From the NCBI GenBank assembly GCA_964492065.1, contig CAZBHH010000010.1:14512-78511 (forward strand): DNA of 64,000 nucleotides. Reading direction: 5' to 3'. The notes beneath the pieces are model-generated. The model searched no databases. It was not told the DNA's origin and saw only the letters and a program-made list of their open reading frames with translations. Made by a program: the position numbers and the translations under genes. This document shows positions 1 to 64,000 of this stretch, piece by piece. How positions within the stretch are numbered: position 1 is the first letter of the stretch; each line of letters begins with the position of its first letter. This DNA comes from an uncultured Chitinophagales bacterium. GTDB lineage: Bacteria > Bacteroidota > Bacteroidia > Chitinophagales > BACL12.

Positions 1-220
1 CGCCTTCAATTAACGCCTGAAGGCCTGTATCGCCGACCTTTTGAATGATGCGGTACAGAACCACGCCCAGTATGGCTGAAGCGATAACAGAGAGCAGCAC
101 TGCCGTCCACAGATATTTCTTTTGCGCCGTGAGCCCCTGCTTGTCTAAAACCGTGTAGATTATGCCGACAATTAACGAAGCCTCAAGACATTCACGCAGC
201 GTTATGATAAATTCATTCAT
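1..220 (-). CDS. FTR1/EfeU-family iron permease, N-terminal fragment (gene runs off the left window edge)
   Basis: My own reverse-strand translation from ATG (220-218) gives MNEFIITLRECLEASLIVGIIYTVLDKQGLTAQKKYLWTAVLLSVIASAILG... and stays open to position 1. It has an RExxE motif (RECLE) in a hydrophobic N-terminus, as in FTR1 permeases. It is absent from the ORF track because it is edge-truncated. Confidence 0.6.
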   Translation of the reverse strand, partial: MNEFIITLRECLEASLIVGIIYTVLDKQGLTAQKKYLWTAVLLSVIASAILGVVLYRIIQKVGDTGLQALIEG

Positions 221-397
221 TACTATGCTTTTTCAAAATTTTAATGCTGACAAACTTACGCCAGCCGCAACTAAATAAGGGCTTGTAAACCGGTATTGCG
301 GCCGATTCATGAACAAATACCCTGAAGTAGGTATTCATTATTGCAATAGAGAATGTCCATAGCATATCGTTACTTTGCACAACTAAACACTTAACCA

Positions 398-2011
398 TTG
401 AGCGAACGAAGTCCGAAATTTTTATACCCTCTCGCATTTTCATTGGTGCTCGTTTTCGGCGTGTATCTCGGGAGCCGCATCGCACCTGCTTCTTCAGGCA
501 AACCGTCGCATAGCCAAAGCCGGAGCGCCTACACCAAAATCGACAGCATTTTACAATTTATTGACAACCGGTATGTAGATTCCATCAATGCGGATTCGCT
601 GGTGCAAATTCTCATTAACAGGATGTTAAATAAACCGGAAACCATCGACTCGCTGTTTAAAATGCTCGACCCGCATTCCAACTATATCCCCGCAGCGGAA
701 TTACAGTCGTTCAACGAAGATCTGCAGGGCAATTTCGATGGCATCGGCATCGAGTTCAATATCCTCAACGATACGATTTATGTGGTAGCTCCATTGTCGG
801 GTGGACCCAGCGAAAAATTGGGTATTCTTTCCGGCGATAAAATTATTGCCATCGATGATTCGGTAGTTGCCGGCAACGGCATCACCAATGAGAAAGTGGT
901 GCGCCTTCTGCGTGGGAAAAAGGGAACAACAGTAAAGGTGCAGATTTACCGCAAAGGCGAACCCGATCTGCTCGACTTTGAAATAACCCGCGATAAAATC
1001 CCGGTGTACAGCGTGGATGTAGCCTATATGGTCACTCCCGAAATCGGGTATATTCGCATCAATAAATTCGCAAAGGAGACGCCATTTGAATTTGCCGAGG
1101 GCGTTAAAAAATTATTAGACAGCGGAATGACCCGGATGATTATGGACCTGCGGGGCAATCCGGGAGGCTATCTCACCGGCGCTGTCGACCTGGCGGATCA
1201 ATTAATCCCCGGCAAGCGCCTCATCGTATATACCGATGGCCGTGCCGTCGGGCGCAGCGATTATTTTTCCGGCAAGATGGGTTTGTTTGAGAGTGGTGAC
1301 CTCGTGGTGCTGATCAATGAAGGCTCTGCCTCCGCCAGTGAAATCCTGGCCGGCGCTCTGCAGGACAATGACCGGGCAACAATTATCGGGCACCGCTCCT
1401 TTGGCAAAGGCCTTGTTCAGGAAATATATACCCTGCCCGACAATTCCGCAATTCGCCTGACTATTGCGAGGTACTACACACCTGATGGCAAGAGTATCCA
1501 GCGCTCATACGAAAGCGGCGTCGATGCCTATTACGACCAGTATGTAAGCATTTTGGAAAACGGCGGCGAACTGCCCGACAGTTTAAAAAATAACCCGGAT
1601 ATGGATTGGGGTATTCATCCCGATATCCAGGTACCAGTAGATACAACTGCGCATACCGTGTATTTTAACCGCCTGTATAACCGCGGATATATCAATCAAT
1701 TTGCATACTCGTATTACAGTGAGCACAGCGCAGATTTTTCACGCTTTGAAAGTTGGGAAGCTTTTAACCAAAACTTCCACGTGGACGATGCGATGTTTAA
1801 ATCGTTTGTTGCCTTTGCCGACAGCCGGGACACTGCATTCCGGGTGACAGAAGAACAGGCAGCGCCGGTGCGAAGTAAAATTGATGTCGCAATTAAAGCC
1901 TTCCTCGCAAGGCAAAAATGGGGCAATGATGGCTTCTATCCGATTATGAATACCATCGATGCGGACTTTCAACGGGCTATGCAGTTTTTGCAGTCGCCCG
2001 GTAAACAGTGA
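398..2011 (+). CDS. S41-family carboxy-terminal processing peptidase (Ctp/Tsp-like)
   Basis: 537-aa ORF with an N-terminal TM/signal segment and a PDZ-like region. S41 motifs are GNPGGYL, the catalytic Ser context EGSASASEI and the Lys context SFGKG. The start codon is TTG (398-400), with no in-frame ATG nearby. Confidence 0.9.
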   Translation: MSERSPKFLYPLAFSLVLVFGVYLGSRIAPASSGKPSHSQSRSAYTKIDSILQFIDNRYVDSINADSLVQILINRMLNKPETIDSLFKMLDPHSNYIPAAELQSFNEDLQGNFDGIGIEFNILNDTIYVVAPLSGGPSEKLGILSGDKIIAIDDSVVAGNGITNEKVVRLLRGKKGTTVKVQIYRKGEPDLLDFEITRDKIPVYSVDVAYMVTPEIGYIRINKFAKETPFEFAEGVKKLLDSGMTRMIMDLRGNPGGYLTGAVDLADQLIPGKRLIVYTDGRAVGRSDYFSGKMGLFESGDLVVLINEGSASASEILAGALQDNDRATIIGHRSFGKGLVQEIYTLPDNSAIRLTIARYYTPDGKSIQRSYESGVDAYYDQYVSILENGGELPDSLKNNPDMDWGIHPDIQVPVDTTAHTVYFNRLYNRGYINQFAYSYYSEHSADFSRFESWEAFNQNFHVDDAMFKSFVAFADSRDTAFRVTEEQAAPVRSKIDVAIKAFLARQKWGNDGFYPIMNTIDADFQRAMQFLQSPGKQ

Positions 2012-2217
2012 TACAGTCATTGGCAATAGATACCGATGCAGGCGCCATGCAATAGCCACCCGCATCGGCGCTTCATTCGAACACCGTTGAACCCGGTAGA
2101 TCGTTGGAGCTACAATTGGTTTTGATTAGAGCAACCCGTCATGCTGGTTGCTAATAAGGCGTGGAGTTGGAAATTGTTATTTTTAAGTCATAAAAATTTC
2201 AAACAGTATAAAAAGCG

Positions 2218-2424
2218 ATGTTAAGACTACTTCCCTACCTGGCCAATCCGGTTTTTATGACATTTGTCGTGGTCAGTTTCCTGATGCTTTGCATGCTCGC
2301 CTATTTATTTTTTCTAAAATCCATTAAGGACAAACCGGTGGATCCCGACCGGTCTGAAATTCAAATCAACGATATTTTCCTGCGCACCAAACACAAAAAA
2401 CCCCGCCGTGACGGCAGGGTATAA
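2218..2424 (+). CDS. hypothetical small membrane protein (one predicted TM helix)
   Basis: 68-aa ORF with an ATG start, a hydrophobic stretch (VFMTFVVVSFLMLCMLAYLFFL) and a basic tail. No recognisable family, so it may not be real. Confidence 0.3.
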   Translation: MLRLLPYLANPVFMTFVVVSFLMLCMLAYLFFLKSIKDKPVDPDRSEIQINDIFLRTKHKKPRRDGRV

Positions 2425-2442
2425 CATTGCTGTTCAGACAAT

Positions 2443-2667
2443 TTACTGAGCGGCTTCAGTATTCTCAGTTCCAGCTACTTCGCCCATTTCTGCGGATCCT
2501 GTAGTTGTTTCTTCGGCTGCCGTCAAGGTCTCGGAGGCGCCTTCCTGTACCTGTTCAGTCAAGTCCTCTCCACCATCTTCCGGAGCCGGTTCTTTTTCTT
2601 TCTTAGAGTTGCAGGCTACCAATGCGGTTAATGCCAGCGCAACAGCAAAAATTGATAATTTTTTCAT
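2443..2667 (-). CDS. small acidic lipoprotein, function unknown
   Basis: 74 aa. The signal peptide has a lipobox (ALTALVAC) followed by NSKKEKE. The rest is E/T/A-rich and low complexity. Confidence 0.55.
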   Translation of the reverse strand: MKKLSIFAVALALTALVACNSKKEKEPAPEDGGEDLTEQVQEGASETLTAAEETTTGSAEMGEVAGTENTEAAQ

Positions 2668-2725
2668 CGTCGTTGTTTTTTTGATTTATAATTTGAAATC
2701 AAAAATAAATAATTATTAACAAAGA

Positions 2726-4039
2726 TTATTTCTGCCGGAAAAAAATATTCACAGGTGTGCCCGATAACCGGAAGTGTTCCCGCAGTTTGTTTTCCAGGAA
2801 GTTGCGGTAAGGTTCGCGGATGTCTTTCGGGTGATTGGTAAAAAAGGCAAAAGTGGGAATGCGTGCGGGCAGTTGTGTGATGTATTTAATCCTGATATGC
2901 TTTCCCCTGACTGCCGGCGGCGGATAAGCGTCGATCAGCGGCAACAACTTCTCATTCAGTTCGGAAGTATTTACTTTTAAGCTCCTGTTTTCAAACACTT
3001 CCAGGGCGGTTTCCATAGCTTTAAAAATCCGAGTCTTATCCAGGGCGGAAATAAACAGTACCGGCACATCCTTAAAAGGCGCCAGCCTGGATTTGATATG
3101 CGCTTCGTAGTACTTCATACTGTTGGTATCCTTTTCGACGGCATCCCATTTATTCACCAGTACGACTACGCCTTTGCGCTTCTTAACAATTGTGCTGAAT
3201 ATAGACAGGTCCTGGCTCTCAATGCCCAGTGTTGCATCCATTACCAACAGGCATACATCGGCTTCATCAATCGCCTTGATTGCACGGATTACGGTATAAA
3301 ATTCCAGGTTTTCCTTTACAACACCTTTCTTGCGGATACCCGCCGTATCGATTAACAAAAAATCCTTGTTGAACATGCGATACCGGGTATGGATGGCATC
3401 CCGTGTAGTGCCGGCGATATCGGTAACTATGTTGCGGTCTTCGCCGGTAAGCGCATTGATCAAAGTCGATTTGCCCACATTGGGTTGACCGACGATAGCG
3501 AACTTCGGTAACTGTGCCCAGTCGCCGCTGACGGTGGATACGTCATCGGGTATTTGTTCAACGATGGCGTCCAGCAATTCGCCGGTACCGCTGCCGGTAA
3601 TGGACGAAACAAAGAAGATGTGTTCGAACCCGGCGCTGTAGAATTCGGAAGCCTGCAATAACCTGCCCGCATTGTCCACCTTATTTACGATGAGAAAAAC
3701 CCGCTTCTGCACCTTGCGCAGCTTTTTAAGCATCTCATCATCCAGGTCGGTCATGCCGGTGGTGACATCTACCATAAAGAGCAACAGCGAGGCTTCCTCA
3801 ATGGCGATGAGCACCTGGTTGCGAATCGCCTTTTCAAAGACATCGTCCGAATGAGCGACAAAGCCGCCGGTGTCAATCACATCGAATTGTTTCCCGTTCC
3901 ATTCGGAACTTCCGTATTGACGATCGCGGGTAACACCGCTCTGGTCATCCACAATTGCCTGCCTTTCACCGACTAATCGGTTGAACAAGGTGGACTTACC
4001 CACGTTTGGCCTGCCTATAATTGCAACTGTAAAGCCCAT
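2726..4039 (-). CDS. der: ribosome-associated GTPase Der (EngA)
   Basis: 437 aa with two tandem GTPase domains (P-loops GRPNVGKST and GQPNVGKST; NKVD and NKWD G4 motifs) plus a KH-like C-terminus. Confidence 0.95.
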   Translation of the reverse strand: MGFTVAIIGRPNVGKSTLFNRLVGERQAIVDDQSGVTRDRQYGSSEWNGKQFDVIDTGGFVAHSDDVFEKAIRNQVLIAIEEASLLLFMVDVTTGMTDLDDEMLKKLRKVQKRVFLIVNKVDNAGRLLQASEFYSAGFEHIFFVSSITGSGTGELLDAIVEQIPDDVSTVSGDWAQLPKFAIVGQPNVGKSTLINALTGEDRNIVTDIAGTTRDAIHTRYRMFNKDFLLIDTAGIRKKGVVKENLEFYTVIRAIKAIDEADVCLLVMDATLGIESQDLSIFSTIVKKRKGVVVLVNKWDAVEKDTNSMKYYEAHIKSRLAPFKDVPVLFISALDKTRIFKAMETALEVFENRSLKVNTSELNEKLLPLIDAYPPPAVRGKHIRIKYITQLPARIPTFAFFTNHPKDIREPYRNFLENKLREHFRLSGTPVNIFFRQK

Positions 4040-4049
4040 GTCTTCAGAT

Positions 4050-4075
4050 AAAAAAAGGCTGAAAAAATTTCAGCC
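4050..4075 (-). terminator. intrinsic terminator downstream of tRNA-Met, ending about 10 nt before the der start codon
   Basis: Perfect inverted repeat ggctgaaa (4057-4064) / tttcagcc (4068-4075) with a 3-nt loop. On the minus strand it is followed by a run of 7 T (plus-strand A-run 4050-4056). Confidence 0.6.
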
Positions 4076-4084
4076 CATTGATTG

Positions 4085-4157
<73 letters not shown>

Positions 4158-4170
4158 GTTTTTGCGACTG

Positions 4171-4200
4171 CAAAGATAGGCAATATATAACCCATATCAA
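4171..4200 (-). promoter_or_regulatory. Bacteroidota-type promoter for tRNA-Met (-33 TTG, 19-nt spacer, -7 TATCTTTG)
   Basis: The minus strand reads TTG-ATATGGGTTATATATTGCC-TATCTTTG. The -7 box ends 13 nt upstream of tRNA position 1. This matches the TTG-N19-TAnnTTTG consensus described for Bacteroides-type sigma-A promoters. Confidence 0.55.
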
Positions 4201-4209
4201 AGCCTTGTG

Positions 4210-4217
4210 TATTTTTG
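4210..4217 (+). promoter_or_regulatory. candidate -7 box (TATTTTTG) upstream of era
   Basis: Matches TAnnTTTG and ends 4 nt before the era ATG (4222), which would imply a near-leaderless mRNA. No well-spaced -33 TTG was seen. Confidence 0.3.
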
Positions 4218-4221
4218 ACCG

Positions 4222-5094
4222 ATGGCATTTAAATCGGGATTTGTAAATATTATCGGCAAACCCAATGCGGGCAAGTCCACGCTGATGAATTTCCTGGTGG
4301 GCGAAAGGCTGTCCATTATTACAGCCAAAGCACAAACTACCCGGAGGCGCATTATCGGTATCGTCAATACCCCGGAGATGCAAATTGTGTATTCGGATAC
4401 TCCCGGCATAGTCAGCGATCCGCAGTACAAATTACACGAGCGGATGAATGCTCAAATACTCACTGCCCTCGAAGATGCCGATGTACTGATCTATCTTGCT
4501 ACACCCGATGAAGATTCCATACCGGAAATTGCAGCGCTTGAACGCCTGCGCATTCCATTGATTATTGCACTGAATAAAATAGATACCATTTCCGATAGCG
4601 TTGCGGAAGAAAAACTGCAGTACTGGAAACAGCGCTTTCCCAATGCGCACGTATTTGGCATTTCGGCACTAAAAAATACGCATCTGGACGATCTGCAAAC
4701 CTGTATTATCGAAAATATACCGGAACACCCTGCGTATTACGATGCCGACGCACTTACCGATCTTCCCGAGCGATTCTTTGTTGCGGAAATTATCCGCGAG
4801 AAAATCCTGGAACAATACGAAAAAGAAATTCCCTATGCGGCAGAAGTGGTGGTGACTGCCTTTAAGGAGAAACCCGATATTACGGTTATCGCCGCAGAGA
4901 TTTTCATTATCCGCGAAACGCAAAAAATTATACTCATTGGCAAAGGCGGCAGCGCCATTAAAAAACTGGGTACGGCAGCACGCAGGGATATCGAATCATT
5001 CTTACAGAAAAAAGTGTTTTTAGAATTGCATGTCAAAGTAAAAGGCGATTGGAAAAACAATGAGCGGATGTTAAAGCAATTCGGTTATGAATAA
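4222..5094 (+). CDS. era: GTPase Era
   Basis: 290 aa with P-loop GKPNAGKST, DTPG, an NKID G4 motif and a C-terminal KH domain (GKGGSAIKKLG). Confidence 0.95.
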   Translation: MAFKSGFVNIIGKPNAGKSTLMNFLVGERLSIITAKAQTTRRRIIGIVNTPEMQIVYSDTPGIVSDPQYKLHERMNAQILTALEDADVLIYLATPDEDSIPEIAALERLRIPLIIALNKIDTISDSVAEEKLQYWKQRFPNAHVFGISALKNTHLDDLQTCIIENIPEHPAYYDADALTDLPERFFVAEIIREKILEQYEKEIPYAAEVVVTAFKEKPDITVIAAEIFIIRETQKIILIGKGGSAIKKLGTAARRDIESFLQKKVFLELHVKVKGDWKNNERMLKQFGYE

Positions 5095-5232
5095 GTGCCA
5101 GCCGTATTATCTGACACACGCCGGTGTAAAATTGCAGGAACACGTTATGCTATGCCGGCAATTTCAATCGGCGCAAGCCGGCACCCCTCCGGCAATCTGA
5201 CAATTGCGCACCACATTCCAGCGAACCTTCTC

Positions 5233-5240
5233 TATCTTTG
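5233..5240 (+). promoter_or_regulatory. candidate -7 box (TATCTTTG) upstream of trxB
   Basis: Matches TAnnTTTG, 28 nt upstream of the ATG at 5269. The nearest upstream TTG (5204-5206) has a 26-nt spacer, which is longer than the consensus. Confidence 0.3.
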
Positions 5241-5268
5241 CGGGTTGAATAATCATATTTCAGAAAAG

Positions 5269-6204
5269 ATGAGCGAAATAAAAACATGTGTGATCATCGG
5301 TTCCGGCCCTGCCGGTTACACGGCGGCAATTTATGCGGCGAGAGCTAACCTCAACCCGGTAATATTTACCGGTATAGAGCCGGGAGGCCAGTTAATGCAA
5401 ACGACGGATGTGGAAAATTATCCCGGATATCCTTCGGGAATTTTGGGGCCGGAAATGATGGAAGATTTTAAAAAACAAGCCGAGCGCTTTGGAACTGATA
5501 TTCGCTTTGGCATTGTCAACAAAGTGGACTTCAGCGGTAAAATAAAAAAATTATGGCTGGACAACGGCGAAGAAATTCAGGCGCACAGCGTCATTATTGC
5601 AACGGGCGCCTCTGCTAAGTGGCTCGGTCTGGAATCTGAGAAACGGCTGAACGGCAATGGCGTTTCGGCATGTGCCGTGTGCGACGGCTTCTTCTTCCGC
5701 AATCAAACCGTTGCCCTGGTCGGCGGCGGCGATACGGCGTGTGAAGAAGCACTCTACCTCGCCAAACTTTGCACCAAAGTGCATATGCTCGTGCGCAAGG
5801 ATCATTTCAGGGCATCCAAAATTATGCAGGATCGGGTAATGGGTACTTCCAATATCGAAATTCACTGGAATACCGAAGCAGTGGAAGTTTTGGGTGAAAC
5901 AACTGTCGAAGGCATGCGAGTAAAAAACAATATCACCGGGGAAATGCGGGAAATACCCATAACCGGTTTTTTTGTCGCCATCGGGCATCAGCCCAACACC
6001 GCTATCTTTAAGGGTATCCTGGACATGGATGCACAGGAATATCTGGTTACCCGTCCCGGCAGTTCAAAGACGAATATTGAAGGCGTATTTGCCGCCGGCG
6101 ATGTTCAGGATAAAACGTACAGACAGGCAGTAACCGCTGCCGGATCGGGATGCATGGCAGCACTGGATGCCGAAAGATATTTAACCGAATTGGGAATTGA
6201 ATAA
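5269..6204 (+). CDS. trxB: thioredoxin-disulfide reductase
   Basis: From MSEIKTCVIIGSGPAGYTAAIYA (FAD GxGxxG). It has the redox-active CAVCDG motif and an NADPH-site GGGDTACEEA. I trimmed the ORF-track start (GTG at 5095) to the ATG at 5269, because the extra 58 aa are non-homologous-looking and contain the candidate promoter. Confidence 0.93.
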   Translation: MSEIKTCVIIGSGPAGYTAAIYAARANLNPVIFTGIEPGGQLMQTTDVENYPGYPSGILGPEMMEDFKKQAERFGTDIRFGIVNKVDFSGKIKKLWLDNGEEIQAHSVIIATGASAKWLGLESEKRLNGNGVSACAVCDGFFFRNQTVALVGGGDTACEEALYLAKLCTKVHMLVRKDHFRASKIMQDRVMGTSNIEIHWNTEAVEVLGETTVEGMRVKNNITGEMREIPITGFFVAIGHQPNTAIFKGILDMDAQEYLVTRPGSSKTNIEGVFAAGDVQDKTYRQAVTAAGSGCMAALDAERYLTELGIE

Positions 6205-6248
6205 ACAGCACACTCGTTGCGCTGCCATTCATTTCACAGAATACTGTT

Positions 6249-6794
6249 ATGCTGAACCGACAACCGAATACGATTTATAACTTTAACGCAATTGGTTTGG
6301 ATGGAAAAGACACAGCGCTGTCGGGATTTAAGGGAAAGGTATTGCTGATAGTCAATACGGCAACCCATTGCGGCCAGGTTGCCCAACTGCATAAACTGGA
6401 AAAAATCTACAATCAATATAAGAACCGGGGATTTGAAATACTCGCCTTCCCCTGTAATCAATTTGCAGGACAGGAACCCCTGACAGGAAAAGCCATTGAA
6501 GATTTTTGCAAGACAAGGTATAACATAAGTTTTCCCATATTCCAAAAGATATATGTTCGCGGTAATCAAGCGCATCCGCTGTTTCAATTTTTTGGAGATA
6601 AAAAACAAAATGGAAAATTCAGCATCTATCCGTTATGGAATTATTATAAGTTTTTAGTTGACAGTAACGGCTATGTAATTTCATATTTTACAACCTTGAC
6701 TCAACCCGACAGCAAAAAGATTATGGGCGCAATTGAACATGCGCTTTCCGGTAATGCCGGCAGTCCAAAAGGCTCAACAAGAATAAACCGTTAG
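6249..6794 (+). CDS. glutathione peroxidase family protein
   Basis: 181 aa with GPx motifs: VNTATHCG (peroxidatic Cys), FPCNQFAGQEP and a WNYYKFLV-type (WNF.KFLV) motif. Confidence 0.88.
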   Translation: MLNRQPNTIYNFNAIGLDGKDTALSGFKGKVLLIVNTATHCGQVAQLHKLEKIYNQYKNRGFEILAFPCNQFAGQEPLTGKAIEDFCKTRYNISFPIFQKIYVRGNQAHPLFQFFGDKKQNGKFSIYPLWNYYKFLVDSNGYVISYFTTLTQPDSKKIMGAIEHALSGNAGSPKGSTRINR

Positions 6795-6797
6795 AAA

Positions 6798-7514
6798 ATG
6801 AAAATAAATATACTTGCATTTGGCGTTCATCCCGACGATGTGGAATTGGGTTGCGGCGGATTACTGCTCAATGAGGCCGCAAACGGAAAAACCACAGGTA
6901 TCATCGATATTACCCTGGGAGAAATGGGCACCCGCGGCAATACGGAAATCCGCTTGCGGGAAGCGGCAGATGCCGCCGCTATTTTAGGAGTCTCTATGCG
7001 TGACAATCTGCGGCTTGCAGATGTATTCTTTGACAATAACCGCGAATCAAAAATAAGAGTGATAGAGGTAATCCGGGAGTATCAACCCGATGTAGTTATT
7101 TGCAATGCGCTGTGGGACCGCCATCCCGACCACGGCCGCAGCAATCAATTAGTTGAAGACGCCTGTTTCCTGGCCGGATTAATAAAGATTGAAACTGTTT
7201 ACAAAGATAAACCACAGCAGCCCTGGCGCCCGCAACTCGTTTTGCATTACATCCAGGACAGATTTATCAAACCGGATTTTGTAGTGGATGTAACAGATGT
7301 GTGGGAAACGAGAATGGCGGCGATTATGGCACATAAAAGCCAGATGTATAACCCCGATTCGAATGAGCCCGAAACCTATATTGCCTCTAAAGCATTCCTG
7401 GAGAATATCGACGCCCGGGCGCTTGAATTCGGCAGGCCTTGCGGATTCCGCTATGCAGAAGGATTTACCTGTAATAAAACACTCGGATTAAAGAGTATCG
7501 ACGGGCTGTATTGA
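6798..7514 (+). CDS. bshB1: PIG-L/LmbE-family deacetylase, BshB1-like (bacillithiol biosynthesis)
   Basis: 238 aa with GVHPDDVELGCGG and the HPDH zinc-binding motifs characteristic of LmbE/BshB1 deacetylases. Confidence 0.75.
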   Translation: MKINILAFGVHPDDVELGCGGLLLNEAANGKTTGIIDITLGEMGTRGNTEIRLREAADAAAILGVSMRDNLRLADVFFDNNRESKIRVIEVIREYQPDVVICNALWDRHPDHGRSNQLVEDACFLAGLIKIETVYKDKPQQPWRPQLVLHYIQDRFIKPDFVVDVTDVWETRMAAIMAHKSQMYNPDSNEPETYIASKAFLENIDARALEFGRPCGFRYAEGFTCNKTLGLKSIDGLY

Positions 7515-7550
7515 AATGCTTCAGCCCGCGATTCAAATTACAACACCGGC

Positions 7551-7581
7551 CAAAAAAAATTCCGCCGTTTGGCGGCGGAAT
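7551..7581 (-). terminator. intrinsic terminator ending the rpsP-rimM-trmD-rplS operon
   Basis: 9-bp perfect stem attccgccg (7559-7567) / cggcggaat (7573-7581) with a 5-nt loop. On the minus strand it is followed by a T-run (plus-strand A-run 7552-7558). It lies between the convergent bshB1 and rplS genes. Confidence 0.7.
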
Positions 7582-7604
7582 ATCTTATCGTTGAAACTTG
7601 CGTT

Positions 7605-7967
7605 TTATTCGGCTGATGTATTGGCCCTGTTTTCCTTGATACGGGCGCTCTTACCTTTCAGGCCTCTGAGGTAGAAGATTCTGCTGCGGCGCACCTTGCC
7701 CACTTTATTCAGTTCAATTTTATCGATGTTCGGTGAAAACAAGGGAAAAATCCTCTCAACACCTACGCCGTTGGAAATCTTCCGAACGGTAAATGTCTGG
7801 GTGCGGCCTCTGCCTTTTTTCTGAAGCACATCCCCGCGGAATAACTGGATACGGCTCTTATCGCCTTCCACAATTTTATAGTGTACCGTTACATTGTCTC
7901 CCGCTTTAAAGGCAGGTATATCCCTGGAAGGAATCAATTCAGTTTCGAGGCTCTTAAGCATTTCCAT
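7605..7967 (-). CDS. rplS: 50S ribosomal protein L19
   Basis: 120 aa. The segment FKAGDNVTVHYKIVEGDKSRIQLFRGDVLQKKGRGRTQTFTVRK is typical of L19, and the position downstream of trmD is conserved. Confidence 0.95.
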   Translation of the reverse strand: MEMLKSLETELIPSRDIPAFKAGDNVTVHYKIVEGDKSRIQLFRGDVLQKKGRGRTQTFTVRKISNGVGVERIFPLFSPNIDKIELNKVGKVRRSRIFYLRGLKGKSARIKENRANTSAE

Positions 7968-8031
7968 AACATCACTTTTAAAATGGAAGGCAAAGTTACA
8001 AATTGCACTTTCTATTTACAAACTGCGCACT

Positions 8032-8709
8032 TTATTCTTCCAATAATCCCGGTCTGCGCTGCCGGGTTCTTTCCAGCGCCTGCTCGTGGCGCCAGCTTTC
8101 GATGCGGGCGGCATGCCCGCTCAGCAATACTTCCGGCACTTTCCATCCGTTGAAATCTGCCGGTCTCGTGTACACCGGTGGCGACAATAAGCTGTCCTGG
8201 AACGAGTCGCTGAGAGCCGAGGTCTCATCATTGAGCACGCCCGGCAGCAGCCTGCCGATAGAGTCCACCAGGACGGCAGCCGCTAATTCACCGCCGCTCA
8301 ACACGTAATTGCCGATGGAGATTTCCCGGGTAACCAGGTGTTGCCGCACTCTCTCGTCCACGCCTTTGTAATGGCCACACAACAACAGCAGATTGGCTTT
8401 TAATGACAAAGTATTGGCCATTGGCTGGTCCAATATTGCGCCGTCGGGGGATAGGTAAATGATGTCGTCGTAATGCGTTTGGGACTGCAATGTCCGGATG
8501 CAGTTAAAAATCGGCTCAACCATCAAAACCATCCCGGCGCCCCCGCCAAACTGGTAATCGTCCACCTGCCGGTGGTTATAGGTGCTGTAATCCCGGAGAT
8601 TGACGAGGTTAACTTCCAGCAATCCCTTATCCTGAGCTCGTTTTAAAATACTGTGGCTCAGCGGGCTTTGCAGTAATTCAGGCAACACCGTAATGATATC
8701 AATGCGCAT
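8032..8709 (-). CDS. trmD: tRNA (guanine37-N1)-methyltransferase
   Basis: 225 aa: [11 protein letters not shown]..., a SPOUT-fold motif ([10 protein letters not shown]) and [10 protein letters not shown]. Confidence 0.95.
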
Positions 8710-8721
8710 GTGTATGCAATT

Positions 8722-9231
8722 TTAAATATCTAAGATACCCTCCGGCGCCTGTATGTACAGAATTTTTCGTTTTTCATCCACTTGCCGTATCATGTCGGGG
8801 TGCAAGGCGAGGAGGAAATCCCTGGCATCCTGTTGCACTGTAACAAGATCATATGCACCCATAGATGTAATATTGCGTATTGCGCCTAACGTACCTAAAT
8901 CACTGTCTATCACAATAAAGTCCAAGAACCCCTGGTCCGGCGTTTCTTCCTTGTGAATTCTATATTCCGGCCTGCCCCAGACTTTCTGTTTTACCAGGGC
9001 TGCCGCTTTTTCCCTGGTCTGGATTTCGTCCAACTCAACGATAGCCCCTCCAAAATCTGCATATTCTATTTTCGCTATAAAAAAGGGAACATAATCATCA
9101 CGGTGTAAAAAAAAGAGCGCCTCGGATTTCGATAACGCCCTTATATTTTCTAAAAAAGCTATGCGCAATGCACCTTTTACACCATGTGTGCGCAATACGT
9201 AACCGATCTCGATTAACGAACCGGGAATCAA
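8722..9231 (-). CDS. rimM: 16S rRNA processing protein RimM
   Basis: 169 aa with an N-terminal IGYVLRTHGVKGALRI motif and a PRC-barrel-like C-terminus, in the conserved rpsP-rimM-trmD context. Confidence 0.9.
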   Translation of the reverse strand: MIPGSLIEIGYVLRTHGVKGALRIAFLENIRALSKSEALFFLHRDDYVPFFIAKIEYADFGGAIVELDEIQTREKAAALVKQKVWGRPEYRIHKEETPDQGFLDFIVIDSDLGTLGAIRNITSMGAYDLVTVQQDARDFLLALHPDMIRQVDEKRKILYIQAPEGILDI

Positions 9232-9234
9232 TGT

Positions 9235-9843
9235 TTATTCGTTTGTGGACTCCTCGTCGGTATTTGTTTCAGCCGTATTCTCTGACTGTGCATCACCGGT
9301 AGCATCTGCTGTACTGTCCTCGGCTACAGGCGCTTCATTTTCAGCCTGTGCAGCCGCAGCTTCCTCTGCCCTCTGAGCCTCCGCTTCAGCTTTTGCCTTT
9401 GCTTCGGCCTCTTCTTTGCTCTTGCGTTTAGCCTCAATGCGGGCTTTTTCTTCTGCTTTTGCCTTTGCTGCCCTGTCTTCAATAGTTTTTACATGATCCA
9501 TAACGGCGCTGCGATGGCTGTTTTCCCACTCTGCGAATTTCTCATCCACCTGCTCTTGTGTCAAAGCGCCTTTCTTTAATCCCCGCAACAGGTGCTTTTT
9601 GTACAGCACACCCTTGTACTTCAGGATGGCATGCACGGTGGTAGATGCCTCTGCACCGTTAATCAGCCAATGTATTGCCCTATCCGTATCAAGGGTAATT
9701 TCTGCGGGTACTTTGGTGGGGTTGTAATAACCGATTCTCTCGATAAATTTTCCGTCCCGGGGCGAAGTGTTATGCGCCGCTACAATGTGGTAAAATGGCG
9801 CCTTTCTGCGGCCGTGCCGCTGTAATCTCAATCTAACTGACAT
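9235..9843 (-). CDS. rpsP: 30S ribosomal protein S16 with a long charged C-terminal extension
   Basis: The N-terminus MSVRLRLQRHGRRKAPFYHIVAA is canonical S16. About 80 C-terminal residues are K/A/E-rich and then acidic, low-complexity sequence. Confidence 0.93.
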   Translation of the reverse strand: MSVRLRLQRHGRRKAPFYHIVAAHNTSPRDGKFIERIGYYNPTKVPAEITLDTDRAIHWLINGAEASTTVHAILKYKGVLYKKHLLRGLKKGALTQEQVDEKFAEWENSHRSAVMDHVKTIEDRAAKAKAEEKARIEAKRKSKEEAEAKAKAEAEAQRAEEAAAAQAENEAPVAEDSTADATGDAQSENTAETNTDEESTNE

Positions 9844-9961
9844 GTTTCAATAATTAATATTGTTAAAAAATATCCCGCAAAGACCATACAAAACGGCGTT
9901 CGGGAATTGCGCTGCGAAGTTAACATTTTAAACCTGAAATTGCGAATAACACCCGTTTTTT

Positions 9962-10915
9962 CTATTGCAACCAGTGTTGCAGCGAGGTGTTTAGCAACTT
10001 CTCCAATCGCCTGATATCTTCTGCATAATAGTGTATCAGCCATTGTTTCTCCTGCTCGGAGATTACGGGGATATTCTTTTTGGTATAAATCAGGGATTTG
10101 ATACGTGATTTGAGCGAATCGGGAAACAGCTTCTTTGAGAGGCCGTAAATACCTGTTTGCGTCAACCAGTAATTCAACTTCCCAAACCGCGGCAAACCCG
10201 CTTCGTTGTATTTCAAACTCATATCCAGTTGAAACAGGGGATCCACACCCAGAAAGTCAAACAAGCGCTGCATGGTAGCTGCCGGAGCCTTTTTAAAGTC
10301 GTCGTACAGGATGATGTGCACCTTGTCTTTTGAAAAAATATCCAAATATCTTTTTACCTGCTCGTAATACATCCCCACTTCCAGGTAGAGGTGGCTAACG
10401 CCCCAGCCCTTGTCTTTTTTATCCCGGTCCTTTTGAATCTCAGTCAATAGATCCCCTGTAATTATCTTCCCCAGTTTCAGGTTCATCAGGTATTGTGAAA
10501 ACAACCGCTCCACCGGGTTGCGCAAAATCATCACTATTTTCACCTCAGGCAGCCTTGAATGGATCGCATCGGCAGTACTCGGGCAATACAGGTAGGAATT
10601 GCTAACCTCGCCAATAGCCTTTTGATTTGTTACATCCCGAAACAACCGGGTGTATTGATCCCAGGTGCGGATATGGGCGATGTGAATTTTTTTATCCATC
10701 GGGCCCGCTAAATATTTTTCAATATCGCAGTCTATATCCTGCCGGTAATCCACGTTGAATTTACCAAACTGCATATCCGCATCGCTGAAGAAATTCGTCT
10801 CTTTCACCGGCGACATAAAAATGCCCGGATGCTGATTCAAATATTCATGCAGCGAGGTAGTGCCGGCCTTTACCGCACCCACTACCAGAAATGTGGGAAG
10901 CACATGGTATCTCAT
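9962..10915 (-). CDS. sulfotransferase (Sulfotransfer_1/3-like, PAPS-dependent)
   Basis: 5'-phosphosulfate-binding loop VVGAVKAGTTSL and 3'-phosphate motif LRNPVERLFSQY. I moved the start to the ATG at 10915, which forms an ATGA overlap with the upstream stop. The track start at 10969 lies inside the upstream gene. Confidence 0.85.
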   Translation of the reverse strand: MRYHVLPTFLVVGAVKAGTTSLHEYLNQHPGIFMSPVKETNFFSDADMQFGKFNVDYRQDIDCDIEKYLAGPMDKKIHIAHIRTWDQYTRLFRDVTNQKAIGEVSNSYLYCPSTADAIHSRLPEVKIVMILRNPVERLFSQYLMNLKLGKIITGDLLTEIQKDRDKKDKGWGVSHLYLEVGMYYEQVKRYLDIFSKDKVHIILYDDFKKAPAATMQRLFDFLGVDPLFQLDMSLKYNEAGLPRFGKLNYWLTQTGIYGLSKKLFPDSLKSRIKSLIYTKKNIPVISEQEKQWLIHYYAEDIRRLEKLLNTSLQHWLQ

Positions 10916-11643
10916 CGCAGGAATCTCCAGTAAATTTTGCGCATCACATTCAAACAGTGATATAACCAAAAAGAGTACACCGGCACTTTAAATGTATCCC
11001 ACGAAGCGGGAAAGGTATAGCCCCACTGTTTCATATATGGTCCAAAAATAAATTTGGCTCTGCGCTTCGCCTTATCCGATTCGTAGTATTCCCAAAATGT
11101 CTTTGTCTTTTCTGCCGTCTTGTTGGCCTGCGGAATATCTCTCACTTTTTCGGCGCCCACGAGCTGCAACATTTCAGAAAAATCCTGTTGCAGGTTTTCA
11201 AAGCGAATGATAAAATCGCATCGTTTGTGCTCCATGATACTCCACGAAGCATAAGGGATGGAATACGCCCGCATAAAAAAGTTCTCAAAGGATTCGCCTT
11301 TGGTAATAATGGATTTATACTGCTTCACATTCCACCAGCGCATTATATATTTCCGCAAAAAACCGTGTTTCAGAAACCGCGGATTGGAGTAGCGGTTTTC
11401 ATGATCGGTTTTAAATTTAAAGTAATTGCTCACACAGATATCCATCGGGTTGCGCAATCCGCTGATGACTTTATATTGTTTTTGATCGGGAGTGGCCTGT
11501 TTCATAAAGTCGGTACTGTACAGGGCGTGTTTAAACAATATTTCCCTGCCGTGATAATTGGCAACCAGCTCCTTTGCTATTGCACTGCTCGCCGTTTGCG
11601 GTAATTCGACAAACACATATTTATATGTATCGCTGATAATCAT
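10912..11643 (-). CDS. sulfotransferase family 2-like protein
   Basis: 243 aa with FVELPQTASSAI (a variant of the hPKTAGTS loop), LRNPMDICVSNY (RNP..R..S-like), and IRFENLQQDF...IPQANKT and FGPYMKQWGYTF C-terminal motifs reminiscent of Sulfotransfer_2. Confidence 0.6.
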   Translation of the reverse strand: MIISDTYKYVFVELPQTASSAIAKELVANYHGREILFKHALYSTDFMKQATPDQKQYKVISGLRNPMDICVSNYFKFKTDHENRYSNPRFLKHGFLRKYIMRWWNVKQYKSIITKGESFENFFMRAYSIPYASWSIMEHKRCDFIIRFENLQQDFSEMLQLVGAEKVRDIPQANKTAEKTKTFWEYYESDKAKRRAKFIFGPYMKQWGYTFPASWDTFKVPVYSFWLYHCLNVMRKIYWRFLR

Positions 11644-11645
11644 AG

Positions 11646-12689
11646 TTAGATTTTTGTATTGAAAATAGCCTTATAAATAACTGCCGCTTCGCTGAAATTT
11701 CCTTTTAACAGGTAGGTTGCGCTTCTTATGAGCAGGTGCAAATACAGAAACGGCAACTGCGGGCGGTAATATTTTTTGTACAACTTAATTTTTCCGCGGT
11801 ACTTGTATTGCAGAGCTGTCAGTTGCCATTTACTCTTCTTCGGGCTGTTGCCTGTGCTTGCACCTTGCTTGTGATACACACGGCTCTTCGGTGCAACGCC
11901 CACAGACCATCCTTTGCGCCTGGCTCTGGAAGCCCAGTCGTTCTCTTCATTATATAAAAAGTAGTCTTCACTCATCACCCCGACATCGAGCACAAAGCGC
12001 CTCGAAACAAACATGGAAGCCCCGATGGCATAATTGCATTGCACATCCCCACTATCAAACCTGCCGTCATCTTTTTGCTGTGCGCCAATAATCTTTGACT
12101 TGCCCGTATATTTATTGAAAACGGCGCCCAGGCCCTGTAAGGTGTCGGGCTTGTGATACAATAATAATTTGGAACCGATAATACCCGTTTTTTCCTTTGC
12201 CGACGAAGCGTAGTCAACGAGTTGTTGCAATGTATCGCTTTCGATTACGGTGTCATTGTTCAGCAGCCACATATAATCGAAGCTGTTAAAAATTGCATAG
12301 CGCAATCCGACATTATTGCCTCCGGCAAAGCCGAGGTTCTTATCGCTTTTAATAAACAGGATCGGCTTAATGCCGGCACCGTCAATAAAGCGCAGATGAT
12401 CGGACTCTTCCGCAGATGCCCTTAAGTACACCAACGGCTTTACTGCCGGGGGATTTGAATATTTATACAGTGGGTTTGCGGGTTCCACTTTGGAGAATGC
12501 CTCGCCTTTACACCACTTAATGAGTTGATCCCAGGATGTATTGGTCGAGCAATTTTCGACTACAACTATCTGGTAGCGGGAGTAATTGCTTTTTAAAATA
12601 CTCTCCATACACTCAATCGTATCCTCCCATGTATTGTAGTTTATCAGGATAATACAAACAGATGGTAAATGTGTTTTCAGCGCATCCAA
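11646..12689 (-). CDS. family 2 glycosyltransferase
   Basis: 347 aa with the GT-A N-terminus VCIILINYNTWEDTIECMESI, a DxD-like LLNNDTV motif and FAGGNN. It resembles rhamnosyl/galactosyl-type GT2 enzymes. Confidence 0.85.
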   Translation of the reverse strand: MDALKTHLPSVCIILINYNTWEDTIECMESILKSNYSRYQIVVVENCSTNTSWDQLIKWCKGEAFSKVEPANPLYKYSNPPAVKPLVYLRASAEESDHLRFIDGAGIKPILFIKSDKNLGFAGGNNVGLRYAIFNSFDYMWLLNNDTVIESDTLQQLVDYASSAKEKTGIIGSKLLLYHKPDTLQGLGAVFNKYTGKSKIIGAQQKDDGRFDSGDVQCNYAIGASMFVSRRFVLDVGVMSEDYFLYNEENDWASRARRKGWSVGVAPKSRVYHKQGASTGNSPKKSKWQLTALQYKYRGKIKLYKKYYRPQLPFLYLHLLIRSATYLLKGNFSEAAVIYKAIFNTKI

Positions 12690-13633
12690 TGGCTCAAATC
12701 TTTTTTCAATAAAGCAGACAGTTTCTCTGTGTCTTCTTTATAATAGTTTATAAGAAATGTTTTTTCTTCCTGTGAAATAGTTCCTTTTTCGGCCTTGTCT
12801 TTATACAGCATTTTCACGGTCATCTTTTTTATACCCGAACCCGAAATGCGTTTCATAAGTGGGCGAATGCCGAGTGTGTTCAGTATCCAGGTGAGGTTTT
12901 TATACCGCGGGGTATATACTTCGTTGTACTGAATCGAAGTGTCGGGAACGAATTCCGGATCGGCGCCGATGAATGTGTACAGTTCGTGGATTACATGCTT
13001 GCTGTTATTGCGCAAATCTTCCGAAAAAATAATCTTTACATTACCGGGTGAGAACGTATCGAGATAGCGCTTCACCTGCGCATAATACAACCCGAGTTCC
13101 AGGTACAGATTGGCATTCCCCCAAACTTTGGGTTCGTGCTTCTGATCTTCCTGCAATGCCTGCATGAAGTTGAAAATATTGCTGTTGCCGGTATAGAGGT
13201 TCATGCGGTAATGCGAAAATGCCCGTTGTACCGGGTTGCGCAGTGCAATAATGATTTTAATATCGCCTAATGCTTTTTTTATCTCATAGGCAGCAACTGA
13301 AGAATACAAATAGGAGGTGCTCAGTTCGCCAATTGCTTTCTGACCTTTACAGTTTTTAAACAATAAGGTATAGTGTTCCCAATTCCGGACAAATGCCGCA
13401 TGGTATTCCACATCCATCGAGCCGTGGACATACCCATCAATATCCTGCAGTTTATTGCTTGCAAATGATTTATGAAATAACCCGGTATCGATATCCTTTG
13501 AAAAATAATGCGGTTCTTTAATCGGGCTGAGATAAATTTCGGGATGTTGTTTCAGGTAGTGATACAGCGAGGTAGTGCCGCCTTTATTAGCGCCAACAAC
13601 GATAAAATTCGGTTGCTTAATTGCTGTATCCAT
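12677..13633 (-). CDS. sulfotransferase (Sulfotransfer_1/3-like)
   Basis: IVVGANKGGTTSL 5'-PSB loop and LRNPVQRAFSHY 3'-PB motif. It is collinear with the 9962-10915 product. Confidence 0.85.
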   Translation of the reverse strand: MDTAIKQPNFIVVGANKGGTTSLYHYLKQHPEIYLSPIKEPHYFSKDIDTGLFHKSFASNKLQDIDGYVHGSMDVEYHAAFVRNWEHYTLLFKNCKGQKAIGELSTSYLYSSVAAYEIKKALGDIKIIIALRNPVQRAFSHYRMNLYTGNSNIFNFMQALQEDQKHEPKVWGNANLYLELGLYYAQVKRYLDTFSPGNVKIIFSEDLRNNSKHVIHELYTFIGADPEFVPDTSIQYNEVYTPRYKNLTWILNTLGIRPLMKRISGSGIKKMTVKMLYKDKAEKGTISQEEKTFLINYYKEDTEKLSALLKKDLSHWMR

Positions 13634-13636
13634 GCG

Positions 13637-14629
13637 TTATTTCAATGCGAGCAATCCCTCCGCTACCTCTTGTGAGATACAATATACATTGTTCAATTGT
13701 TCCACATTCGGAATCTTAATCGATTTTTTAATTGAATAATCTTTCAATGAAATCACCTGCACCATATTGGGAACGGATTCGCCGCCGGGGAATAACCCCA
13801 GATACCGCTTGCGTGTTTCTGATACGCCGGCATAGTAATAGCCGAGGTCGCTATCCTGGTCGCCGCCTCGTCCGAAGCCCCGGGTATTTATTGTTTTTAA
13901 AAACTTCCAGTTTTTATCAAATACCTTGAGCTCAAAATGGCCGCTGTCAAAGACCCAATAATTTCCATTGACCTTTCTGACGCTGTGCGGCGCTTTCAGA
14001 TTCAGCGGATAGCGCTTGCGGCTGGTAATATTTACCACGCCGCCGTTGCCCTGGCTTTTGATAAACTTCTGGGCAATGCGCTTCATCAATTGCCTGCCGG
14101 AAGTGTGGTGCACCAAAATATATGTGTCATTATCATAACCGCTGAACACCAGGTTGCAGTGAAACTTATCCACCACTTCCACATCTTCGGCATCCTCGCC
14201 CTCTTCAGGAGCGGAAGATTTAAAATCACTTAAATTAATGCGCAAGGTAACCTTGCCTGCAACGATATCATAACACACGATTTCATCGTGCTTGGTATTT
14301 GAAATCCACAGTCCGTTTCCGATAATACTGATTTCGTGGATATCCGTCAGGTTCGGGATTTGCAAGTCGGTGTAATTCCCCTGTTTCAGGTCAAACTTAA
14401 AAACCGCCACGCTGGAGGCAAAATATAAAATATGCGGCTCGCTGGGGTGTGGCGCCATAGAACTCATTCCCAACTCGCCCCATGAATTGAAATAAGGCAC
14501 CGGAATCACCTCTTCCCGGTGGTTTATGAGTTGGACAGTCTGAATGGTATTGCGATCCAATACCCTGTCGGCGGGATTTGCATTGAGCGATCCTATCACC
14601 AGTAATCTGTTATTCTCTTTTAAAAACAT
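13637..14629 (-). CDS. hypothetical protein, beta-propeller-like; possibly DUF4915/TIGR03032-like
   Basis: 330 aa with no signal peptide. It has repeated beta-strand-rich blocks (GLWISNTKHDEIVCYDI; NGNYWVFDSGHFELKVFD; YYAGVSETRKRYLGLFPG). The family assignment is from memory only. Confidence 0.5.
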   Translation of the reverse strand: MFLKENNRLLVIGSLNANPADRVLDRNTIQTVQLINHREEVIPVPYFNSWGELGMSSMAPHPSEPHILYFASSVAVFKFDLKQGNYTDLQIPNLTDIHEISIIGNGLWISNTKHDEIVCYDIVAGKVTLRINLSDFKSSAPEEGEDAEDVEVVDKFHCNLVFSGYDNDTYILVHHTSGRQLMKRIAQKFIKSQGNGGVVNITSRKRYPLNLKAPHSVRKVNGNYWVFDSGHFELKVFDKNWKFLKTINTRGFGRGGDQDSDLGYYYAGVSETRKRYLGLFPGGESVPNMVQVISLKDYSIKKSIKIPNVEQLNNVYCISQEVAEGLLALK

Positions 14630-14650
14630 AATTTAAAATTCAATTTACGT

Positions 14651-15973
14651 TTAAGCGGCAGTTAATTGCTGTGCTGCCATCTGTTCTTTTCTCTCTTGTA
14701 CTTCCAGCATTTTAAATGCATAGATAATCAAAATAAATATGGCCGTAGAACCCGGCTGTGTGAACAAATTCCCTTTGGCCAAGGAAGTGGCAAAGCAATA
14801 AAATAAAAAGTAAACTGCCGAAATATAATAACTGTCTTTTCTATAATATTTTACATATCTCATAGACCGGAATGCAATGAAAAACTGAAGGTACATAATT
14901 AGGGTTCCAATAATTCCATATGTAATAATAGAACCGAGCAAGCCGATATCGCCCGGCGCTATGGTAGTAATCGGTTCATCGGGGTTATTGTAGTCAGCGC
15001 CAAATTTTCCCACACCGATAAACCACCCGATGGGATAAACAGCCAGGTATGCCAGCACGATGGCCGTCTCCTCCAACCGTGCATCTACAGAGCCCTCGCC
15101 TGTCTCTTCGCCAAAGAATACGAGAACAACGTTGGTGTATTGCTCAATATACCTACCGACAAATTCCGGTAATGCAAAGTACAACGCAGTCATGATTATG
15201 ATAAACAGTGTGCCGCCTACCATCGAATATAGTAAAGTGCGTTTCCAGTTAACCTCGATTAGATAGTACAGGAATATCCCTGCCAGGATGGAGAGCATTA
15301 CAATTCTGCCCTGGTGCAAAAAAAACAAATAGGACAGGTGAATCAATGCAAACAGTATATATTTCTTTTTCCGGTCGGAAATAAATTTTATCATGTAAAA
15401 CAGGCCGAGAAATGCGATAAAATCGACACCGAAGCGAAAGCGATAACCGCCTTTCAGATCGCTAAATCCGACAAACGAATAGTCCAGATACTTTGAAGGG
15501 TCTAAGAATACATAGCAGTATAAATAGAAGATCAGGCATAGCCAGCCTAACCACACCATGGCACGGAAAAAATCCTTGATGACGAAGAACCGATTCTTAA
15601 ATAAGAATATTATTAAAAAGATACCGCCGAGCCCGAACCAGTGCCTCTGCGCCATTAAACCGCCGATAATACCTTGACCTTCGGCAATATTTGCAGCTAC
15701 CGCAGACAATACCGGCAAGGTCAGCATCATCACATAGAGGTAGTTCATTTCGTCCAGTTTTTTTTGAATCAACAGCACGTGAAACAAATACATAAATGAA
15801 AATACGGTGATGAACATATACCAGAACACCTCGAAAATCATGTAGTAATCCGTTAGCGTAGTTTTGGTGAGCAGGCGGGTTGTAAATAAAATAATGAATA
15901 TGAGAATCCATTGCTTCCCCCATACCGAATTCGGTTCTTTGTACATCCCAGGTTCCGGTGTGGTCAGGCTCAT
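14651..15973 (-). CDS. O-antigen polymerase (Wzy)-like polytopic membrane protein
   Basis: 440 aa with at least 10 hydrophobic segments and a larger loop region in the C-terminal half. It sits next to the Wzx-like gene, and its ATG overlaps the upstream stop (TAATG). Confidence 0.6.
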   Translation of the reverse strand: MSLTTPEPGMYKEPNSVWGKQWILIFIILFTTRLLTKTTLTDYYMIFEVFWYMFITVFSFMYLFHVLLIQKKLDEMNYLYVMMLTLPVLSAVAANIAEGQGIIGGLMAQRHWFGLGGIFLIIFLFKNRFFVIKDFFRAMVWLGWLCLIFYLYCYVFLDPSKYLDYSFVGFSDLKGGYRFRFGVDFIAFLGLFYMIKFISDRKKKYILFALIHLSYLFFLHQGRIVMLSILAGIFLYYLIEVNWKRTLLYSMVGGTLFIIIMTALYFALPEFVGRYIEQYTNVVLVFFGEETGEGSVDARLEETAIVLAYLAVYPIGWFIGVGKFGADYNNPDEPITTIAPGDIGLLGSIITYGIIGTLIMYLQFFIAFRSMRYVKYYRKDSYYISAVYFLFYCFATSLAKGNLFTQPGSTAIFILIIYAFKMLEVQERKEQMAAQQLTAA

Positions 15974-16863
15974 TATCTATAGTTTAATTTCCTTTGAATT
16001 AACTGTTCTGTCGCTGCAATATCGCCGCTGAAATATTCGTCAAATAATTTACGGCGAGTTTCCGCATTCAACGCCGCATCTTTTACTTTTTTTGCATTTT
16101 GTTTAATAAAAAATGTGCGCATCCGCTTCCTCGCCGTTTTACCTGGAATAAGGGATTTCAACATGCGCTTTACAAAATTAGGCCTTCTGACCAGATTGCG
16201 CACCATTTCGTTTTTTACTTCAAACGCCTGGTTGCTGTGAATGGCCGTATCCAGTTCCTCATGCGGCAATTCCAGAAAATCCTCTATTCTGCGGATGGTG
16301 GCATCCAGATTGCGTATTATGTCTTCCTCGAAAACGAGGAATAAAAAATTTTCCTTTGGAAAAACGTTTAAAAATTGCTGCAACTGGCCGGCGTATAAAC
16401 TCCGGGACTTGTAGGCATACATTTTTTGTTCCTTTAAATTGGTTTTACGACCTTCCTCCTGCGCCAAAGCTGCTTCAAAATTCAAATCCTCCAGGCCTTT
16501 GCGCTTTGTCATCAGGTAATGGGAATACGCCCTGTCCACAGGATGCCTGAAAATGACCAGGAATTTGATATCCATTCCATAGGTATTGCGCAGGCGATCC
16601 GCTACTTTGCCGTCGAGGATGTAATCCGGATCGAACTCTCCGCATATTTTTTCGCCGTTATAACTGTCGTAAAATGTGGAATTGTAATAGGCTATTCCCT
16701 TGTTGTAGGATTCTTCAAATAAAAAAAACTTCGTTTCCTTCACCGCAGGTAAATACACCTGGCTGTGTTGGCTCAAAATGTCGGCCATAGTAGATGTGCC
16801 TGCCTTCTGCACACCTATACAAAAGAAATTCTGAACCGGTATCTGTTTTTTCAGCTCAGCCAT
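15973..16863 (-). CDS. sulfotransferase (Sulfotransfer_1/3-like)
   Basis: FCIGVQKAGTSTM 5'-PSB loop and FRHPVDRAYSHY 3'-PB motif. Confidence 0.85.
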   Translation of the reverse strand: MAELKKQIPVQNFFCIGVQKAGTSTMADILSQHSQVYLPAVKETKFFLFEESYNKGIAYYNSTFYDSYNGEKICGEFDPDYILDGKVADRLRNTYGMDIKFLVIFRHPVDRAYSHYLMTKRKGLEDLNFEAALAQEEGRKTNLKEQKMYAYKSRSLYAGQLQQFLNVFPKENFLFLVFEEDIIRNLDATIRRIEDFLELPHEELDTAIHSNQAFEVKNEMVRNLVRRPNFVKRMLKSLIPGKTARKRMRTFFIKQNAKKVKDAALNAETRRKLFDEYFSGDIAATEQLIQRKLNYR

Positions 16864-17762
16864 TGCGACAAATCCTTTTGAATTAACTTTTCCAATTGTT
16901 TTATATCCGCACGGTATAACTCAATCAATTGCTTCCGGATAGCAGGGTCCATATCCACTTTGCGCAGATTGTGTTTGAGCAACATATTTTTTGCCCGCAT
17001 TCTCAATTTTTTCTTAGTATCTCTCGACATGAGTTTTCTTAACCCGTTTAACAGCGGGTTGCTCCGGTTTGACAACAATCGTTTAAACCACTTCACCTTC
17101 ATTTCACCGCTTTGATTGCGCTGTTGAATTTCTTCAGGCAACACATCGCTGTCCAATTCCAAAAACTCTAAGACTTGTTTGATAAACCGGTTGGGCTGTT
17201 GTTCCAAATCGTCGAAAAACATGATTTTTACATGTTCAAAATTTTCAAGGTACGCTTTTACCTGCTTATAGTAAAATCCTTTATCGGTGTAATAAAAATC
17301 AAAATGCCGGTTTTCCCGTTTGCGCTGCTCTTCGGCGGCTAAGGCTTCTTCAAAAGTAAGCGGCTCCCGCAAATCGCGGCGATTGTGCATATACTGGGAA
17401 TATGCCCTTTCCGCCGGATTGCGCAGAATGATGAGTATCTTTATTTTTCCCGAATCCGCAACCAGTGATTGCATATTGCGAATACTGTCATCGTAGAAAT
17501 ACAAATACGGTGTTGAGGACTCGCCGATGATTGTCTCATCGTGTCCTTCAAAAAGCTTCAGGTATTCTCCGGGGGATTGTATATATTTATTTCTCGAGTC
17601 GGTATATTCCGGGTTTTTGCCATAGAAACAAAAGAAACTGGGTTCTTTTTGCATTGGCATGAAAATATCGGGATGCCTTGCCAGGTGTTCATGCAGCGCC
17701 GTGGTTCCGCTTCGGGCTGCACCTACAATTAAAAAATTTGGCCATCGGTTTTCCATTTGCAA
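16851..17762 (-). CDS. sulfotransferase (Sulfotransfer_1/3-like)
   Basis: LIVGAARSGTTAL 5'-PSB loop and LRNPAERAYSQY 3'-PB motif. Overlaps the downstream gene by 13 nt. Confidence 0.85.
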   Translation of the reverse strand: MQMENRWPNFLIVGAARSGTTALHEHLARHPDIFMPMQKEPSFFCFYGKNPEYTDSRNKYIQSPGEYLKLFEGHDETIIGESSTPYLYFYDDSIRNMQSLVADSGKIKILIILRNPAERAYSQYMHNRRDLREPLTFEEALAAEEQRKRENRHFDFYYTDKGFYYKQVKAYLENFEHVKIMFFDDLEQQPNRFIKQVLEFLELDSDVLPEEIQQRNQSGEMKVKWFKRLLSNRSNPLLNGLRKLMSRDTKKKLRMRAKNMLLKHNLRKVDMDPAIRKQLIELYRADIKQLEKLIQKDLSQWLS

Positions 17763-17765
17763 TGA

Positions 17766-19148
17766 TTATTTATCTTGTTTTTTCCTGCCTGCCACCTTAT
17801 TGAACAACAGCACCAAATCGCTCAGCGGATTATAAACAGTATTGATACCCATCGTAAAATAAATATGCAATGAGCAACCGAGATTTAATACCGTCCTGGC
17901 AACAGCAGTAGCTATTGCGGCTCCTAACATCCCCATACCGGGGATCAGTAACAGGCTGAGCCCGATGCTCGTAATTGTTGTAAAGATGGCATAGCGCTGG
18001 GTAATCAATTGCCGGCCGGTCATATTCAGTAACTGGGTAACGGGGCCGGTCATGAAATTAATTATCTGGCCGAGGTTAATTACTGCAAAGGTCAAAATTG
18101 CATCCCTGGTTACAAATTCAGAACCATATACGCCCATAATCAATTTCGGAAACAGAAAATATGCTGCCATGATAGGCATGCAAGTCCAGAAGATCAGCCG
18201 GGTGGAAAGGCGCACCGTTTTATTAATTGCCTTTTGATCGTTTTCGCCAAACGCTTCGGCAAACTTCGGCCCTGAAATATTGTTGATTGCTATCAGTGGC
18301 ATAGTGGCAAAGGCCGACATGCGTGCCGCCCCGTTAAATATTCCCACATTATCATCGGTGACGTAGGCAGCTAAAATCAAGGTCCCCAACCAGGTGTACA
18401 GTGTGGTTAAATATTTTGCGGACAGCATGGGCAAAGACACCGCCAGCAATTCCTTACGGCTTATTGTTTTAACCGTTATTTTCTGATAGGGTATAAACTT
18501 CAGCCAGTAATACGCTCCCAGGATAAATGTGAGTATCAGCCCGATTACATACGAAATATTTACTATAATATCTTTAGTTGTAAACAGCAGGCCAATTAAC
18601 AAGATTGCAATGGAAAAGGCTTGTGTGGAAACATTATTAATCCAGGAATACTCTTTAATTTTTTTCAAACCGCGGATACCTTCTTCGATAATACCGCTCA
18701 GGATGAAGAAGAAAATGCCTATGGCAAATACCTGAATATACAGCGTATAAGGTTTGTGATAAACATGTTCGGAAATGATGGGAGCGGTAAAGAACAGGCC
18801 TACGGACAGGAAGAGAGCGAGCGGAATAACCAACTTTATTCCCAGTTGAAATATTTCGTTGACCAAATCATATCGGCCTTGCTTTCTGTACTGTGCAACA
18901 AATCGCGATATTGCCATGTCCACGCCGAACCTTCCAAAAATTCCGATCAGGCTTAGCAGGGAGAAGCAAACCCTGAATACTCCGAAGGCTGCTGCTCCGT
19001 AAAAATTGGTAATTACGAGTTGCTGGGCAAAGCCGAAATTGCGACCGACAATACTGATAAAGAACCCCGAAGCCCCCTTTTTAAAAATCTCGGAGAAGTC
19101 CTGATCTTTAAATTTTTTATTGATTCTTTTTTTAATCTTGCCGAGCAT
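17766..19148 (-). CDS. Wzx-like polysaccharide flippase (MOP superfamily)
   Basis: 460 aa with about 12-14 TM segments. The size and hydropathy pattern are typical of polysaccharide biosynthesis protein / flippase families. Confidence 0.7.
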   Translation of the reverse strand: MLGKIKKRINKKFKDQDFSEIFKKGASGFFISIVGRNFGFAQQLVITNFYGAAAFGVFRVCFSLLSLIGIFGRFGVDMAISRFVAQYRKQGRYDLVNEIFQLGIKLVIPLALFLSVGLFFTAPIISEHVYHKPYTLYIQVFAIGIFFFILSGIIEEGIRGLKKIKEYSWINNVSTQAFSIAILLIGLLFTTKDIIVNISYVIGLILTFILGAYYWLKFIPYQKITVKTISRKELLAVSLPMLSAKYLTTLYTWLGTLILAAYVTDDNVGIFNGAARMSAFATMPLIAINNISGPKFAEAFGENDQKAINKTVRLSTRLIFWTCMPIMAAYFLFPKLIMGVYGSEFVTRDAILTFAVINLGQIINFMTGPVTQLLNMTGRQLITQRYAIFTTITSIGLSLLLIPGMGMLGAAIATAVARTVLNLGCSLHIYFTMGINTVYNPLSDLVLLFNKVAGRKKQDK

Positions 19149-19164
19149 TTTGCCGATACGTTTT

Positions 19165-20235
19165 TTACTTTGACACAGCGCTCTCCTGCATCTCTATCTT
19201 TTCCAGGAATTTATCAGCAAATATTTTAGTAAACATCTCGGCGCCCTGTGTATTCAGGTGCGTTAAATCGAACAGGTTATTGCGGTCGTTGAACTGAGGG
19301 TATTCACTCGGATTGGCAAAAGATATTTTATATTCATCGGGCAATTGATTATACAAGGGCAACAGGTATTCATAGCGGTCGCCCAATCGCTGCGGCAGAG
19401 TAATTACGAATTTAATATCCCTCTCCTTACACGTTTCGATAACTCTTTTTAATAACACTACCATCGTTTTATTTGGGTTGTCCGTTGAGGTTCCATATTT
19501 ATCGAATAATTTCTGACATACTTGTGTGCGGTTATCAATCGTATCCTGAGTGCGCAACACATCGTACCGTATAGATAGATCTCCATTCGGATAATCGTGT
19601 AATTCCTGGTCGAGATTGTAATAACCGTCTTTATTGGGGCCCAGAACCGGCGGTTCCACGTTATAACCGAGATGTTGCTCAAACAATGCGGGGCCAAGGC
19701 CTATCATTAAAGATTTTTCAACAAAGGAGAATGCGTGTATTGCAGGTACTGCGATTTTATTCATCAGTTTATTCTCCGATTCCCAACTCGCCTTCATTAC
19801 CGGTCCGATATTACTCCAGGTGTACCAATACAACATTTCCTTTTTATGGAGATTTTCAGTTCCCATTTTCGTCAACTCACTCAGGTCCATTACAATATAC
19901 TTTATATGGTGGTCGTCCCTTTTAAGTAAATTTTCGATTAAATAAATTGATTGTGGGGTACGATTAGCAGGCAATCCGAAATTAAATGAATTAATATGCA
20001 GCGTTGAATCTGCATTATTGACATATTCATCGAACTCTTTGACATTAAGATGCCGATAGGTTGTTGATGCGCCGATAAACAGAGTGTTAAATGAAGCAGC
20101 ATTTTCTTTATAGTACTGGTATTTGGTATTTAATCTGACGTTTCCCCATGTAAACGGCAATGTATAAACCGCCACCTGGCTCACCGCAAAGTAAAGCAGA
20201 ATTAACAGTGCGATACGTGAAAACAGCTTTTTCAT
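19165..20235 (-). CDS. membrane-anchored SGNH/DltD/AlgJ-like protein, putative O-acyl relay partner of the adjacent MBOAT
   Basis: 356 aa with an N-terminal anchor (IALLILLYFAVSQVAVY) and a C-terminal D..H motif (FDLTHLNTQG) like the catalytic Asp-x-x-His of SGNH-fold enzymes. It lies 5 nt downstream of the MBOAT gene. Confidence 0.45.
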   Translation of the reverse strand: MKKLFSRIALLILLYFAVSQVAVYTLPFTWGNVRLNTKYQYYKENAASFNTLFIGASTTYRHLNVKEFDEYVNNADSTLHINSFNFGLPANRTPQSIYLIENLLKRDDHHIKYIVMDLSELTKMGTENLHKKEMLYWYTWSNIGPVMKASWESENKLMNKIAVPAIHAFSFVEKSLMIGLGPALFEQHLGYNVEPPVLGPNKDGYYNLDQELHDYPNGDLSIRYDVLRTQDTIDNRTQVCQKLFDKYGTSTDNPNKTMVVLLKRVIETCKERDIKFVITLPQRLGDRYEYLLPLYNQLPDEYKISFANPSEYPQFNDRNNLFDLTHLNTQGAEMFTKIFADKFLEKIEMQESAVSK

Positions 20236-20240
20236 ATCTC

Positions 20241-21704
20241 TTAAAACTGAAAGTAAATAAAAGCGGCCTTATTCACCATGGCAAACCAACCGATTAACAA
20301 TAACATTCCCAAATAAAAACTCCAGCGTATTAACAACGGTTTGGAAACAATTCTCTCTTCTATTGTCTGGTCGCCCACTAAATACATTTTAAAATCCATC
20401 ACGAGCAAAAATGCGATAAATATCCAGCTCAAAGCAAACTGCACAATACTGTCGCTACCCTCTAAACTGTTGTGAATAAGGGCATGCGTGGTATTGGGCA
20501 CCGTGAATATACTTTGGATAATGACAAACGATTCGGATACATTTCTTGAACAAAAGAATATATCCGGAATACTCGTCAGGTTAAATACCCAAAACATGGT
20601 TAAAAATGAAGTAAGCCATTTTAGATTCGGCCCAAGATTGAGTTTCAAATTAGGCATAAACTTGTCCGTCGTTCGCCGCAAACTCAATAAAATGCCATGC
20701 GTCACGCCAAATAACACGAATGTCCAGTTGGCGCCATGCCATAAGCCCATCAATGCGAAAGTCAACATGGTGTTATACATCAACCTCCGGTAATTGACAC
20801 GGCTGCCTCCGAGTGGGAAGTACAGGTAATCCCGAATCCAGAACGACAATGTAATGTGCCATCGCTGCCAAAACTCTCGTACTGTTTTTGAGAAATAGGG
20901 TGTCTTAAAGTTATCGGTAAGATTATAACCCATAATTCTCGCCGAACCGATAGCGATATCGCAATAACCCGAAAAATCACAATATACCTGGAAGGCGAAC
21001 ATCCAGGTGGCGAGAACAACGGCAAAGCCGCCGTGTTCACCGGGATTTTGATACACTTCCTGCACAAAAATAGAGAGCCGGTCGGCCACAACGACCTTCT
21101 TAAAGAACCCCCACAGAATTCTGATCAACCCTTCCTTAGCCCGCAGATAATTAAAATCGAATTTTTTCTTCAGTTGGGGCATAAGGTCATTACTGCGTTC
21201 GATAGGTCCGGCTACCAACTGCGGCCAGAATGAAACAAACAATGCGAAATAACCAAAGTGTTGTTCCGCTTTGGCGGTTCCGCGGTATATATCTATGGAG
21301 TAACTTAAAGTTTGAAATGTATAAAACGAAATACCTACAGGCAGGAATAACCGGAATTCCGGCACATTATAAAATATATTGAACTGGTCGAATACCGCTC
21401 TTGCCGAATCATTAAAGAAGTTAAAATATTTAAACAGCAACAAAAGGCCCAGGTTGGAAAAGAGACTTATCAGCATGTACGGCCTTCGCTGTTGCTTTGT
21501 CTCGCACTGGTTCATCTTGAGACCGGTAAAATAGTCTATGGATGTGGAGACGACGATTAAAAATGCATATTCCGGTTTCCAGCACATATAGAAATAATAG
21601 CTGGCCAACAGGGTAAATAACCAACGCCATCTGAAAGGTGTGGCAAAGTACAAGCCGACAACTATCGGCAGAAACAGTAAAAAATGAAAAGAATTAAAAA
21701 TCAT
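20241..21704 (-). CDS. MBOAT-family membrane-bound O-acyltransferase (AlgI/DltB-like)
   Basis: 487 aa, polytopic. Conserved His region FWQRWHITLSFWIRDYLYFPLGGSR and a second His (GLWHGANW), typical of AlgI/DltB. Confidence 0.88.
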   Translation of the reverse strand: MIFNSFHFLLFLPIVVGLYFATPFRWRWLFTLLASYYFYMCWKPEYAFLIVVSTSIDYFTGLKMNQCETKQQRRPYMLISLFSNLGLLLLFKYFNFFNDSARAVFDQFNIFYNVPEFRLFLPVGISFYTFQTLSYSIDIYRGTAKAEQHFGYFALFVSFWPQLVAGPIERSNDLMPQLKKKFDFNYLRAKEGLIRILWGFFKKVVVADRLSIFVQEVYQNPGEHGGFAVVLATWMFAFQVYCDFSGYCDIAIGSARIMGYNLTDNFKTPYFSKTVREFWQRWHITLSFWIRDYLYFPLGGSRVNYRRLMYNTMLTFALMGLWHGANWTFVLFGVTHGILLSLRRTTDKFMPNLKLNLGPNLKWLTSFLTMFWVFNLTSIPDIFFCSRNVSESFVIIQSIFTVPNTTHALIHNSLEGSDSIVQFALSWIFIAFLLVMDFKMYLVGDQTIEERIVSKPLLIRWSFYLGMLLLIGWFAMVNKAAFIYFQF

Positions 21705-21730
21705 ACCCGCCTAATCTCTCTTTAATTTTC

Positions 21731-22873
21731 TCAGGGATTACCATCTTTGGTGCCCGTCTCAGAAATTTCTTTAGATTTATTTTGATATTCCGCAATTAAC
21801 AGTTGCTTTTGTTCCGCTTCTGCTATTGAGTCTTTGTAATACTTTCGTGCGGATAGTATTCCAATACTCAGAAAAGTACCCAGGATAATTCCAAGTATCA
21901 GGAACAACATTTTTTGTTCCTTTTCCTTAATGGTCGAAATGTCTCCGCTATCTACTACAGATATCAGCGGTGTTTTATTCCGCATATCGAATTTTGCCAA
22001 TTCAAGTTGCGTGTACACTGTGCTGTATTCCAGGGTAAGTATTTCAATATCACGCAAAAGGCGGCCCTGGTTTAGCAATCCGGCGGCTTTAACGGTAAAT
22101 GCCGATTGATCCTGAGTCCTGGCCAATGCATCTTCTTTCGCCTGCATCATTAAACGGATTGAATCGGCACGGTCCTGAATTAAGGATACGGTGCTGATTT
22201 CGTTATCTATCTGTGAGAAAATATAAAATTCGGACGCATTACTCGCGAGGTTATCGGCCATAATGCGGGAAAAGTCTCTGTTAAGCGAAGAAAATTCCAA
22301 TTGATTTAAACCTACTTCTTCATTAAAACTAATGGAGAGATCAGCATCTAAAATCTCATCGTAAACCACACTCATTACGCTGTCCTCGTAAACTGTCAGT
22401 GCATTGATATCGCCATGAATTATTCTAAAATCCTTTATTTTTTTCTTTTTAGCCCATTTGGGATACATCTCAATGTAAAAATTCAGCATATAATCCACCC
22501 GGGGTGGTTGCCCTTTTAACTGTATGGTATCTTTTAGCAATAGCGTTTGTTTAATTACCCGCCGCGACTGCACTAACCCGAGGAAATACTCATTCGTAAA
22601 TTCCGATCCGGTGGAAATACCAATTCCAAAAGAACTCGCCAGCGATGCAAGCGACGAGGTGGAAGAACCCTCCACTCCTTTTACCGAGAAATCCGAATGG
22701 GCTATGTAATGCTCAGGGCGCCATTCAATATAATATCGCAGCAGATATCCGGTAACAACAGCGCCAATTAAAATTACCCACCATTTTCTCAACAGGTACT
22801 TCCTGTATTCACCCATCTTTTTAAACAGGTCGCCGATATTTATTTCATCGTTATATGGGCGGTCGTATTGCAT
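21731..22873 (-). CDS. Wzz-like chain-length determinant (polysaccharide co-polymerase) without a kinase domain
   Basis: 380 aa with a two-TM topology (WWVILIGAVVTGYLL near the N-terminus, LFLILGIILGTFLSIGIL near the C-terminus) flanking a coiled-coil-prone periplasmic region. No Walker A motif. Confidence 0.65.
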   Translation of the reverse strand: MQYDRPYNDEINIGDLFKKMGEYRKYLLRKWWVILIGAVVTGYLLRYYIEWRPEHYIAHSDFSVKGVEGSSTSSLASLASSFGIGISTGSEFTNEYFLGLVQSRRVIKQTLLLKDTIQLKGQPPRVDYMLNFYIEMYPKWAKKKKIKDFRIIHGDINALTVYEDSVMSVVYDEILDADLSISFNEEVGLNQLEFSSLNRDFSRIMADNLASNASEFYIFSQIDNEISTVSLIQDRADSIRLMMQAKEDALARTQDQSAFTVKAAGLLNQGRLLRDIEILTLEYSTVYTQLELAKFDMRNKTPLISVVDSGDISTIKEKEQKMLFLILGIILGTFLSIGILSARKYYKDSIAEAEQKQLLIAEYQNKSKEISETGTKDGNP

Positions 22874-22895
22874 ATCAGTAATTAAAGTCTAATTA

Positions 22896-25337
22896 TTATC
22901 TCTTTGAGTTCTGAACCAGGATAAAAATGGTTGCAAACGTTAACACCGATGCACTCATAGTCGTAGCAAACATATTCCAGTCGAATGGTTCTTTTGGAAC
23001 CTCGGGTTCTTCTTCCACTTTCTTTGGCTTGTACGGTACTACCACTTCCGAGCCTTTCACTTTCACCTTGGGATAGAAGTGGAATACCCACAGGAAATTA
23101 TGCGTACGCTTAACCAACCCGTTGGGTTGAACCACATAGGTACGGCTGCGCCGTGCATCATCGCTAAAATTGCGACCGTATTTTTTAACATAGCGCTTTG
23201 CCGATTTCGAACCGTCAAACGGAACGTACACTTCCATTTTTAAAGTATCCTCAAACGGGAAGTCTATTGCACCGCTCAAGGCGACAAGTTCGCCCAGGCG
23301 AGGGACGTTGATGACGTCGCCTTCCTTTAAAATATAATTGTATTTTGAATTGGGATTTTTTACCGCCTTATCGAGGAACAACATGGTCAGGTTGCCGTTG
23401 CCGCGTTTAATTGTCGCACCTTCGGGATAGGCGTATTCAGTGAAACCTCCGGCTCTGACAATCACTTCGGCCAAAGTTTCGGTTTTTGACAGCAGGGTAT
23501 ATACACCCGGATATACCACCTCGCCTTCCAGTGTAATATTCTTCTGAAATTCAAATTCGGGAATGGTTCTGACGAAAACCATATCATAAGGCTGTAATAC
23601 AAAATTCTCCGAAGCGTCTGCTATTTCAAGCGATTTGTTCACATCAATGGTTTCGATTACCACCCGGGTAGGCTCATTGATATTCTTAGCCTCATTAAAA
23701 TTCAGGATACGGGCAATTTCAATTTTGCTGTTGGCAGCATCCACATTTAATCCGCCGGCATAATAGAGCAGATCTTTCAATTTCATGGATTCGTAATAGG
23801 GGAAATCCCCGGGAGTCTTTACCGCTCCTTCAATCTTCACGGTAAAAGTCTGGCGGAATTTTTCCTTGGTAAACACTTCGACCTGGTCGAATTTTGTCAA
23901 CTCAAAATTGAAAGGGGATTTAGGGTTTTTTAATACTTCCTGTAAATTGAATGGAATATAAACCGAATTCAATTTCTCATCTTTCCTGATGAGATATGCC
24001 TTATTCAGATAGGCTTCGTATTTCACCCCTTGTGCTTTTTCAATCAGGTTGGAAATGCGCAGGCCATCACTTAACTCATAGGTGCCGGGATATTTTACAG
24101 CGCCGATAATTGTTACAACATTTTCAACTGTTTCGGGAATTTTGACAAAGGTTATTTTATCGCCGTTAAGCAATATGAAGTCGCTGCCGGAGGCTTTTAT
24201 ACTGTCGTAATTAATATCTACGACAACATTTTCATTATTGATATACCTGCTGATCGTAACAATATTCGTATAGGCGGTCGATTTTAATCCGCCGGCATAG
24301 AACAATAATTTTTCGAGGTTTTCACCTTCTATTAATTCATATTTAAATGGGCGGTTCACTTCGCCGTTAACTTCTACAACACGGCCGATAGGCGGCACTA
24401 CGATATAGTCGTTATCCTGCAGGTAGGTGTCGTCGGAATAGCCGGGATTTGTTAAGAACTGATACACATCCAGGGTCTTAACCACCTGGTTGTTTCTCTT
24501 TACCTGGATATTTCTGATAGAGCCGATATCATTGGGCCCGCCGGCGGCTACCAATGCATTGAACGGCGTATTAATAGAAGCGATATTATACGAACCGGGT
24601 GAAGTCACTTCACCGACTATATTTACTTTTATCGTTTTGGAATAAGTGAGTGATACATCAAAATTTGCGCCGCTCAGATTGATATACGTTCCGAATTTTT
24701 GTTTTAATAACTGTTTGGTTGCCGCATACGTCAATCCCTGTAAATAGATTCTGCCAATGCCAAATGGATTAATATATCCATCGTCGCTCACCGTGAAATT
24801 TTCATTATAACTGGAGACGCCTCCCCAAACGGAAACGGAAATCTGATCGCCTGCACCCATAATATAATTATTGCTGGGCTTGGAGTTGGGGGCTCTTTCA
24901 TATAGTGAAATAGTGGAATTTCTAAAAATGCCCTGGCCATAAATGGCTGCGGCCACATTGGGAGTCTCGTTTGCCTGGGAATCCGGCGATACCGAATCTG
25001 CTTTTGGAACGGTGTCCAGCAATTGTTCGGCGGCGGCGGCAATATTCTGTTGCTGCACATCGCCAAGCATCTCAATGGCGGTAGAGCTTGTACCCGAACC
25101 GGATTCGCCTAATGCGGAAAGTATGGCTGAAACTTCCGAATCGCTAAAGCCCATGGATTTCAACGAACTCTCAGAAACCATCGACGGACTGACAGCCGCA
25201 GGTGATACCCCCGCCGGCGTACCCGAGCCCTGACCGAATGGATCGGTATTTATCAAGTTTGTGTTCGCCTGTCCGAAAATGTTGTTTGAAAATGCCAGAG
25301 TTAAGATCAAAAGCGCAAACGAAGAAAATTTCTTCAT
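22896..25337 (-). CDS. Wza-like polysaccharide export protein with multiple SLBB domains
   Basis: 813 aa with a signal peptide, a Poly_export-like motif (YIMGAGDQISVSVWG) and several SLBB-like repeats (G.V..PG.Y....). A C-terminal hydrophobic helix (MFATTMSASVLTFATIFILV) is analogous to the Wza outer-membrane helix. Confidence 0.8.
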   Translation of the reverse strand: MKKFSSFALLILTLAFSNNIFGQANTNLINTDPFGQGSGTPAGVSPAAVSPSMVSESSLKSMGFSDSEVSAILSALGESGSGTSSTAIEMLGDVQQQNIAAAAEQLLDTVPKADSVSPDSQANETPNVAAAIYGQGIFRNSTISLYERAPNSKPSNNYIMGAGDQISVSVWGGVSSYNENFTVSDDGYINPFGIGRIYLQGLTYAATKQLLKQKFGTYINLSGANFDVSLTYSKTIKVNIVGEVTSPGSYNIASINTPFNALVAAGGPNDIGSIRNIQVKRNNQVVKTLDVYQFLTNPGYSDDTYLQDNDYIVVPPIGRVVEVNGEVNRPFKYELIEGENLEKLLFYAGGLKSTAYTNIVTISRYINNENVVVDINYDSIKASGSDFILLNGDKITFVKIPETVENVVTIIGAVKYPGTYELSDGLRISNLIEKAQGVKYEAYLNKAYLIRKDEKLNSVYIPFNLQEVLKNPKSPFNFELTKFDQVEVFTKEKFRQTFTVKIEGAVKTPGDFPYYESMKLKDLLYYAGGLNVDAANSKIEIARILNFNEAKNINEPTRVVIETIDVNKSLEIADASENFVLQPYDMVFVRTIPEFEFQKNITLEGEVVYPGVYTLLSKTETLAEVIVRAGGFTEYAYPEGATIKRGNGNLTMLFLDKAVKNPNSKYNYILKEGDVINVPRLGELVALSGAIDFPFEDTLKMEVYVPFDGSKSAKRYVKKYGRNFSDDARRSRTYVVQPNGLVKRTHNFLWVFHFYPKVKVKGSEVVVPYKPKKVEEEPEVPKEPFDWNMFATTMSASVLTFATIFILVQNSKR

Positions 25338-25357
25338 AGTTATGGTAAAATTTCGTG

Positions 25358-25365
25358 CAAAGATA
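25358..25365 (-). promoter_or_regulatory. candidate -7 box (TATCTTTG on minus strand) upstream of the polysaccharide operon
   Basis: Plus-strand caaagata is the reverse complement of TATCTTTG, 20 nt upstream of the Wza-like ATG (25337). No well-spaced -33 TTG was seen. Confidence 0.4.
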
Positions 25366-25550
25366 AAAGGAATGACAAATATTAATGAAAATTAAAATGC
25401 AATGACATTAATTTTTCAAACCCCATTCAAGACGTGCATAGAAAACAGTCCGTTGCACAATTCCCCGTATTAAAAAAGGGTTAAAGCCTTTTATGGTGCG
25501 CTGCTGCTGCAAAAGGGCAGATGAAAATTTTCGGGTTTGCCATTGCGGAA

Positions 25551-27623
25551 TCAACGCACAGATGCTCCATTATCCCTGAGTTCAGGCGCCTGTACAAAAT
25601 AGAGTTTGCCCGCTGTATCCTCTGCCATCAGGATCATGCCGCGGCTCTCTACGCCCCGCAACATCCGCGGTTCCAGGTTAAGCAGTACGAGTACCCGGGT
25701 TCCCGTAATCGTTTCGGGATGAAAGTGTTTTGCCAGGCCGGAGACGATGGTTCGCTTCTCGAATCCCAGGTCAACCGTAAGTTTTAATAGTTTATCCGCT
25801 TTTGGGATCACCTCTGCATGCACAATGGTACCGGTACGCAAATCGAGTTTTGAAAAATCATCAAAAGAAATCATAGGCTTTTGTTCTGAGGCGCCATTGT
25901 TTTGATTGGCATTGGCATTCACAGCCTTTCCCTGTCTCAATGCTTCCACCCTTGCATCCACTTCTGCATCTTCCATTTTACTGAAGAAATGTACGGGTTC
26001 GCCTGTTTTAGCACCGGTTTCCAGCTTCATTTCATTAAACCGGAAGGCAAGCGACGCCTTATCCGCTCCGAGCGTATTGCAAATCCTATCGGCAGTAAAC
26101 GGGAGAAACGGTTCGCATAATACGGCGATATCAATTAATGATTCGAGGCATACACGCAACACACAACCGCAGGTTTCGGGGTCCTGTTTGAAAATTTTCC
26201 ATGGCTCGTAATCTGTGAGCAACTTATTGCCCAACCGCACTACATCCATCATGGCCGCTAAGGCATCCCTGAATCTGTAGGATTCAATAGCGGGTACGTA
26301 CTGCTCATCTATCAGTTGACTGACAGCCGTATGGTAATTGCGGATATACGACTCATGTAAAAACGATTCCTGCATCGCCGGTACCTTGCCTTCAAAAAAT
26401 TTATGTGTCAGCACCAATATCCGGTTAATAAAATTTCCCAATATGGCGACCAGTTCGTTGTTGTTCTTTGCCTGGTAATCCTTCCATGCAAACTCGCTGT
26501 CTTTTGTTTCGGGAAGGTTGCTGCTCAGCACGTAGCGCAATACATCTTCCTTTCCGGGATTTTCTTCTAAAAATGTGTGCACCTGTACCGACCAGTTCCG
26601 GGAGGTGCTCATCTTATCGCCCTCCAGGTTCATAAACTCATTTGCGGGAACATTTGCAGGCAGTATATATCCACCGTGCGCCTTGAGGATTACCGGAAAA
26701 ATTAAGCAATGGAACACAATATTATCCTTGCCGATAAAGTGTACCAGTTTTGTCGAAGCATCTTTCCAATACGGTTCCCAGTCTTTGTTGTGATCGGCAG
26801 CCCATTGTTTCGTGGCGCTGATATAACCGATTGGGGCATCCAGCCACACGTAGAGCACTTTTCCTTCGGCACCGGGCAACGGCACCTGCACCCCCCAGTC
26901 TAAGTCGCGGGTAATGGGACGGGGATGCAGCCCGTCGTCGAGCCATGATTTACACTGCCCCAATACATTGCGCTTCCATTCTTCCTGTCGGCCTTCACCT
27001 TTAACAATCCAGTCCGTGAGCCACTGCTGGTAATTATTCAGAGGCAAATACCAGTGCTTTGTCCTTTTTTTGGATGGGGGTTTGCCGCTTAATGTAGAAA
27101 CCGGGTTAATTAAATCATCGGCATTCAGCGACGATCCGCAGCGCTCGCATTGATCGCCGTAGGCATTCGGATTTTCACACACCGGGCAAGTGCCCTGTAT
27201 ATACCGGTCGGCTAAAAACTGGTGGTATGCTTCGTCGTAATATTGCTCACTTTCCCTCTCTTCAAATACACCTTTATTATAGAGATGGAGAAAAAAATCT
27301 GAGGATGTCTGATGGTGCAGTTCTGATGAAGTGCGATGAAAAATATCAAAACTAATCCCCAGTTTTTCGAATGTATCTTTATTCAGTGCGTGATATTTAT
27401 CGATGATTTCTTTCGGCGTGACACCTTCCTTTTTAGCCTGTATGGTTATGGCCACTCCATGCTCATCGCTGCCACAGACAAATACCACATCGCATTTTCG
27501 CCTGCGCAAATACCGCACGTAAATATCAGCGGGTAAATACGCCCCGGCAATATGGCCGACATGTATCGGCCCATTTGCATAGGGTAAGGCAGACGTGATG
27601 AGGTATCTTTGAGGCGCTGTCAT
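25551..27623 (-). CDS. metG: methionine--tRNA ligase
   Basis: 690 aa with the HIGH-type motif PIHVGHIAG, KMSTS, a zinc knuckle CPVCENPNAYGDQCERCG and a C-terminal EMAP/tRNA-binding domain. Confidence 0.96.
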   Translation of the reverse strand: MTAPQRYLITSALPYANGPIHVGHIAGAYLPADIYVRYLRRRKCDVVFVCGSDEHGVAITIQAKKEGVTPKEIIDKYHALNKDTFEKLGISFDIFHRTSSELHHQTSSDFFLHLYNKGVFEERESEQYYDEAYHQFLADRYIQGTCPVCENPNAYGDQCERCGSSLNADDLINPVSTLSGKPPSKKRTKHWYLPLNNYQQWLTDWIVKGEGRQEEWKRNVLGQCKSWLDDGLHPRPITRDLDWGVQVPLPGAEGKVLYVWLDAPIGYISATKQWAADHNKDWEPYWKDASTKLVHFIGKDNIVFHCLIFPVILKAHGGYILPANVPANEFMNLEGDKMSTSRNWSVQVHTFLEENPGKEDVLRYVLSSNLPETKDSEFAWKDYQAKNNNELVAILGNFINRILVLTHKFFEGKVPAMQESFLHESYIRNYHTAVSQLIDEQYVPAIESYRFRDALAAMMDVVRLGNKLLTDYEPWKIFKQDPETCGCVLRVCLESLIDIAVLCEPFLPFTADRICNTLGADKASLAFRFNEMKLETGAKTGEPVHFFSKMEDAEVDARVEALRQGKAVNANANQNNGASEQKPMISFDDFSKLDLRTGTIVHAEVIPKADKLLKLTVDLGFEKRTIVSGLAKHFHPETITGTRVLVLLNLEPRMLRGVESRGMILMAEDTAGKLYFVQAPELRDNGASVR

Positions 27624-27633
27624 AAAATGCGTG

Positions 27634-27641
27634 CAAATTTA
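27634..27641 (-). promoter_or_regulatory. candidate -7 box (TAAATTTG on minus strand) upstream of metG
   Basis: Matches TAnnTTTG, 10 nt upstream of the metG ATG, in the 40-nt divergent metG/ldcA intergenic region. Confidence 0.35.
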
Positions 27642-27663
27642 CAAAAGCAAAAACGATTCGACC

Positions 27664-28560
27664 ATGCGTATTCCGCCACTACAACCCGGTGATAAAGTTG
27701 CGATTATCAGTACGGCGAGGGCTATTTCACTTGAAGAAATAGAAGCTGCCGTCAATAAAATCAGCGAATATGGTTACATCCCCATCATCGGCCAAACCAT
27801 TGGAGCCTCCCATTTGGTCTTTGCCGGCGACGATCTCATGCGCACCCGGGAATTCCAAAAATTCCTGGATGACCCCTCCGTCAAAGCGATATTTTTTGCC
27901 CGCGGCGGATATGGTTCCATCCGGATACTCGATAAAATCGATTTCAGCACATTCCTGTTACACCCCAAATGGCTGTGCGGGTTCAGCGATATTACGCTGC
28001 TGCACACCCATATCACGGATAAACTCGCATTGCCGGTCATTCACAGCGCAATGCCCTATAACTTCCCCGGTGCCGATGCCGTCTCTATCGATTCGCTCTT
28101 CCACATTTTAAAAGGAAACCTTCCGGTATATTCCTGGGAAGGATGCGAAAGTAATATTCCGGGAACCGCCGAAGCCGGGATAATCGGCGGCAATTTATCC
28201 ATACTTTACAGTTTGCTCGGCACCCGGTTTGGATTGAATACTGCCGGTAAAATACTCTTCATCGAAGAGGTGGACGAATATCTGTACCATATCGACAGGA
28301 TGCTCATCAGCCTGAAACACGCCGGCAAACTGCAGCATCTAAAAGGGTTGATTGTGGGAAGTTTCACTCAAATAAAAGACAATAAAGTGCCTTTCGGCTT
28401 GTCTGTCAATGAAATCATCCTGGAACATGTATCCGGCTACAATTACCCGGTGGCATTTAATTTTCCTGCCGGCCATTCCAAAGTAAATACTGCGTTTGTT
28501 TTAGGGGAAAAAATCCGCCTCGCCACGGACAGGAAAGGCTCGGAAATGCAATATATTTAA
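27664..28560 (+). CDS. ldcA: LD-carboxypeptidase (peptidase S66, LdcA-like)
   Basis: GDKVAIISTA N-terminus, catalytic Ser context GFSDITLL and C-terminal FPAGHS. The start is set to the ATG at 27664 rather than the track GTG at 27631. Confidence 0.82.
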   Translation: MRIPPLQPGDKVAIISTARAISLEEIEAAVNKISEYGYIPIIGQTIGASHLVFAGDDLMRTREFQKFLDDPSVKAIFFARGGYGSIRILDKIDFSTFLLHPKWLCGFSDITLLHTHITDKLALPVIHSAMPYNFPGADAVSIDSLFHILKGNLPVYSWEGCESNIPGTAEAGIIGGNLSILYSLLGTRFGLNTAGKILFIEEVDEYLYHIDRMLISLKHAGKLQHLKGLIVGSFTQIKDNKVPFGLSVNEIILEHVSGYNYPVAFNFPAGHSKVNTAFVLGEKIRLATDRKGSEMQYI

Positions 28561-28850
28561 TCGCCGATACCTCCTGCGAGATTGTACAAGTTGGCGTACG
28601 GGTACTTCTGTTGTAATCGCCGAATAGCAATCTGACTCCTGATTCCCTTTTTACAGTAAAATATTACGGGAATCGCCTTGGGAATTTTATCTTGTTCAAT
28701 CACAATATCGCCGAGCGGGATTAAGATACCTCCTATATTATACATCGCATGTTCATCTTCTTCACGCACATCCACTAACAGGTATTTCCGCTTAGCCCTT
28801 TTCCAAATTTCAAATTCCTCCCGGGAAATCTGTTTAATACTTACCTCCAT
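28557..28850 (-). CDS. rhodanese-like domain protein
   Basis: 97 aa, single domain with active-site loop CKKGIRS (CxxGxR[ST]). Confidence 0.8.
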   Translation of the reverse strand: MEVSIKQISREEFEIWKRAKRKYLLVDVREEDEHAMYNIGGILIPLGDIVIEQDKIPKAIPVIFYCKKGIRSQIAIRRLQQKYPYANLYNLAGGIGD

Positions 28851-28852
28851 AC

Positions 28853-29707
28853 CTATTTGGAAACCTTGCTCGTAAATGGATATTTTGTTCCGGCATACGA
28901 TTTCAGATCACAGGTGATTTTGCCGACCAGTAATTCAGATTCGATACGAACGGGAATCCGGTTTGCATCGTCGGTAAACCAAATAGTCATACCCTCTCCT
29001 TTCCTGAAGATATTCCCCTCCACCAGCAAAGGCTTCACTTTAAGACAATTGAAAGTACCCAATTTGGTCTTGTACTGCTCCCTGCCCTCATAGCGGATGT
29101 ACAAATTATATACGGTGTCGTCAACCGCCATAGTGACCGGTATCTTATCGCCCGGTTTATAGTTGTTGAAGTTTAAGGTGCGTGCCCAATAAAAGGAAGA
29201 CAATAAATCGACGGCGCAAGGTTCTACATTCTTAATCGTCCTGGTTTTTGTCTTTCCGTTTTTCCTGTCTTCAAAGGAAACGATAGTATTAGTCTGGCGA
29301 TCCCAATCATAAGACCTGTAAAATGTGTATCCACCTTCATTGACATCACGTAAAAACTTTTCACTTTTTAGCGATTCCGGCTGCATCCATGTCTCCATTT
29401 TATCCCTTACCCTGAAAAACCAGTCGAAAGATGCATAAGACACTGCCTCTGATACGGCATGGTACATCTTTTTATTATTCAATTGTCCGTCCTGCACTTT
29501 AAAATACACTTCACCGGCCCCTAACCACATAGGTCCGGCATTATAGAATACCTTGTAGGTTAATGATTCGCCGGATTGAAAAGAAAATGTTTCGATAGAA
29601 CAGTTATTGGAATTATCCTGTCCGGCGACGGAGGCGTCTATTACGGCGCTTCCCGCCGCAGCAAAGACGCATATCGAAACAATAACAAACCATCTTTTTT
29701 TATCCAT
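28853..29707 (-). CDS. DUF3108-like secreted protein
   Basis: 284 aa with a signal peptide and the N-terminal motif FQSGESLTYKVFYNAGPMWLGAGEVYFKV, which resembles DUF3108. Family recalled from memory. Confidence 0.6.
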   Translation of the reverse strand: MDKKRWFVIVSICVFAAAGSAVIDASVAGQDNSNNCSIETFSFQSGESLTYKVFYNAGPMWLGAGEVYFKVQDGQLNNKKMYHAVSEAVSYASFDWFFRVRDKMETWMQPESLKSEKFLRDVNEGGYTFYRSYDWDRQTNTIVSFEDRKNGKTKTRTIKNVEPCAVDLLSSFYWARTLNFNNYKPGDKIPVTMAVDDTVYNLYIRYEGREQYKTKLGTFNCLKVKPLLVEGNIFRKGEGMTIWFTDDANRIPVRIESELLVGKITCDLKSYAGTKYPFTSKVSK

Positions 29708-29714
29708 ATTCGGT

Positions 29715-30710
29715 TTATTTTAAAAAATTTTTTTTCACAATAAAAATAAAACCCAACACCGCCGGAATAATCAGGTTTAACAACCACAAACCGGTGGAGG
29801 CGCCAATTACACCCAATGCATTATCCGTAAAATAACCGCAGAAATATACCGCAATATTTCCCCTGGTAAACAGCTCTGCAATTGCAAAACTCGGTATAAT
29901 TGTCTGTGCTAAAAATATCAGACTTATCACCATCAAACCATCTCCCAAATGTAAATGAACGCCGAACATATGGAGGAAAGCCAAATACTGTGCCGTAAAA
30001 ACAGAATAGCGCAGTGCGGATAGGCCAAGGTACATCCATAAGTCGCGGTTGTGGTAGCTGCCCACTACGGTAATGTAGGGTAATATCCTCCTGAAAAAAC
30101 GTTTGTGTTTAAACAACTCGATAAAGATGTGCAAGTTAAAATAGGCGGTAAAAAAACAGAACTCGAGTATAATACAAATACCGATAAGCATCCAGGTAAT
30201 GTAGGTGTCGAAAATTGTCTGTGTCAATAAAAAAATAATGAGAGCGATAAATCCGAAGGAAGCTGTAACCACAATCTGTCCAAAACTGCCGATAAGGGTG
30301 GCAATGATTGCGTTGATGCGATGCCGCATGGGGAGGTATAATATCCTGCCGCCGTATTCGCCGATCCTGTTTGGCGTAAACAACCCCAAGGTGACGCCTG
30401 TCCATACCGCTTTAAATGCCAGCCTCCATGAAATAACATACAGCTTCGAAATAATTAATTTCCATTTAAATGACTCCATACCCCAATTTATCAGCATCAA
30501 ACCGGCCAATACGACCAACAGCAGGTAATCACCCACACTTAGATTCTTTGCCATGGGATGCAGCGTTGTTTTTACTTCACTATTTGCAACCAATTGTTTA
30601 TAAAGTGCGAAAATCAGCAGCCCGAGAATAACTACCTTTATTAATAAAGAATAAACCTGGTTTTTTCCCGTAGATAGTTTCAACACATTAATGCTATAGA
30701 ATGATGACAA
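29715..30710 (-). CDS. UPF0104 / lysylphosphatidylglycerol-synthase-TM-region (flippase-like) membrane protein
   Basis: 331 aa with about 8 TM segments. The start is uncertain: TTG at 30710 or in-frame GTG at 30686, with no early ATG. Confidence 0.6.
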   Translation of the reverse strand: MSSFYSINVLKLSTGKNQVYSLLIKVVILGLLIFALYKQLVANSEVKTTLHPMAKNLSVGDYLLLVVLAGLMLINWGMESFKWKLIISKLYVISWRLAFKAVWTGVTLGLFTPNRIGEYGGRILYLPMRHRINAIIATLIGSFGQIVVTASFGFIALIIFLLTQTIFDTYITWMLIGICIILEFCFFTAYFNLHIFIELFKHKRFFRRILPYITVVGSYHNRDLWMYLGLSALRYSVFTAQYLAFLHMFGVHLHLGDGLMVISLIFLAQTIIPSFAIAELFTRGNIAVYFCGYFTDNALGVIGASTGLWLLNLIIPAVLGFIFIVKKNFLK

Positions 30711-31279
30711 TAAATAACAAACAAGTGATTATGGGCGTGGACCCCGGCACCAACTTGTTAGGTTATAGTATAATACGCAGTGATAAAAATACTATGAATA
30801 TTCTCATCAACGGCGTACTCGATCTCAAAAAGACAGCAGATCATTTTCAAAAGTTGCGCCTGATTTACGACAGGCTGCATTCTATTGCCGCAGCTTATCA
30901 ACCGACGATTCTGGCTATTGAATCGCCTTATTTCGGCAAGAATGTCCAATCCATGCTCAAATTAGGCCGGGCACAGGGAGCTGCCATATTGGTGGCGGCG
31001 CATTTCGATATGCAGATATACGAATACAGCCCCCGGCGTATCAAACAGGCAATCACCGGTAAAGGCAATGCCTCCAAGGAACAGGTGGCGCTGATGTTGA
31101 CAAAAATTTTCAACCTGGAATCCATTCCCAAACACCTGGACGAATCAGATGCGCTTGCGGCAGCGGCTTGCCACCATTACAGCAACCGCACCATTCCTTC
31201 TCATCATGGATCCAAACGCAAAAAAGCAAATTCCTGGGGTGAATTTATCAAACAGAATCCCACAAAGGTCAATCGCTGA
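30701..31279 (+). CDS. ruvC: crossover junction endodeoxyribonuclease RuvC
   Basis: 192 aa with catalytic acidic residues in IMGVDPGT, AIESPYFGKN and DESDALAAA. Confidence 0.92.
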   Translation: MMTINNKQVIMGVDPGTNLLGYSIIRSDKNTMNILINGVLDLKKTADHFQKLRLIYDRLHSIAAAYQPTILAIESPYFGKNVQSMLKLGRAQGAAILVAAHFDMQIYEYSPRRIKQAITGKGNASKEQVALMLTKIFNLESIPKHLDESDALAAAACHHYSNRTIPSHHGSKRKKANSWGEFIKQNPTKVNR

Positions 31280-31282
31280 TTG

Positions 31283-31675
31283 TCACAGCCCAGCTCTGAT
31301 TTTTTCGGCTATTGCACTGAGTTCGCTATCAGACATCTTCAGTTTCGGCCTGCTGAAATTTATATCTTCAATCGATTGCAGCGGGATGAGATGGATATGT
31401 GCATGCGGCACCTCCAGCCCTACCACAGCCACGCCGATGCGTTGACAGGGAATGGCTTTTTCCAGGGCCAGGGCAATTTTTTTTGCAAAGGGCAACGCTG
31501 CGCTCAGCAATGTATAATCCAAATCAAACAAATAATCAATTTCCTTCTTGGGAACGACCAATGTATGGCCCGGCGCCAATGGCATTATATCCAAAAATGC
31601 ACAGAAATTTTCATCTTCGTCGATCTTATAGCCCGGAATTTCTCCGGCAATTATTCTACTGAAAATACTCGGCAT
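31283..31675 (-). CDS. HIT-family (histidine triad) protein
   Basis: 130 aa with the histidine triad HAHIHLIP and N-terminus IFSRIIAGEIP. Confidence 0.9.
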   Translation of the reverse strand: MPSIFSRIIAGEIPGYKIDEDENFCAFLDIMPLAPGHTLVVPKKEIDYLFDLDYTLLSAALPFAKKIALALEKAIPCQRIGVAVVGLEVPHAHIHLIPLQSIEDINFSRPKLKMSDSELSAIAEKIRAGL

Positions 31676-31677
31676 CT

Positions 31678-32151
31678 TTAAAGAGTTATATCCAATATTT
31701 TGAGTTCGAGTACACCGGCCGGAACGGTAATTGAAACGACATCTCCAACGACATGCCCCAACAGCCCTTTACCAATTGGCGAAGTAACCGAAATTTTATT
31801 TGCTTTCAGATCGGCTTCCTTTTCTGCGACAAGTTTGTATTGAATTTCCTTGTTTAGCTTGGTATTCAGCACTTTGACATTGGTGAGAACAGCCACTTTC
31901 GAAGTATCGATCTTCGACGCATCCATAATACGGGCATTGGCGAGTAATTCATCCAACTTGGCAATTTTTAGTTCCAATAGCCCCTGCGCCTCCTTGGCGG
32001 CATCGTATTCGGCATTCTCCGACAGGTCGCCTTTTTCCCTGGCCTCTTTAATTTGTTTGGTAATCTCTGCCCTGCCTTTCGATTTCAGGTATTGAATCTC
32101 TGCTACCAAATTATCGTAACCCTGTTGTGTTAAATATGTGATATCTACCAT
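31678..32151 (-). CDS. greA: transcription elongation factor GreA
   Basis: 157 aa with an N-terminal coiled coil containing DLSENAEYDAAKE and a C-terminal SPIGKGLLGHVVGD motif. Confidence 0.94.
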   Translation of the reverse strand: MVDITYLTQQGYDNLVAEIQYLKSKGRAEITKQIKEAREKGDLSENAEYDAAKEAQGLLELKIAKLDELLANARIMDASKIDTSKVAVLTNVKVLNTKLNKEIQYKLVAEKEADLKANKISVTSPIGKGLLGHVVGDVVSITVPAGVLELKILDITL

Positions 32152-32171
32152 ATCGATCTGCTTTTCTAATC

Positions 32172-32205
32172 AAAAAAAAGAAACGCCTCCTTGCGGAAAC
32201 GTTTC
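32172..32205 (-). terminator. probable intrinsic terminator ending the TBDR / T9SS-cargo / PorV-like operon
   Basis: The minus strand reads GAAACG-(14 nt containing CC-GCAA-GG)-CGTTTC followed by T8. It has a 6-bp outer stem with an interrupted interior, so it is marginal. Confidence 0.4.
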
Positions 32206-32228
32206 AACAAAAATAAATAAAATAACTA

Positions 32229-33299
32229 CTATATGCTCAATCTGATTCCAAATGAATGCGAACCATCATAAGGATTAGATGACCTGTAGGAATAGCTTAT
32301 TGATAAAATATTAGTCGGTGAATCTGCAAACGATGTTTGGAATGTTACACCCGCAGCCAGCCCGGTATGTGCAGTTGTCCTCTCATCGGTATTGGAAGAA
32401 AGCATTCCATCCTCATACCTGTAACCGGCACGCAACAGGAACATCTCGGTATTTTTCACCTTCAGCCCGTATTCTACGCCAATGCCAAACTGGTCTTTGC
32501 TAAAGGAGTTAGAGATAAAGGAGCCCACGGCAGTCAGCCTGTTGGTTGCTCCGAAATAGAAGTCATAAGATAATCCTATCGACAGCGACGAAGGCAATTC
32601 AAAATATTCAGACGGGAAACCCAGGGTGGCTGCATAACTGCCGTCGGGAACACTTCCCCTGAAGGTCAGACCATCACCGCCGAAACGCATCGGAGTACCG
32701 ATATTTTTCAGGGTAACACCCATCTTCATTTTCTCGGGATGTTCCTCTGTTCCTGTGATATATTGAATACCGACATCGAGGGAGACGCCAAAGGCTTTCA
32801 TATCCGAAATATTTTCGGAAATACCGCGAATGGTAAATCCACCGCTGAGGTAGTCGGCAAACTTTCTGGAATACGATACGGCAAAGTTAGACAGCCTCGG
32901 CCTGAAAGTAGCGCCGGTGCCTTCCGGCGCCGCGGTAGTGGTAACCGGAATGTCTCCGAGATTAAAATTTACAAGCGACAATCCGATGGCGCCTTCACCT
33001 ACTTTTTGTGCCAGTCCAAAGGAGTTGATGCTAATATCTGATCCCACCAGCCATTCGGTCCTGGAAAAAGTCAAATCCGTTCTATTGATAAACGTCAAAC
33101 CGGCAACATTCACATTCATGGACTCCAGGCCTTGAATAGACGCCACGTTTAAGCCATACCATCCGGAACTTTGCGCCCAGGGGTTTATTAATATTTCGGA
33201 GGCCCCTGCCTGTCCTGCCCTATCGGGGTTACCGGCTATAACTGTACCTGCAATCGCAAGCAGCGCTATTAAAATTTTTACTTTTAAAAATCCTCTCAT
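32229..33299 (-). CDS. PorV/PorQ-family-like outer-membrane beta-barrel
   Basis: 356 aa with a signal peptide. The N-terminal motif AGQAGASEILINPWAQSSGWYGLNVASIQGLESMNVNVAGL resembles the G.aGA.fL.i...aR..amGGa.........NPAgL signature. The rest has an alternating beta-strand pattern. Confidence 0.5.
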   Translation of the reverse strand: MRGFLKVKILIALLAIAGTVIAGNPDRAGQAGASEILINPWAQSSGWYGLNVASIQGLESMNVNVAGLTFINRTDLTFSRTEWLVGSDISINSFGLAQKVGEGAIGLSLVNFNLGDIPVTTTAAPEGTGATFRPRLSNFAVSYSRKFADYLSGGFTIRGISENISDMKAFGVSLDVGIQYITGTEEHPEKMKMGVTLKNIGTPMRFGGDGLTFRGSVPDGSYAATLGFPSEYFELPSSLSIGLSYDFYFGATNRLTAVGSFISNSFSKDQFGIGVEYGLKVKNTEMFLLRAGYRYEDGMLSSNTDERTTAHTGLAAGVTFQTSFADSPTNILSISYSYRSSNPYDGSHSFGIRLSI

Positions 33300-33310
33300 T
33301 TATTTCAGTT

Positions 33311-36300
33311 TTAGAAGGTATCAAGATCTATCGGACGCATTGCGCCAAACCACTTAACGGTGCGTTCTCCCAGCGCCCCGGCATCAATATGGATCAGGTA
33401 AACGCCACTGGCAACCATTACACCCTTGGAATTCTTTAAATCCCATTCCAGCGATGTATCCAGGTTGTCTGCCTTGGTGGTCAAAATACCACCTGATGAT
33501 GTTTCACCTGATACGGCCCTCGTATATTTGCGCACGAGGGTGCCGTCCATTGAGAAAATACTTACCGTACAATTGCTCGGCAGATTGGTAATTTTTATCC
33601 GGTAATCTACCGGGCTGGTCTCATAGGAAGAATATGCGTAATACGGATTAGGCACTACGTTTATTAAGTCGAGTGCACTCTCGGCTTTTGCCGTGTTATT
33701 AACCGTTGCAGCCAAATCTGTTGTACTAAATCTATACATCGGGAATCCGGCATTTTCACCGCCGACTACCTTATTGACATACCTGCCGGTTACCCGGATT
33801 TTTACGGTGGTTTCAGTCGGAATCAAGCCATCTGTAAACGATAATAAGGAAGCGCCCGGAGCAAGCATCGGCCGGCCTATCCATACCACATTTTTCCATA
33901 CTTCACGAATTATGGTTGAGGAAGGCGGTGTACCACCCACCCATGAGAGTGAATCCATCCAGGTTTTACATCCGTCATAGGGGATACGGGTAACGTATAT
34001 ATTGTGTTTACCACCTAATACGATATCCAATCCACTATCTCCTACATATTTTTCTGATGGGTTAAACAACATGTCATCGGAGTTACCATCAATATTCACA
34101 AAGGGGTCTTCCCCAAAGAAGATGTTCACCCGCTGACCTGTTTCCACATTAATGGCATATCCCGGGAACCAACTGCGGCCAATTTCACCTGCAACCACAT
34201 TGCCGTACTGATCAATGGAAGGCTTCTGGCGAAGGTCCATCTTATTCTCTCCGTACAGGTTGGTAGATGGCCCCTCTCCGGTATTGACAACTATACACTG
34301 CGACCACTTCGACCGGTCGTTGGTAAGAACGATATCAATACCGTTGAGACTGCTCAATCTCTGTTGCGGCAGTGAAATTGTCAAGCCGATGATCTGGCGC
34401 AATGGCATATACAGAATACCGGAAGATTCATTGTTATAGCGTGTGAGCCCCATCGGCCCGATGGTTCCCGCGACAATTGTTTCATAGACTTCATTATCAT
34501 CCACGCCCAGGATATCGCCCTCATCCAGTCCCGATCTCAACCAGTTGAACAGCGGTGATCCATTCACGTTTGGAATTCCGGACAACCACGGTTTATTGAT
34601 ATCTTCATAAACGACATCCCATCCGATCAAACCGTTATTGGATTCCCATTCAACGCCGGCAACATTCGGGTCAGGGCCCGGGGGATTGACACCGGTAATA
34701 GTAACTGCCAGCCCCCAATCCGGAATAATTTGTTCATTTTTAAAACCAATCGGGAAATCGGATTTAACAGATTGACCCGTTGTCAAATTCGTCATTACCC
34801 ACCAGGTAGAGTCATAATTTAACACATATCCCGCAGGCGCTCCTGCAGCTGCCATCGAAGAATCGTATAATATCACCTGAAAGTCGGCAGCCGGCACTCT
34901 GACAGGGTCATAAACAGCCACATCAATAGGCGCTTTCCGGCCTTTATACACCGGCATAGCTATAGAGCCATTTGCTAAAATTTCATCAACGGAAGCAGAG
35001 GTGAGTTCCAGGAAATTACCGCCGTTTCCAACACCTTCCACCATAGTGATATCCGGACCGTCGCCGTATTGGGCGTTCAGGACTGTTCCACCTGATTGCG
35101 GATCGGGTTTATGCGGGATACCAACATAGAGTTTAATATTATTTCTACCTTCCAGATACGGGCGTTTCTGCGTATTGGGGTCTGTCGGGTCATAGGCTTT
35201 ATACTCATTATAGGCATAGGACACTACTGAGAAATAGTATTTCTTATAATTCACAATTTTAGTTATACCGGATGCAAATGCATCATCGGTAACTCTAAAG
35301 GTGTGGAACACTCCGTCATTATTGCCATCTACTTGCAACACCGGCACATCGGCCCCCAACACGGGATCATAGGTGAAATTCACCAATTTCACCACGTCAT
35401 CTTCCAGGTCGCACTGGAATATCAGGCGTGCTTTGGCCGGATCGTTATATTCAGAGCTTGAAACCTGGCCGTTGGCGAGTTGGTAAATCTTGTACCCCTG
35501 GAAATTATAGGTGGAGTCGGTAATGCTCGGGTCTTCCTCCATAATACTTTGTATAATAGGATCAGCTTCCTCATACGACTCACCTCTATTATTTGAATTT
35601 GGTCCATTCGTTATGGAAATTATCAACTCCTGGTCTAATTCCCTGATAGACATATCCGGTGCATCCGGTCCGCTGATCAATTCAAAATTATTGTCGAACA
35701 GCGCCTGAGCTTTTTGGTCTGCCAATGAAATGGCGTCAAATGTGGTTTGACAGCCCCCGGAAATCGGCGGCCTCACCCAAAGTGCGCCGATAACGATTTC
35801 ATTGGTTGCGCCCGGTTCCAGCCTGAAAGGTCCGGAAGACATGATAAACCTGCGGTCATTCGGCGGATTGCTTTCGGTACATTCGCTCCAACCCAACGGG
35901 TCGCTTGGGTCGCTGGGGAACATAAAGGGAGTTGCCTCTGTTCCGCCGTAGCCGTTTCCACCGGAAGTAAAGGGAGAGCCGTCTTTCCAACTTCCTGACA
36001 GGTAGCCGTAATAATGCGCTGCCACTTCGGGGTTACCAATCGTCGACCAGTCGTTATTGTAGTACAAGAAGGCAGCCATACCCAAACGGATACTGTCAGT
36101 AATGGTACTGCCGTCGTAAATATATTTAATCGGCCCCTGGAAAAAGTCAGTACCGAACAGAGGCGGGTTTTCGCCATAGGCCGCCAAATCGGGCCCGTCG
36201 AGTGCATCGCCATTATAAGTTAGACCTAAGGAAAGCGTCGTATCGCATCCAACCCAGTCGTCGAAAGCATAGCCTAAATCCGAATCCACCCAATATCCCA

Positions 36301-37159
36301 TATAAACAGAGTCCAATGCCGTTGTCGCATAATTGATAACATTATACTTGTAAAAGGTCATATCGTTAATCTCATCGTTGGTACTGAAGGCAAATGCAGT
36401 TGCCTGTATTTCGACACCAATGGCATCGCCACCGGATTCGGTATGGATATTTCCCTTGTCGTTATATACATAAAATATGGCCTGATCTCCGTCCACATCG
36501 GGGTATTCGCCAAAATTCGGCTCATAAACGCCATTGAAATTCAGGTCTACAAACGGCGCTAAAGGCTTGTTGATAACCAAAACATCGGTTGCAGATTTGC
36601 CTTTTGCATAGGCATTTCCAATCGCCGGCCACTCCCAAATCACCCGGTATGTAGATGAGTATGTAAGCGGGCTTGCTTCAGAACCGCCCAAATTGATGAA
36701 ACTGTCAATAAGGCTCGCATTCACCTTCCAGTGTCGGTCATATGCATTACACACCACATCATCCACAGTTCCAAGACTTGTCAATGGGCCCGGCCAAAAG
36801 TCGTTTCCATTTTGCCGATACGTCTGAGCCGCTATTTTTAACTGGCCGCCGGCATCGATACCGCCAATCCAAAGAGCGCCAGCAAAACTGGAACTCACTT
36901 CGATATCGGGCGGATATACTTTGGGTACCACATATTTACCGTTGTTCAAATCCCACCAGAAGTCACCCGCACCCAGGAGCCGTGCACGCACGTTGTTAAT
37001 GTCCAGCTCGATTTGTGATGTGGCGTCATTACAGGCGGCAGAAAGCTTACTGTAGTTTTGAGCTTGTCTTCCCGAAATACCGATATTTTCCTTTGCCTGC
37101 GTGGTAAAGACTACAGTTGCCAGAAAGACAGATGTGAAAATTATTTTCTTGTTCAACAT
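33311..37159 (-). CDS. 1282-aa secreted protein of unknown function with a T9SS C-terminal sorting-domain-like tail
   Basis: It has a signal peptide (FTSVFLATVVFTTQA). The last ~115 aa (VVPNPYYAYSS...CTVSIFSMDGTLVRKY...LEWDLKNSKGVMVASGVYLIHIDAG...VKWF) fit the Por_Secre_tail / FlgD-Ig-like pattern. I recognise no catalytic motif. Confidence 0.7.
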   Translation of the reverse strand: MLNKKIIFTSVFLATVVFTTQAKENIGISGRQAQNYSKLSAACNDATSQIELDINNVRARLLGAGDFWWDLNNGKYVVPKVYPPDIEVSSSFAGALWIGGIDAGGQLKIAAQTYRQNGNDFWPGPLTSLGTVDDVVCNAYDRHWKVNASLIDSFINLGGSEASPLTYSSTYRVIWEWPAIGNAYAKGKSATDVLVINKPLAPFVDLNFNGVYEPNFGEYPDVDGDQAIFYVYNDKGNIHTESGGDAIGVEIQATAFAFSTNDEINDMTFYKYNVINYATTALDSVYMGYWVDSDLGYAFDDWVGCDTTLSLGLTYNGDALDGPDLAAYGENPPLFGTDFFQGPIKYIYDGSTITDSIRLGMAAFLYYNNDWSTIGNPEVAAHYYGYLSGSWKDGSPFTSGGNGYGGTEATPFMFPSDPSDPLGWSECTESNPPNDRRFIMSSGPFRLEPGATNEIVIGALWVRPPISGGCQTTFDAISLADQKAQALFDNNFELISGPDAPDMSIRELDQELIISITNGPNSNNRGESYEEADPIIQSIMEEDPSITDSTYNFQGYKIYQLANGQVSSSEYNDPAKARLIFQCDLEDDVVKLVNFTYDPVLGADVPVLQVDGNNDGVFHTFRVTDDAFASGITKIVNYKKYYFSVVSYAYNEYKAYDPTDPNTQKRPYLEGRNNIKLYVGIPHKPDPQSGGTVLNAQYGDGPDITMVEGVGNGGNFLELTSASVDEILANGSIAMPVYKGRKAPIDVAVYDPVRVPAADFQVILYDSSMAAAGAPAGYVLNYDSTWWVMTNLTTGQSVKSDFPIGFKNEQIIPDWGLAVTITGVNPPGPDPNVAGVEWESNNGLIGWDVVYEDINKPWLSGIPNVNGSPLFNWLRSGLDEGDILGVDDNEVYETIVAGTIGPMGLTRYNNESSGILYMPLRQIIGLTISLPQQRLSSLNGIDIVLTNDRSKWSQCIVVNTGEGPSTNLYGENKMDLRQKPSIDQYGNVVAGEIGRSWFPGYAINVETGQRVNIFFGEDPFVNIDGNSDDMLFNPSEKYVGDSGLDIVLGGKHNIYVTRIPYDGCKTWMDSLSWVGGTPPSSTIIREVWKNVVWIGRPMLAPGASLLSFTDGLIPTETTVKIRVTGRYVNKVVGGENAGFPMYRFSTTDLAATVNNTAKAESALDLINVVPNPYYAYSSYETSPVDYRIKITNLPSNCTVSIFSMDGTLVRKYTRAVSGETSSGGILTTKADNLDTSLEWDLKNSKGVMVASGVYLIHIDAGALGERTVKWFGAMRPIDLDTF

Positions 37160-37183
37160 ATTTTAAGCGCTTTATACTAATTT

Positions 37184-40100
37184 TTAAAAATCGAAAGACA
37201 ATCCGAGCCGTATTCTTCTTGGAATGCTATAATTATCCGGGTTTTGCATCCGGGCTGTATAGAGGTCAATAAACGATGCGGCGTTCACCTGTCCCTCAAT
37301 GGCTTCGGCTCCATAGGATGAACTTATAAATCCATCGTCCATCGGGTTGCCTGTGTAGCCATACACTGCCATAATATTCTTTGTATCAAACAGGTTCTGC
37401 ACCCATAAATATACATTCATATTTACCATGCGCTCTTTTGATTCTTTACCTACGGCAAAGCCCCATGATTTATCAAGTTTGATATCTGTGCGGAAGTGCC
37501 AGGGCAACCTCGAACCGTTAACAGTACCGTCCAGGTTTGTATTTCTGTCGTCGCCCAATTGCGTAGCAGTCGGATTGCTCTGACGGGTGTAAGGCTCACC
37601 GGAACGTGCGTTAAATGTGAGGTTTAATCCCACGTCATTCAACCAGGCGGGTTGTCCGCCCATCGGATCATCAAAGCGGTAATCCATTACCACTTTAATA
37701 TTATGGCGTGAATCGTAACTCAACGGAATAATTGCCCTGAGGTTCGGCTGTCCTGATCCGATGAGGTTCAACTGTGAAGTTGCGCTGGAACCCGTTCCAT
37801 CGGCAAACTGCAGCGTATAGCTCGTTGACAATTTCAGATTTCTCGTTCTCTTGGCAATGTCATAGGCAATGGATAGCCCTTTTACGGTTCCAAAATCTAT
37901 ATTGCCAAATGTGGTGTACTGTACCGGAATTGCATAGGGTACGCTGATAATCTGAACCATGTCCCTGAGTTCGCGGTAGAAGGCGGATATCTTAAGAACT
38001 GATGCTTCATTCAATTGTTGCTGGAAACCTATTTGATAATCGATAGTCTTCTCCGGTTTCAAATCCGGGTTATCGAATACGTTATTCACATTCTCCTGGA
38101 AGAAATAATAATCATAGGCCGTAGCGGATGTTCCGGTAGGAGGCCTTTGAGTCAAAATATCGTAGTGTGCAAAGAATAATGCCTCCCTGTTTATTTCTTT
38201 GGAAATCGGGAAGGAGAACGCAATTCTTGGCATTACCGATATCTGCGGTTTATAATCTTCAAAGGAAGAGTTCGGATCAAAGTTCTCGCTCTTTATATTA
38301 ATGGTAGGATCGACGATATACGGTGTAATCGTACCGGTAGAAGAGCTCAAGGCTATCGTTCTCGGGTCGGTAATTTCCTCGCCGTTAGCATTGTACCAGG
38401 TATCCTCATCGCGGTAACCCAGAATTTGTGTCGGGTTGTTATAATCGTCCACATATACTGCAAAATCATCGCCGATATTTCCGGGATGTGCTCCGTTCGG
38501 ATTCAGAGCGGGATCCACTTCATTGGTAGAATAAATATCGTATAATGAATATTTATCCTTTAATACGCTGCGATTGGCATCATACCTGTCAACCCTGACA
38601 CCAACCCGGAACACGATATCGTTAAAGTTGAAGCGGTCCTGGATGTAACCGGCGGTATATACAGGGCGGAAAGCGCCGATGGGGCGGGTTTTCTCTCCAT
38701 CTTCATTGGTGGCTGACCAAAAGTCATTGAAAGAAGGTTGTGTAGTTAACCTGTTGCCCAAAATATCGTAGCCGTTGTAAAATACAAACGCATTACCGTT
38801 ATTCAGCAACTCATCGGCACTAAACAGGTCTAATGAAAACACATCTACCGGCAGATTGTCGATATTGATATAATCCAGTTCCCCCACATTATATCCCAGT
38901 TCATTTAAACGCTCCCTCAATTGCTGGTCGAAATAGGTTTGATCCTCGGCGACAAACAACCTGTCGTAGCGAATGGTATCAAATTCGCCGAACGTCAATC
39001 CGGATGCCAGATACTCCTCGTAGGTATATTCCTGACCGTCGATTACGAGAATCGGGTTATCGGTATCCAAATTGGTAATATGGCGATTGGCTAATTGCCG
39101 TGAAAGCGTCCACAGACCGATGGGAACTACCTGGTAAACACGCTGCACCTGTTGCTGGAATTCAAAACCGAATTCGATAGAGTGCTTGGATACATTTGCC
39201 GATTTTTTCCGGCTCTTCAGATCCAGGGCGGCGTTGAAATTCAGTCCGTATTGATCGTTGTTTTGTTTGTAATAGTTGCTATAAGGTACGCCGGCATTCC
39301 ACCAAATTCCATACACGTTGGTACCCTGAACAAAAGCGTCTCCGTTCAGTAAACCACCCCCTAACTGAATCTCGTAAATATTTCTCGGTGCAAATAAACT
39401 CTCTTCGTAATACTGAGTGGTATAGGCGCTCAGTTCGGGGTTTAAAGTACCGGGAGTGTATTCGACGAGTGTATCTAAATAACCGGCCAGCAGCCAGCCA
39501 TTCAATCCCGTTGCCGCATCAGTCCCATAGCCGTACACCGGCGCTCTCAAAGTGTTAAACTCGCCGATATACCCGTAGTTAAACGGATTCATACCGTGCG
39601 TTTCATCCTGGAGCGTACCGTAATACTTGGTATAATCGATTTGAATATTGTAAAACGCATTTCCAACGATACCTTCATCTTCGCCATCTTCACCTTTCTT
39701 TTCAGGGAAGCGCTGGGTAAACCTCAAAAATCCGCGGTAGGTATTCTGATCTGAAATGGGATTATTTTCCGAATTAAACAGCGCAAACGTCCGCACGTAA
39801 TTATGTGCATTAAATCCCCGCCAGGTCAATCCGAGTTGGAGATTAGTGGTTTTGCTCAATTTATAATCGAAGCGGGTTGTCAGTGAGATACCACCTGAGT
39901 TTACATTTTGTTTGTAGGCGATATCTTCCATATCGTCGAATGTAATAAACTCTGAGCTCTTATTAAATCCGGCGCCGGAAACTGCCGGGCGAAGCGGATT
40001 TGCAATGAGTTCCTCCATTACATCATCTTTAATTTTATAATTGCCGATTGCCGAAGGGTCTCCGTCTCTCTCCCATTCGCCCTCTGCGGCAATGAAGAAG

Positions 40101-40906
40101 CCAAATTTGGCATATTCGTTATCCTGGCCTTTATTCTCCCGGATAAGCGGGCCGGTAAGGAATACGGAGGCGAGATTGTAATTATAGGGGTCCAGCAGGG
40201 TTGATGTGGCCACCTCGGCACTTCCATTGTAAACCTTGGAAGGTCCGCGGGTTGTAATTGATATAAATCCACCGGTAGCATCGCCATATTTCGGGTCAAC
40301 ACCTCCGGTGATTACCTGTAATTGCTCAATGGCATCCTGAGGCAGTTTCAAGGAACCGGTTACCCGCACACCGTCAATCACATATTCGGTAGCGTCGCCA
40401 CGTGAGCCTTTAATACTCAATCCGCCGCCTTCATCGCTCTGGTAAACCCCCTCCTTGGTAGCGGCAATAGAGGTTACGTTCCTTGTGGCTATTTTCTCGA
40501 TATCTTCTTTCGTTACCACACCTCCGGTGGATGTATTACCCTTATCCACCAATGGCGCTTCATAAACGATAACAATTTCTTCCAGGGTGGTATTTTCGCT
40601 CAGGGTAATATCTTTCAGGAAGACGATACCCGAAGAAACAACCACATTGGTAACCCGCTGTTTATTGCCCTGATAGGAGGCTTCTACCTCATAGGTTCCC
40701 GGGCTGAGGCCGGGTACTGAATAATGGCCGTCAAAATCCGTGACCGCACCGGTTTCCAAAACGCCATTTTTATAAACAGCTACGTTTGCAAATGGAATCC
40801 CCTCTCCCTTAGGGTCAATTATCTTTCCCTGTATCTCACCGTTTTGAGCAAAGGCCGTGGTTGCCGCAAATACCAGTAGAGTAAATACGTATAGGAATTT
40901 ATTCAT
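37184..40906 (-). CDS. 1240-aa SusC-like TonB-dependent outer-membrane transporter (CarboxypepD_reg + plug + oversized barrel)
   Basis: It has a signal peptide and a CarboxypepD_reg-like domain (GKIIDPKGEGIPFANVAVYKNG...TDFDGHYSVPGLSPGTYEV). The plug motif is GVYQSDEGGGLSIKGSRGDATEYVIDGVRV, and the C-terminus RIRLGLSFDF ends in Phe. Confidence 0.8.
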   Translation of the reverse strand: MNKFLYVFTLLVFAATTAFAQNGEIQGKIIDPKGEGIPFANVAVYKNGVLETGAVTDFDGHYSVPGLSPGTYEVEASYQGNKQRVTNVVVSSGIVFLKDITLSENTTLEEIVIVYEAPLVDKGNTSTGGVVTKEDIEKIATRNVTSIAATKEGVYQSDEGGGLSIKGSRGDATEYVIDGVRVTGSLKLPQDAIEQLQVITGGVDPKYGDATGGFISITTRGPSKVYNGSAEVATSTLLDPYNYNLASVFLTGPLIRENKGQDNEYAKFGFFIAAEGEWERDGDPSAIGNYKIKDDVMEELIANPLRPAVSGAGFNKSSEFITFDDMEDIAYKQNVNSGGISLTTRFDYKLSKTTNLQLGLTWRGFNAHNYVRTFALFNSENNPISDQNTYRGFLRFTQRFPEKKGEDGEDEGIVGNAFYNIQIDYTKYYGTLQDETHGMNPFNYGYIGEFNTLRAPVYGYGTDAATGLNGWLLAGYLDTLVEYTPGTLNPELSAYTTQYYEESLFAPRNIYEIQLGGGLLNGDAFVQGTNVYGIWWNAGVPYSNYYKQNNDQYGLNFNAALDLKSRKKSANVSKHSIEFGFEFQQQVQRVYQVVPIGLWTLSRQLANRHITNLDTDNPILVIDGQEYTYEEYLASGLTFGEFDTIRYDRLFVAEDQTYFDQQLRERLNELGYNVGELDYINIDNLPVDVFSLDLFSADELLNNGNAFVFYNGYDILGNRLTTQPSFNDFWSATNEDGEKTRPIGAFRPVYTAGYIQDRFNFNDIVFRVGVRVDRYDANRSVLKDKYSLYDIYSTNEVDPALNPNGAHPGNIGDDFAVYVDDYNNPTQILGYRDEDTWYNANGEEITDPRTIALSSSTGTITPYIVDPTINIKSENFDPNSSFEDYKPQISVMPRIAFSFPISKEINREALFFAHYDILTQRPPTGTSATAYDYYFFQENVNNVFDNPDLKPEKTIDYQIGFQQQLNEASVLKISAFYRELRDMVQIISVPYAIPVQYTTFGNIDFGTVKGLSIAYDIAKRTRNLKLSTSYTLQFADGTGSSATSQLNLIGSGQPNLRAIIPLSYDSRHNIKVVMDYRFDDPMGGQPAWLNDVGLNLTFNARSGEPYTRQSNPTATQLGDDRNTNLDGTVNGSRLPWHFRTDIKLDKSWGFAVGKESKERMVNMNVYLWVQNLFDTKNIMAVYGYTGNPMDDGFISSSYGAEAIEGQVNAASFIDLYTARMQNPDNYSIPRRIRLGLSFDF

Positions 40907-40962
40907 ACACAGAAGTTTTAAAAATTGTTAAGATGCCGTAAAAATATATAAATATTCGTAAA

Positions 40963-40970
40963 CAAAAATA
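40963..40970 (-). promoter_or_regulatory. candidate -7 box (TATTTTTG on minus strand) upstream of the TBDR operon
   Basis: Plus-strand caaaaata is the reverse complement of TATTTTTG, 56 nt upstream of the TBDR ATG. A possible -33 TTG (plus-strand caa at 40994-40996) has a 23-nt spacer. Confidence 0.4.
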
Positions 40971-41033
40971 CCGGCGCTAAAAAAAAGTCCCGTCAATCCG
41001 AAGTCATAATAAAATAAGCACTTTGTCAGAATT

Positions 41034-41966
41034 TTACGATAAATATTCACGGATTTTTCCCACCAAAATTTTAGTTAATTTAAGTTTAGACTCCACTGTC
41101 CACCCGGCAATATGTGGTGTCATAATTACGTTTTCTAATGCCACCAGTTTATCGAATATTTTTTTATCGCCGGGTGGCAGACCTGCATAATTCTCATTTT
41201 CAAAGACATCGAGCGCCGCTCCCACCAGTTTGCCGGATTGTAGGGCATCGAGTATGGCAGCTGTATTTACTACCCCGCCCCGCGAGGTATTTACCAGGTA
41301 AAATGGCTTTGCAGCCGAAGCGATAAAAGATGCATTCACCATATATTTTGTTTCGGAAGTCAGGGGGACATGGAAACTGATAATATCGGCATGTGCCAAT
41401 ATCCGGTTAAGATCCACCTCCTTTATATAAGTATTGCCGAAACCGGATTTGTACTTATCATAGGCTAAGACAGTACAATCAAACCCCGATAGTTTTTTGG
41501 CAAATGCGCTTCCCGTGTTGCCAAAACCAACGATGCCGATAGTTTTGCCCTCAATTTCCACTCCCCGGTTCTCTTCCCGTCTCCAAATTCCGTTTCTAAT
41601 CTGAGAATCAGCCCGACAGATATTGTTTAACAATCCGAGCAGGAGGCCCAGCGCATGTTCGGCTACCGCATTGGCATTGCCTTCGGGCGCACTGAACACC
41701 CCGATATGACGCTGTGCCGCATAGTGCGTATCGATATGTTCCATCCCCGAACCGACTCTTCCAACACACTGCAGATGCTTACCGCGGTCTATAAGGTCTT
41801 TATCTACCCTGATTTTGGTATTGACAATCAGTACGGCGTATTGGTGAATGATTTCCCTTGTCTGTTCGTAAGTAATCTCAGGGAGGTAATCCACTTCAAA
41901 GTGCATAGACTTAAACGCATCGATCATCGAGGGGTGGACATCATCGGTTATCAGCACTTTTTTCAT
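41034..41966 (-). CDS. D-isomer-specific 2-hydroxyacid dehydrogenase (SerA/PdxB-like)
   Basis: 310 aa with NAD-binding GIVGFGNTGSAFAKKL and a catalytic R/E/H context ending in TPHIAGWT. The start overlaps the rsmA 3' end by 26 nt. Confidence 0.85.
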   Translation of the reverse strand: MKKVLITDDVHPSMIDAFKSMHFEVDYLPEITYEQTREIIHQYAVLIVNTKIRVDKDLIDRGKHLQCVGRVGSGMEHIDTHYAAQRHIGVFSAPEGNANAVAEHALGLLLGLLNNICRADSQIRNGIWRREENRGVEIEGKTIGIVGFGNTGSAFAKKLSGFDCTVLAYDKYKSGFGNTYIKEVDLNRILAHADIISFHVPLTSETKYMVNASFIASAAKPFYLVNTSRGGVVNTAAILDALQSGKLVGAALDVFENENYAGLPPGDKKIFDKLVALENVIMTPHIAGWTVESKLKLTKILVGKIREYLS

Positions 41967-42756
41967 TTTGTAATTCTTCGGTAAATTGAATGAACTGTTC
42001 TACACTAAGTTGTTCGGCTCGCAGGTGACTCCAGCCGTATTGCGCCAAAATGCGATCAGCGCCTTTCATTTGGGCTAAGGCATTGCTCAGTTTCTTCCTG
42101 CGCTGATTGAAAGCCGCTTTAACCAAGTTGCGCAAAATGGAGGCATCCCAGGTCTCGGGTTGTGTTTTTCTCTTCAAACGTATTACCGCTGAATGAACCT
42201 TCGGCGGCGGTGAAAAGTATTGCGGCGCAACTTCAAAGAGATATTCTGCGGCGTAGTAAGCCTGGGTCAGCACGCTAATGACGCCATACGCCTTCGAGCC
42301 GTGTCCCGCTGTAATGCGCTGCGCCATTTCCCGCTGAAACATGCCTACGGCCAACGAGACAATCTCCTTATGGTGCAGGATATGAAAAACTATCTGTGAA
42401 GAAATATTATATGGGAAATTGCCGATAATATAGAGATTACCGGAATGCAGCCTATCCAGGTCTTGCTTTAAAAAGTCGCCGGCTAATATCTTGTCCTGCC
42501 CCAGCAGCCATTGTTCGGAGGCGAGTTGTATAATGCGTCTGTCTATTTCGGAAATATACAATTGCCCGGGAAACCTCGTACGGAGAATTCTCGTCAGAAC
42601 GCCTAAACCCGGCCCAACTTCTATTACTTTCCCGTCGGGTTTTATATCCGGTAAGGCTTCCGTTATGCGCAATGCGATGCGGTCGTCATTTAAAAAATGC
42701 TGCCCCAGTGATTTTTTTGTTAGAAAGCGATTCAATTGAATACGAGTTGCGTGCAA
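41941..42756 (-). CDS. rsmA: 16S rRNA (adenine1518/1519-N6)-dimethyltransferase
   Basis: 271 aa with LGQHFL, SAM-binding VIEVGPGLGVLT and IIGNFPYNISS. Confidence 0.94.
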   Translation of the reverse strand: MHATRIQLNRFLTKKSLGQHFLNDDRIALRITEALPDIKPDGKVIEVGPGLGVLTRILRTRFPGQLYISEIDRRIIQLASEQWLLGQDKILAGDFLKQDLDRLHSGNLYIIGNFPYNISSQIVFHILHHKEIVSLAVGMFQREMAQRITAGHGSKAYGVISVLTQAYYAAEYLFEVAPQYFSPPPKVHSAVIRLKRKTQPETWDASILRNLVKAAFNQRRKKLSNALAQMKGADRILAQYGWSHLRAEQLSVEQFIQFTEELQNEKSADNR

Positions 42757-42774
42757 CGAAAGTGCTTATTTTTG
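42747..42774 (+). promoter_or_regulatory. candidate promoter for pdxA (-33 TTG, 17-nt spacer, -7 TATTTTTG)
   Basis: TTG at 42747-42749 and TATTTTTG at 42767-42774, with the ATG 27 nt downstream of the -7 box. It lies in the divergent rsmA/pdxA region. Confidence 0.45.
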
Positions 42775-42801
42775 TTGAAACATTATAATACAATTTACAT
42801 T

Positions 42802-43854
42802 ATGGCAGCAGAGAAGATAACTGTGGGGTTTTCAATTGGCGATATAAATGGTATCGGCCCGGAGGTAATCGTACGAGCGCTGGAAGATCAGCGCATTTTG
42901 AAAATGTGCACACCTGTTATTTACGCATCCAACAGACTGATTTCCTATTTCAAAAAATCACTGAATGCCGAAGGGTTTAACTACGCATCGTGCAGCAGGG
43001 CGGCAGACGCAAATCCAAAAACTATTAATATTATTAATTGTATTACCGATGATATCCAGGTACTGCCCGGTCAAATAAATGCCACCGGCGCCCGCACGGC
43101 CTATGTATCGCTGGATGCTGCCGTCACCGATCTGATTGCAGGCGATATCCATGCATTGGTAACTGCTCCAATTCACAAACAGAATATGCAGCAAGAGGGA
43201 TTCGGGTTCAATGGCCATACGGGGTATTTAACACACCGCTGTAACGCTGCCGAGAGTCTAATGCTGCTCACTTCCGGAACACTGCGCACCGCCCTTGTCA
43301 CCGAGCATGTACCCATAAAGGAGGTCGCAACTATTATTTCAAAAGAGCGCATTATCTCCAAATTGCAATTGTTACACAATTCCCTTCGACAGGACTTTGG
43401 CATTGACAAACCCACAATTGCCGTATTAGGCCTGAACCCGCATTCGGGCGATGACGGATTATTAGGTTTGGAGGAAAAAGAAATTATCATACCGGCGATT
43501 CAGGAAGTACAAAAGAAAGGGATGCTTGCGGTAGGACCGTTTTCTGCCGATGGTTTTTTTGGCACCAACAGCTTCCTGAAATTTGATGCCGTACTGGCCA
43601 TGTACCACGACCAGGGGCTCATTCCCTTCAAATCGCTGGCATTTGCCGAAGGCGTAAACTTTACAGCGGGACTGCCGGTGATTCGCACCTCTCCCGACCA
43701 TGGAACTGCTTTCGATATTGCGGGAAAAGGCCTGGCAAACCCCGATTCCCTGCTCGCCGCCCTGTTCGCCGCCATGGATATCTGGCGGCAGCGCAGCCTG
43801 TATAAGGAAAGCCGGGCAAACCCACTCAAAAGAAATTTACTGGAGGCCGAATAA
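42802..43854 (+). CDS. pdxA: 4-hydroxythreonine-4-phosphate dehydrogenase
   Basis: Starts MAAEKITVGFSIGDINGIGPEV, with NPHSGDDG and SPDHGTAFDIAGKG motifs. The start is set to the ATG at 42802; the track start at 42736 overlaps rsmA and the promoter. Confidence 0.92.
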   Translation: MAAEKITVGFSIGDINGIGPEVIVRALEDQRILKMCTPVIYASNRLISYFKKSLNAEGFNYASCSRAADANPKTINIINCITDDIQVLPGQINATGARTAYVSLDAAVTDLIAGDIHALVTAPIHKQNMQQEGFGFNGHTGYLTHRCNAAESLMLLTSGTLRTALVTEHVPIKEVATIISKERIISKLQLLHNSLRQDFGIDKPTIAVLGLNPHSGDDGLLGLEEKEIIIPAIQEVQKKGMLAVGPFSADGFFGTNSFLKFDAVLAMYHDQGLIPFKSLAFAEGVNFTAGLPVIRTSPDHGTAFDIAGKGLANPDSLLAALFAAMDIWRQRSLYKESRANPLKRNLLEAE

Positions 43855-43889
43855 CGACGGGGCCGTTTTATTAGATAACCGAATTGTAT

Positions 43890-43897
43890 TACCTTTG
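43890..43897 (+). promoter_or_regulatory. candidate -7 box (TACCTTTG) upstream of the yceD-rpmF-fabH operon
   Basis: Matches TAnnTTTG, 19 nt upstream of the in-frame GTG at 43917. It lies inside the track TTG-start extension, which argues for the shorter ORF. Confidence 0.4.
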
Positions 43898-43916
43898 TGG
43901 GCTTTTATCAACACAG

Positions 43917-44465
43917 GTGAAGGATTTGAGGGAATATCGCATCCCTTTTATTGGGCTGAAAAATGGGAAACATCACTTTAACTATGAGGTTGATGATTCG
44001 TTTTTTTCGCATTTCCCTGCCAGTCAGGTAAATGTAGCCAAATTGTTTGTTGACCTGGCGTTTGATAAAAAGGAGCGATTGTTTATTCTCGAGTTTGATA
44101 TTTCGGGGACGGTACAGACGATGTGTGATTTATGCGGGCAGGATTTTAAACTTCCGGTGCACGGTGTACATACCCAATATATTAAAATAGGTGAACAACC
44201 TGACGAGTTGGCACACGGCGATGAAGATATTCTTTGGATTGCGGAAGGGGAAGGCGTGTTAGATATCACAGAACTGATTTACGAGTTCATTCATTTAAGT
44301 TTGCCAATGCAAAAGATACATCCGGTGAATCCGGACGGGACGCCGGGGTGCGATGCCGAAATACTGAAATTATTGCATACGGGTACAACAGAGGCGGATC
44401 AGACTGATCCCCGTTGGGCTGCATTAAACCATATTAAAAACTTTAAAAAACAGAATTATGCCTAA
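43917..44465 (+). CDS. YceD/DUF177-family protein (23S rRNA accumulation protein-like)
   Basis: The position immediately upstream of rpmF is conserved, and it carries the CDLCGQDF metal-binding-like motif. The start is uncertain (GTG at 43917 preferred; TTG at 43884 in the track). Confidence 0.8.
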   Translation: MKDLREYRIPFIGLKNGKHHFNYEVDDSFFSHFPASQVNVAKLFVDLAFDKKERLFILEFDISGTVQTMCDLCGQDFKLPVHGVHTQYIKIGEQPDELAHGDEDILWIAEGEGVLDITELIYEFIHLSLPMQKIHPVNPDGTPGCDAEILKLLHTGTTEADQTDPRWAALNHIKNFKKQNYA

Positions 44466-44643
44466 TCCTAGACGTCGCCATTCAAAGACAAGGACAAAAT
44501 TGCGCAGAACGCACGACAGTGCCGCCGTGCCTCATGTTACAGCATGTCCAAATTGCGGAGCACCCGTTTTGCGCCATCGCGTCTGCGGTGAATGCGGCAA
44601 TTACCGCGGTAAGGTTGCCATCGACAAGAGCAACGAATCTTAA
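44458..44643 (+). CDS. rpmF: 50S ribosomal protein L32
   Basis: 61 aa: MPNPRRRHSKTRTKLRRTHD plus a zinc ribbon CPNCG...CGECG. Confidence 0.95.
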   Translation: MPNPRRRHSKTRTKLRRTHDSAAVPHVTACPNCGAPVLRHRVCGECGNYRGKVAIDKSNES

Positions 44644-44658
44644 CATTTTAATTTTCTT

Positions 44659-45651
44659 ATGAATAGACCAAACGCAGCCATAACCGGTGTGCATGGCTGG
44701 GTTCCCGAATACCGGCTCACCAACCAGGAATTAGAAAAACTGGTAGATACCACCGACGAGTGGATACTGACCCGTACGGGAATCAGGGAAAGGCGCATCC
44801 TGAAAGGAGAAGGGATGGCCACTTCCGACATGGTAGTGGAAGCCGTTAAGGGCCTGCTCGAAAAAACGGGTAATGCGCCCACAGACATCGACATGCTGAT
44901 CGTGGCTACCACCACTCCGGACATGGCATTTCCGGCAACTGCCAATATCGCCTGTGATAAACTGGGTACCAAAGACATTTTAAGCTACGACATCAGCGCA
45001 GCCTGCAGCGGTTTCCTGTTTGCCTTGACTACGGGCGCTAAATTCATTGAATCGGGCACCTTTAAAAAAGTGGTCGTAGCAGGGGCAGACAAGATGAGTT
45101 CCATCATTGACTATACTGACCGGGCAACCTGTGTACTTTTTGGAGATGGAGCCGGCGCCGTTTTGCTGGAACCCAATTACGATGGTTGCGGAATTATCGA
45201 TTCGGTGTTAAAATCGGATGGCTCAGGCAGATTTTTCCTGCATCAAAAGGCGGGAGGCTCCTTGAAACCGGCCTCGTATGAAACCGTGGACAAGAACGAA
45301 CACAAGGTGTATCAGGAAGGCAAAACCGTATTCAAATTTGCCGTAAAAAATATGGCGGATGTAGCCGAAGAAATTATGCAGCGCAACGCACTGACCAGTG
45401 ATGATATCGCTTACTTAGTACCGCACCAGGCGAATAAGCGCATCATTGATGCCACCGCAGAACGCATGGGGCTCCCATCGGAGAAAGTGATGATTAACAT
45501 CGAAAAATACGGCAATACCACGGCGGCGACTATACCCTTGTGTTTGTGGGAATGGGAGGACAAATTACACCGGGGCGATAATATTATACTGGCTGCTTTT
45601 GGCGGCGGGTTTACCTGGGGCGCCACTTATATCAAGTGGACTTACAATTAA
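44659..45651 (+). CDS. fabH: beta-ketoacyl-ACP synthase III
   Basis: 330 aa with active-site Cys in [10 protein letters not shown], His in VPHQAN and Asn in GNTTAATIP. Confidence 0.95.
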
Positions 45652-45666
45652 CAAAAAACAATTTTT

Positions 45667-46230
45667 ATGGCAACAACAGCGGATTTTAGAAACGGATTAT
45701 GCCTTTCAATGAATAATGACATTTGGCAGGTAATTGAATTCCTTCACGTAAAACCCGGCAAGGGCAATGCGTTTGTGAGGAGCAAATTAAGGAGCCTGAC
45801 TACGGGCAGAGTTCTGGAAAACACCTTCCCATCCGGCGCCAATATAGATGTAGTACGGGTGGAGAGGCGCACCTACCAATTCTTATACGAAGATGATTAC
45901 GGATTGAATTTCATGAACAACGAAACCTTTGAACAGGTAACGCTCAATAAGGAAATGGTCGATGGAAGGCAGTTTTTGAAAGAAGGCCAGGAAGTGGATA
46001 TTTTGTTTCATGCCGAAGATGAAAGGCCCCTGCTTTGCGAACTGCCCGCTCATATTATTTTAACAATTACATTTGCAGAACCGGGTGTTAAAGGGAATAC
46101 AGCCACTAATGCCTATAAAAATGCTACGGTCGAAACCGGCGCAAACATACAGGTACCTCTTTTTGTGGAAGAGGGCGATAAAATAAAAATAGATACCCGT
46201 ACATTCGCATATATGGAACGAGTTAAATAA
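45667..46230 (+). CDS. efp: elongation factor P
   Basis: 187 aa: FRNGLCL...HVKPGKGNAFVRSKLRSL and a three-domain length. Confidence 0.95.
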   Translation: MATTADFRNGLCLSMNNDIWQVIEFLHVKPGKGNAFVRSKLRSLTTGRVLENTFPSGANIDVVRVERRTYQFLYEDDYGLNFMNNETFEQVTLNKEMVDGRQFLKEGQEVDILFHAEDERPLLCELPAHIILTITFAEPGVKGNTATNAYKNATVETGANIQVPLFVEEGDKIKIDTRTFAYMERVK

Positions 46231-46236
46231 CGGATT

Positions 46237-46734
46237 ATGGATTTTAAACAAATACAAGAACTCATAAGACTGGTTGGGAAAAACAATATTTCCGAACTGA
46301 GTATTGAAGAGGAGAATTTTAAAATTAAAATTAAAACCGTAGGAAATAATCCCATCATCGTGGAGACTCCCTCCTATATGCAGGCGCCGGTAGTTCAGGC
46401 GCCGGTTCAAATAACGCAACCCGTTACCGAAAAACCCAAAGAAACCGTAACGACGACGACACCGGTTGAAAAGCCCGATACCGGCGATGATAAACTCATC
46501 ACGATTAAGTCGCCCATCGTGGGCACCTTTTACCGCTCGCCGGGGCCGGACAAGGATGTTTATGTTAACGTCGGCGACAGTGTAACCGTTGGAAGCGTGC
46601 TCTGTATTATTGAGGCAATGAAATTATTTAATGAAATCGAATCGGAATACAGCGGCACCATTGTAAAAATCCTGGTGGATGACGCTTCACCGGTAGAATT
46701 TGACCAGCCGCTGTTTCTCATAGACACAAAATAA
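46237..46734 (+). CDS. accB: acetyl-CoA carboxylase biotin carboxyl carrier protein
   Basis: 165 aa with a Pro/Ala/Thr-rich linker and the biotinylation motif [13 protein letters not shown]. Confidence 0.94.
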
Positions 46735-46792
46735 TGTTCTGGTAAACCCTATTCAATAAAACTTTTGTGGCCCGCATATTAAATGCAAATAC

Positions 46793-48145
46793 ATGTTTAA
46801 AAAAATTCTGATAGCCAACCGGGGAGAGATTGCATTGCGCATAATACGCACGGCAAAAGAAATGGGTGTAAAAACTGTGGCGGTATATTCCACCGCCGAT
46901 CAGGAAAGTTTGCCGGTTCGCTTTGCAGATGAAGCCGTATGCATCGGCCCGCCGGCAAGCAAAGAGAGTTATTTAAGTATTCCGAACCTGATGGCCGCCG
47001 CCGAAATCACAAATGCGGATGCCATTCATCCCGGCTACGGATTCTTAAGCGAGAACCAGGGCTTTGCCGAGATATGCAAACAATACGGCATAAAATTTAT
47101 CGGCCCGCAGCCGGAACATATCCATTTGATGGGCGATAAGATTACTGCCAAGGAAACCATGCGCAAAGCAGGCGTCCCGGTAGTACCGGGCAGTGAAGGC
47201 TTGTTGACCGACATTAGCGATGCAAAAAAGCAGGCAAAAAAAATCGGGTATCCCGTAATGCTCAAAGCAACAGCCGGAGGCGGCGGTAAGGGGATGCGCA
47301 TCGTATGGAGCGAAAAGGAAATTGAACACGCTTTCCAATCGGCGAGCGCCGAATCACAGGCAGCCTTCAGCAATGATGCCTTATACATGGAAAAGTTTGT
47401 GGAAGAGCCCCGGCACATTGAAATACAGGTCGCCGGCGATCAATATGGAAAAGCCTGCCACCTCAGCGAAAGAGACTGCTCCATTCAGCGGCGCCATCAA
47501 AAATTAGTCGAAGAAAGCCCTTCGCCTTTTGTGGATGAAGCCATGCGCAAAAAAATGGGCGAAATTGCGGTGCGGGCTGCCGAAAGCATACAATATGAAG
47601 GGGTGGGTACCATAGAATTTTTAGTGGACAAACACAAGAATTTCTATTTTATGGAAATGAATACCCGCATCCAGGTAGAACATCCCGTCACTGAAGAGGT
47701 AGTTGATTACGACCTCATAAAAGAACAGATAAAAATAGCGGCCGGTGAAAAAATTTCGGGTAAAAATTATTTCCCGCTGTTGCATGCGATGGAATGCCGC
47801 ATTAATGCCGAAGACCCTACCAAAGGATTCATGCCCTGCCCGGGAAAAATTGTCAACTTTCATTCTCCCAAAGGCCATGGGGTGCGGGTTGATACCGCCG
47901 TCTATGCCGGTTATACCATTCCGCCCTATTACGACAGTATGATAGCCAAACTGATTTGTAAAGCCAGAACAAGAGAAGAAGTCATATTGAAAATGCAGCG
48001 GGCTTTAGATGAATTTATTGTTGAGGGAATTAAAACTACTATTCCTTTCCACAAGAAATTAATGCGTGACAAACAATTCATTGCCGGCAAATTTGACACT
48101 TCTTTTCTCAATAATTTTGACTTCAGCGATTTAGCCGATTATTAA
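46793..48145 (+). CDS. accC: acetyl-CoA carboxylase biotin carboxylase subunit
   Basis: 450 aa: [20 protein letters not shown], the ATP-grasp motif GGGGKGMR, and [14 protein letters not shown]. Confidence 0.96.
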
Positions 48146-49075
48146 TTGCCGGATTGCATGTTCGACGTGTTGAATCACTTCTGCTTCTGAATTGTCGGAA
48201 GGCTTAAATGTTTCGCCGGTAAGTACTTCAAACAATTCGATATACCGGGCGCTGATATCCCTAACTACGGCGTCTGTCATTTCCGGAATTGATTGGCCTT
48301 CACGTCCCATAAAGTTGTTTTCTATTAACCACTCCCTGACGAATTCCTTGGACAATTGTTTCTGCGGTTCGCCTTTTTCCTGTCTTTCGGCGTAACCTTC
48401 CAGGTAAAAATATCTCGAAGAGTCGGGTGTGTGTACTTCGTCCATTAATAGGATACGGCCATCGGACTTGCCGAACTCATATTTTGTATCCACCAATATT
48501 AAACCTCTTTCTTCTGCCATGCGGGTCCCGATATCAAATAATTTGCGGGTATAGGATTCCAGCACTGCATAGTCGGTTTCGCTTGCTAATTGCGATGCAA
48601 TTATTTCGTCTTTGGAAATATCTTCGTCATGGCCATGAGCCGCCTTGGTCGAAGGCGTAATAATCGGTTCGGGAAACGGGTCGTTTTCACGCATATTTTC
48701 GGGCATTGGAACACCGCAAATGGAGCGTTTGCCGCTTTTGTATTCCCGCCAGGCGTGGCCACTTAAATATCCGCGAATCACCATTTCCAATTTAAACGGT
48801 TCGCATTTTAAGCCGATGGAAACCCGCGGATCCGGCATGCCGAGCAGCCAGTTGGGTATTTCATGATGCGTACTCTCTAAAAAATATCCCGCAATTTGGT
48901 TTAACACCTGTCCTTTGTAAGGGATTGGTCGCGGCAGCACCACATCAAAAGCAGAAATCCGATCGCTTGCAATCATCACTAAATACTTATCCCGGATTGT
49001 GTACACATCGCGAACCTTGCCCTTGTAAAATGCGGTTTGCCCGGTAAAGTGCAAGCTGTGAATTTCCGCTGCCAT
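48131..49075 (-). CDS. purC: phosphoribosylaminoimidazole-succinocarboxamide synthase (long form)
   Basis: 314 aa with [17 protein letters not shown] and [10 protein letters not shown] motifs. The 3' end overlaps the accC 3' end by 15 nt (convergent). Confidence 0.93.
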
Positions 49076-49106
49076 TCAATGTAATTTGCAGCAAAAATAC
49101 AGCGGC

Positions 49107-51680
49107 TTATTTAATGTTGTATGCAACAATACTATTACCCTTGAATGAAACCACCAGGCTGCCGGATTCAATCACTATAAACCTGCCTGAGGCTTCCGCC
49201 GGGAAACCATTGACCGGAGTTCCGTCTGAGTGTATTAAAAACAATGTATGCAATTGCGAATCGGCAATACCGATGTAGGTATTTTTGTTACTCGTGTAAG
49301 TGTAAATTGAAGAATTGCCGGAAGCATTGACCGGAATCTGCCATAGCGGTTTTTGGGCGGTTGTCTCTGCATAGAGAGTACCGGATGACAGATAGATTAT
49401 ATCCATCGTATCATCGCTTTGCATATCCAATAATGCGGCATCCTGAATATCGCTGCCAACCGGGGTTGATTGCACTTTACCGTCAAGTGTCAATTGTACC
49501 AGATTGAATTGGCTGTCAATGGCTAACAACCGGCCATTGCCGCTGCCCGCATCCGGAATCAGTTCGCTGATGAAACCATTTCCCGCCTTTATTTTATTTA
49601 TTCTGTTTTCACCTTTCCTGTTTTTTATTTGAACAGTTCCGTCTGCATTGGCAAAGAGGATATAGTCTTTCTGATTCTTTTCAATATAAGTAAATGCCTG
49701 CTTAAGTATTGCCCCATTCTTTAACGGGCTCCACCCGGGCAGTGGTTTACCGTCTTTGTAGAACCCATAGATATTGCCATTGCCGCAACCGATAAACATC
49801 CGGTAGTCTCCCCGGCCGTCATAATCGATAAGCGACAACGGCGAGGTCACTTCCGTTGTTGCGCTAATCGGGAATCCTTCGACATCCCTTCCCAGCATAT
49901 CCAGCATGTGAATACCATCGGCAGCGGCGAAGGCGATTTGCTTCTTGCCGTTACTATAATAATCCACCGTATAGACTTTATCCGTCATCGGTGCAGCCAT
50001 CGCCCGCTTCCATTCGATATTGCCGTCAGGTGAAATCAGGTAAACCTGCAATGCTGTATCCTGTAAAAAAATATACTCTTTACCGCTTAAGTGATTGAAA
50101 ACGGCATACGGTCCATTGAGCACCGGGTAGTCGATTTGAGTTTTCCATGTGAATCCGCTCTGTTGCTTCGCACCGGGCGCATACAGAATATTACCGCTAA
50201 CGATATGCAACTCTTTTGAAGCGGAAAAGCGCAAGAGCAGCCCATTGTATTTTTGGAACGGGAATTCCGAACCCGCATCCGATGCAAATGTATTTTTAAC
50301 CAGCCCTCCTGAGAAAGCGGGATTTAGATACACACTGTAATTACAATTACTCGCCACCCTTGACTTCAGAATTTCATACGCCGCATCCTGCTTTAAGGTT
50401 TGTTGATTTAAGTAGGCATCTATCACCTGCATCAGTTGATTTATTGAAGGCGCTACTGCAATATATCCCTGTATTAAACAGGCAAATACCGTCTGTTTAC
50501 CGGTGCCGAATCCGGAAACGGACTGCAGTATTTCGGAGTCGGAGATTTTATAAATATCGAAATCACGGTAGTTGGTCGTACTATTTTCCGAAAGAATAGC
50601 AAGTTTGCTCAAAGCCATATCCCGATCAATTACCTGCATAATTAAATACGCCTTATTGCTGAGGGAAGCATCGTAGGGTTGCGAAACGGCATACGTATAA
50701 TGCGTGCCCAGCCAGGGAGCCCAATCTAACGATTCGGCGTTGCCCGCATTTTTATTCTCTCCTAAGATACCGAGCGGCCTGTTTCCCTGAAATGCAAATG
50801 CGGTATTTCCAATTAAAAAATTATCGGCTTCATCAAAATTGTATTCTGCATCCCGGTATTGGGATAATACGGTATTTAATCCGGCAGAACCGGCATATCC
50901 ACTCATTTCAATACCTGTATCCGTGAAATTAAAGCTCAGGGATATCCAGGAAGTAAAACCAGCCAGCCGGCGACAAACATTGTAGTAATCCTGTTTTACA
51001 AAACCGCCTGTATAATAGCCCAATTGCTCCATATTAAAAAATACATTGGGTACAGTATCCTTCAACCCTTTATCATACAGTTTTTTAAACAGCGGAAAGG
51101 TATTCAATCCGGTGGAAGCCTTAACCTGGGAAATAGCGCTTTCGATCAGCACTTCAGACATACTGAACAACAACACCTTTCCCACCATTGCACAACTCAC
51201 CACAACGCCGGGCACACTAAAGGAGTAAACGGTTTCCTTATTACTGTTGTAAGTGTTTACTTCAGCCGCAATGCCTTTATATGACCATTGGAGTTTCTGC
51301 AAACTGAAGCCCTCCGTCTTACATGCAAAAATATAATCCACCTTTCCCGCACCTGCAGTGATGGCAGACACAACTATTTTCCCATGTTCCACCATTTGCA
51401 TCAAGTCCGGGTCTGCCTGTGCGAAGTCCTTCAGCAACTGCGTAGCCGAATCCAGGTTATGAATCAATTGAATGGATTGTAAATCACTCCATTGGGGTGC
51501 GAGAAAGAAATTGCGTTCAATTGCGTTGACATTTTTTGCATCTATCACTAATAATGCATTGGCGGGGATTGCATCAATGGGTTCTAACCGAATACCGCCG
51601 GGTTTAAAAAAGAAATACCAGGCGGCAACTGCTGCTGCCAACACAATTACAATCCATGAGATCCGCCGTTTGTTCAACAT
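49107..51680 (-). CDS. membrane-anchored large periplasmic/surface protein, unknown function (DUF3352-like N-terminal half, FG-GAP/propeller-like C-terminal half)
   Basis: N-terminal anchor ISWIVIVLAAAVAAWYFFF. The C-terminal half has repeated beta-strand blocks and DYDGRGDY-type FG-GAP-like motifs. The start is moved to the ATG at 51680, because the track start at 51698 is TTG and overlaps a candidate -7 box. Confidence 0.7.
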   Translation of the reverse strand: MLNKRRISWIVIVLAAAVAAWYFFFKPGGIRLEPIDAIPANALLVIDAKNVNAIERNFFLAPQWSDLQSIQLIHNLDSATQLLKDFAQADPDLMQMVEHGKIVVSAITAGAGKVDYIFACKTEGFSLQKLQWSYKGIAAEVNTYNSNKETVYSFSVPGVVVSCAMVGKVLLFSMSEVLIESAISQVKASTGLNTFPLFKKLYDKGLKDTVPNVFFNMEQLGYYTGGFVKQDYYNVCRRLAGFTSWISLSFNFTDTGIEMSGYAGSAGLNTVLSQYRDAEYNFDEADNFLIGNTAFAFQGNRPLGILGENKNAGNAESLDWAPWLGTHYTYAVSQPYDASLSNKAYLIMQVIDRDMALSKLAILSENSTTNYRDFDIYKISDSEILQSVSGFGTGKQTVFACLIQGYIAVAPSINQLMQVIDAYLNQQTLKQDAAYEILKSRVASNCNYSVYLNPAFSGGLVKNTFASDAGSEFPFQKYNGLLLRFSASKELHIVSGNILYAPGAKQQSGFTWKTQIDYPVLNGPYAVFNHLSGKEYIFLQDTALQVYLISPDGNIEWKRAMAAPMTDKVYTVDYYSNGKKQIAFAAADGIHMLDMLGRDVEGFPISATTEVTSPLSLIDYDGRGDYRMFIGCGNGNIYGFYKDGKPLPGWSPLKNGAILKQAFTYIEKNQKDYILFANADGTVQIKNRKGENRINKIKAGNGFISELIPDAGSGNGRLLAIDSQFNLVQLTLDGKVQSTPVGSDIQDAALLDMQSDDTMDIIYLSSGTLYAETTAQKPLWQIPVNASGNSSIYTYTSNKNTYIGIADSQLHTLFLIHSDGTPVNGFPAEASGRFIVIESGSLVVSFKGNSIVAYNIK

Positions 51681-51686
51681 GTTGGA

Positions 51687-51704
51687 ATACCTTTGCAAAG
51701 GTAT
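51687..51704. promoter_or_regulatory. 18-bp perfect palindrome ATACCTTTGCAAAGGTAT containing back-to-back TAnnTTTG -7 boxes on both strands
   Basis: Read directly. TACCTTTG is at 51688-51695 on the plus strand, and its mirror is at 51696-51703 on the minus strand. It sits in the divergent region between the 49107-51680 gene and the DUF423 gene. Confidence 0.35.
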
Positions 51705-51739
51705 CCTATAAACAAGTGGGATAATTCACAAACTACAAA

Positions 51740-52153
51740 ATGCATGTACATAATATGAAGCAGGTAAAAACGATTTTACTTACCGGCGCTGCTCTCGGAG
51801 GAACGGCTGTGATGGCGGGCGCCTTCGGTTCACACTTTCTCGAAGAGCGCATTGTGCCGGAACACCTCGCCGTGTTTGAAACCGCAGCGAGATATCAAAT
51901 GTATCATGCCCTCGCCTTATGCTTGACCGGTGCAATTGCCGTTAAGAATTTTGAAAAATATTTTGGCCAGGCAGCCTTATGCTTTGTTGTCGGAACACTC
52001 ATTTTTTGCGGCTCGCTGTATGCGCTTTCTACTTCTGAAATATGGGCAGGGAAATACATGCGCCCGATAGGCGCCATAACCCCGATCGGAGGGGTATTTA
52101 TTATTGCGGGATGGATGTTATTGATCCGGGCAGTTTTGAAGGCGTTTAAATAA
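51740..52153 (+). CDS. DUF423-family small membrane protein
   Basis: 137 aa with four hydrophobic helices and GAFGSHFL / YQMYHALAL motifs typical of DUF423 (YgdD-like). An alternative start is the ATG at 51755. Confidence 0.8.
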   Translation: MHVHNMKQVKTILLTGAALGGTAVMAGAFGSHFLEERIVPEHLAVFETAARYQMYHALALCLTGAIAVKNFEKYFGQAALCFVVGTLIFCGSLYALSTSEIWAGKYMRPIGAITPIGGVFIIAGWMLLIRAVLKAFK

Positions 52154-52186
52154 AACAGCCGCAGGATTTCTGCGGCTGTTTTATTT
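52152..52186. terminator. bidirectional intrinsic terminator between convergent genes
   Basis: Perfect 10-bp stem acagccgcag (52155-52164) / ctgcggctgt (52170-52179) with a 5-nt loop. It is flanked by aaaa upstream and ttttattt downstream. Confidence 0.8.
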
Positions 52187-52202
52187 ACTCCCGGGTAAGT
52201 AA

Positions 52203-54812
52203 TTACTTACACTTGTATTTCATATTTTTTACATCGAAGGAGCAACCTCCGGCTTCCACGACTTTCAGACCGACGATCAAGGCCTGGGGGGTAGTAGTAT
52301 TGATTTTTGTTTCAATGTCTTTCAACATCACATCGCCCAGTTGCAGGCTTTTAATTTTAAAGACATCGCCTTTCACGGTAGATCCGTCGCTCAATGTGGT
52401 TGGCTTATCGTTAATAAAATCGGCATCTGAAACCGTTCCCGCTGCTTTGAGTAAAATAAAGAACTCATCGCTCACCATAGCCACCTTAAGGGTCGGATTC
52501 GGATTCAAAATATATTTTGTTTGTTCCACACCGTTTACCATTGCATTGCCTTCATACATGTTTCCCTTCTTGGAAATTGTGTTATCCAATGCGGCAGTAC
52601 TTACTTCCGTTGTAGTTGTAGTTTGATTTTCATTACCGCCGGTGTCACCGGTATCGCCGCCTTCATCGCTTCCGCCTTCATCATCCAATTGTTGCAATTG
52701 ATCCAACTGATTTTGACGTTCTTGTTCTTCCTGTTGTTGTTTTTCTCTCTCCAATGCTTTTAATGCATCAATTTCTGCTTGATTGTAAGTGATGTTCGTA
52801 TTCGGAATTTCACCGATAATTGTAAACTCGGTACGCCTGTTAATCTGATGTTCCTCTTCAGAACATTTCACTCCGTTGGCGCATTTGTTTTTCAATTTTG
52901 TTTCACCGTAGCCTTTGGCAACTAATCTGGCGGAGTCAATGCCCTTTCCAATCAGGTAATTCACTACTGATTGCGCACGGCGCTGTGATAAGTCGAGGTT
53001 ATAACTATCGCTACCCCGGCTGTCGGTATGCGAACCGATTTCGGCAATGATCGCGGGGTTCTCCACCATTACGGTATACAGAGAATCCAGAGAAGCAAAA
53101 GACTCGGGACGCAGATCTGCTTTATCCAATTCGTAATAAATATTTTTTACTTCGATTTCCTTTTTTATTGGAATCGGCTCAATGAGGACATCCACATATA
53201 ACGTATCATCATCTATGAGTCCAACTGTAGAGGTGGAAGATTCTCCTTTATAATATCCGTCCTTAATGGCGGTAACCTTGTATTTGGCATACTCGGTACC
53301 GCGATAGAATTCGAATAGTTTAGACACCTGGCTCGATGCCGAATCCACCTTAGCGGAGTTGGCATACAAGGTCACCGCTGCGCCTTCTATCAACGAGCTG
53401 TCCTTGGCAGACAAAACCCGTCCCATGATGGTAAACAAAGGCGGAATGATATATTCAAACTGATAAATATCGTCGCAACAAGTCTCGCTCTTAACCGAGT
53501 AACCGCCCTTGCGATTAGAAACAAAGAATCCGGTGCGTGCACGTTTTGTATCCAACGAATAGTAAAAATCATCAACGGATGAATTGATGGGAAACCCGAG
53601 ATTAGCCACGTTCTTGAAGCTCTTCAATCCGCCGTCGGCTTTGTAAATATCAAATCCTCCCACATTAATCTGGCCGTTGGAACTGAAATAAAATTTATCC
53701 TCCTTAACACTGTAAAACGGGGTAATTTCATCACCGGCAGTATTAATTTTCCGACCGCAGTTTTGCGGTGTTGTATATTCGGCGCCTTTATTTCTTATTT
53801 CGGAATACCAAATATCCATCCCGCCGACAGTGCCTTCCCGGTTTGATGAGAAATACAACAATTCCTTGCCTTTATATAATCCAACAGCGGGATGTGTTGT
53901 CGTGTATTTTGAACTCGATGTATTTATATCGGAAAGCTCCTTGCCTTTAGTCCATTCGTTATTCAGAAATTCACTCATATAAATTTTACATACCATTTGC
54001 AACGAGTCGTTGGGATTACATTCGGTATAATAAAATCTTTTACCGTCGGGTGAATAAGCGCCATTACCGGTATGTGCGTTTGTTTCATTAATCGGGCCGG
54101 CGAGTTGTTGTGCTTTTGCCCAGCTATCGCCCTGAGGCTTGGCTTCAAAAATTCTGGATTTCAATTCGACTTTTTTGCTGCTTCCCAAATCGATGATTTC
54201 TTCGCTGACGAGTGAGCCGTACACGAGGTTGGTATTTGTGGGATCATACTTCGGTGAAAAATCGGTGTAATTGTTATTTACATTCTTGTTCAGGTGTGTG
54301 ATTTCCACATCTACGGGCTCTGCCTGCAACAGAATTGCAAGGTCACATCCCTTTTGTTCATTCTTTGCCAGGCGCTTATAATACGCTGCTTCCTGCCCAC
54401 GCATCCGCGTCTTGTTAAATGCCTTAAACTCGGCGGAAGCTTCCGCGTACTTGCCGTTCATCTTTAAACTCAACGCATAATAGTATTGCGACTGCGGGTA
54501 ATCCGCCGGAGCTTTGTCCCAGATTTTCTTATACCAGGTTTCGGAATTTTGATAATCCCTTGCTTTAAAATAAGCAGTGGCAAGCTGATATCCCACATAA
54601 TTATCCGCATTTTTATTGTATTCCTGCAAATAAATATCAATTGCATTGTAATAACTGCCCGACTTCAGCAATTCATCGGCAAGCATCACTTCACGGTTTA
54701 CTTTTACCTTCGATCTCTTGGGGTTATCATCTCCGCCAGACTGGGCGGCGACCATTTGTAAAAGCATTGCCATCGAAACACATAACGTTAGTATCTTTTT
54801 CATAAATTTCAT
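52203..54812 (-). CDS. PorE-like T9SS-associated protein (TPR + PD40/TolB-like propeller + carboxypeptidase-regulatory-like + OmpA_C) with an extra ~200-aa C-terminal extension
   Basis: 869 aa with a signal peptide. It has TPR-like repeats (YYNAIDIYLQ..., YQLATAYFKARDY) and PD40-like repeats (SPDGKRFYY, LYFSSNREGTVGGMDIWY, FYFSSNGQINVGGFDIY). The OmpA_C motif is IAEIGSHTDSRGSDSYNLDLSQRRAQSV...GYGE. The same four-domain order is described for P. gingivalis PorE (PG1058). Confidence 0.7.
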   Translation of the reverse strand: MKFMKKILTLCVSMAMLLQMVAAQSGGDDNPKRSKVKVNREVMLADELLKSGSYYNAIDIYLQEYNKNADNYVGYQLATAYFKARDYQNSETWYKKIWDKAPADYPQSQYYYALSLKMNGKYAEASAEFKAFNKTRMRGQEAAYYKRLAKNEQKGCDLAILLQAEPVDVEITHLNKNVNNNYTDFSPKYDPTNTNLVYGSLVSEEIIDLGSSKKVELKSRIFEAKPQGDSWAKAQQLAGPINETNAHTGNGAYSPDGKRFYYTECNPNDSLQMVCKIYMSEFLNNEWTKGKELSDINTSSSKYTTTHPAVGLYKGKELLYFSSNREGTVGGMDIWYSEIRNKGAEYTTPQNCGRKINTAGDEITPFYSVKEDKFYFSSNGQINVGGFDIYKADGGLKSFKNVANLGFPINSSVDDFYYSLDTKRARTGFFVSNRKGGYSVKSETCCDDIYQFEYIIPPLFTIMGRVLSAKDSSLIEGAAVTLYANSAKVDSASSQVSKLFEFYRGTEYAKYKVTAIKDGYYKGESSTSTVGLIDDDTLYVDVLIEPIPIKKEIEVKNIYYELDKADLRPESFASLDSLYTVMVENPAIIAEIGSHTDSRGSDSYNLDLSQRRAQSVVNYLIGKGIDSARLVAKGYGETKLKNKCANGVKCSEEEHQINRRTEFTIIGEIPNTNITYNQAEIDALKALEREKQQQEEQERQNQLDQLQQLDDEGGSDEGGDTGDTGGNENQTTTTTEVSTAALDNTISKKGNMYEGNAMVNGVEQTKYILNPNPTLKVAMVSDEFFILLKAAGTVSDADFINDKPTTLSDGSTVKGDVFKIKSLQLGDVMLKDIETKINTTTPQALIVGLKVVEAGGCSFDVKNMKYKCK

Positions 54813-54835
54813 TTCGCTGTTTTCAAATTATCCTA

Positions 54836-55849
54836 TTAATATCTTGGGCAGGGTAAAACATAATTTTCCGGCAGTACGGGAAGAATACAACCTGTGTAAA
54901 TCAGAGAGACTTCAAAACCGCCGTTACCATTAGTAGCCACATCCAGTCCCGATGTATTGACATCGTAACTGAAACCGAATTTAAAATTTTTGTAATCCAT
55001 TCCGATTAAAGGAATAAGTGCATCGCCGTTGCGCAAATAGGCCCCGGCATAAATGGTGGCCGGGAAGTTCGGATTGCGCATAAAATATCCAATCTCAGCA
55101 CCAAACAACATCTCGGAGGCTCCGCTTTGGCTTTGGAACATGACACCCGGAATAAGCGCCAGGTTCTTATCCAGGTTAACTGTAAATCGGCCATGAGTAA
55201 TCATTCTGGTTCCCAGGCTGTTTCCCTGGTCGTCCAAAAATGTCTCTGTAGGGGAAGTCAGGTGGTTAGCTGCCACACCTACTTCCATGGCAAATGCTTC
55301 TGAGAATCTTCCCTTGTAAACCAGGCCGAAGTTCAAATCCAGGTTGTTGATATTTTCTCCTTTATAGGGTTCAAAATTCGGAATAGCCGGGTTGAATGAG
55401 GAGCCGTCAAACATGTTACCAAACTGGAGGTTAGCCCAGTCCAGTTTTTTTTGTGAAAAACCCACCTGCAAACCGCCGGATAAAAATTGATTGGTACCCA
55501 GGGACATATGATAGGCGGTAGATGCCAGTATCGAGAGGTTAGACAGATTGCCGTCACCGGAAACATCATTATAGATATAAATTCCCACCGCCAGGTTATC
55601 GGTACCTCTGATGCCCTTTACCACAGGTGCATCGGCAAATACTGAAAATGTTTCGTATTTGGCCGGAATACTCGCCCATTGGTTGCGATAGTTTGCCCCG
55701 GCCCGCCAGTCGCAGGCATAATTTCCCGTAAGAGCGGGGTTGAGTTGCAATGGCGCCGCATTGAATTGAGAAAAATGGATATCCTGCGCAGAAGCAGCCA
55801 GCGAACCCATTAAAAAAAGCGCTACCAGAAATTTGTTGAAGTTTGCCAT
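54836..55849 (-). CDS. T9SS membrane protein PorP/SprF family
   Basis: 337 aa with a signal peptide followed by the hallmark QDIHFSQFNAAPLQLNPALTG. Confidence 0.88.
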   Translation of the reverse strand: MANFNKFLVALFLMGSLAASAQDIHFSQFNAAPLQLNPALTGNYACDWRAGANYRNQWASIPAKYETFSVFADAPVVKGIRGTDNLAVGIYIYNDVSGDGNLSNLSILASTAYHMSLGTNQFLSGGLQVGFSQKKLDWANLQFGNMFDGSSFNPAIPNFEPYKGENINNLDLNFGLVYKGRFSEAFAMEVGVAANHLTSPTETFLDDQGNSLGTRMITHGRFTVNLDKNLALIPGVMFQSQSGASEMLFGAEIGYFMRNPNFPATIYAGAYLRNGDALIPLIGMDYKNFKFGFSYDVNTSGLDVATNGNGGFEVSLIYTGCILPVLPENYVLPCPRY

Positions 55850-55860
55850 GTAATCGGTTT

Positions 55861-57744
55861 TTATCTAAGTAAAGTAATTGTTCCCGTTAATTTAAATTGA
55901 TTTTGTTTTTCGTCAATGCCCACAAATATATAAATGTAGGAGCCAACTTCCAGTGCTTTGCCCAAATAAGTGCCGTCCCAGGCATCCGAAAAGTCAGTTC
56001 CCGTAAAAACCGGGGTACCCCAGCGGTCATAAATTTCAAATGAAATCATCTCCATCTCCCGAATTGGAATAGGCCGGACGGTTTCATTCATGCCATCGCC
56101 GTTTGGCGAGAATGCATTGGGGATATTTACCAGTTCTTCAAACAACACGTAAACGGTCACCGAATCAGTATCTACACAGCCGTTTGCATTCACAACAGTT
56201 ACGGTATAAGTGGTTGTTTCTTCGGGATTCGCCTTTGGATTTGGTATATTGACATCGCTCAGCCCGGTACTCGGTTCCCAGCTATAGGTCACTCCACCCG
56301 TGGCGTTTAACCCGGTCGAAGAGCCGTAGTAAATGATTTGATCTATACCGGCATCGGCAATGGGAATTGGCGTGTAAATAACAACGGTATCCGTTGCCAC
56401 ACAACCGTAAAAGACACCGGTTGCTACCAGGAAGGTCGTATCGTACACCGTTGCGATAACCGTATCACCTTCAAAAAATTCCATGGCCTCTGCGGGCGAC
56501 CAAAAAGTGATATTCGCCCCGCTGGCATATAATTCTACCGGATCGCCGGGGCAGACAGTCGTTTCTTCCGGCCAGGCATCCAGCGGGAAGTAGTCATTCA
56601 TGTAAATCACGATTGAATCGCCCGAACTGATTGCACAGGCCAACTCTCCGGTAATGGAAAGAAATTCGACGCCTTCGGTGATGCCGTCGAGGTACACATC
56701 AATTGGCACAATTACAATGGAGTCGCCCGGGTAAAAAATAATGAGTTCGGGGACTGTCGAATAGTCTATGCCATTCGTTGCCGTTCCGGTTATTTCGAGA
56801 TTTACTATGAGGGTATCCAAAGTAGGCGATGCAAGAGAAAAAGTCAACTCGCCGTTATTGCACCCTTCAATTAATTCGGGGTATCCATCGATATCGTAGT
56901 TGTAAGTAATGGTAACGCCGGTACTGCTTAAGCTGCCGGCACGGATGAACACACCCGAATCCAAGACCTGATCGCCCATATCGCTCACGGCGAGTTTCAG
57001 ATGGTAAGTTTCACAGGGAATCACATGGGCTGCTGCGGTCAATACGGTGGTAAAACCATCGTATTGAATATAGTAATCATCGGTAGAGTAAGGAGAAGTA
57101 AACCCGGTGCCATTGTCCACGTAATATTCATCGTAACTGGTTGAGTTTACATTATTAATGGAAACCGGAATCGTAGTCCCCGGAATTAATGCGATATTTT
57201 CCGTACCGACAATACCCGGCCCGCTGATAAAGAATCCAAATACATCGTTAAACGATGAGCCTACGTATTCGAGGTATTCCTCCGAACCAAAAACATATTC
57301 AAATTTTACGGAATCGGATGTAACAGTTACGTCGAACTCCAGTACACAGGCATCGTAGGAAGTATATCCGGGCAGTAAGTCTTCCAAATCAGAATCGCCG
57401 GAGCCGTGACCGTCGCCGGTGGAACTGCCGGAATTATTAGGGCCTTCCACCATAGTAGCGCTGCCGGAAGTGAGCACGATACCCGAATCCATCCCCAGGC
57501 TGCAGTCGAGGCATTCAAAGGCGCCAGACCCGCCGTCGAAGCAGTCGAATTCCACACCGCTAATCGTAACGCCGGCGCCGACCAATAAGGCAGCGAGTTC
57601 CTCAGGAGTAGGGGTGTCATCAACCTCTATCTGCGCCCGCAGATTTGAGTGGTGAAAGCACAAAATAAGCCCAACAACCATGGTAAAGCAATGCAATGTT
57701 TGCATGCTTAAGGATGTAACCGGATTTTTAATTTCAGCTTTCAT
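55861..57744 (-). CDS. choice-of-anchor-L / Calx-beta-like adhesin with a T9SS type-B (gliding-motility-associated) C-terminal domain
   Basis: The N-terminal block ELAALLVGAGVTISGVEF...GIVLTSG...FGSEEYLEYVGSSFNDVFGFFISGPG fits choice-of-anchor L, and ITGTATNGIDYS...ITEGVEF is Calx-beta-like. The C-terminus NAFSPNGDGMNE...FEIYDRWGTPVF...WDGTY is a type-B CTD. An alternative start is the ATG at 57705. Confidence 0.8.
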   Translation of the reverse strand: MKAEIKNPVTSLSMQTLHCFTMVVGLILCFHHSNLRAQIEVDDTPTPEELAALLVGAGVTISGVEFDCFDGGSGAFECLDCSLGMDSGIVLTSGSATMVEGPNNSGSSTGDGHGSGDSDLEDLLPGYTSYDACVLEFDVTVTSDSVKFEYVFGSEEYLEYVGSSFNDVFGFFISGPGIVGTENIALIPGTTIPVSINNVNSTSYDEYYVDNGTGFTSPYSTDDYYIQYDGFTTVLTAAAHVIPCETYHLKLAVSDMGDQVLDSGVFIRAGSLSSTGVTITYNYDIDGYPELIEGCNNGELTFSLASPTLDTLIVNLEITGTATNGIDYSTVPELIIFYPGDSIVIVPIDVYLDGITEGVEFLSITGELACAISSGDSIVIYMNDYFPLDAWPEETTVCPGDPVELYASGANITFWSPAEAMEFFEGDTVIATVYDTTFLVATGVFYGCVATDTVVIYTPIPIADAGIDQIIYYGSSTGLNATGGVTYSWEPSTGLSDVNIPNPKANPEETTTYTVTVVNANGCVDTDSVTVYVLFEELVNIPNAFSPNGDGMNETVRPIPIREMEMISFEIYDRWGTPVFTGTDFSDAWDGTYLGKALEVGSYIYIFVGIDEKQNQFKLTGTITLLR

Positions 57745-57766
57745 TGTTAAGTGTTTAATATGAATC

Positions 57767-60136
57767 CTATCTCACCAAAGTAAATGAACCGCTATAGGTA
57801 TATGATTTACCGACCAGGTCTGTCAAAGTCATTAAATACACATAAGAGCCCATGGGCTGCTCTTCGCCGCCCGGATCTTTACCATCCCAGCCACGTCCCT
57901 GTGATGTGCCTAATACCGACGGGTCGCTCGTGGTGTAAATCACGGCGCCCCAGCGATTGTAAATACTGAATTCAAACTGCGCAATATCACCCCTGCTGAA
58001 CGGGGCAAACAGATCATTGAATCCATCGCCATTGGGGGTAAATGCATTCGGGAAAACGACGAGCGGTACATTTGTTACATATACCATTACCGTATCACTC
58101 GAAAAACACCCCGCTTCGGAGAGTACCGATAGCACAAAGGCGGTAGTTTCAATAGGTGTGGCAAGGGTATTTAATAAAAATGGATTTGATACAAACTCTT
58201 CAGGCGACCACGAAAACTCACCACCGCCAATTCCATTTAGAAATGCCGACTCCCCCAAATAAATAATGGTATCATATCCTGCAAAAGCTACGGGAACCGG
58301 ATCCAGCTCTACCAGGACTTCTGCAGTGTTGACACAACCGTTTGCATCGATTGCGGTAACCGTCAACGGCGTTGTCTCCACTACGGTAATCACGGGGTTG
58401 GCAATATTGGGATTATTGATGTTATCATCCGGGGACCAGGAATATTCAACACCGCCGATTGCAAATAATTGAACGGGTTCTCCGTAGCACACTAAGGTAT
58501 CCGGTCCGGCATCAACGGTGGGTAAGGGGTTGACAGTTATCGTCAATTCCGCATCATTCGTACACCCAAACGGATCGGTTACCACCACGGTATAGGTAGT
58601 CGTAGTAGTGGGATCGGCTGTGGGATTTGCAATATTCGGGTTGCTTAATGTTTCGTCTGGCGACCATAGGTATTCGACACCTCCTGCAGCGGTGAGTGTA
58701 ATTTCGTCGCCGATACATATTGCATCATCGCCGCTGGTGGTAATGGTAGGGCCGGCTGAAACATCCACCGGCACCTCAATTTCCTTTTCGCAGGAACCCA
58801 CCGAGGTATAAACGGTGTAAACAGTAGAAGCCAGGGGACTCGCCACGGTAACGGCACTGTCCGGATGGCTGAGCGTGGCTTCGGGCGACCAGGTATATCC
58901 CAATCCACCCGACGCAGTCAGCGTAACGCTGGTACCATTGCAGATAGTGGTATCGGAGGGCACCACTTCCAATGGTATATCATCGTAAATAAACACGACA
59001 ATGGAATCCGACAAATCGGAAGAACAGCCGAATTCGAGTGCGACAATGATAGTTTCACCGCCTTCGGTAATTCCGTCGTCTGCAACGGTGATTGGAAAAG
59101 AAGCGGCGGTATCTCCGGGGAGAAATACAATACTATCGGGCAGCGAAGTATAGTCACTGCCGGGCGTTGCCGTTCCGCTGATTACAAAATAAGTAATAAA
59201 TGTATCGATGGGCGCAAAAGAAAGGTTCACATTGAAAGAGCCATTGACACATCCTTCGATTAAATAGGGATAACCTTCGATTTCAGGCTCGACATCTACA
59301 ACGATGCCCGGGCTCGACAAACTGCCTGCTTCGATAAATACGCCGGAATCCAACACCTCATCTCCCGCATCGGCAATAGCCAGTTTCAGGTGATAGGTCT
59401 CACAGGGTATCACTGCGCTTTTTGCAGTGAGCACGGTGGTAAATCCGTCGTAGCCGATATAATAGTCATCGGTAGTATAGGGGGGGCCCAGAGTGCCTTC
59501 ACTACAGCCGCCCCATGCCTCGGTACAACCTACGCCATTGTCAATGTAATACTCTTCGTATTCAAGCGGGTTTACTGTATTGATTGAAATCCCGATGTCC
59601 GTGGTAGGAATCAGAGCCAGGTTAACCAGGCCGGTAATACCCGGGCCGCTTATAAAAAGCCCGAAAGCATCGTTTACCGATGAGTTCACATAAGTCGTAT
59701 ATTCTTCAGACCCAAAGACATAATTAAACTGCAGGGTGTCTGACGTCACCGTTACATCGAACTCCAGGATGCATGCATCGTAAGTGGTGTACCCCGAAAT
59801 ATCATCCAAATCCGAATCCCCGGGAGCACCCCATGAGCCAGTATCGCTGGATCCGGAATTCGGCCCTTCAGCGACAAATACATCTCCGGATGTAAGTACG
59901 ATGCCGCTCCCGATTCCGACATTGCAATCCACACATTCAAAGGTGCCGTAAGCGCCATCGTTACAATTTAATTCAACACCTGAAATGGTAACACCCTCAC
60001 CCAGCAGGGAGGTAGCGAGTTCCTCCGCCGTGATATCGTCCTCTACCGTCAATTGCGCATGAAGTGCCGAAACTGACAATATTACGGCAGTTACAAGTAA
60101 TAAAGGTTTTGAACCTACAAGGTGAAAAAGGTGCAT
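57767..60136 (-). CDS. choice-of-anchor-L / Calx-beta-like adhesin paralog with four tandem Ig-like modules and a T9SS type-B C-terminal domain
   Basis: The N-terminal ~390 aa are collinear with the downstream paralog. The Calx-beta-like segment is ISGTATPGSDYTSLPDSIVFLPGD...VADDGITEGGETIIVAL. The C-terminus is NAFTPNGDGFNDLF...FSIYNRWGAVIY...WDGKD. Confidence 0.8.
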   Translation of the reverse strand: MHLFHLVGSKPLLLVTAVILSVSALHAQLTVEDDITAEELATSLLGEGVTISGVELNCNDGAYGTFECVDCNVGIGSGIVLTSGDVFVAEGPNSGSSDTGSWGAPGDSDLDDISGYTTYDACILEFDVTVTSDTLQFNYVFGSEEYTTYVNSSVNDAFGLFISGPGITGLVNLALIPTTDIGISINTVNPLEYEEYYIDNGVGCTEAWGGCSEGTLGPPYTTDDYYIGYDGFTTVLTAKSAVIPCETYHLKLAIADAGDEVLDSGVFIEAGSLSSPGIVVDVEPEIEGYPYLIEGCVNGSFNVNLSFAPIDTFITYFVISGTATPGSDYTSLPDSIVFLPGDTAASFPITVADDGITEGGETIIVALEFGCSSDLSDSIVVFIYDDIPLEVVPSDTTICNGTSVTLTASGGLGYTWSPEATLSHPDSAVTVASPLASTVYTVYTSVGSCEKEIEVPVDVSAGPTITTSGDDAICIGDEITLTAAGGVEYLWSPDETLSNPNIANPTADPTTTTTYTVVVTDPFGCTNDAELTITVNPLPTVDAGPDTLVCYGEPVQLFAIGGVEYSWSPDDNINNPNIANPVITVVETTPLTVTAIDANGCVNTAEVLVELDPVPVAFAGYDTIIYLGESAFLNGIGGGEFSWSPEEFVSNPFLLNTLATPIETTAFVLSVLSEAGCFSSDTVMVYVTNVPLVVFPNAFTPNGDGFNDLFAPFSRGDIAQFEFSIYNRWGAVIYTTSDPSVLGTSQGRGWDGKDPGGEEQPMGSYVYLMTLTDLVGKSYTYSGSFTLVR
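58067..58963 (-). repeat. protein-level tandem repeat: four ~75-aa modules (C..G..v.L.A.GG.eYsWSP...lsNPnIaNP...P..tT.Ytv.v.d..GC...)
   Basis: Residues ~392-690 of the 789-aa product. Module anchor residues (C399, C473, C550, Y625) are spaced 74-77 aa apart. Only two such modules occur in the 627-aa paralog. Confidence 0.6.
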
Positions 60137-60170
60137 AAATTTCCCAATTTAGAATTGCTTAATTCGAATT

Positions 60171-60178
60171 CAAACTTA
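60171..60178 (-). promoter_or_regulatory. candidate -7 box (TAAGTTTG on minus strand) upstream of the T9SS type-B cassette
   Basis: Plus-strand caaactta is the reverse complement of TAAGTTTG, 34 nt upstream of the ATG at 60136. No well-spaced -33 TTG was seen. Confidence 0.35.
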
Positions 60179-60265
60179 CAAAAATTTGGGCAGAATGCAC
60201 TTTTTTTCGCCCACTCTCCGCAAGCATTATGACTTAAATATTACTGCGGGCGCCCCATCGGCATT

Positions 60266-61561
60266 TTATGCAGCCGATTTTTTTGCCCTTCTCAACAAAA
60301 CGCCCATAAACAACAGGCCAAAAACAATTAACCCGACAGAGATAAATTCTGCCTGAGTGGCCCGGATACCCATAAATTCCAGCACATTATTAACCCGAAT
60401 TTTTTCGATAAAGAACCGCTCCACCCCGGTCAGAACGATGTACAGAGCAAATATCAGCCCCGGAGTAGTCCACCGGGAGCGCAGGAACAGCAGCAACAGG
60501 AAAATGGCCACTGCCATAATAGTTTCATACATGGGCGTTGGGAAAACCGCAACGGGCAGCATAGTACACCATTGGCCTTGACACCCCTGGATTGGGATTC
60601 CATCTTCGTTTACATTATGGGCATAGTTTTGCGCTACTGTCCATTGTGGCAAAAAGGAGGGTGCCTTAAACGATTTGGCGGGCACCTGTTCCAAACTCGC
60701 ATGTGCATACAGGAAATAATTGCTGTGTACCTGGAGGATAGAATCAAATGCACCGGCAGAAGCAACGGCTACCGTCGCATCGGGATTTGAAATATAAGCG
60801 CTGTTGTATATTCCCCAGTCGCCATCGCCGGCAGTCTGGCAACCGATCCTGCCAATGCCGTAGGCCAAAATCAGGGCCGGGGCGACAGCATCGCCGAGAT
60901 GCAGCACGTTTATTTTTTTCCTGGTTGCGTAGTAAATAACCGATGCTGCCCCCAGCAACAATCCTCCGTAAATAGTGAGCCCGCTGAAAAAATTGCCGAG
61001 TGGGTCTTCAAAAAATTGCTTCCAACCGCCCGGCTCCTCGAAGTTGGAAAATATTTTAGCGCCGAGTATCCCGCTAATTGCCGCGATAACTGTGATATCG
61101 CCCACCCGCTGATGCGCATACACCTCGACAATTTGCTCCTTGGGTTTGGGCAATTGCCCTTTTTTTTGTTCTTTATATTTTAAATACCCCAGCAATCCCG
61201 CGATGATGACTCCCGCCAAAACATTGCCGGCGCCTGAAAAAATAAATGCCTGCGGATTACTTGCAAAGGCATCGTAATCGAGGATCACCCCACCCAGCTT
61301 AAACCCGAGAACAAACCCAAGGATTGCATTCCAACTGATGTCTATTGGCTTCGGCGGCTCACCAATGGTTATTTTTACCTTTTCGGGTTTTAGGAGCCCG
61401 AGAGATTCCCGGCGTTTCAATTCCCGGGTTAATACATAAGCAGCAACTAAAAATGCTATCGCCACAAAAAAACCGAATGAAAATATGGGCAGTTGTATAT
61501 TAGTGCCGAACAGGTAGTTCAGCATTTCGGAAATCGTGGCAAAAGACCTGAGTAATATCAT
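60266..61561 (-). CDS. prolipoprotein diacylglyceryl transferase (Lgt) family protein, unusually long
   Basis: 431 aa. Lgt-like blocks are YGGLLLGAASVIYY, GIGRIGCQTAGDGDWG, PTPMYETIMAVAIFLLL and YIVLTGVERFFIEKIR. A ~90-aa insertion lies between the second and third blocks. Confidence 0.6.
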   Translation of the reverse strand: MILLRSFATISEMLNYLFGTNIQLPIFSFGFFVAIAFLVAAYVLTRELKRRESLGLLKPEKVKITIGEPPKPIDISWNAILGFVLGFKLGGVILDYDAFASNPQAFIFSGAGNVLAGVIIAGLLGYLKYKEQKKGQLPKPKEQIVEVYAHQRVGDITVIAAISGILGAKIFSNFEEPGGWKQFFEDPLGNFFSGLTIYGGLLLGAASVIYYATRKKINVLHLGDAVAPALILAYGIGRIGCQTAGDGDWGIYNSAYISNPDATVAVASAGAFDSILQVHSNYFLYAHASLEQVPAKSFKAPSFLPQWTVAQNYAHNVNEDGIPIQGCQGQWCTMLPVAVFPTPMYETIMAVAIFLLLLFLRSRWTTPGLIFALYIVLTGVERFFIEKIRVNNVLEFMGIRATQAEFISVGLIVFGLLFMGVLLRRAKKSAA

Positions 61562-62922
61562 GCGGTTTGTATTTTACTTTGATGCCGGACTTTGGGCTGA
61601 AACATGGAATCCGGCATGGGATTACACCACATATCGCCATCTGCATCCACCCGGAGTAACTGCGCCGGGCACACCTCGTTGACGAGCATCGGATCGTAGT
61701 GCGTTTTCACCCGGATATAATTATCCGTAAACCCAAACATTATTTCGCCCTGTGTTTCGGCTTCAAATAATACAGGCCGTGCGGTTCCTACAAATTTTTC
61801 ATAAAAGTACCGGCGCTTTTTGATACTCAGATTTATTAACTGTTGTGTGCGCCGCTCCCTGACTTTCTGCGGTACAATATCTCCCATTGCCACGGCAGCG
61901 GTATTTGGCCTTTCGGAATACGTAAATACGTGCAGGTAGGAGATGTCTAATGCATTTAAAAAGTTATACGTTTCCAGAAATTCCACATCAGTTTCACCGG
62001 GGAATCCGGTAATAACATCTGCACCGATACAACAGTCGGGCATGAGGGATTTAATCGTTTCCACCCGTCCTGCGTACAAGCTGCTGAGGTAACGCCTGCG
62101 CATTTTTTTTAATATCGCATCGCTGCCCGACTGCAGCGGCAGGTGAAAATGCGGAACAAATTTTTCCGACCGTGCTACACACTCGATTATCTCGTTGTGC
62201 AACAGGTTTGGTTCGATGGATGAGATGCGAAACCGCTCAATACCTTCCACGTTATCCAATGCCTGCACCAACTGAAAAAAATCTTCTCTTTCAGATTTCT
62301 CAATGCCTTCCATTTTTCCGAAATCGCCGATATTCACGCCCGTCAATACCACTTCTTTTACTCCGGATGCCGCAATTTTTCCGGCTGTTTCAACGATATG
62401 AGCAATAGAATCGCTCCTGCTTTTACCCCTTGCAAGAGGGATGGTGCAAAATGCACAGGTGTAATCGCAGCCATCCTGCACTTTTAAAAATGTCCGGGTG
62501 CGGTCGCCGATGGAATACGCCGACCGGAATGCTGTCACCTTATCAATTTCCGTGGCAATTGCCTCTCCCCGCTGCCGCTTTGTAATATCCTGCAGGTGCG
62601 CTGCCAGGTTAAATTTTTCCGCCGCTCCCAAAACGATATCCACCCCGGGTATTTCCGCTATTTCTCCGGGTTTCAATTGTGCGTAACACCCTATTACGAC
62701 AATAAAGGCCCCGGGAGAAAATTTCAATGCCTGTTTCACAATTTTGCGGCACTTGTTATCGGCATTTTCCGTAACCGAACAGGTATTTATAACATAGATG
62801 TCTGCCCCGCTTTGAAACGGCACCACACAAAAACCCGCCTCCTGCATTTTCCTGCTGATGGCAGAAGATTCGGAGTAATTGAGCTTGCAACCCAAAGTGT
62901 AAAATGCAACTGTTTTTGACAT
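61558..62922 (-). CDS. mtaB: tRNA (t6A37) methylthiotransferase MtaB (radical SAM)
   Basis: 454 aa with the MTTase N-terminus VAFYTLGCKLNYSES, the radical-SAM motif CDYTCAFCTIP and a TRAM-like C-terminus. Confidence 0.88.
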   Translation of the reverse strand: MSKTVAFYTLGCKLNYSESSAISRKMQEAGFCVVPFQSGADIYVINTCSVTENADNKCRKIVKQALKFSPGAFIVVIGCYAQLKPGEIAEIPGVDIVLGAAEKFNLAAHLQDITKRQRGEAIATEIDKVTAFRSAYSIGDRTRTFLKVQDGCDYTCAFCTIPLARGKSRSDSIAHIVETAGKIAASGVKEVVLTGVNIGDFGKMEGIEKSEREDFFQLVQALDNVEGIERFRISSIEPNLLHNEIIECVARSEKFVPHFHLPLQSGSDAILKKMRRRYLSSLYAGRVETIKSLMPDCCIGADVITGFPGETDVEFLETYNFLNALDISYLHVFTYSERPNTAAVAMGDIVPQKVRERRTQQLINLSIKKRRYFYEKFVGTARPVLFEAETQGEIMFGFTDNYIRVKTHYDPMLVNEVCPAQLLRVDADGDMWCNPMPDSMFQPKVRHQSKIQTA

Positions 62923-62982
62923 GCGCCTGCAAAGTTACCAAATTACAAAGAGCAGGCCTCTGCACTTCGCTATATTTGTCAA

Positions 62983-63720
62983 ATGAAACTTTCTTATAAG
63001 GGATATCAGTTCGATATGCGCTCTCCAATGGATATTTCCACGCCATTGCATACGGGCGATCGCCAGGTCAACTGCTATTACGCTCCGCCATTCAGTGCAA
63101 CGCCGGTCGTAATGGGCGATTTTGTCGGCGATGTAAACAAAGGCAGCCCGGTTAACTACAAAAACGTCCGGTTAAATCCGCATGGCAACGGCACACATAC
63201 CGAATGTGTCGGGCATATTTCCAACCTCGATATTACCATACATGCCGCATTGAAACAATTTCATTTCCTCGCTGTCCTGGTGAGTGTTGCCCCGGTAAAA
63301 ACCGCAACGGGCGACCGCCTTATCGAATCCACTTCGGTAATCGAAAAAATAAGGGTAATTCCCGAAGCGCTTATAATCAGGTCTCTTCCCAATACGGATG
63401 AAAAACTGCATACCAATTATTCAGGTACTAATCCCGCCTACTTTGAGCCCGCATTATTGCAATGGGCCGCAGAGAATAATATCCGGCATTTTTTAACCGA
63501 CCTGCCTTCATTGGACAGGGAGGAAGACAATGGAAAGCTGCTCGCACATCGTGCATTTTTTCAATATCCCGAAACGCCAAGGCTCGACAGCACGGTAACA
63601 GAATTGATTTATGTCCCCGATAATATTCACGACGGCATATTTCTGCTCAACCTACAAATCGCCTCATTCGAGTTGGATGCGACGCCCTCCAAGCCCGTGC
63701 TCTACCCGGTATGCAATTAA
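62983..63720 (+). CDS. cyclase-family protein (kynurenine formamidase-like fold)
   Basis: 245 aa with HGNGTHTECVGH, which resembles the HxGTHxDxPxH metal-binding motif of the putative cyclase family. Confidence 0.6.
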   Translation: MKLSYKGYQFDMRSPMDISTPLHTGDRQVNCYYAPPFSATPVVMGDFVGDVNKGSPVNYKNVRLNPHGNGTHTECVGHISNLDITIHAALKQFHFLAVLVSVAPVKTATGDRLIESTSVIEKIRVIPEALIIRSLPNTDEKLHTNYSGTNPAYFEPALLQWAAENNIRHFLTDLPSLDREEDNGKLLAHRAFFQYPETPRLDSTVTELIYVPDNIHDGIFLLNLQIASFELDATPSKPVLYPVCN

Positions 63721-64000
63721 TTTTCTTTCTTCAACTCCTTAATCGCCAGCAGTTGAAATGCCTTCTCGGGCTTGTTTCTGATAAGCAGGCCGGAAACATC
63801 GGAAATAAAATTCCATAAAAAATCCGGTTTGTATTTCACCTTCGCATATTCGCCCCGCAATCGCTTCATGCCATTGATGCCGGTAACCCGATATCCCTTG
63901 CTTTTGAAATCCTCAGTCGTCCATCCCGAAAGATGTACCTGCCACGGGTTGTTATAGCGGTCGCCCTGCTTTAAGAAACCATTCGGCGTATAAAATATCA
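63717..64000 (-). CDS. C-terminal fragment of an unidentified protein (gene starts beyond the right window edge)
   Basis: My own reverse-strand translation is open for 94 codons: ...IFYTPNGFLKQGDRYNNPWQVHLSGWTTEDFKSKGYRVTGINGMKRLRGEYAKVKYKPDFLWNFISDVSGLLIRNKPEKAFQLLAIKELKKEN*. The stop is at 63717-63719. The tail vaguely resembles the C-termini of class-I methyltransferases, but I do not assign it. Confidence 0.5.
   Translation of the reverse strand, partial: IFYTPNGFLKQGDRYNNPWQVHLSGWTTEDFKSKGYRVTGINGMKRLRGEYAKVKYKPDFLWNFISDVSGLLIRNKPEKAFQLLAIKELKKEN

Follow-up and report, generated by a model that had tools for sequence, protein, structure and literature searches.

A predicted decoration, flipping, polymerisation and export operon for a sulfated and O-acylated polysaccharide in an uncultured Chitinophagales bacterium

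Some bacterial members of the Sulfotransfer_1 and Sulfotransfer_3 families act on lipo-oligosaccharides or small molecules, and OPX proteins serve the export of capsules and exopolysaccharides (EPS), not the ligation of O-antigen. Cases of Nod factor and mycobacterial sulfotransferases are mentioned in PMC8205485. For Bacteroidota, no paper describing a locus of the present kind was found in the literature, which agrees with the initial annotation, where such sulfated-polymer loci were called essentially uncharacterised in this phylum. The locus analysed here belongs to an uncultured, wastewater-type Bacteroidota bacterium and was examined within a stretch of 64 kb (the window). Based on gene content, domain identities, catalytic and cofactor motifs, cytoplasmic or membrane location of the products, gene packing and conservation, it is judged fairly likely to encode that half of a Wzx/Wzy-dependent capsule or EPS pathway in which the glycan is decorated, flipped, polymerised and exported; the product would be multiply sulfated and O-acylated.

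The locus consists of 13 intact ORFs, all on the minus strand (9962-25337). The previously described junction range of -13 to +26 nt was recovered; calculated with the gene-call starts of loci L001 and L002, the junctions are +22, +26, +5, +16, +3 to +9, -13, -1, +21, +3, -13, +2 and -4 nt. A Bacteroidetes-type -7 box (TAnnTTTG; TATCTTTG), likewise noted before, is present on the minus strand at 25358-25365, 21 nt ahead of the ATG that starts the first gene (25337). The total number of TAnnTTTG sites in the window is at chance level (54 versus 57.6 expected); 11 of the 54 are located 5-70 nt upstream of a same-strand gene start versus 1.4 expected (P ~ 1e-7). Such a box precedes one of the 13 operon genes, namely the first, and terminator-like sites are not in excess. 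With its tight junctions, the single upstream box and no surplus of terminators, the gene set is packed like one operon.

The first gene (22896-25337; all genes below are also on the minus strand) encodes a Wza-like outer-membrane polysaccharide export protein (OPX) of 813 AA with Poly_export (64.3 bits), SLBB (142 bits, five stretches) and SLBB_2 (120 bits) domains, for which the hydrophobicity analysis gave a signal-like segment at the N-terminus and a hydrophobic helix at the C-terminus. A Wzx-type flippase of the MOP superfamily (17766-19148, 460 AA) has multiple hydrophobic segments and scores of 67.1 bits for Polysacc_synt, 50.3 for MatE and 43.6 for Polysacc_synt_3. The protein of 380 AA encoded at 21731-22873 is tentatively a short Wzz/PCP-like polysaccharide co-polymerase without a kinase domain; GNVR reached 22.4 bits at a cutoff of 27.7, a segment weakly matches a tyrosine-kinase PCP of NCBIfam, and a C-terminal transmembrane segment is found at residues 322-340. 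The Wzy-like polymerase (14651-15973, 440 AA) has at least nine hydrophobic segments and a Wzy_C score of 26.5 bits, below the cutoff of 31.7. Because the Wzy_C domain also covers O-antigen ligases, this protein may be either a polymerase or a ligase. Of the proposed Wzx/Wzy/Wzz/Wza set, Wzx and Wza are thus clear in Pfam, while the Wzy and Wzz assignments have sub-threshold matches.

A family-2 glycosyltransferase (GT2; 11646-12689, 347 AA from TTG) matches Glycos_transf_2 with 51.1 bits from residue 12, Glyco_tranf_2_3 with 41.4 bits and, weakly, a rhamnosyltransferase subfamily; the shorter ATG call would cut off the first beta-strand of the domain. At 13637-14629, a cytoplasmic protein of 330 AA resembles DUF4915 (38.2 bits, cutoff 35) and, in part, TIGR03032. 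A hint of six blades and a weak PDB match to NHL repeats suggest that it is probably a beta-propeller. Both genes were absent from the initial annotation, as was the lack of an initiating phosphoglycosyl transferase (PGT).

An MBOAT/SGNH-like pair had been proposed and is borne out. The gene at 20241-21704 encodes an MBOAT-family membrane O-acyltransferase (AlgI/PatA/DltB-like, 487 AA, MBOAT 84.7 bits) containing the segment WHITLSFWIRDYLYFPLGG. Its predicted partner (19165-20235, 356 AA) gave no match in profile searches against Pfam and NCBIfam and has 45 homologues only. The AF2 model (pLDDT 89) has an N-terminal helix at residues 2-25 and matches the structures of DltD best (7dxm/6pfx, probability 1.0), followed by PatB and TesA. 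Ser57, Asp323 and His326 form a candidate triad; G55, S57 and H326 do not vary in alignment A2, where D323 reaches at least 90% conservation. The pair would act as an MBOAT with a membrane-anchored, DltD-like SGNH-fold partner. O-acylation of the product, as claimed earlier, is retained on the strength of this pair, with its site placed outside the cytoplasm and not on the cytoplasmic repeat unit.

Since the operon has a single glycosyltransferase (GT2) and no initiating PGT, it is insufficient for a polysaccharide on its own. The claim that the locus builds a polysaccharide consequently stands for the assembly context, which is genuine, and has to be restricted for synthesis. In five operon-carrying sister MAGs, a second locus carries the missing PGT and glycosyltransferases: a WbaP-like Bac_transf PGT, a GT4, a WecG/TagA-family transferase, GDP-heptose-type sugar genes and two further sulfotransferases, its last gene encoding a Wzi-like capsule-assembly protein (match below threshold). 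The source sample did not yield this second locus. From their complementarity, we infer that both loci may work together. No genes for PAPS synthesis were found in the window, on the examined stretches of its contig or next to the Chitinophagales loci. In other Bacteroidota, some of them Flavobacteriales, cysC-cysD-cysN directly adjoin homologous clusters (loci L030, L038, L040, L047, L111 and L114), and a supply of PAPS is presumed for the host.

A synteny survey showed the gene order to be the same in 14 species-level MAGs of Chitinophagales, where the locus adjoins rpsP-rimM-trmD. Each sulfotransferase has a 1:1 orthologue there with 48-79% identity, while paralogues share 23-43% only. The DUF4915 protein is 68-71% identical across the syntenic MAGs, and orthologues of the Wzy-like protein are found at the same position in the 14 MAGs and also in clusters of Flavobacteriales. 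The latter are rearranged, contain five to six sulfotransferases and combine the STd, STa-like and ST2 types (see below) with Wzx, Wzy, a Bac_transf PGT, a WecG-family transferase, Wza and Wzc. Neighbourhoods with four to six sulfotransferases surround homologues in several phyla; hence, five of them in one cluster are not unique to this operon.

Five PAPS-dependent sulfotransferases had been proposed, and all ten motif strings quoted for them are present in the translations. Four of the proteins, designated STa to STd, are confirmed by Pfam, PDB similarity and conserved residues. Their Sulfotransfer_1 scores of 49.7-56.9 bits are well over the gathering cutoff of 22 bits. STa (16851-17762, 303 AA from TTG or 301 AA from ATG at 17756; Sulfotransfer_1 56.9 bits) has the motifs RSGTTAL (5'-PSB), KEPSFF and RNPAERAYS (3'-PB) and matches PDB 3rnl (E 2.5e-50) and the sulfotransferase domain of NDST1 (E 2.6e-11). 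STb (15973-16863, 296 AA; Sulfotransfer_1 53.3 bits, Sulfotransfer_3 51.3 bits) has KAGTSTM, KETKFF and RHPVDRAYS, and the conserved residues are present in alignment A3. In STc (12677-13633, 318 AA; Sulfotransfer_1 49.7 bits, 3rnl E 5e-45), KGGTTSL, KEPHYF and RNPVQRAFS are found. STd (9962-10915, 317 AA from ATG; Sulfotransfer_3 65.7 bits, Sulfotransfer_1 56.9 bits) has KAGTTSL, KETNFF and RNPVERLFS and matches 3rnl (E 2.7e-48), then heparan sulfate 3-OSTs and NDST1. The best PDB match of the canonical enzymes is 3rnl (E 1e-45 to 1e-50), with heparan-sulfate NDST/3-OST second. Alignment A3 of the four retains G-T of the 5'-PSB, K-E of KExxFF including the catalytic Glu, and R..P..R..S of the 3'-PB. 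HMM scores, PDB similarity and catalytic residues together make a solid case for STa-STd as PAPS-type carbohydrate sulfotransferases. N-terminal hydrophobic segments are absent from all five sulfotransferase-like proteins, consistent with the cytoplasmic location without signal peptide assigned earlier, and also from GT2 and the DUF4915 protein. With STa-STd in the cytoplasm, sulfation before flipping by Wzx would be the logical order.

The fifth protein, ST2 (10912-11643, 243 AA), is non-canonical as a sulfotransferase and was accepted with reservation. Its Sulfotransfer_2 score of 25.2 bits is just above the cutoff of 22, no match to PDB was found by sequence, and the P-loop PQTASS (PQTASSAI) has Q instead of the canonical 5'-PSB Lys. 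This Lys is not conserved in the small family (350 representatives at E ≤ 1e-10), where K hardly ever occurs: the position holds Q, L, R, H or F in the 43 close members (K in 0 of 43) and mostly R, H or Q in 150 divergent representatives. It is conceivable, if doubtful, that only four enzymes sulfate and that ST2 perhaps binds PAP(S) in a scaffolding or regulatory role or catalyses other chemistry, in which case the polymer would have fewer sulfation positions than the gene count suggests. Foldseek hits of its AF2 model (pLDDT 90) are weak (best E 2.5e-3, TM ~0.3), yet the top 46 PDB matches are all PAPS sulfotransferases, and both sites have strand-loop-helix topology. Against inactivity argue also the (near-)invariant T17, K38-H39 dyad and R64-N-P-x-D..V-S/T72 segment, which contains the 3'-PB-like RNPMDICVS, and the rank of ST2 as the best-conserved gene of the operon (71-79% identity in the syntenic MAGs). 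Its homologues are almost always found among other sulfotransferases, sometimes beside cysCDN. ST2 probably sulfates with PAPS as well.

Two further readings concern the substrate. It appears improbable that an LPS O-antigen, or some other glycan linked to lipid or protein, is what the locus decorates and assembles, with the 440-AA protein as O-antigen ligase or polymerase and the 380-AA PCP as Wzz chain-length regulator. PF04932 is the O-antigen ligase family, although matched here below threshold, and the PCP is short and kinase-less, presumably like the PCP-1 Wzz proteins; however, the operon opens with an OPX protein carrying Poly_export and five SLBB stretches, in the related Flavobacteriales clusters these genes occur together with Wza and a Wzc-like PCP of 756 AA, and the second locus of the sister MAGs closes with the Wzi-like protein. 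Even less likely are lipids, small molecules or proteins as acceptors, with operon position reflecting co-regulation and not a shared substrate. The sequences reveal no acceptor specificity and some bacterial family members act on lipo-oligosaccharides or small molecules, but the closest characterised relatives act on a carbohydrate (heparan sulfate), the five genes are scattered among those for Wzx, Wzy and GT2, with junctions a few nt long, and the same sulfotransferase types accompany Wzx, Wzy and PGT, rearranged, in Flavobacteriales.

For the favoured capsule or EPS pathway, we infer the substrate and the following order of steps. A PGT encoded elsewhere (WbaP-like in sister genomes) would start an undecaprenyl-PP-linked repeat unit, to which GT2 would add a sugar. 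At the cytoplasmic face, STa-STd, and probably ST2, would sulfate the lipid-linked unit using cytoplasmic PAPS. The unit would be flipped by Wzx and polymerised by the Wzy-like protein with the short PCP; the polymer would then be O-acylated outside the cytoplasm by the MBOAT and its SGNH partner, and exported via the OPX protein.

With genes for flipping, polymerisation and export joined to those for five sulfotransferases, a heavily sulfated surface polymer is the probable product. If made as predicted from the genes, such a sugar polymer would belong to a type with few documented examples among bacteria. The enzymes predicted to decorate it resemble those of heparan sulfate; in STc, KGGTTSL and EPHYF align with the segments KGGTRAL and EPHFF of the heparan sulfate enzyme 3-OST-3.

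Between 9962 and 25337 the window holds exactly 13 intact ORFs, all on the minus strand, as the initial annotation had stated. Its range for the junctions (-13 to +26 nt) was reproduced on recomputation, the individual values being +22, +26, +5, +16, +3 to +9, -13, -1, +21, +3, -13, +2 and -4 nt. Start codons were those backed by independent gene calls on two identical metagenome contigs (L001 and L002). Housekeeping genes flank the operon, with metG (25551-27623) upstream and rpsP-rimM-trmD plus an rplS-sized ORF downstream. The G+C content is 0.41-0.44 in the operon versus 0.47-0.49 in the flanks, and a drop of 3-7 percentage points relative to the flanks extends over 10001-24000. Surface-polysaccharide loci commonly show such a lowered G+C content, which would be consistent with horizontal exchange. 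The window is contained in the JGI contig Ga0130016_10000352 (100.8 kb), and identical operons are present in Logan assemblies.

A TAnnTTTG box had been reported at 25358-25365; the sequence there is TATCTTTG, on the minus strand and 21 nt before the first ATG. The total number of such boxes in the window equals chance (54 vs. 57.6 expected), and 11 of the 54 are located 5-70 nt upstream of a same-strand gene start, where 1.4 were expected (P about 1e-7). Because of this positional enrichment, which is about 8-fold over the whole window, the motif acts in this genome like a genuine promoter element. Among the 13 operon genes, the box is found in front of the first only, and terminator-like hairpins inside the gene run are at shuffle level (22 vs. 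17.8 ± 4.5). Given a single promoter box and no excess of terminators, the sequence makes one transcription unit plausible. A scan for σ70 promoters gave matches at shuffle level, which is expected for Bacteroidota.

Outside the operon, two very large adjacent minus-strand ORFs occupy 33311-40906. One encodes 1282 aa without a Pfam match, the other 1240 aa with CarboxypepD_reg and TonB Plug domains, the barrel domain being undetected. The region 52203-60136 is a type IX secretion neighbourhood with genes for two CHU_C-tailed cargo proteins carrying Calx-beta/Ig domains, a PorP/SprF gene and an OmpA/PD40 protein. About 0-3.3 kb past the right end of the window, still on its contig (L085, 10735-13976), another small polysaccharide module comprises a methyltransferase, a GT2 and a Polysacc_synt flippase.

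Five PAPS-dependent sulfotransferases had been proposed for the operon. All ten motif strings quoted for them are present in the translations, and four products with the PAPS-sulfotransferase fold, encoded on the minus strand, are clear members: STa (16851-17762), STb (15973-16863), STc (12677-13633) and STd (9962-10915). The fifth, a protein of 243 aa (10912-11643), has no canonical Lys in the 5' PAPS-binding motif (5'-PSB) and a marginal Pfam score, so that for this protein the proposal holds in part. STa-STd scored 49.7-56.9 bits with Sulfotransfer_1 (gathering score 22) and 42.4-65.7 bits with Sulfotransfer_3 (cutoff 27). The five sulfotransferases, the Wzy-like protein and the SGNH partner of the operon matched no NCBIfam model. 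The PDB was searched by sequence with STd, STa and STc, and 3rnl was the best relative of each (E 2.7e-48, 2.5e-50 and 5.2e-45, respectively), followed by the sulfotransferase domain of the heparan sulfate enzyme NDST1 and by heparan sulfate 3-O-sulfotransferases.

The 5'-PSB loops of the four proteins, KAGTTS, KGGTTS, KAGTST and RSGTTA, align with KCGTSS of 3rnl and KGGTRA of 3-OST-3; G18 and T19 are invariant in the alignment of STa-STd (A3). The same applies to R132, P134, R137 and S140 of the 3' PAPS-binding motif (3'-PB) R-x-P-x-x-R-x-x-S and to K38-E39, after which xx(F/Y)F follows in this four-way alignment. For STc, KGGTTSL...EPHYF aligns with KGGTRAL...EPHFF of 3-OST-3A1; in heparan sulfate NST/3-OST enzymes, the E-x-H-F-F segment carries the catalytic Glu, the base, and the catalytic His. 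In STa, Arg replaces the 5'-PSB Lys, a substitution which also occurs in tyrosylprotein sulfotransferases. With a mutual identity of 23-43%, STa-STd are old paralogues. The absence of signal peptides from the five sulfotransferases was borne out, for none has an N-terminal hydrophobic segment; such a segment is also absent from the GT2 and the DUF4915 protein of the operon. Since PAPS is a cytoplasmic metabolite and the sulfotransferases have no hydrophobic N-terminus, sulfation, if any, would precede flipping by Wzx.

The 243-aa protein only just passes the Sulfotransfer_2 cutoff (25.2 vs. 22 bits), only some of its homologues have precomputed PF03567 matches, and the PDB sequence search gave no meaningful match. 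In an AF2 model built from 43 homologues (pLDDT 90), the PQTASS and RNPMDICVS segments each show a strand-loop-helix topology. The 46 best PDB fold matches of this model are all PAPS sulfotransferases (SULT2A1, SULT7A1, NDST1, oestrogen sulfotransferase), with weak scores (best E 2.5e-3, TM about 0.3). The position of the canonical 5'-PSB Lys in P-K-T-(A/G)-S-T is Q16; in 43 family members it is occupied by Q (20), L (10), R (10), H (2) or F (1) and never by K, and in 150 divergent cluster representatives mostly by R, H or Q, with K in about 4. The rest of the P-loop, T-(A/G)-(S/T)-(S/T), is conserved. T17, the dyad K38-H39 and R64-N-P-x-D68..V71-S/T72 are invariant or nearly so, the K-H dyad being situated about 22 residues downstream of the Lys-less P-loop (alignment A1, of this family). 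Judged from these residues, the combination of the dyad with a Lys-less P-loop may constitute a different catalytic arrangement. With 350 representatives at E ≤ 1e-10 among 1.84 billion proteins, this is a small family; in NCBI MAGs the protein is mostly annotated as hypothetical. Within the operon its gene is the best-conserved one, with 71-79% identity across species, on a par with trmD.

Among the assembly and export functions named in the initial annotation, Wzx (Polysacc_synt, 67.1 bits) and the Wza-like exporter (OPX; Poly_export, 64.3 bits, and five SLBB stretches) were recovered clearly. The Wzy-like product has at least nine hydrophobic segments, but scored 26.5 bits with Wzy_C, below the cutoff of 31.7; this family also includes O-antigen ligases. 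Similarly, the Wzz-type co-polymerase (PCP) has a C-terminal transmembrane helix, but its GNVR score of 22.4 bits is below the cutoff of 27.7; it has no kinase domain. Both assignments are therefore tentative. Two operon genes had been passed over. One encodes a GT2 (11646-12689), for which a TTG start was chosen, since the domain would otherwise lose its first strand. The other (13637-14629) encodes a cytoplasmic DUF4915/TIGR03032-like protein with a hint of a β-propeller; its PDB sequence search gave a weak NHL-repeat hint only, and a literature search for DUF4915 returned nothing relevant.

The proposed MBOAT/SGNH-like pair was found as an MBOAT domain (84.7 bits) adjacent to a partner with SGNH fold. 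The MBOAT sequence includes the segment RWHITLSFW with the conserved His, whose role is known from DltB and AlgI. The partner of 356 aa has no Pfam or NCBIfam match, and only 45 homologues could be detected. In its model (pLDDT 89), residues 2-25 form an N-terminal transmembrane helix, and the fold is matched best by DltD (7dxm, 6pfx; probability 1.0, E about 1e-3), then by PatB and TesA, the fold scores being modest (E 7e-4, TM about 0.36). Of the candidate triad, S57 and H326 never vary, and D323 reaches a conservation of at least 90%. As in DltB/DltD, PatA/PatB and AlgI/AlgJ-AlgX, the MBOAT protein is encoded beside a membrane-anchored SGNH-fold protein; unlike for DltB/DltD, the operon has no DltA or DltC carrier system. 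Because MBOAT and SGNH pairs act outside the cytoplasm, O-acylation would follow flipping.

For conservation, one genome per GTDB species was scanned with the 243-aa family, which gave 79 loci; these were annotated by phmmer with the window proteins and additional Pfam-verified queries. NCBI MAGs labelled Chitinophagales or Bacteroidetes bacterium encode proteins with at least 90% identity, in one case on a contig of 3.78 Mb. As far as the contigs reach, the same gene order is present in 14 MAGs of Chitinophagales/Bacteroidota (L003-L016), in which the operon adjoins rpsP-rimM-trmD. Each sulfotransferase has a 1:1 orthologue in these syntenic MAGs (48-79% identity); thus, each of the five genes is maintained individually, which fits distinct specificities. 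One of these loci, L009 (MAG Rand_18-Q3-R56-63_BAT3C.178), has its DUF4915 gene split into two ORFs (7002-7998), by a frameshift or an assembly error, and a CLC chloride-channel gene inserted between the last sulfotransferase and rpsP (11686-13080).

A rearranged cluster was found in Flavobacteriales/Cryomorphaceae (L017-L030, L036, L038, L047, L111 and L113). It contains WecG, Sulfotransfer_3, STd-like, ST2 (the 243-aa type), Wzy, two or three STa-like, Wzx and Bac_transf initiating phosphoglycosyl transferase (PGT) genes, with Wza, Wzc and GT4 divergently transcribed, and carries 5-6 sulfotransferases. A disaccharide repeat built by its PGT and one glycosyltransferase was considered and dropped, as the GT4 gene follows the Wzc gene. 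In Parafilimonas, Ca. Trichofilum, Chloroflexota/Limnocylindria, Zixiibacteriota and Acidimicrobiia, homologues likewise have neighbourhoods with four to six sulfotransferases. A cluster with five of them is uncommon among the systems characterised so far but not unique in metagenomic space.

The whole 64-kb window has no Bac_transf or WecA-type PGT, and the GT2 is the one glycosyltransferase of the operon; therefore, the operon cannot make a polymer alone. A second locus was detected in five operon-carrying MAGs (UBA3022, NJ_NJASGE3bin.10, SSF59, CTOTU1226 and USST_maxbin.122; loci L031-L035 and L041, also L086, L088 and L096). Spanning 7674-18678 in L031, it encodes in order a Sulfotransfer_3 protein, a GT4, a paralogue of the 243-aa protein (48-49%), a GMD-like dehydratase/epimerase, a WecG/TagA-family transferase, a GHMP kinase, a SIS isomerase, a nucleotidyltransferase, a HAD phosphatase, a Bac_transf PGT and a Wzi-like protein. 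As a set, these genes resemble a GDP-heptose or 6-deoxyheptose pathway together with the initiation and elongation enzymes that the operon lacks. The L031 stretch examined does not encode Wzx, Wzy or OPX. The gene sets of the second locus and the operon are complementary, and we infer that the two cooperate. A metagenome scan by exact peptide words, seeded with the L031 paralogue, retrieved 25 loci, none of them from the source sample Ga0130016.

Genes for PAPS synthesis (cysC, cysD, cysN) are absent from the window and from about 7 kb and about 10 kb beyond its two ends. Several homologous clusters (L030, L038, L040, L047, L111 and L114), from Flavobacteriales and Cryomorphaceae MAGs and from metagenome contigs, abut genes for APS kinase (cysC) and a 301-aa CysD-sized protein of the PAPS_reduct family. 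Except for the short L114 contig, a 427-aa CysN-sized GTP_EFTU protein is present as well (cys genes at 11201-14024 in L047, 12350-14299 in L111 and 3197-4711 in L114). Homologous clusters are thus directly linked physically to PAPS synthesis.

Gene content and conservation agree with the initial proposal of a locus for a sulfated and O-acylated capsule or exopolysaccharide; the proposal has to be restricted in that a PGT is missing and only one glycosyltransferase is present. We consider it reasonably probable that, within a Wzx/Wzy-dependent pathway for a capsule or exopolysaccharide, the operon is the module for decoration, flipping, polymerisation and export. In this scheme, a PGT encoded elsewhere would start the lipid-linked unit, which glycosyltransferases including the operon GT2 would extend and four, probably five, cytoplasmic PAPS sulfotransferases would sulfate. 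Wzx would flip the sulfated unit, the Wzy-like protein and the PCP would polymerise it, the MBOAT and DltD-like pair would acylate the polymer outside the membrane, and the OPX would export it. Our confidence is good in the more limited statement that a sulfated glycan is produced.

The fifth sulfotransferase might be non-catalytic, as Q16 at the canonical Lys position, the marginal Pfam pass and the weak fold scores suggest. We regard this as possible, though doubtful, and the 243-aa protein as a probable non-canonical sulfotransferase; a non-catalytic fifth protein would be compatible with the main scheme, too. The product could also be an O-antigen or another glycoconjugate instead of a capsule or exopolysaccharide; this is unlikely, given the OPX in the operon and Wzc in related clusters. 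Still less probable, in our estimation, are non-glycan acceptors of the sulfotransferases in place of the sulfated glycan.

Sulfated polysaccharides are regarded as rare in bacteria outside cyanobacteria (PMC8205485, PMC13390465), and few bacterial clusters are genetically defined, each with two or three sulfotransferases. Sulfated GAG-like glycoconjugates are abundant throughout the EPS of wastewater sludge, with neither producers nor sulfotransferase genes named (PMC10483923, PMC7356697). Judging from isolate names, the Chitinophagales/Flavobacteriales MAGs carrying the locus appear to come from wastewater plants, and the locus is a concrete, testable candidate source of the sulfated polymers of sludge EPS. 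Tentatively, we suggest that multi-sulfotransferase clusters (in Chitinophagales five sulfotransferases in the operon plus two at the partner locus, in Flavobacteriales 5-6) are the genetic source of these polymers. The product might have a short, heptose-containing, O-acylated repeat with sulfates at most free hydroxyls and a heparin-like charge density, and be made by the Wzx/Wzy route with one step performed by the Lys-less Sulfotransfer_2-like family with its K-H dyad. If true, producers would be assigned to the sulfated-polymer fraction of sludge, Bacteroidota would join the makers of sulfated polysaccharides, a non-canonical sulfotransferase family would be defined, and glyco-engineering would gain a set of soluble bacterial enzymes for carbohydrate sulfation, of the heparan-sulfate type.

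A literature search found no paper on such sulfotransferase clusters in Bacteroidota or Saprospiraceae. Of the characterised systems, the synechan xss cluster of Synechocystis sp. PCC 6803 comes closest. It comprises 2 sulfotransferases, 8 glycosyltransferases, Wzx, Wzy and a PCP, with the OPX encoded elsewhere; synechan was verified genetically and chemically, and in its model the lipid-linked unit is sulfated in the cytoplasm (PMC8205485). Both are clusters for Wzx/Wzy-dependent extracellular polysaccharides with PAPS-type sulfotransferases of different subfamilies (PF00685/PF13469/PF03567), and in both part of the machinery is encoded elsewhere, i.e., the OPX for xss and the PGT for the operon. 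In contrast to the ratio in xss, the operon has five sulfotransferase-like genes and one glycosyltransferase; moreover, its OPX gene lies inside, and it includes the MBOAT and DltD-like pair. Synechan is cyanobacterial, whereas the present operon is from Bacteroidota and its product is predicted from the genes.

The wps-1 cluster of Actinoplanes missouriensis is of the Wzx/Wzy type with two sulfotransferases, one of them heparan-sulfate-type (PMC13390465). The cluster for the sulfated CPS of Vibrio sp. KMM 8419 is of the ABC-transporter (Kps) type and has three sulfotransferases with cysNDC beside them (PMC11641403). This linkage recalls the homologous clusters L047 and L111, while the window operon has no adjacent PAPS genes. 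Both clusters have fewer sulfotransferases than the operon, and the likeness is drawn from gene content. Pontiella sulfatireligans, which has been suggested to supply sulfated GAG-like exopolymers of the kind observed in sludge, has a putative sulfated glycosaminoglycan cluster with a PF13469 sulfotransferase (one in the cluster, three in the genome) and eight glycosyltransferases, and its sulfated polymer was measured by a dye assay (PMC7356697). Like the operon host it is an environmental bacterium, but it belongs to Verrucomicrobiota instead of Bacteroidota.

Heparan sulfate NDST/3-OST enzymes (1nst, 1t8t, 3uan) and 3rnl, an uncharacterised Alicyclobacillus sulfotransferase, are the best relatives of STa-STd with solved structures. 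All share (K/R)xGT(T/S), the catalytic Glu in E-x-x-(F/Y)-F, and RxPxxRxxS; the animal enzymes show little similarity (E 1e-7 to 1e-11). They reside in the Golgi lumen and modify the finished polymer, whereas STa-STd are soluble and cytoplasmic. All component families of the operon are standard, and it works like known sulfotransferase-bearing Wzx/Wzy polysaccharide clusters, in another phylum. It differs from them in the 5:1 ratio of sulfotransferases to glycosyltransferases in the operon, the split over two loci, the MBOAT and DltD-like pair and the Lys-less Sulfotransfer_2-like family.

Follow-up and report, generated by a model that had tools for sequence, protein, structure and literature searches.

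A conserved Bacteroidota operon encoding a TonB-dependent transporter, a secreted protein with a PorZ-type C-terminal domain and a PorV/PorQ-family barrel

The TonB-dependent transporters that act with surface partners and the T9SS cargo proteins held on PorV-family barrels are two hallmarks of the Bacteroidota outer membrane which have so far been described separately. The SusD, SGBP and BtuG lipoproteins serve as surface partners of Bacteroidota transporters, and cargo proteins with a type-A C-terminal domain (CTD) normally use the general PorV, with no need of a private shuttle. In Porphyromonas gingivalis, PorZ and PorU keep their CTDs, which bind PorQ and PorV, respectively (PMC10202324, PMC12365241), and in Flavobacterium johnsoniae type-B CTD cargo is accompanied by a cognate PorP/SprF shuttle, to which a PorE-like protein may be added (PMC12618676). 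In addition, the TonB-dependent transporter Oar is needed for the secretion of the protease PopC in Myxococcus xanthus (PMC6434023). The three-gene operon described here appears to join both outer-membrane hallmarks. We found no description or characterisation of this triad in the literature, T9SS reviews and interactome papers included, which agrees with the original prediction, whose author knew of no characterised example.

Layout and transcriptional signals of the locus

In the window, by which we mean the whole 64-kb stretch of DNA that was analysed, three open reading frames follow one another on the minus strand, as do all features given below: g1 (37184-40906), g2 (33311-37159) and g3 (32229-33299), encoding proteins of 1240, 1282 and 356 aa, respectively. 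The coordinates agree with the three same-strand genes and the intergenic gaps of 24 and 11 nt that had been predicted. An intrinsic terminator with an 11-bp stem, a GCAA loop and T8 ends the operon (32172-32205); the 11 pairs of the stem span 32205-32180 and the T-run follows directly. The folding energy of this hairpin is -16 kcal/mol (z = -3.8) and none of the 200 shuffled sequences was as stable, so the hairpin and T8 noticed earlier at this site represent a strong terminator. No terminator-like site was found in either the g1-g2 or the g2-g3 gap, and a hairpin with a T-run is located 3' of g3 in 54 of the 69 related loci that carry the triad. The short gaps and the terminator support g1, g2 and g3 as one operon.

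The candidate Bacteroidota -7 box TATTTTTG is indeed present at 40963-40970, 57 nt 5' of the g1 ATG. However, the motif TAnnTTTG occurs in the window at chance frequency (54 observed versus 57.6 expected), which makes TATTTTTG a plausible promoter at most, and the box was dropped as statistical evidence. Across related loci the motif was enriched within 150 nt 5' of g1, being found in 15 of 57 loci versus 2 of 57 control windows taken from the g2 coding sequence.

Predicted products of the three genes

The first gene, g1, encodes an N-terminally extended TonB-dependent transporter. The extension is a CarboxypepD_reg domain (aa 25-101; 40604-40834; PF13620, E 6.5e-15, 55.7 bits with a cut-off of 32.3) and the plug is located at aa 130-213 (40268-40519; PF07715, 35.3 bits with a cut-off of 23.9); both domains were found in all 29 relatives examined. 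Between them, the alignment of these relatives revealed a conserved block, L-[DE]-E-V-V-V-x-Y-K-V-P-L-I-D, which in the window protein reads LEEIVIVYEAPLVD (aa 108-121; 40544-40585) and which we consider a putative TonB box. Receptor-barrel models matched g1 partially (NF010010, E 8.7e-13), PF00593 was detected in 10 of 29 relatives, and a PDB sequence search returned no match. The protein ends in ...LSFDF, and the terminal Phe is shared by 63 of 70 orthologues. Thus, the SusC-type layout attributed to g1 holds with respect to the CarboxypepD_reg domain, the plug, the terminal Phe and the length of 1240 aa. However, membership of the SusC family does not hold, since TIGR04056 (SusC/RagA) gave no match to g1 at E ≤ 0.01 and matched only two of the 29 orthologues. 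By this model g1 is best classified as a generic, N-terminally extended TonB-dependent transporter outside the SusC/RagA family.

In the second product, g2, a predicted secreted protein, a signal peptide precedes a beta-rich body that leads into a PorZ-type CTD and a conserved tail. Its predicted Sec signal peptide is of the SPase I type (aa 1-22, MLNKKIIFTSVFLATVVFTTQA, with KEN following; 37094-37159) and lacks a lipobox; the first 35 aa are devoid of Cys in 52 of 70 family members. On this ground g2 is predicted not to be a lipoprotein. The body (aa 23-1160; 33680-37093) was modelled by AlphaFold2 as a multi-domain, mostly beta structure (mean pLDDT 87.7, pTM 0.66). Pfam detected no domain in g2, and the same was true for 27 relatives except for rare C-terminal FlgD_ig and Por_Secre_tail matches; NCBIfam holds no model specific to g2, and a PDB sequence search with the g2 profile revealed no relative. 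When the body was compared with the PDB by Foldseek, the best matches (TM ≤ 0.23) were glycoside hydrolase or phosphorylase chains (GH15, GH116, GH94 and GH65), which are too weak to assign a GH-type function, and no binding or catalytic fold could be recognised at this level of similarity. The comparison with BFVD yielded weak FN3-type similarity only. The body family is large, comprising 7583 clusters at 50% identity, and its members, where named, are called 'hypothetical' or generic T9SS sorting-domain proteins, several of them bearing the NCBI name 'T9SS type A sorting domain-containing protein'. The absence of a Pfam match and of a lipobox and the mostly beta rather than helical AlphaFold2 model all speak against a SusD-like protein. 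It had been proposed that g2 takes the place where a SusD-like lipoprotein usually follows, and that an ordinary SusD- or SGBP-like lipoprotein fold would contradict this; the beta-rich, lipobox-free protein found here is in line with the proposal.

The CTD of g2 (aa ~1165-1272; 33344-33667) has a T9SS type-A-like Ig fold according to NCBIfam models and to AlphaFold2 modelling followed by Foldseek. The PorZ and PorU models of NCBIfam matched the window g2 with E 8e-7 and 7e-3, respectively, and both alignments were confined to the CTD. Among 27 members of the g2 family, the PorZ model matched 24, the PorU model 10, TIGR04183 nine (best E 1e-4) and PF18962 one, whereas neither TIGR04183 nor PF18962 matched the window protein at E ≤ 0.01. 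The AlphaFold2 model of aa 1130-1282 contains seven strands by DSSP, and its top Foldseek match was PorZ (5M11; E 1.2e-5, TMq 0.52), followed by 8GL8_D, 8GLK_D, 6ZA2 and 7PQ4; the CTDs of RemZ and NucA from SprA-PorV complexes, PorU and the CTD of RgpB all ranked below PorZ. Judged by its modelled structure, the C-terminal domain of g2 is a T9SS CTD that is nearest to the CTD of PorZ. The sorting-domain-like C-terminus claimed in the original prediction is therefore supported by structure and by the relatives, but the window protein itself is not recognised by the two general CTD models. The type-B CTD model (CHU_C/TIGR04131) matched neither g2 nor its relatives.

At the same time, g2 is neither PorZ nor the PorU sortase, because its scores with NF052228 (27.9, cut-off 260) and NF033707 (14, cut-off 420) are far below the thresholds and come from the CTD region only; for the body, neither PorZ (5M11) nor PorU (6ZA2) was among the 50 structural matches listed. 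The CTD has a mean pairwise identity of 0.62, compared with 0.41-0.53 for most of the body, and is as conserved as the best core of g2, as one would expect if its binding partner has been maintained. The CTD is followed by a conserved tail, AMRPIDLDTF (33314-33343). In 58 of 70 orthologues the tail has F or Y as its last residue, and almost all of these match xxRPxDLxx[FY]. An alternative tail, typically xNR[KQ]FDP[ST]GL, was seen in about a dozen loci, Saprospiraceae-labelled ones included, and the conserved tail is missing from two tandem paralogues of g2.

The third product, g3, resembles PorV/PorQ as originally claimed, since it passes the family model NF033709 with 130.3 bits (cut-off 90), and so do all 29 of its orthologues. 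However, it scores below the equivalog cut-offs of PorV (NF033710, 64.6 of 250), PorQ (NF033711, 44.1 of 220) and PorV2 (NF052325, 25 of 325), and the same pattern was repeated in 29 of 29 relatives. For that reason g3 was not assigned to PorV or PorQ, and the model scores place it in a distinct subfamily of the PorV/PorQ family. Assignment to FadL or another family, which would have spoken against the PorV/PorQ affinity, was not indicated: Pfam models, that of the FadL family included, gave no match to g3 at E ≤ 0.01, and PorP (TIGR03519) matched 11 of 29 orthologues weakly (best E 4.6e-6). BamG (NF053685), a different FadL-like barrel that belongs to BAM (PMC12578637, PMC12611786), was rejected, as it matched a single orthologue of 29 with E 1e-3. 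A PDB sequence search with g3 gave no match.

Conservation and genomic context

The order and strand of g1, g2 and g3 are kept in 69 of 80 related loci, which answers positively the question of whether the three genes are co-conserved elsewhere. Triad-bearing loci were found in Chitinophagales, Saprospiraceae, Flavobacteriales and Bacteroidales, that is, in at least four orders or families, and relatives of g2 are encoded on at least 592 stretches of a one-genome-per-species collection. In 64 of the 69 loci the triad is located directly upstream of greA. The distance matrices of g1, g2 and g3 correlated with one another more strongly (r 0.67-0.80) than with that of the adjacent greA (r 0.46-0.60), which hints at a co-evolving unit, bearing in mind that greA is short and slowly evolving and hence a poor control for the mirror-tree comparison, so that the correlation could stem from shared rate variation alone.

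The neighbours of the triad are housekeeping genes, and no regulator, SusD-like gene or CAZyme is present at the locus. Therefore, an ordinary PUL was ruled out. In such a setting a constitutive structural or biogenesis role would fit equally well as nutrient uptake. The genome also bears evidence of a T9SS, as an operon encoding a type-B CTD protein, PorP_SprF and a PorE-like (OmpA-PD40) protein is located at 52203-60136 in the same window; no core gld or spr gene was seen within these 64 kb.

A possible surface module and its alternatives

Comparison with the described systems shows likeness to several of them and identity with none. As in SusC/SusD and BtuB-BtuG, the gene for an N-terminally extended TonB-dependent transporter is followed at once by the gene for a surface partner. 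However, g1 fails the SusC/RagA model, g2 is neither a lipoprotein nor SusD-like and its predicted route is the T9SS instead of lipoprotein export, a third gene encodes a putative anchor, and the locus is free of regulators and CAZymes. The predicted behaviour of g2, i.e., Sec and T9SS export and a kept type-A CTD by which it stays attached to a PorV/PorQ-family barrel, is that of PorZ-PorQ and PorU-PorV in P. gingivalis (PMC10202324, PMC12365241); the CTD of g2 is nearest to theirs and g3 passes the family model. In contrast to these pairs, g2 has a body (aa 23-1160) without a match to PorZ or PorU, g3 remains under the PorV, PorQ and PorV2 equivalog cut-offs, g2 has an extra tail past the CTD, and g2 and g3 share their operon with a TonB-dependent transporter. 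The triad also resembles the type-B cargo operons of F. johnsoniae (PMC12618676) in that a T9SS cargo gene adjoins that of its own FadL-like barrel, but the CTD of g2 is type-A/PorZ-like and not CHU_C/TIGR04131, g3 belongs to the PorV/PorQ family and not to PorP/SprF, and a TonB-dependent transporter is found where the PorE-like protein would be.

We tentatively propose, as a reading with slightly less than an even chance of being correct, that the three genes specify one outer-membrane module. According to this model, g2 would pass the inner membrane via Sec and would be exported by the T9SS through its PorZ-type type-A CTD, which would stay on the protein. The retained CTD would dock g2 non-covalently on g3 as its dedicated PorV/PorQ-family barrel, comparable to PorZ on PorQ and PorU on PorV, and such docking would display the beta-rich body of g2 on the cell surface beside g1. 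There, g2 could be the surface-exposed partner that does the capture or processing for g1, a presumed TonB-energised transporter working in the direction of import, much as the SusD, SGBP or BtuG lipoproteins do for other transporters. One might guess that the substrate is a glycan. More tentatively still, the triad may represent an ancient, vertically inherited Bacteroidota machine in which the partner of a TonB-dependent transporter is delivered by the T9SS and CTD-anchored on a third PorV/PorQ-type barrel, taking the place of a surface lipoprotein. Taken as a whole, the original idea was not refuted by any of the four refutation tests run and lost only the SusC-like membership of g1; the uptake machine and the dedicated anchor are what we infer from it.

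The housekeeping surroundings without a regulator, the PorZ/PorU-like CTD and the position of g3 equidistant from PorV and PorQ would also suit an accessory T9SS or surface-attachment machinery, i.e., a third pair of a CTD protein and a PorV-family barrel, in which a TonB-energised step comes from g1 and g2 processes or delivers either cargo or a surface glycolipid, with no role in nutrient uptake. The stable place upstream of greA in 64 of 69 loci points in the same direction, as it suggests a core and not a substrate-specific function. We nevertheless regard this explanation as unlikely, because the body of g2 is unlike PorZ and PorU (5M11 and 6ZA2 being absent from the 50 matches listed and the HMM matches being CTD-only), T9SS reviews and interactome papers do not describe the triad, and we know of no T9SS component that is a plug-containing TonB-dependent transporter.

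If, on the other hand, g2 were an ordinary T9SS cargo, g3 its private shuttle off the translocon like the SprF-type shuttles of type-B cargo, and the CTD cleaved after delivery, g1 would be co-transcribed only and would form no complex with them. In 69 of 80 loci, however, g1 is kept together with g2 and g3 and the gaps are very short; this and the unusually conserved CTD of g2, nearest to retained CTDs, argue against a private shuttle, as does the fact that type-A cargo is normally served by the general PorV. We consider this reading slightly more doubtful than the accessory machinery, even though TIGR04183 matches nine of 27 family members, several homologues carry the type-A sorting-domain name given by NCBI, and operons of cargo and cognate shuttle are established (PMC12618676), with one in the window at 52203-60136. 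It is highly improbable that g1 works outward, secreting or assembling g2 for reception by g3 at the surface, as Oar does for PopC. The CarboxypepD_reg, plug and barrel order is shared by g1 and Oar, but it is the commonest architecture among Bacteroidetes TonB-dependent transporters (PMC6434023) and hence not diagnostic of an Oar-like role. Moreover, M. xanthus is devoid of the T9SS, whereas g2 has a predicted T9SS export signal of its own in a genome with T9SS components, and we found no evidence of outward transport by g1.

If the module model is true, the triad would define a class of transporter-surface protein complex not described before and would tie the T9SS directly to the TonB system in function. 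It would add a third anchor pair to PorU-PorV and PorZ-PorQ, imply that PorV-family barrels are general surface anchors, and give annotators a rule by which thousands of proteins without a name could be labelled. Direct tests of the model are possible in at least one cultured carrier, since the triad is present in Membranihabitans marinus (locus L076), the sole isolate among the 80 loci.

In some genomes, extra copies of g2, either tandem or orphan, occur beside a single g1/g3 pair, resembling the orphan cargos that share one shuttle (PMC12618676). The genes flanking the orphan g2 paralogues were unrelated.

An operon at a fixed chromosomal position

The triad comprises three minus-strand ORFs, named in the order of transcription g1 (37184-40906, 1240 aa), g2 (33311-37159, 1282 aa) and g3 (32229-33299, 356 aa). 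Re-analysis recovered the predicted same-strand arrangement with gaps of 24 nt between g1 and g2 and 11 nt between g2 and g3. The hairpin followed by T8 downstream of g3 (32205-32180, minus strand; 11 bp, GC-containing, GCAA loop) was likewise present, and at -16 kcal/mol (z = -3.8) it folded far better than shuffled sequences, none of 200 folding equally well. Hairpin and T-run recurred 3' of g3 in 54 of 69 related loci, the hairpin sequences varying between loci. The candidate -7 box, TATTTTTG (40963-40970, minus strand, 57 nt 5' of the g1 ATG), stood only in part. The sequence is there, and TAnnTTTG was found at most 150 nt upstream of g1 in 15/57 related loci, compared to 2/57 control windows within the g2 coding sequence; however, in the window the motif occurred at chance frequency (54 observed vs 57.6 expected) and thus by itself is no proof of a promoter. 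The operon boundaries recur among related loci. The triad is flanked by housekeeping genes: on the upstream side 2-Hacid_dh, ksgA and pdxA, on the downstream side greA, HIT and ruvC.

A word-indexed search returned more than 4,895 matches to the g2 family, and at E <= 1e-3 the g2 body alone matched 7,583 clusters (50% identity), 2,673 of them with E <= 1e-30. Where the relatives were named, they were called 'hypothetical protein' or 'T9SS type A sorting domain-containing protein'. When one genome per GTDB species was scanned, at least 592 stretches encoded a g2 relative, and the synteny counts rest on the best 80 of these at least 592 loci. Record titles of the best 80 named Chitinophagales, Saprospiraceae, Flavobacteriales (Crocinitomicaceae, Cryomorphaceae, Weeksellaceae) and Bacteroidales (Lentimicrobiaceae), with Membranihabitans marinus as the single isolate. 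The check on gene-neighbourhood conservation favoured the triad, since g1-g2-g3 kept order and strand in 69 of these 80 loci, with gaps mostly below 100 nt. Moreover, the genes immediately downstream, on the same strand, are greA and one of the HIT family (31283-32151 in the window; related loci L003-L082 and L086): greA followed the triad in 64/69 loci and the HIT gene in 58/69, and the closed 4.0-Mb contig L086 has the same arrangement. The gene order triad-greA-HIT is unusually stable across Bacteroidota orders, which points to an old triad, inherited vertically at a fixed chromosomal position. Distance-matrix correlations (r 0.67-0.80 among g1, g2 and g3, vs 0.46-0.60 for each against greA) lend weak support to co-evolution of the three genes.

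A second full-length g2 paralogue was located between g3 and greA, as a tandem g1-g2-g3-g2', in loci L010 (13481-17524), L050 (13441-17412) and L070 (13444-17373), and nearby in L013 (7995-11972). Orphan g2 copies with unrelated neighbours also exist. In two loci they adjoin ordinary TIGR04183 type-A CTD proteins (L019, 6621-7604; L055, 6715-7884), of which one carries a choice-of-anchor J domain and the other is Kelch/mutarotase-like, so these lineages also use canonical type-A cargo.

The three products

The predicted g1 layout was confirmed, with CarboxypepD_reg (aa 25-101) and Plug (aa 130-213) above the Pfam cut-offs, partial matches to TonB-dependent receptor barrel models and a C-terminus ...LSFDF. 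Its assignment to the SusC type had to be abandoned: TIGR04056 (SusC/RagA) matched neither the window g1 nor 27 of 29 orthologues. As N-terminal extension and plug were found in 29/29 orthologues, PF00593 in 10/29 and TIGR04056 in only 2/29, g1 is a TonB-dependent transporter with an N-terminal extension, outside the SusC family. Such extensions are common in Bacteroidetes TonB-dependent transporters (PMC6434023). A conserved stretch between extension and plug, L-[DE]-E-V-V-V-x-Y-K-V-P-L-I-D, resembles a TonB box.

The original prediction that g2, in the SusD position, carries a signal peptide and is no SusD-like lipoprotein agrees with the data. Its N-terminus is of the SPase I type (…TTQA|KEN), where no lipobox was found, and the AlphaFold2 model of aa 23-1160, a confident one (pLDDT 87.7, pTM 0.66), is mostly beta. 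A Pfam search of g2 gave no domain and a PDB sequence search no relative; Foldseek matched aa 23-1160 only at TM <= 0.23, to GH15, GH116, GH94 and GH65 enzymes, and BFVD gave weak FN3-type matches. The modelled body, clearly not SusD-like, is in effect a new fold combination.

The sorting-domain-like C-terminus of g2 was also upheld. The sole NCBIfam matches, at aa 1156-1259, were to the parts of the PorZ (E 8e-7) and PorU (E 7e-3) models that cover the T9SS C-terminal domain (CTD), and among 27 family members PorZ was matched by 24, PorU by 10 and TIGR04183 by 9. The model of aa 1130-1282 (pLDDT 79.8) has seven beta-strands, as in Ig-like CTDs, and its top PDB match was PorZ (5M11; E 1.2e-5, TMq 0.52, 23% identity), followed by the RemZ and NucA CTDs in SprA-PorV complexes (8GL8_D, 8GLK_D), then PorU (6ZA2) and the RgpB CTD (7PQ4). 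Few parts of g2 are as well conserved as the CTD, whose mean pairwise identity is 0.62; most of the body lies at 0.41-0.53. After the last CTD strand comes a conserved 10-residue tail (aa 1273-1282; 33314-33343, minus strand), ending in F or Y in 58/70 orthologues, nearly all of which fit xxRPxDLxx[FY]; this sequence resembles an outer-membrane beta-signal. About 12 loci, including those labelled Saprospiraceae, typically have xNR[KQ]FDP[ST]GL instead, and the L050 and L070 paralogues stop just after the last CTD strand (…KWFGALSE), without the tail.

The likeness of g3 to PorV/PorQ held at the family level (130.3 bits, cut-off 90), although the equivalog cut-offs were missed by far (PorV 64.6/250, PorQ 44.1/220, PorV2 25/325), which excludes all three identities. 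All 29 orthologues behaved in the same way; one matched the BamG model and 11 weakly matched PorP. By these scores, g3 represents a distinct subfamily within the PorV/PorQ-type barrels.

Possible function of the triad

The triad is real, deeply conserved and uncharacterised; a full-text literature search found no description of a TonB transporter, CTD protein and PorV/PorQ barrel in combination. The components are of known kinds (TonB-dependent transporter, type-A-like CTD protein, PorV/PorQ-family barrel), whereas, among named members, SusC is excluded for g1, PorZ and PorU for g2, and PorV, PorQ and PorV2 for g3. PorU and PorZ, both T9SS substrates, keep their CTDs and are anchored through them on PorV and PorQ (PMC10202324, PMC12365241), and surface-exposed partners are common for Bacteroidota TonB-dependent transporters (PMC12578637, introduction). 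The most economical reading, which we favour tentatively and at somewhat under even chances, is that g2 would be exported by T9SS, held on g3 by a retained PorZ-type CTD and cooperate at the surface with TonB-energised g1.

It is unlikely that the triad is instead an accessory T9SS or attachment module, and slightly less likely still that g3 acts as a private shuttle after which the g2 CTD is cleaved, g1 being unrelated. Outward, Oar-like transport by g1 appears highly improbable.

Other loci in the window

A classical T9SS type-B module (52203-60136, minus strand) provides a contrast to the triad within the window. Two of its products (789 and 627 aa) combine Choice_anch_L with the type-B CTD CHU_C; a 337-aa PorP_SprF barrel and an 869-aa PorE-like protein of PD40/OmpA type accompany them. 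The module indicates that this genome uses T9SS. Genes for type-B cargos lie beside cognate SprF-like barrels, which decide cargo destination (PMC12618676). The module adjoins an 863-aa ORF (857 aa per gene caller; 49107-51698, minus strand) with only weak or faint Pfam matches, to DUF3352 and beta-propeller. In addition, domain matches at ~9962-25337 (minus strand) revealed a polysaccharide biosynthesis/export locus with Wza-like Poly_export/SLBB, MBOAT, Wzx-like flippase, glycosyltransferase and five sulfotransferase-family genes and a weak Wzy_C match, which suggests that it may make a sulfated exopolysaccharide.
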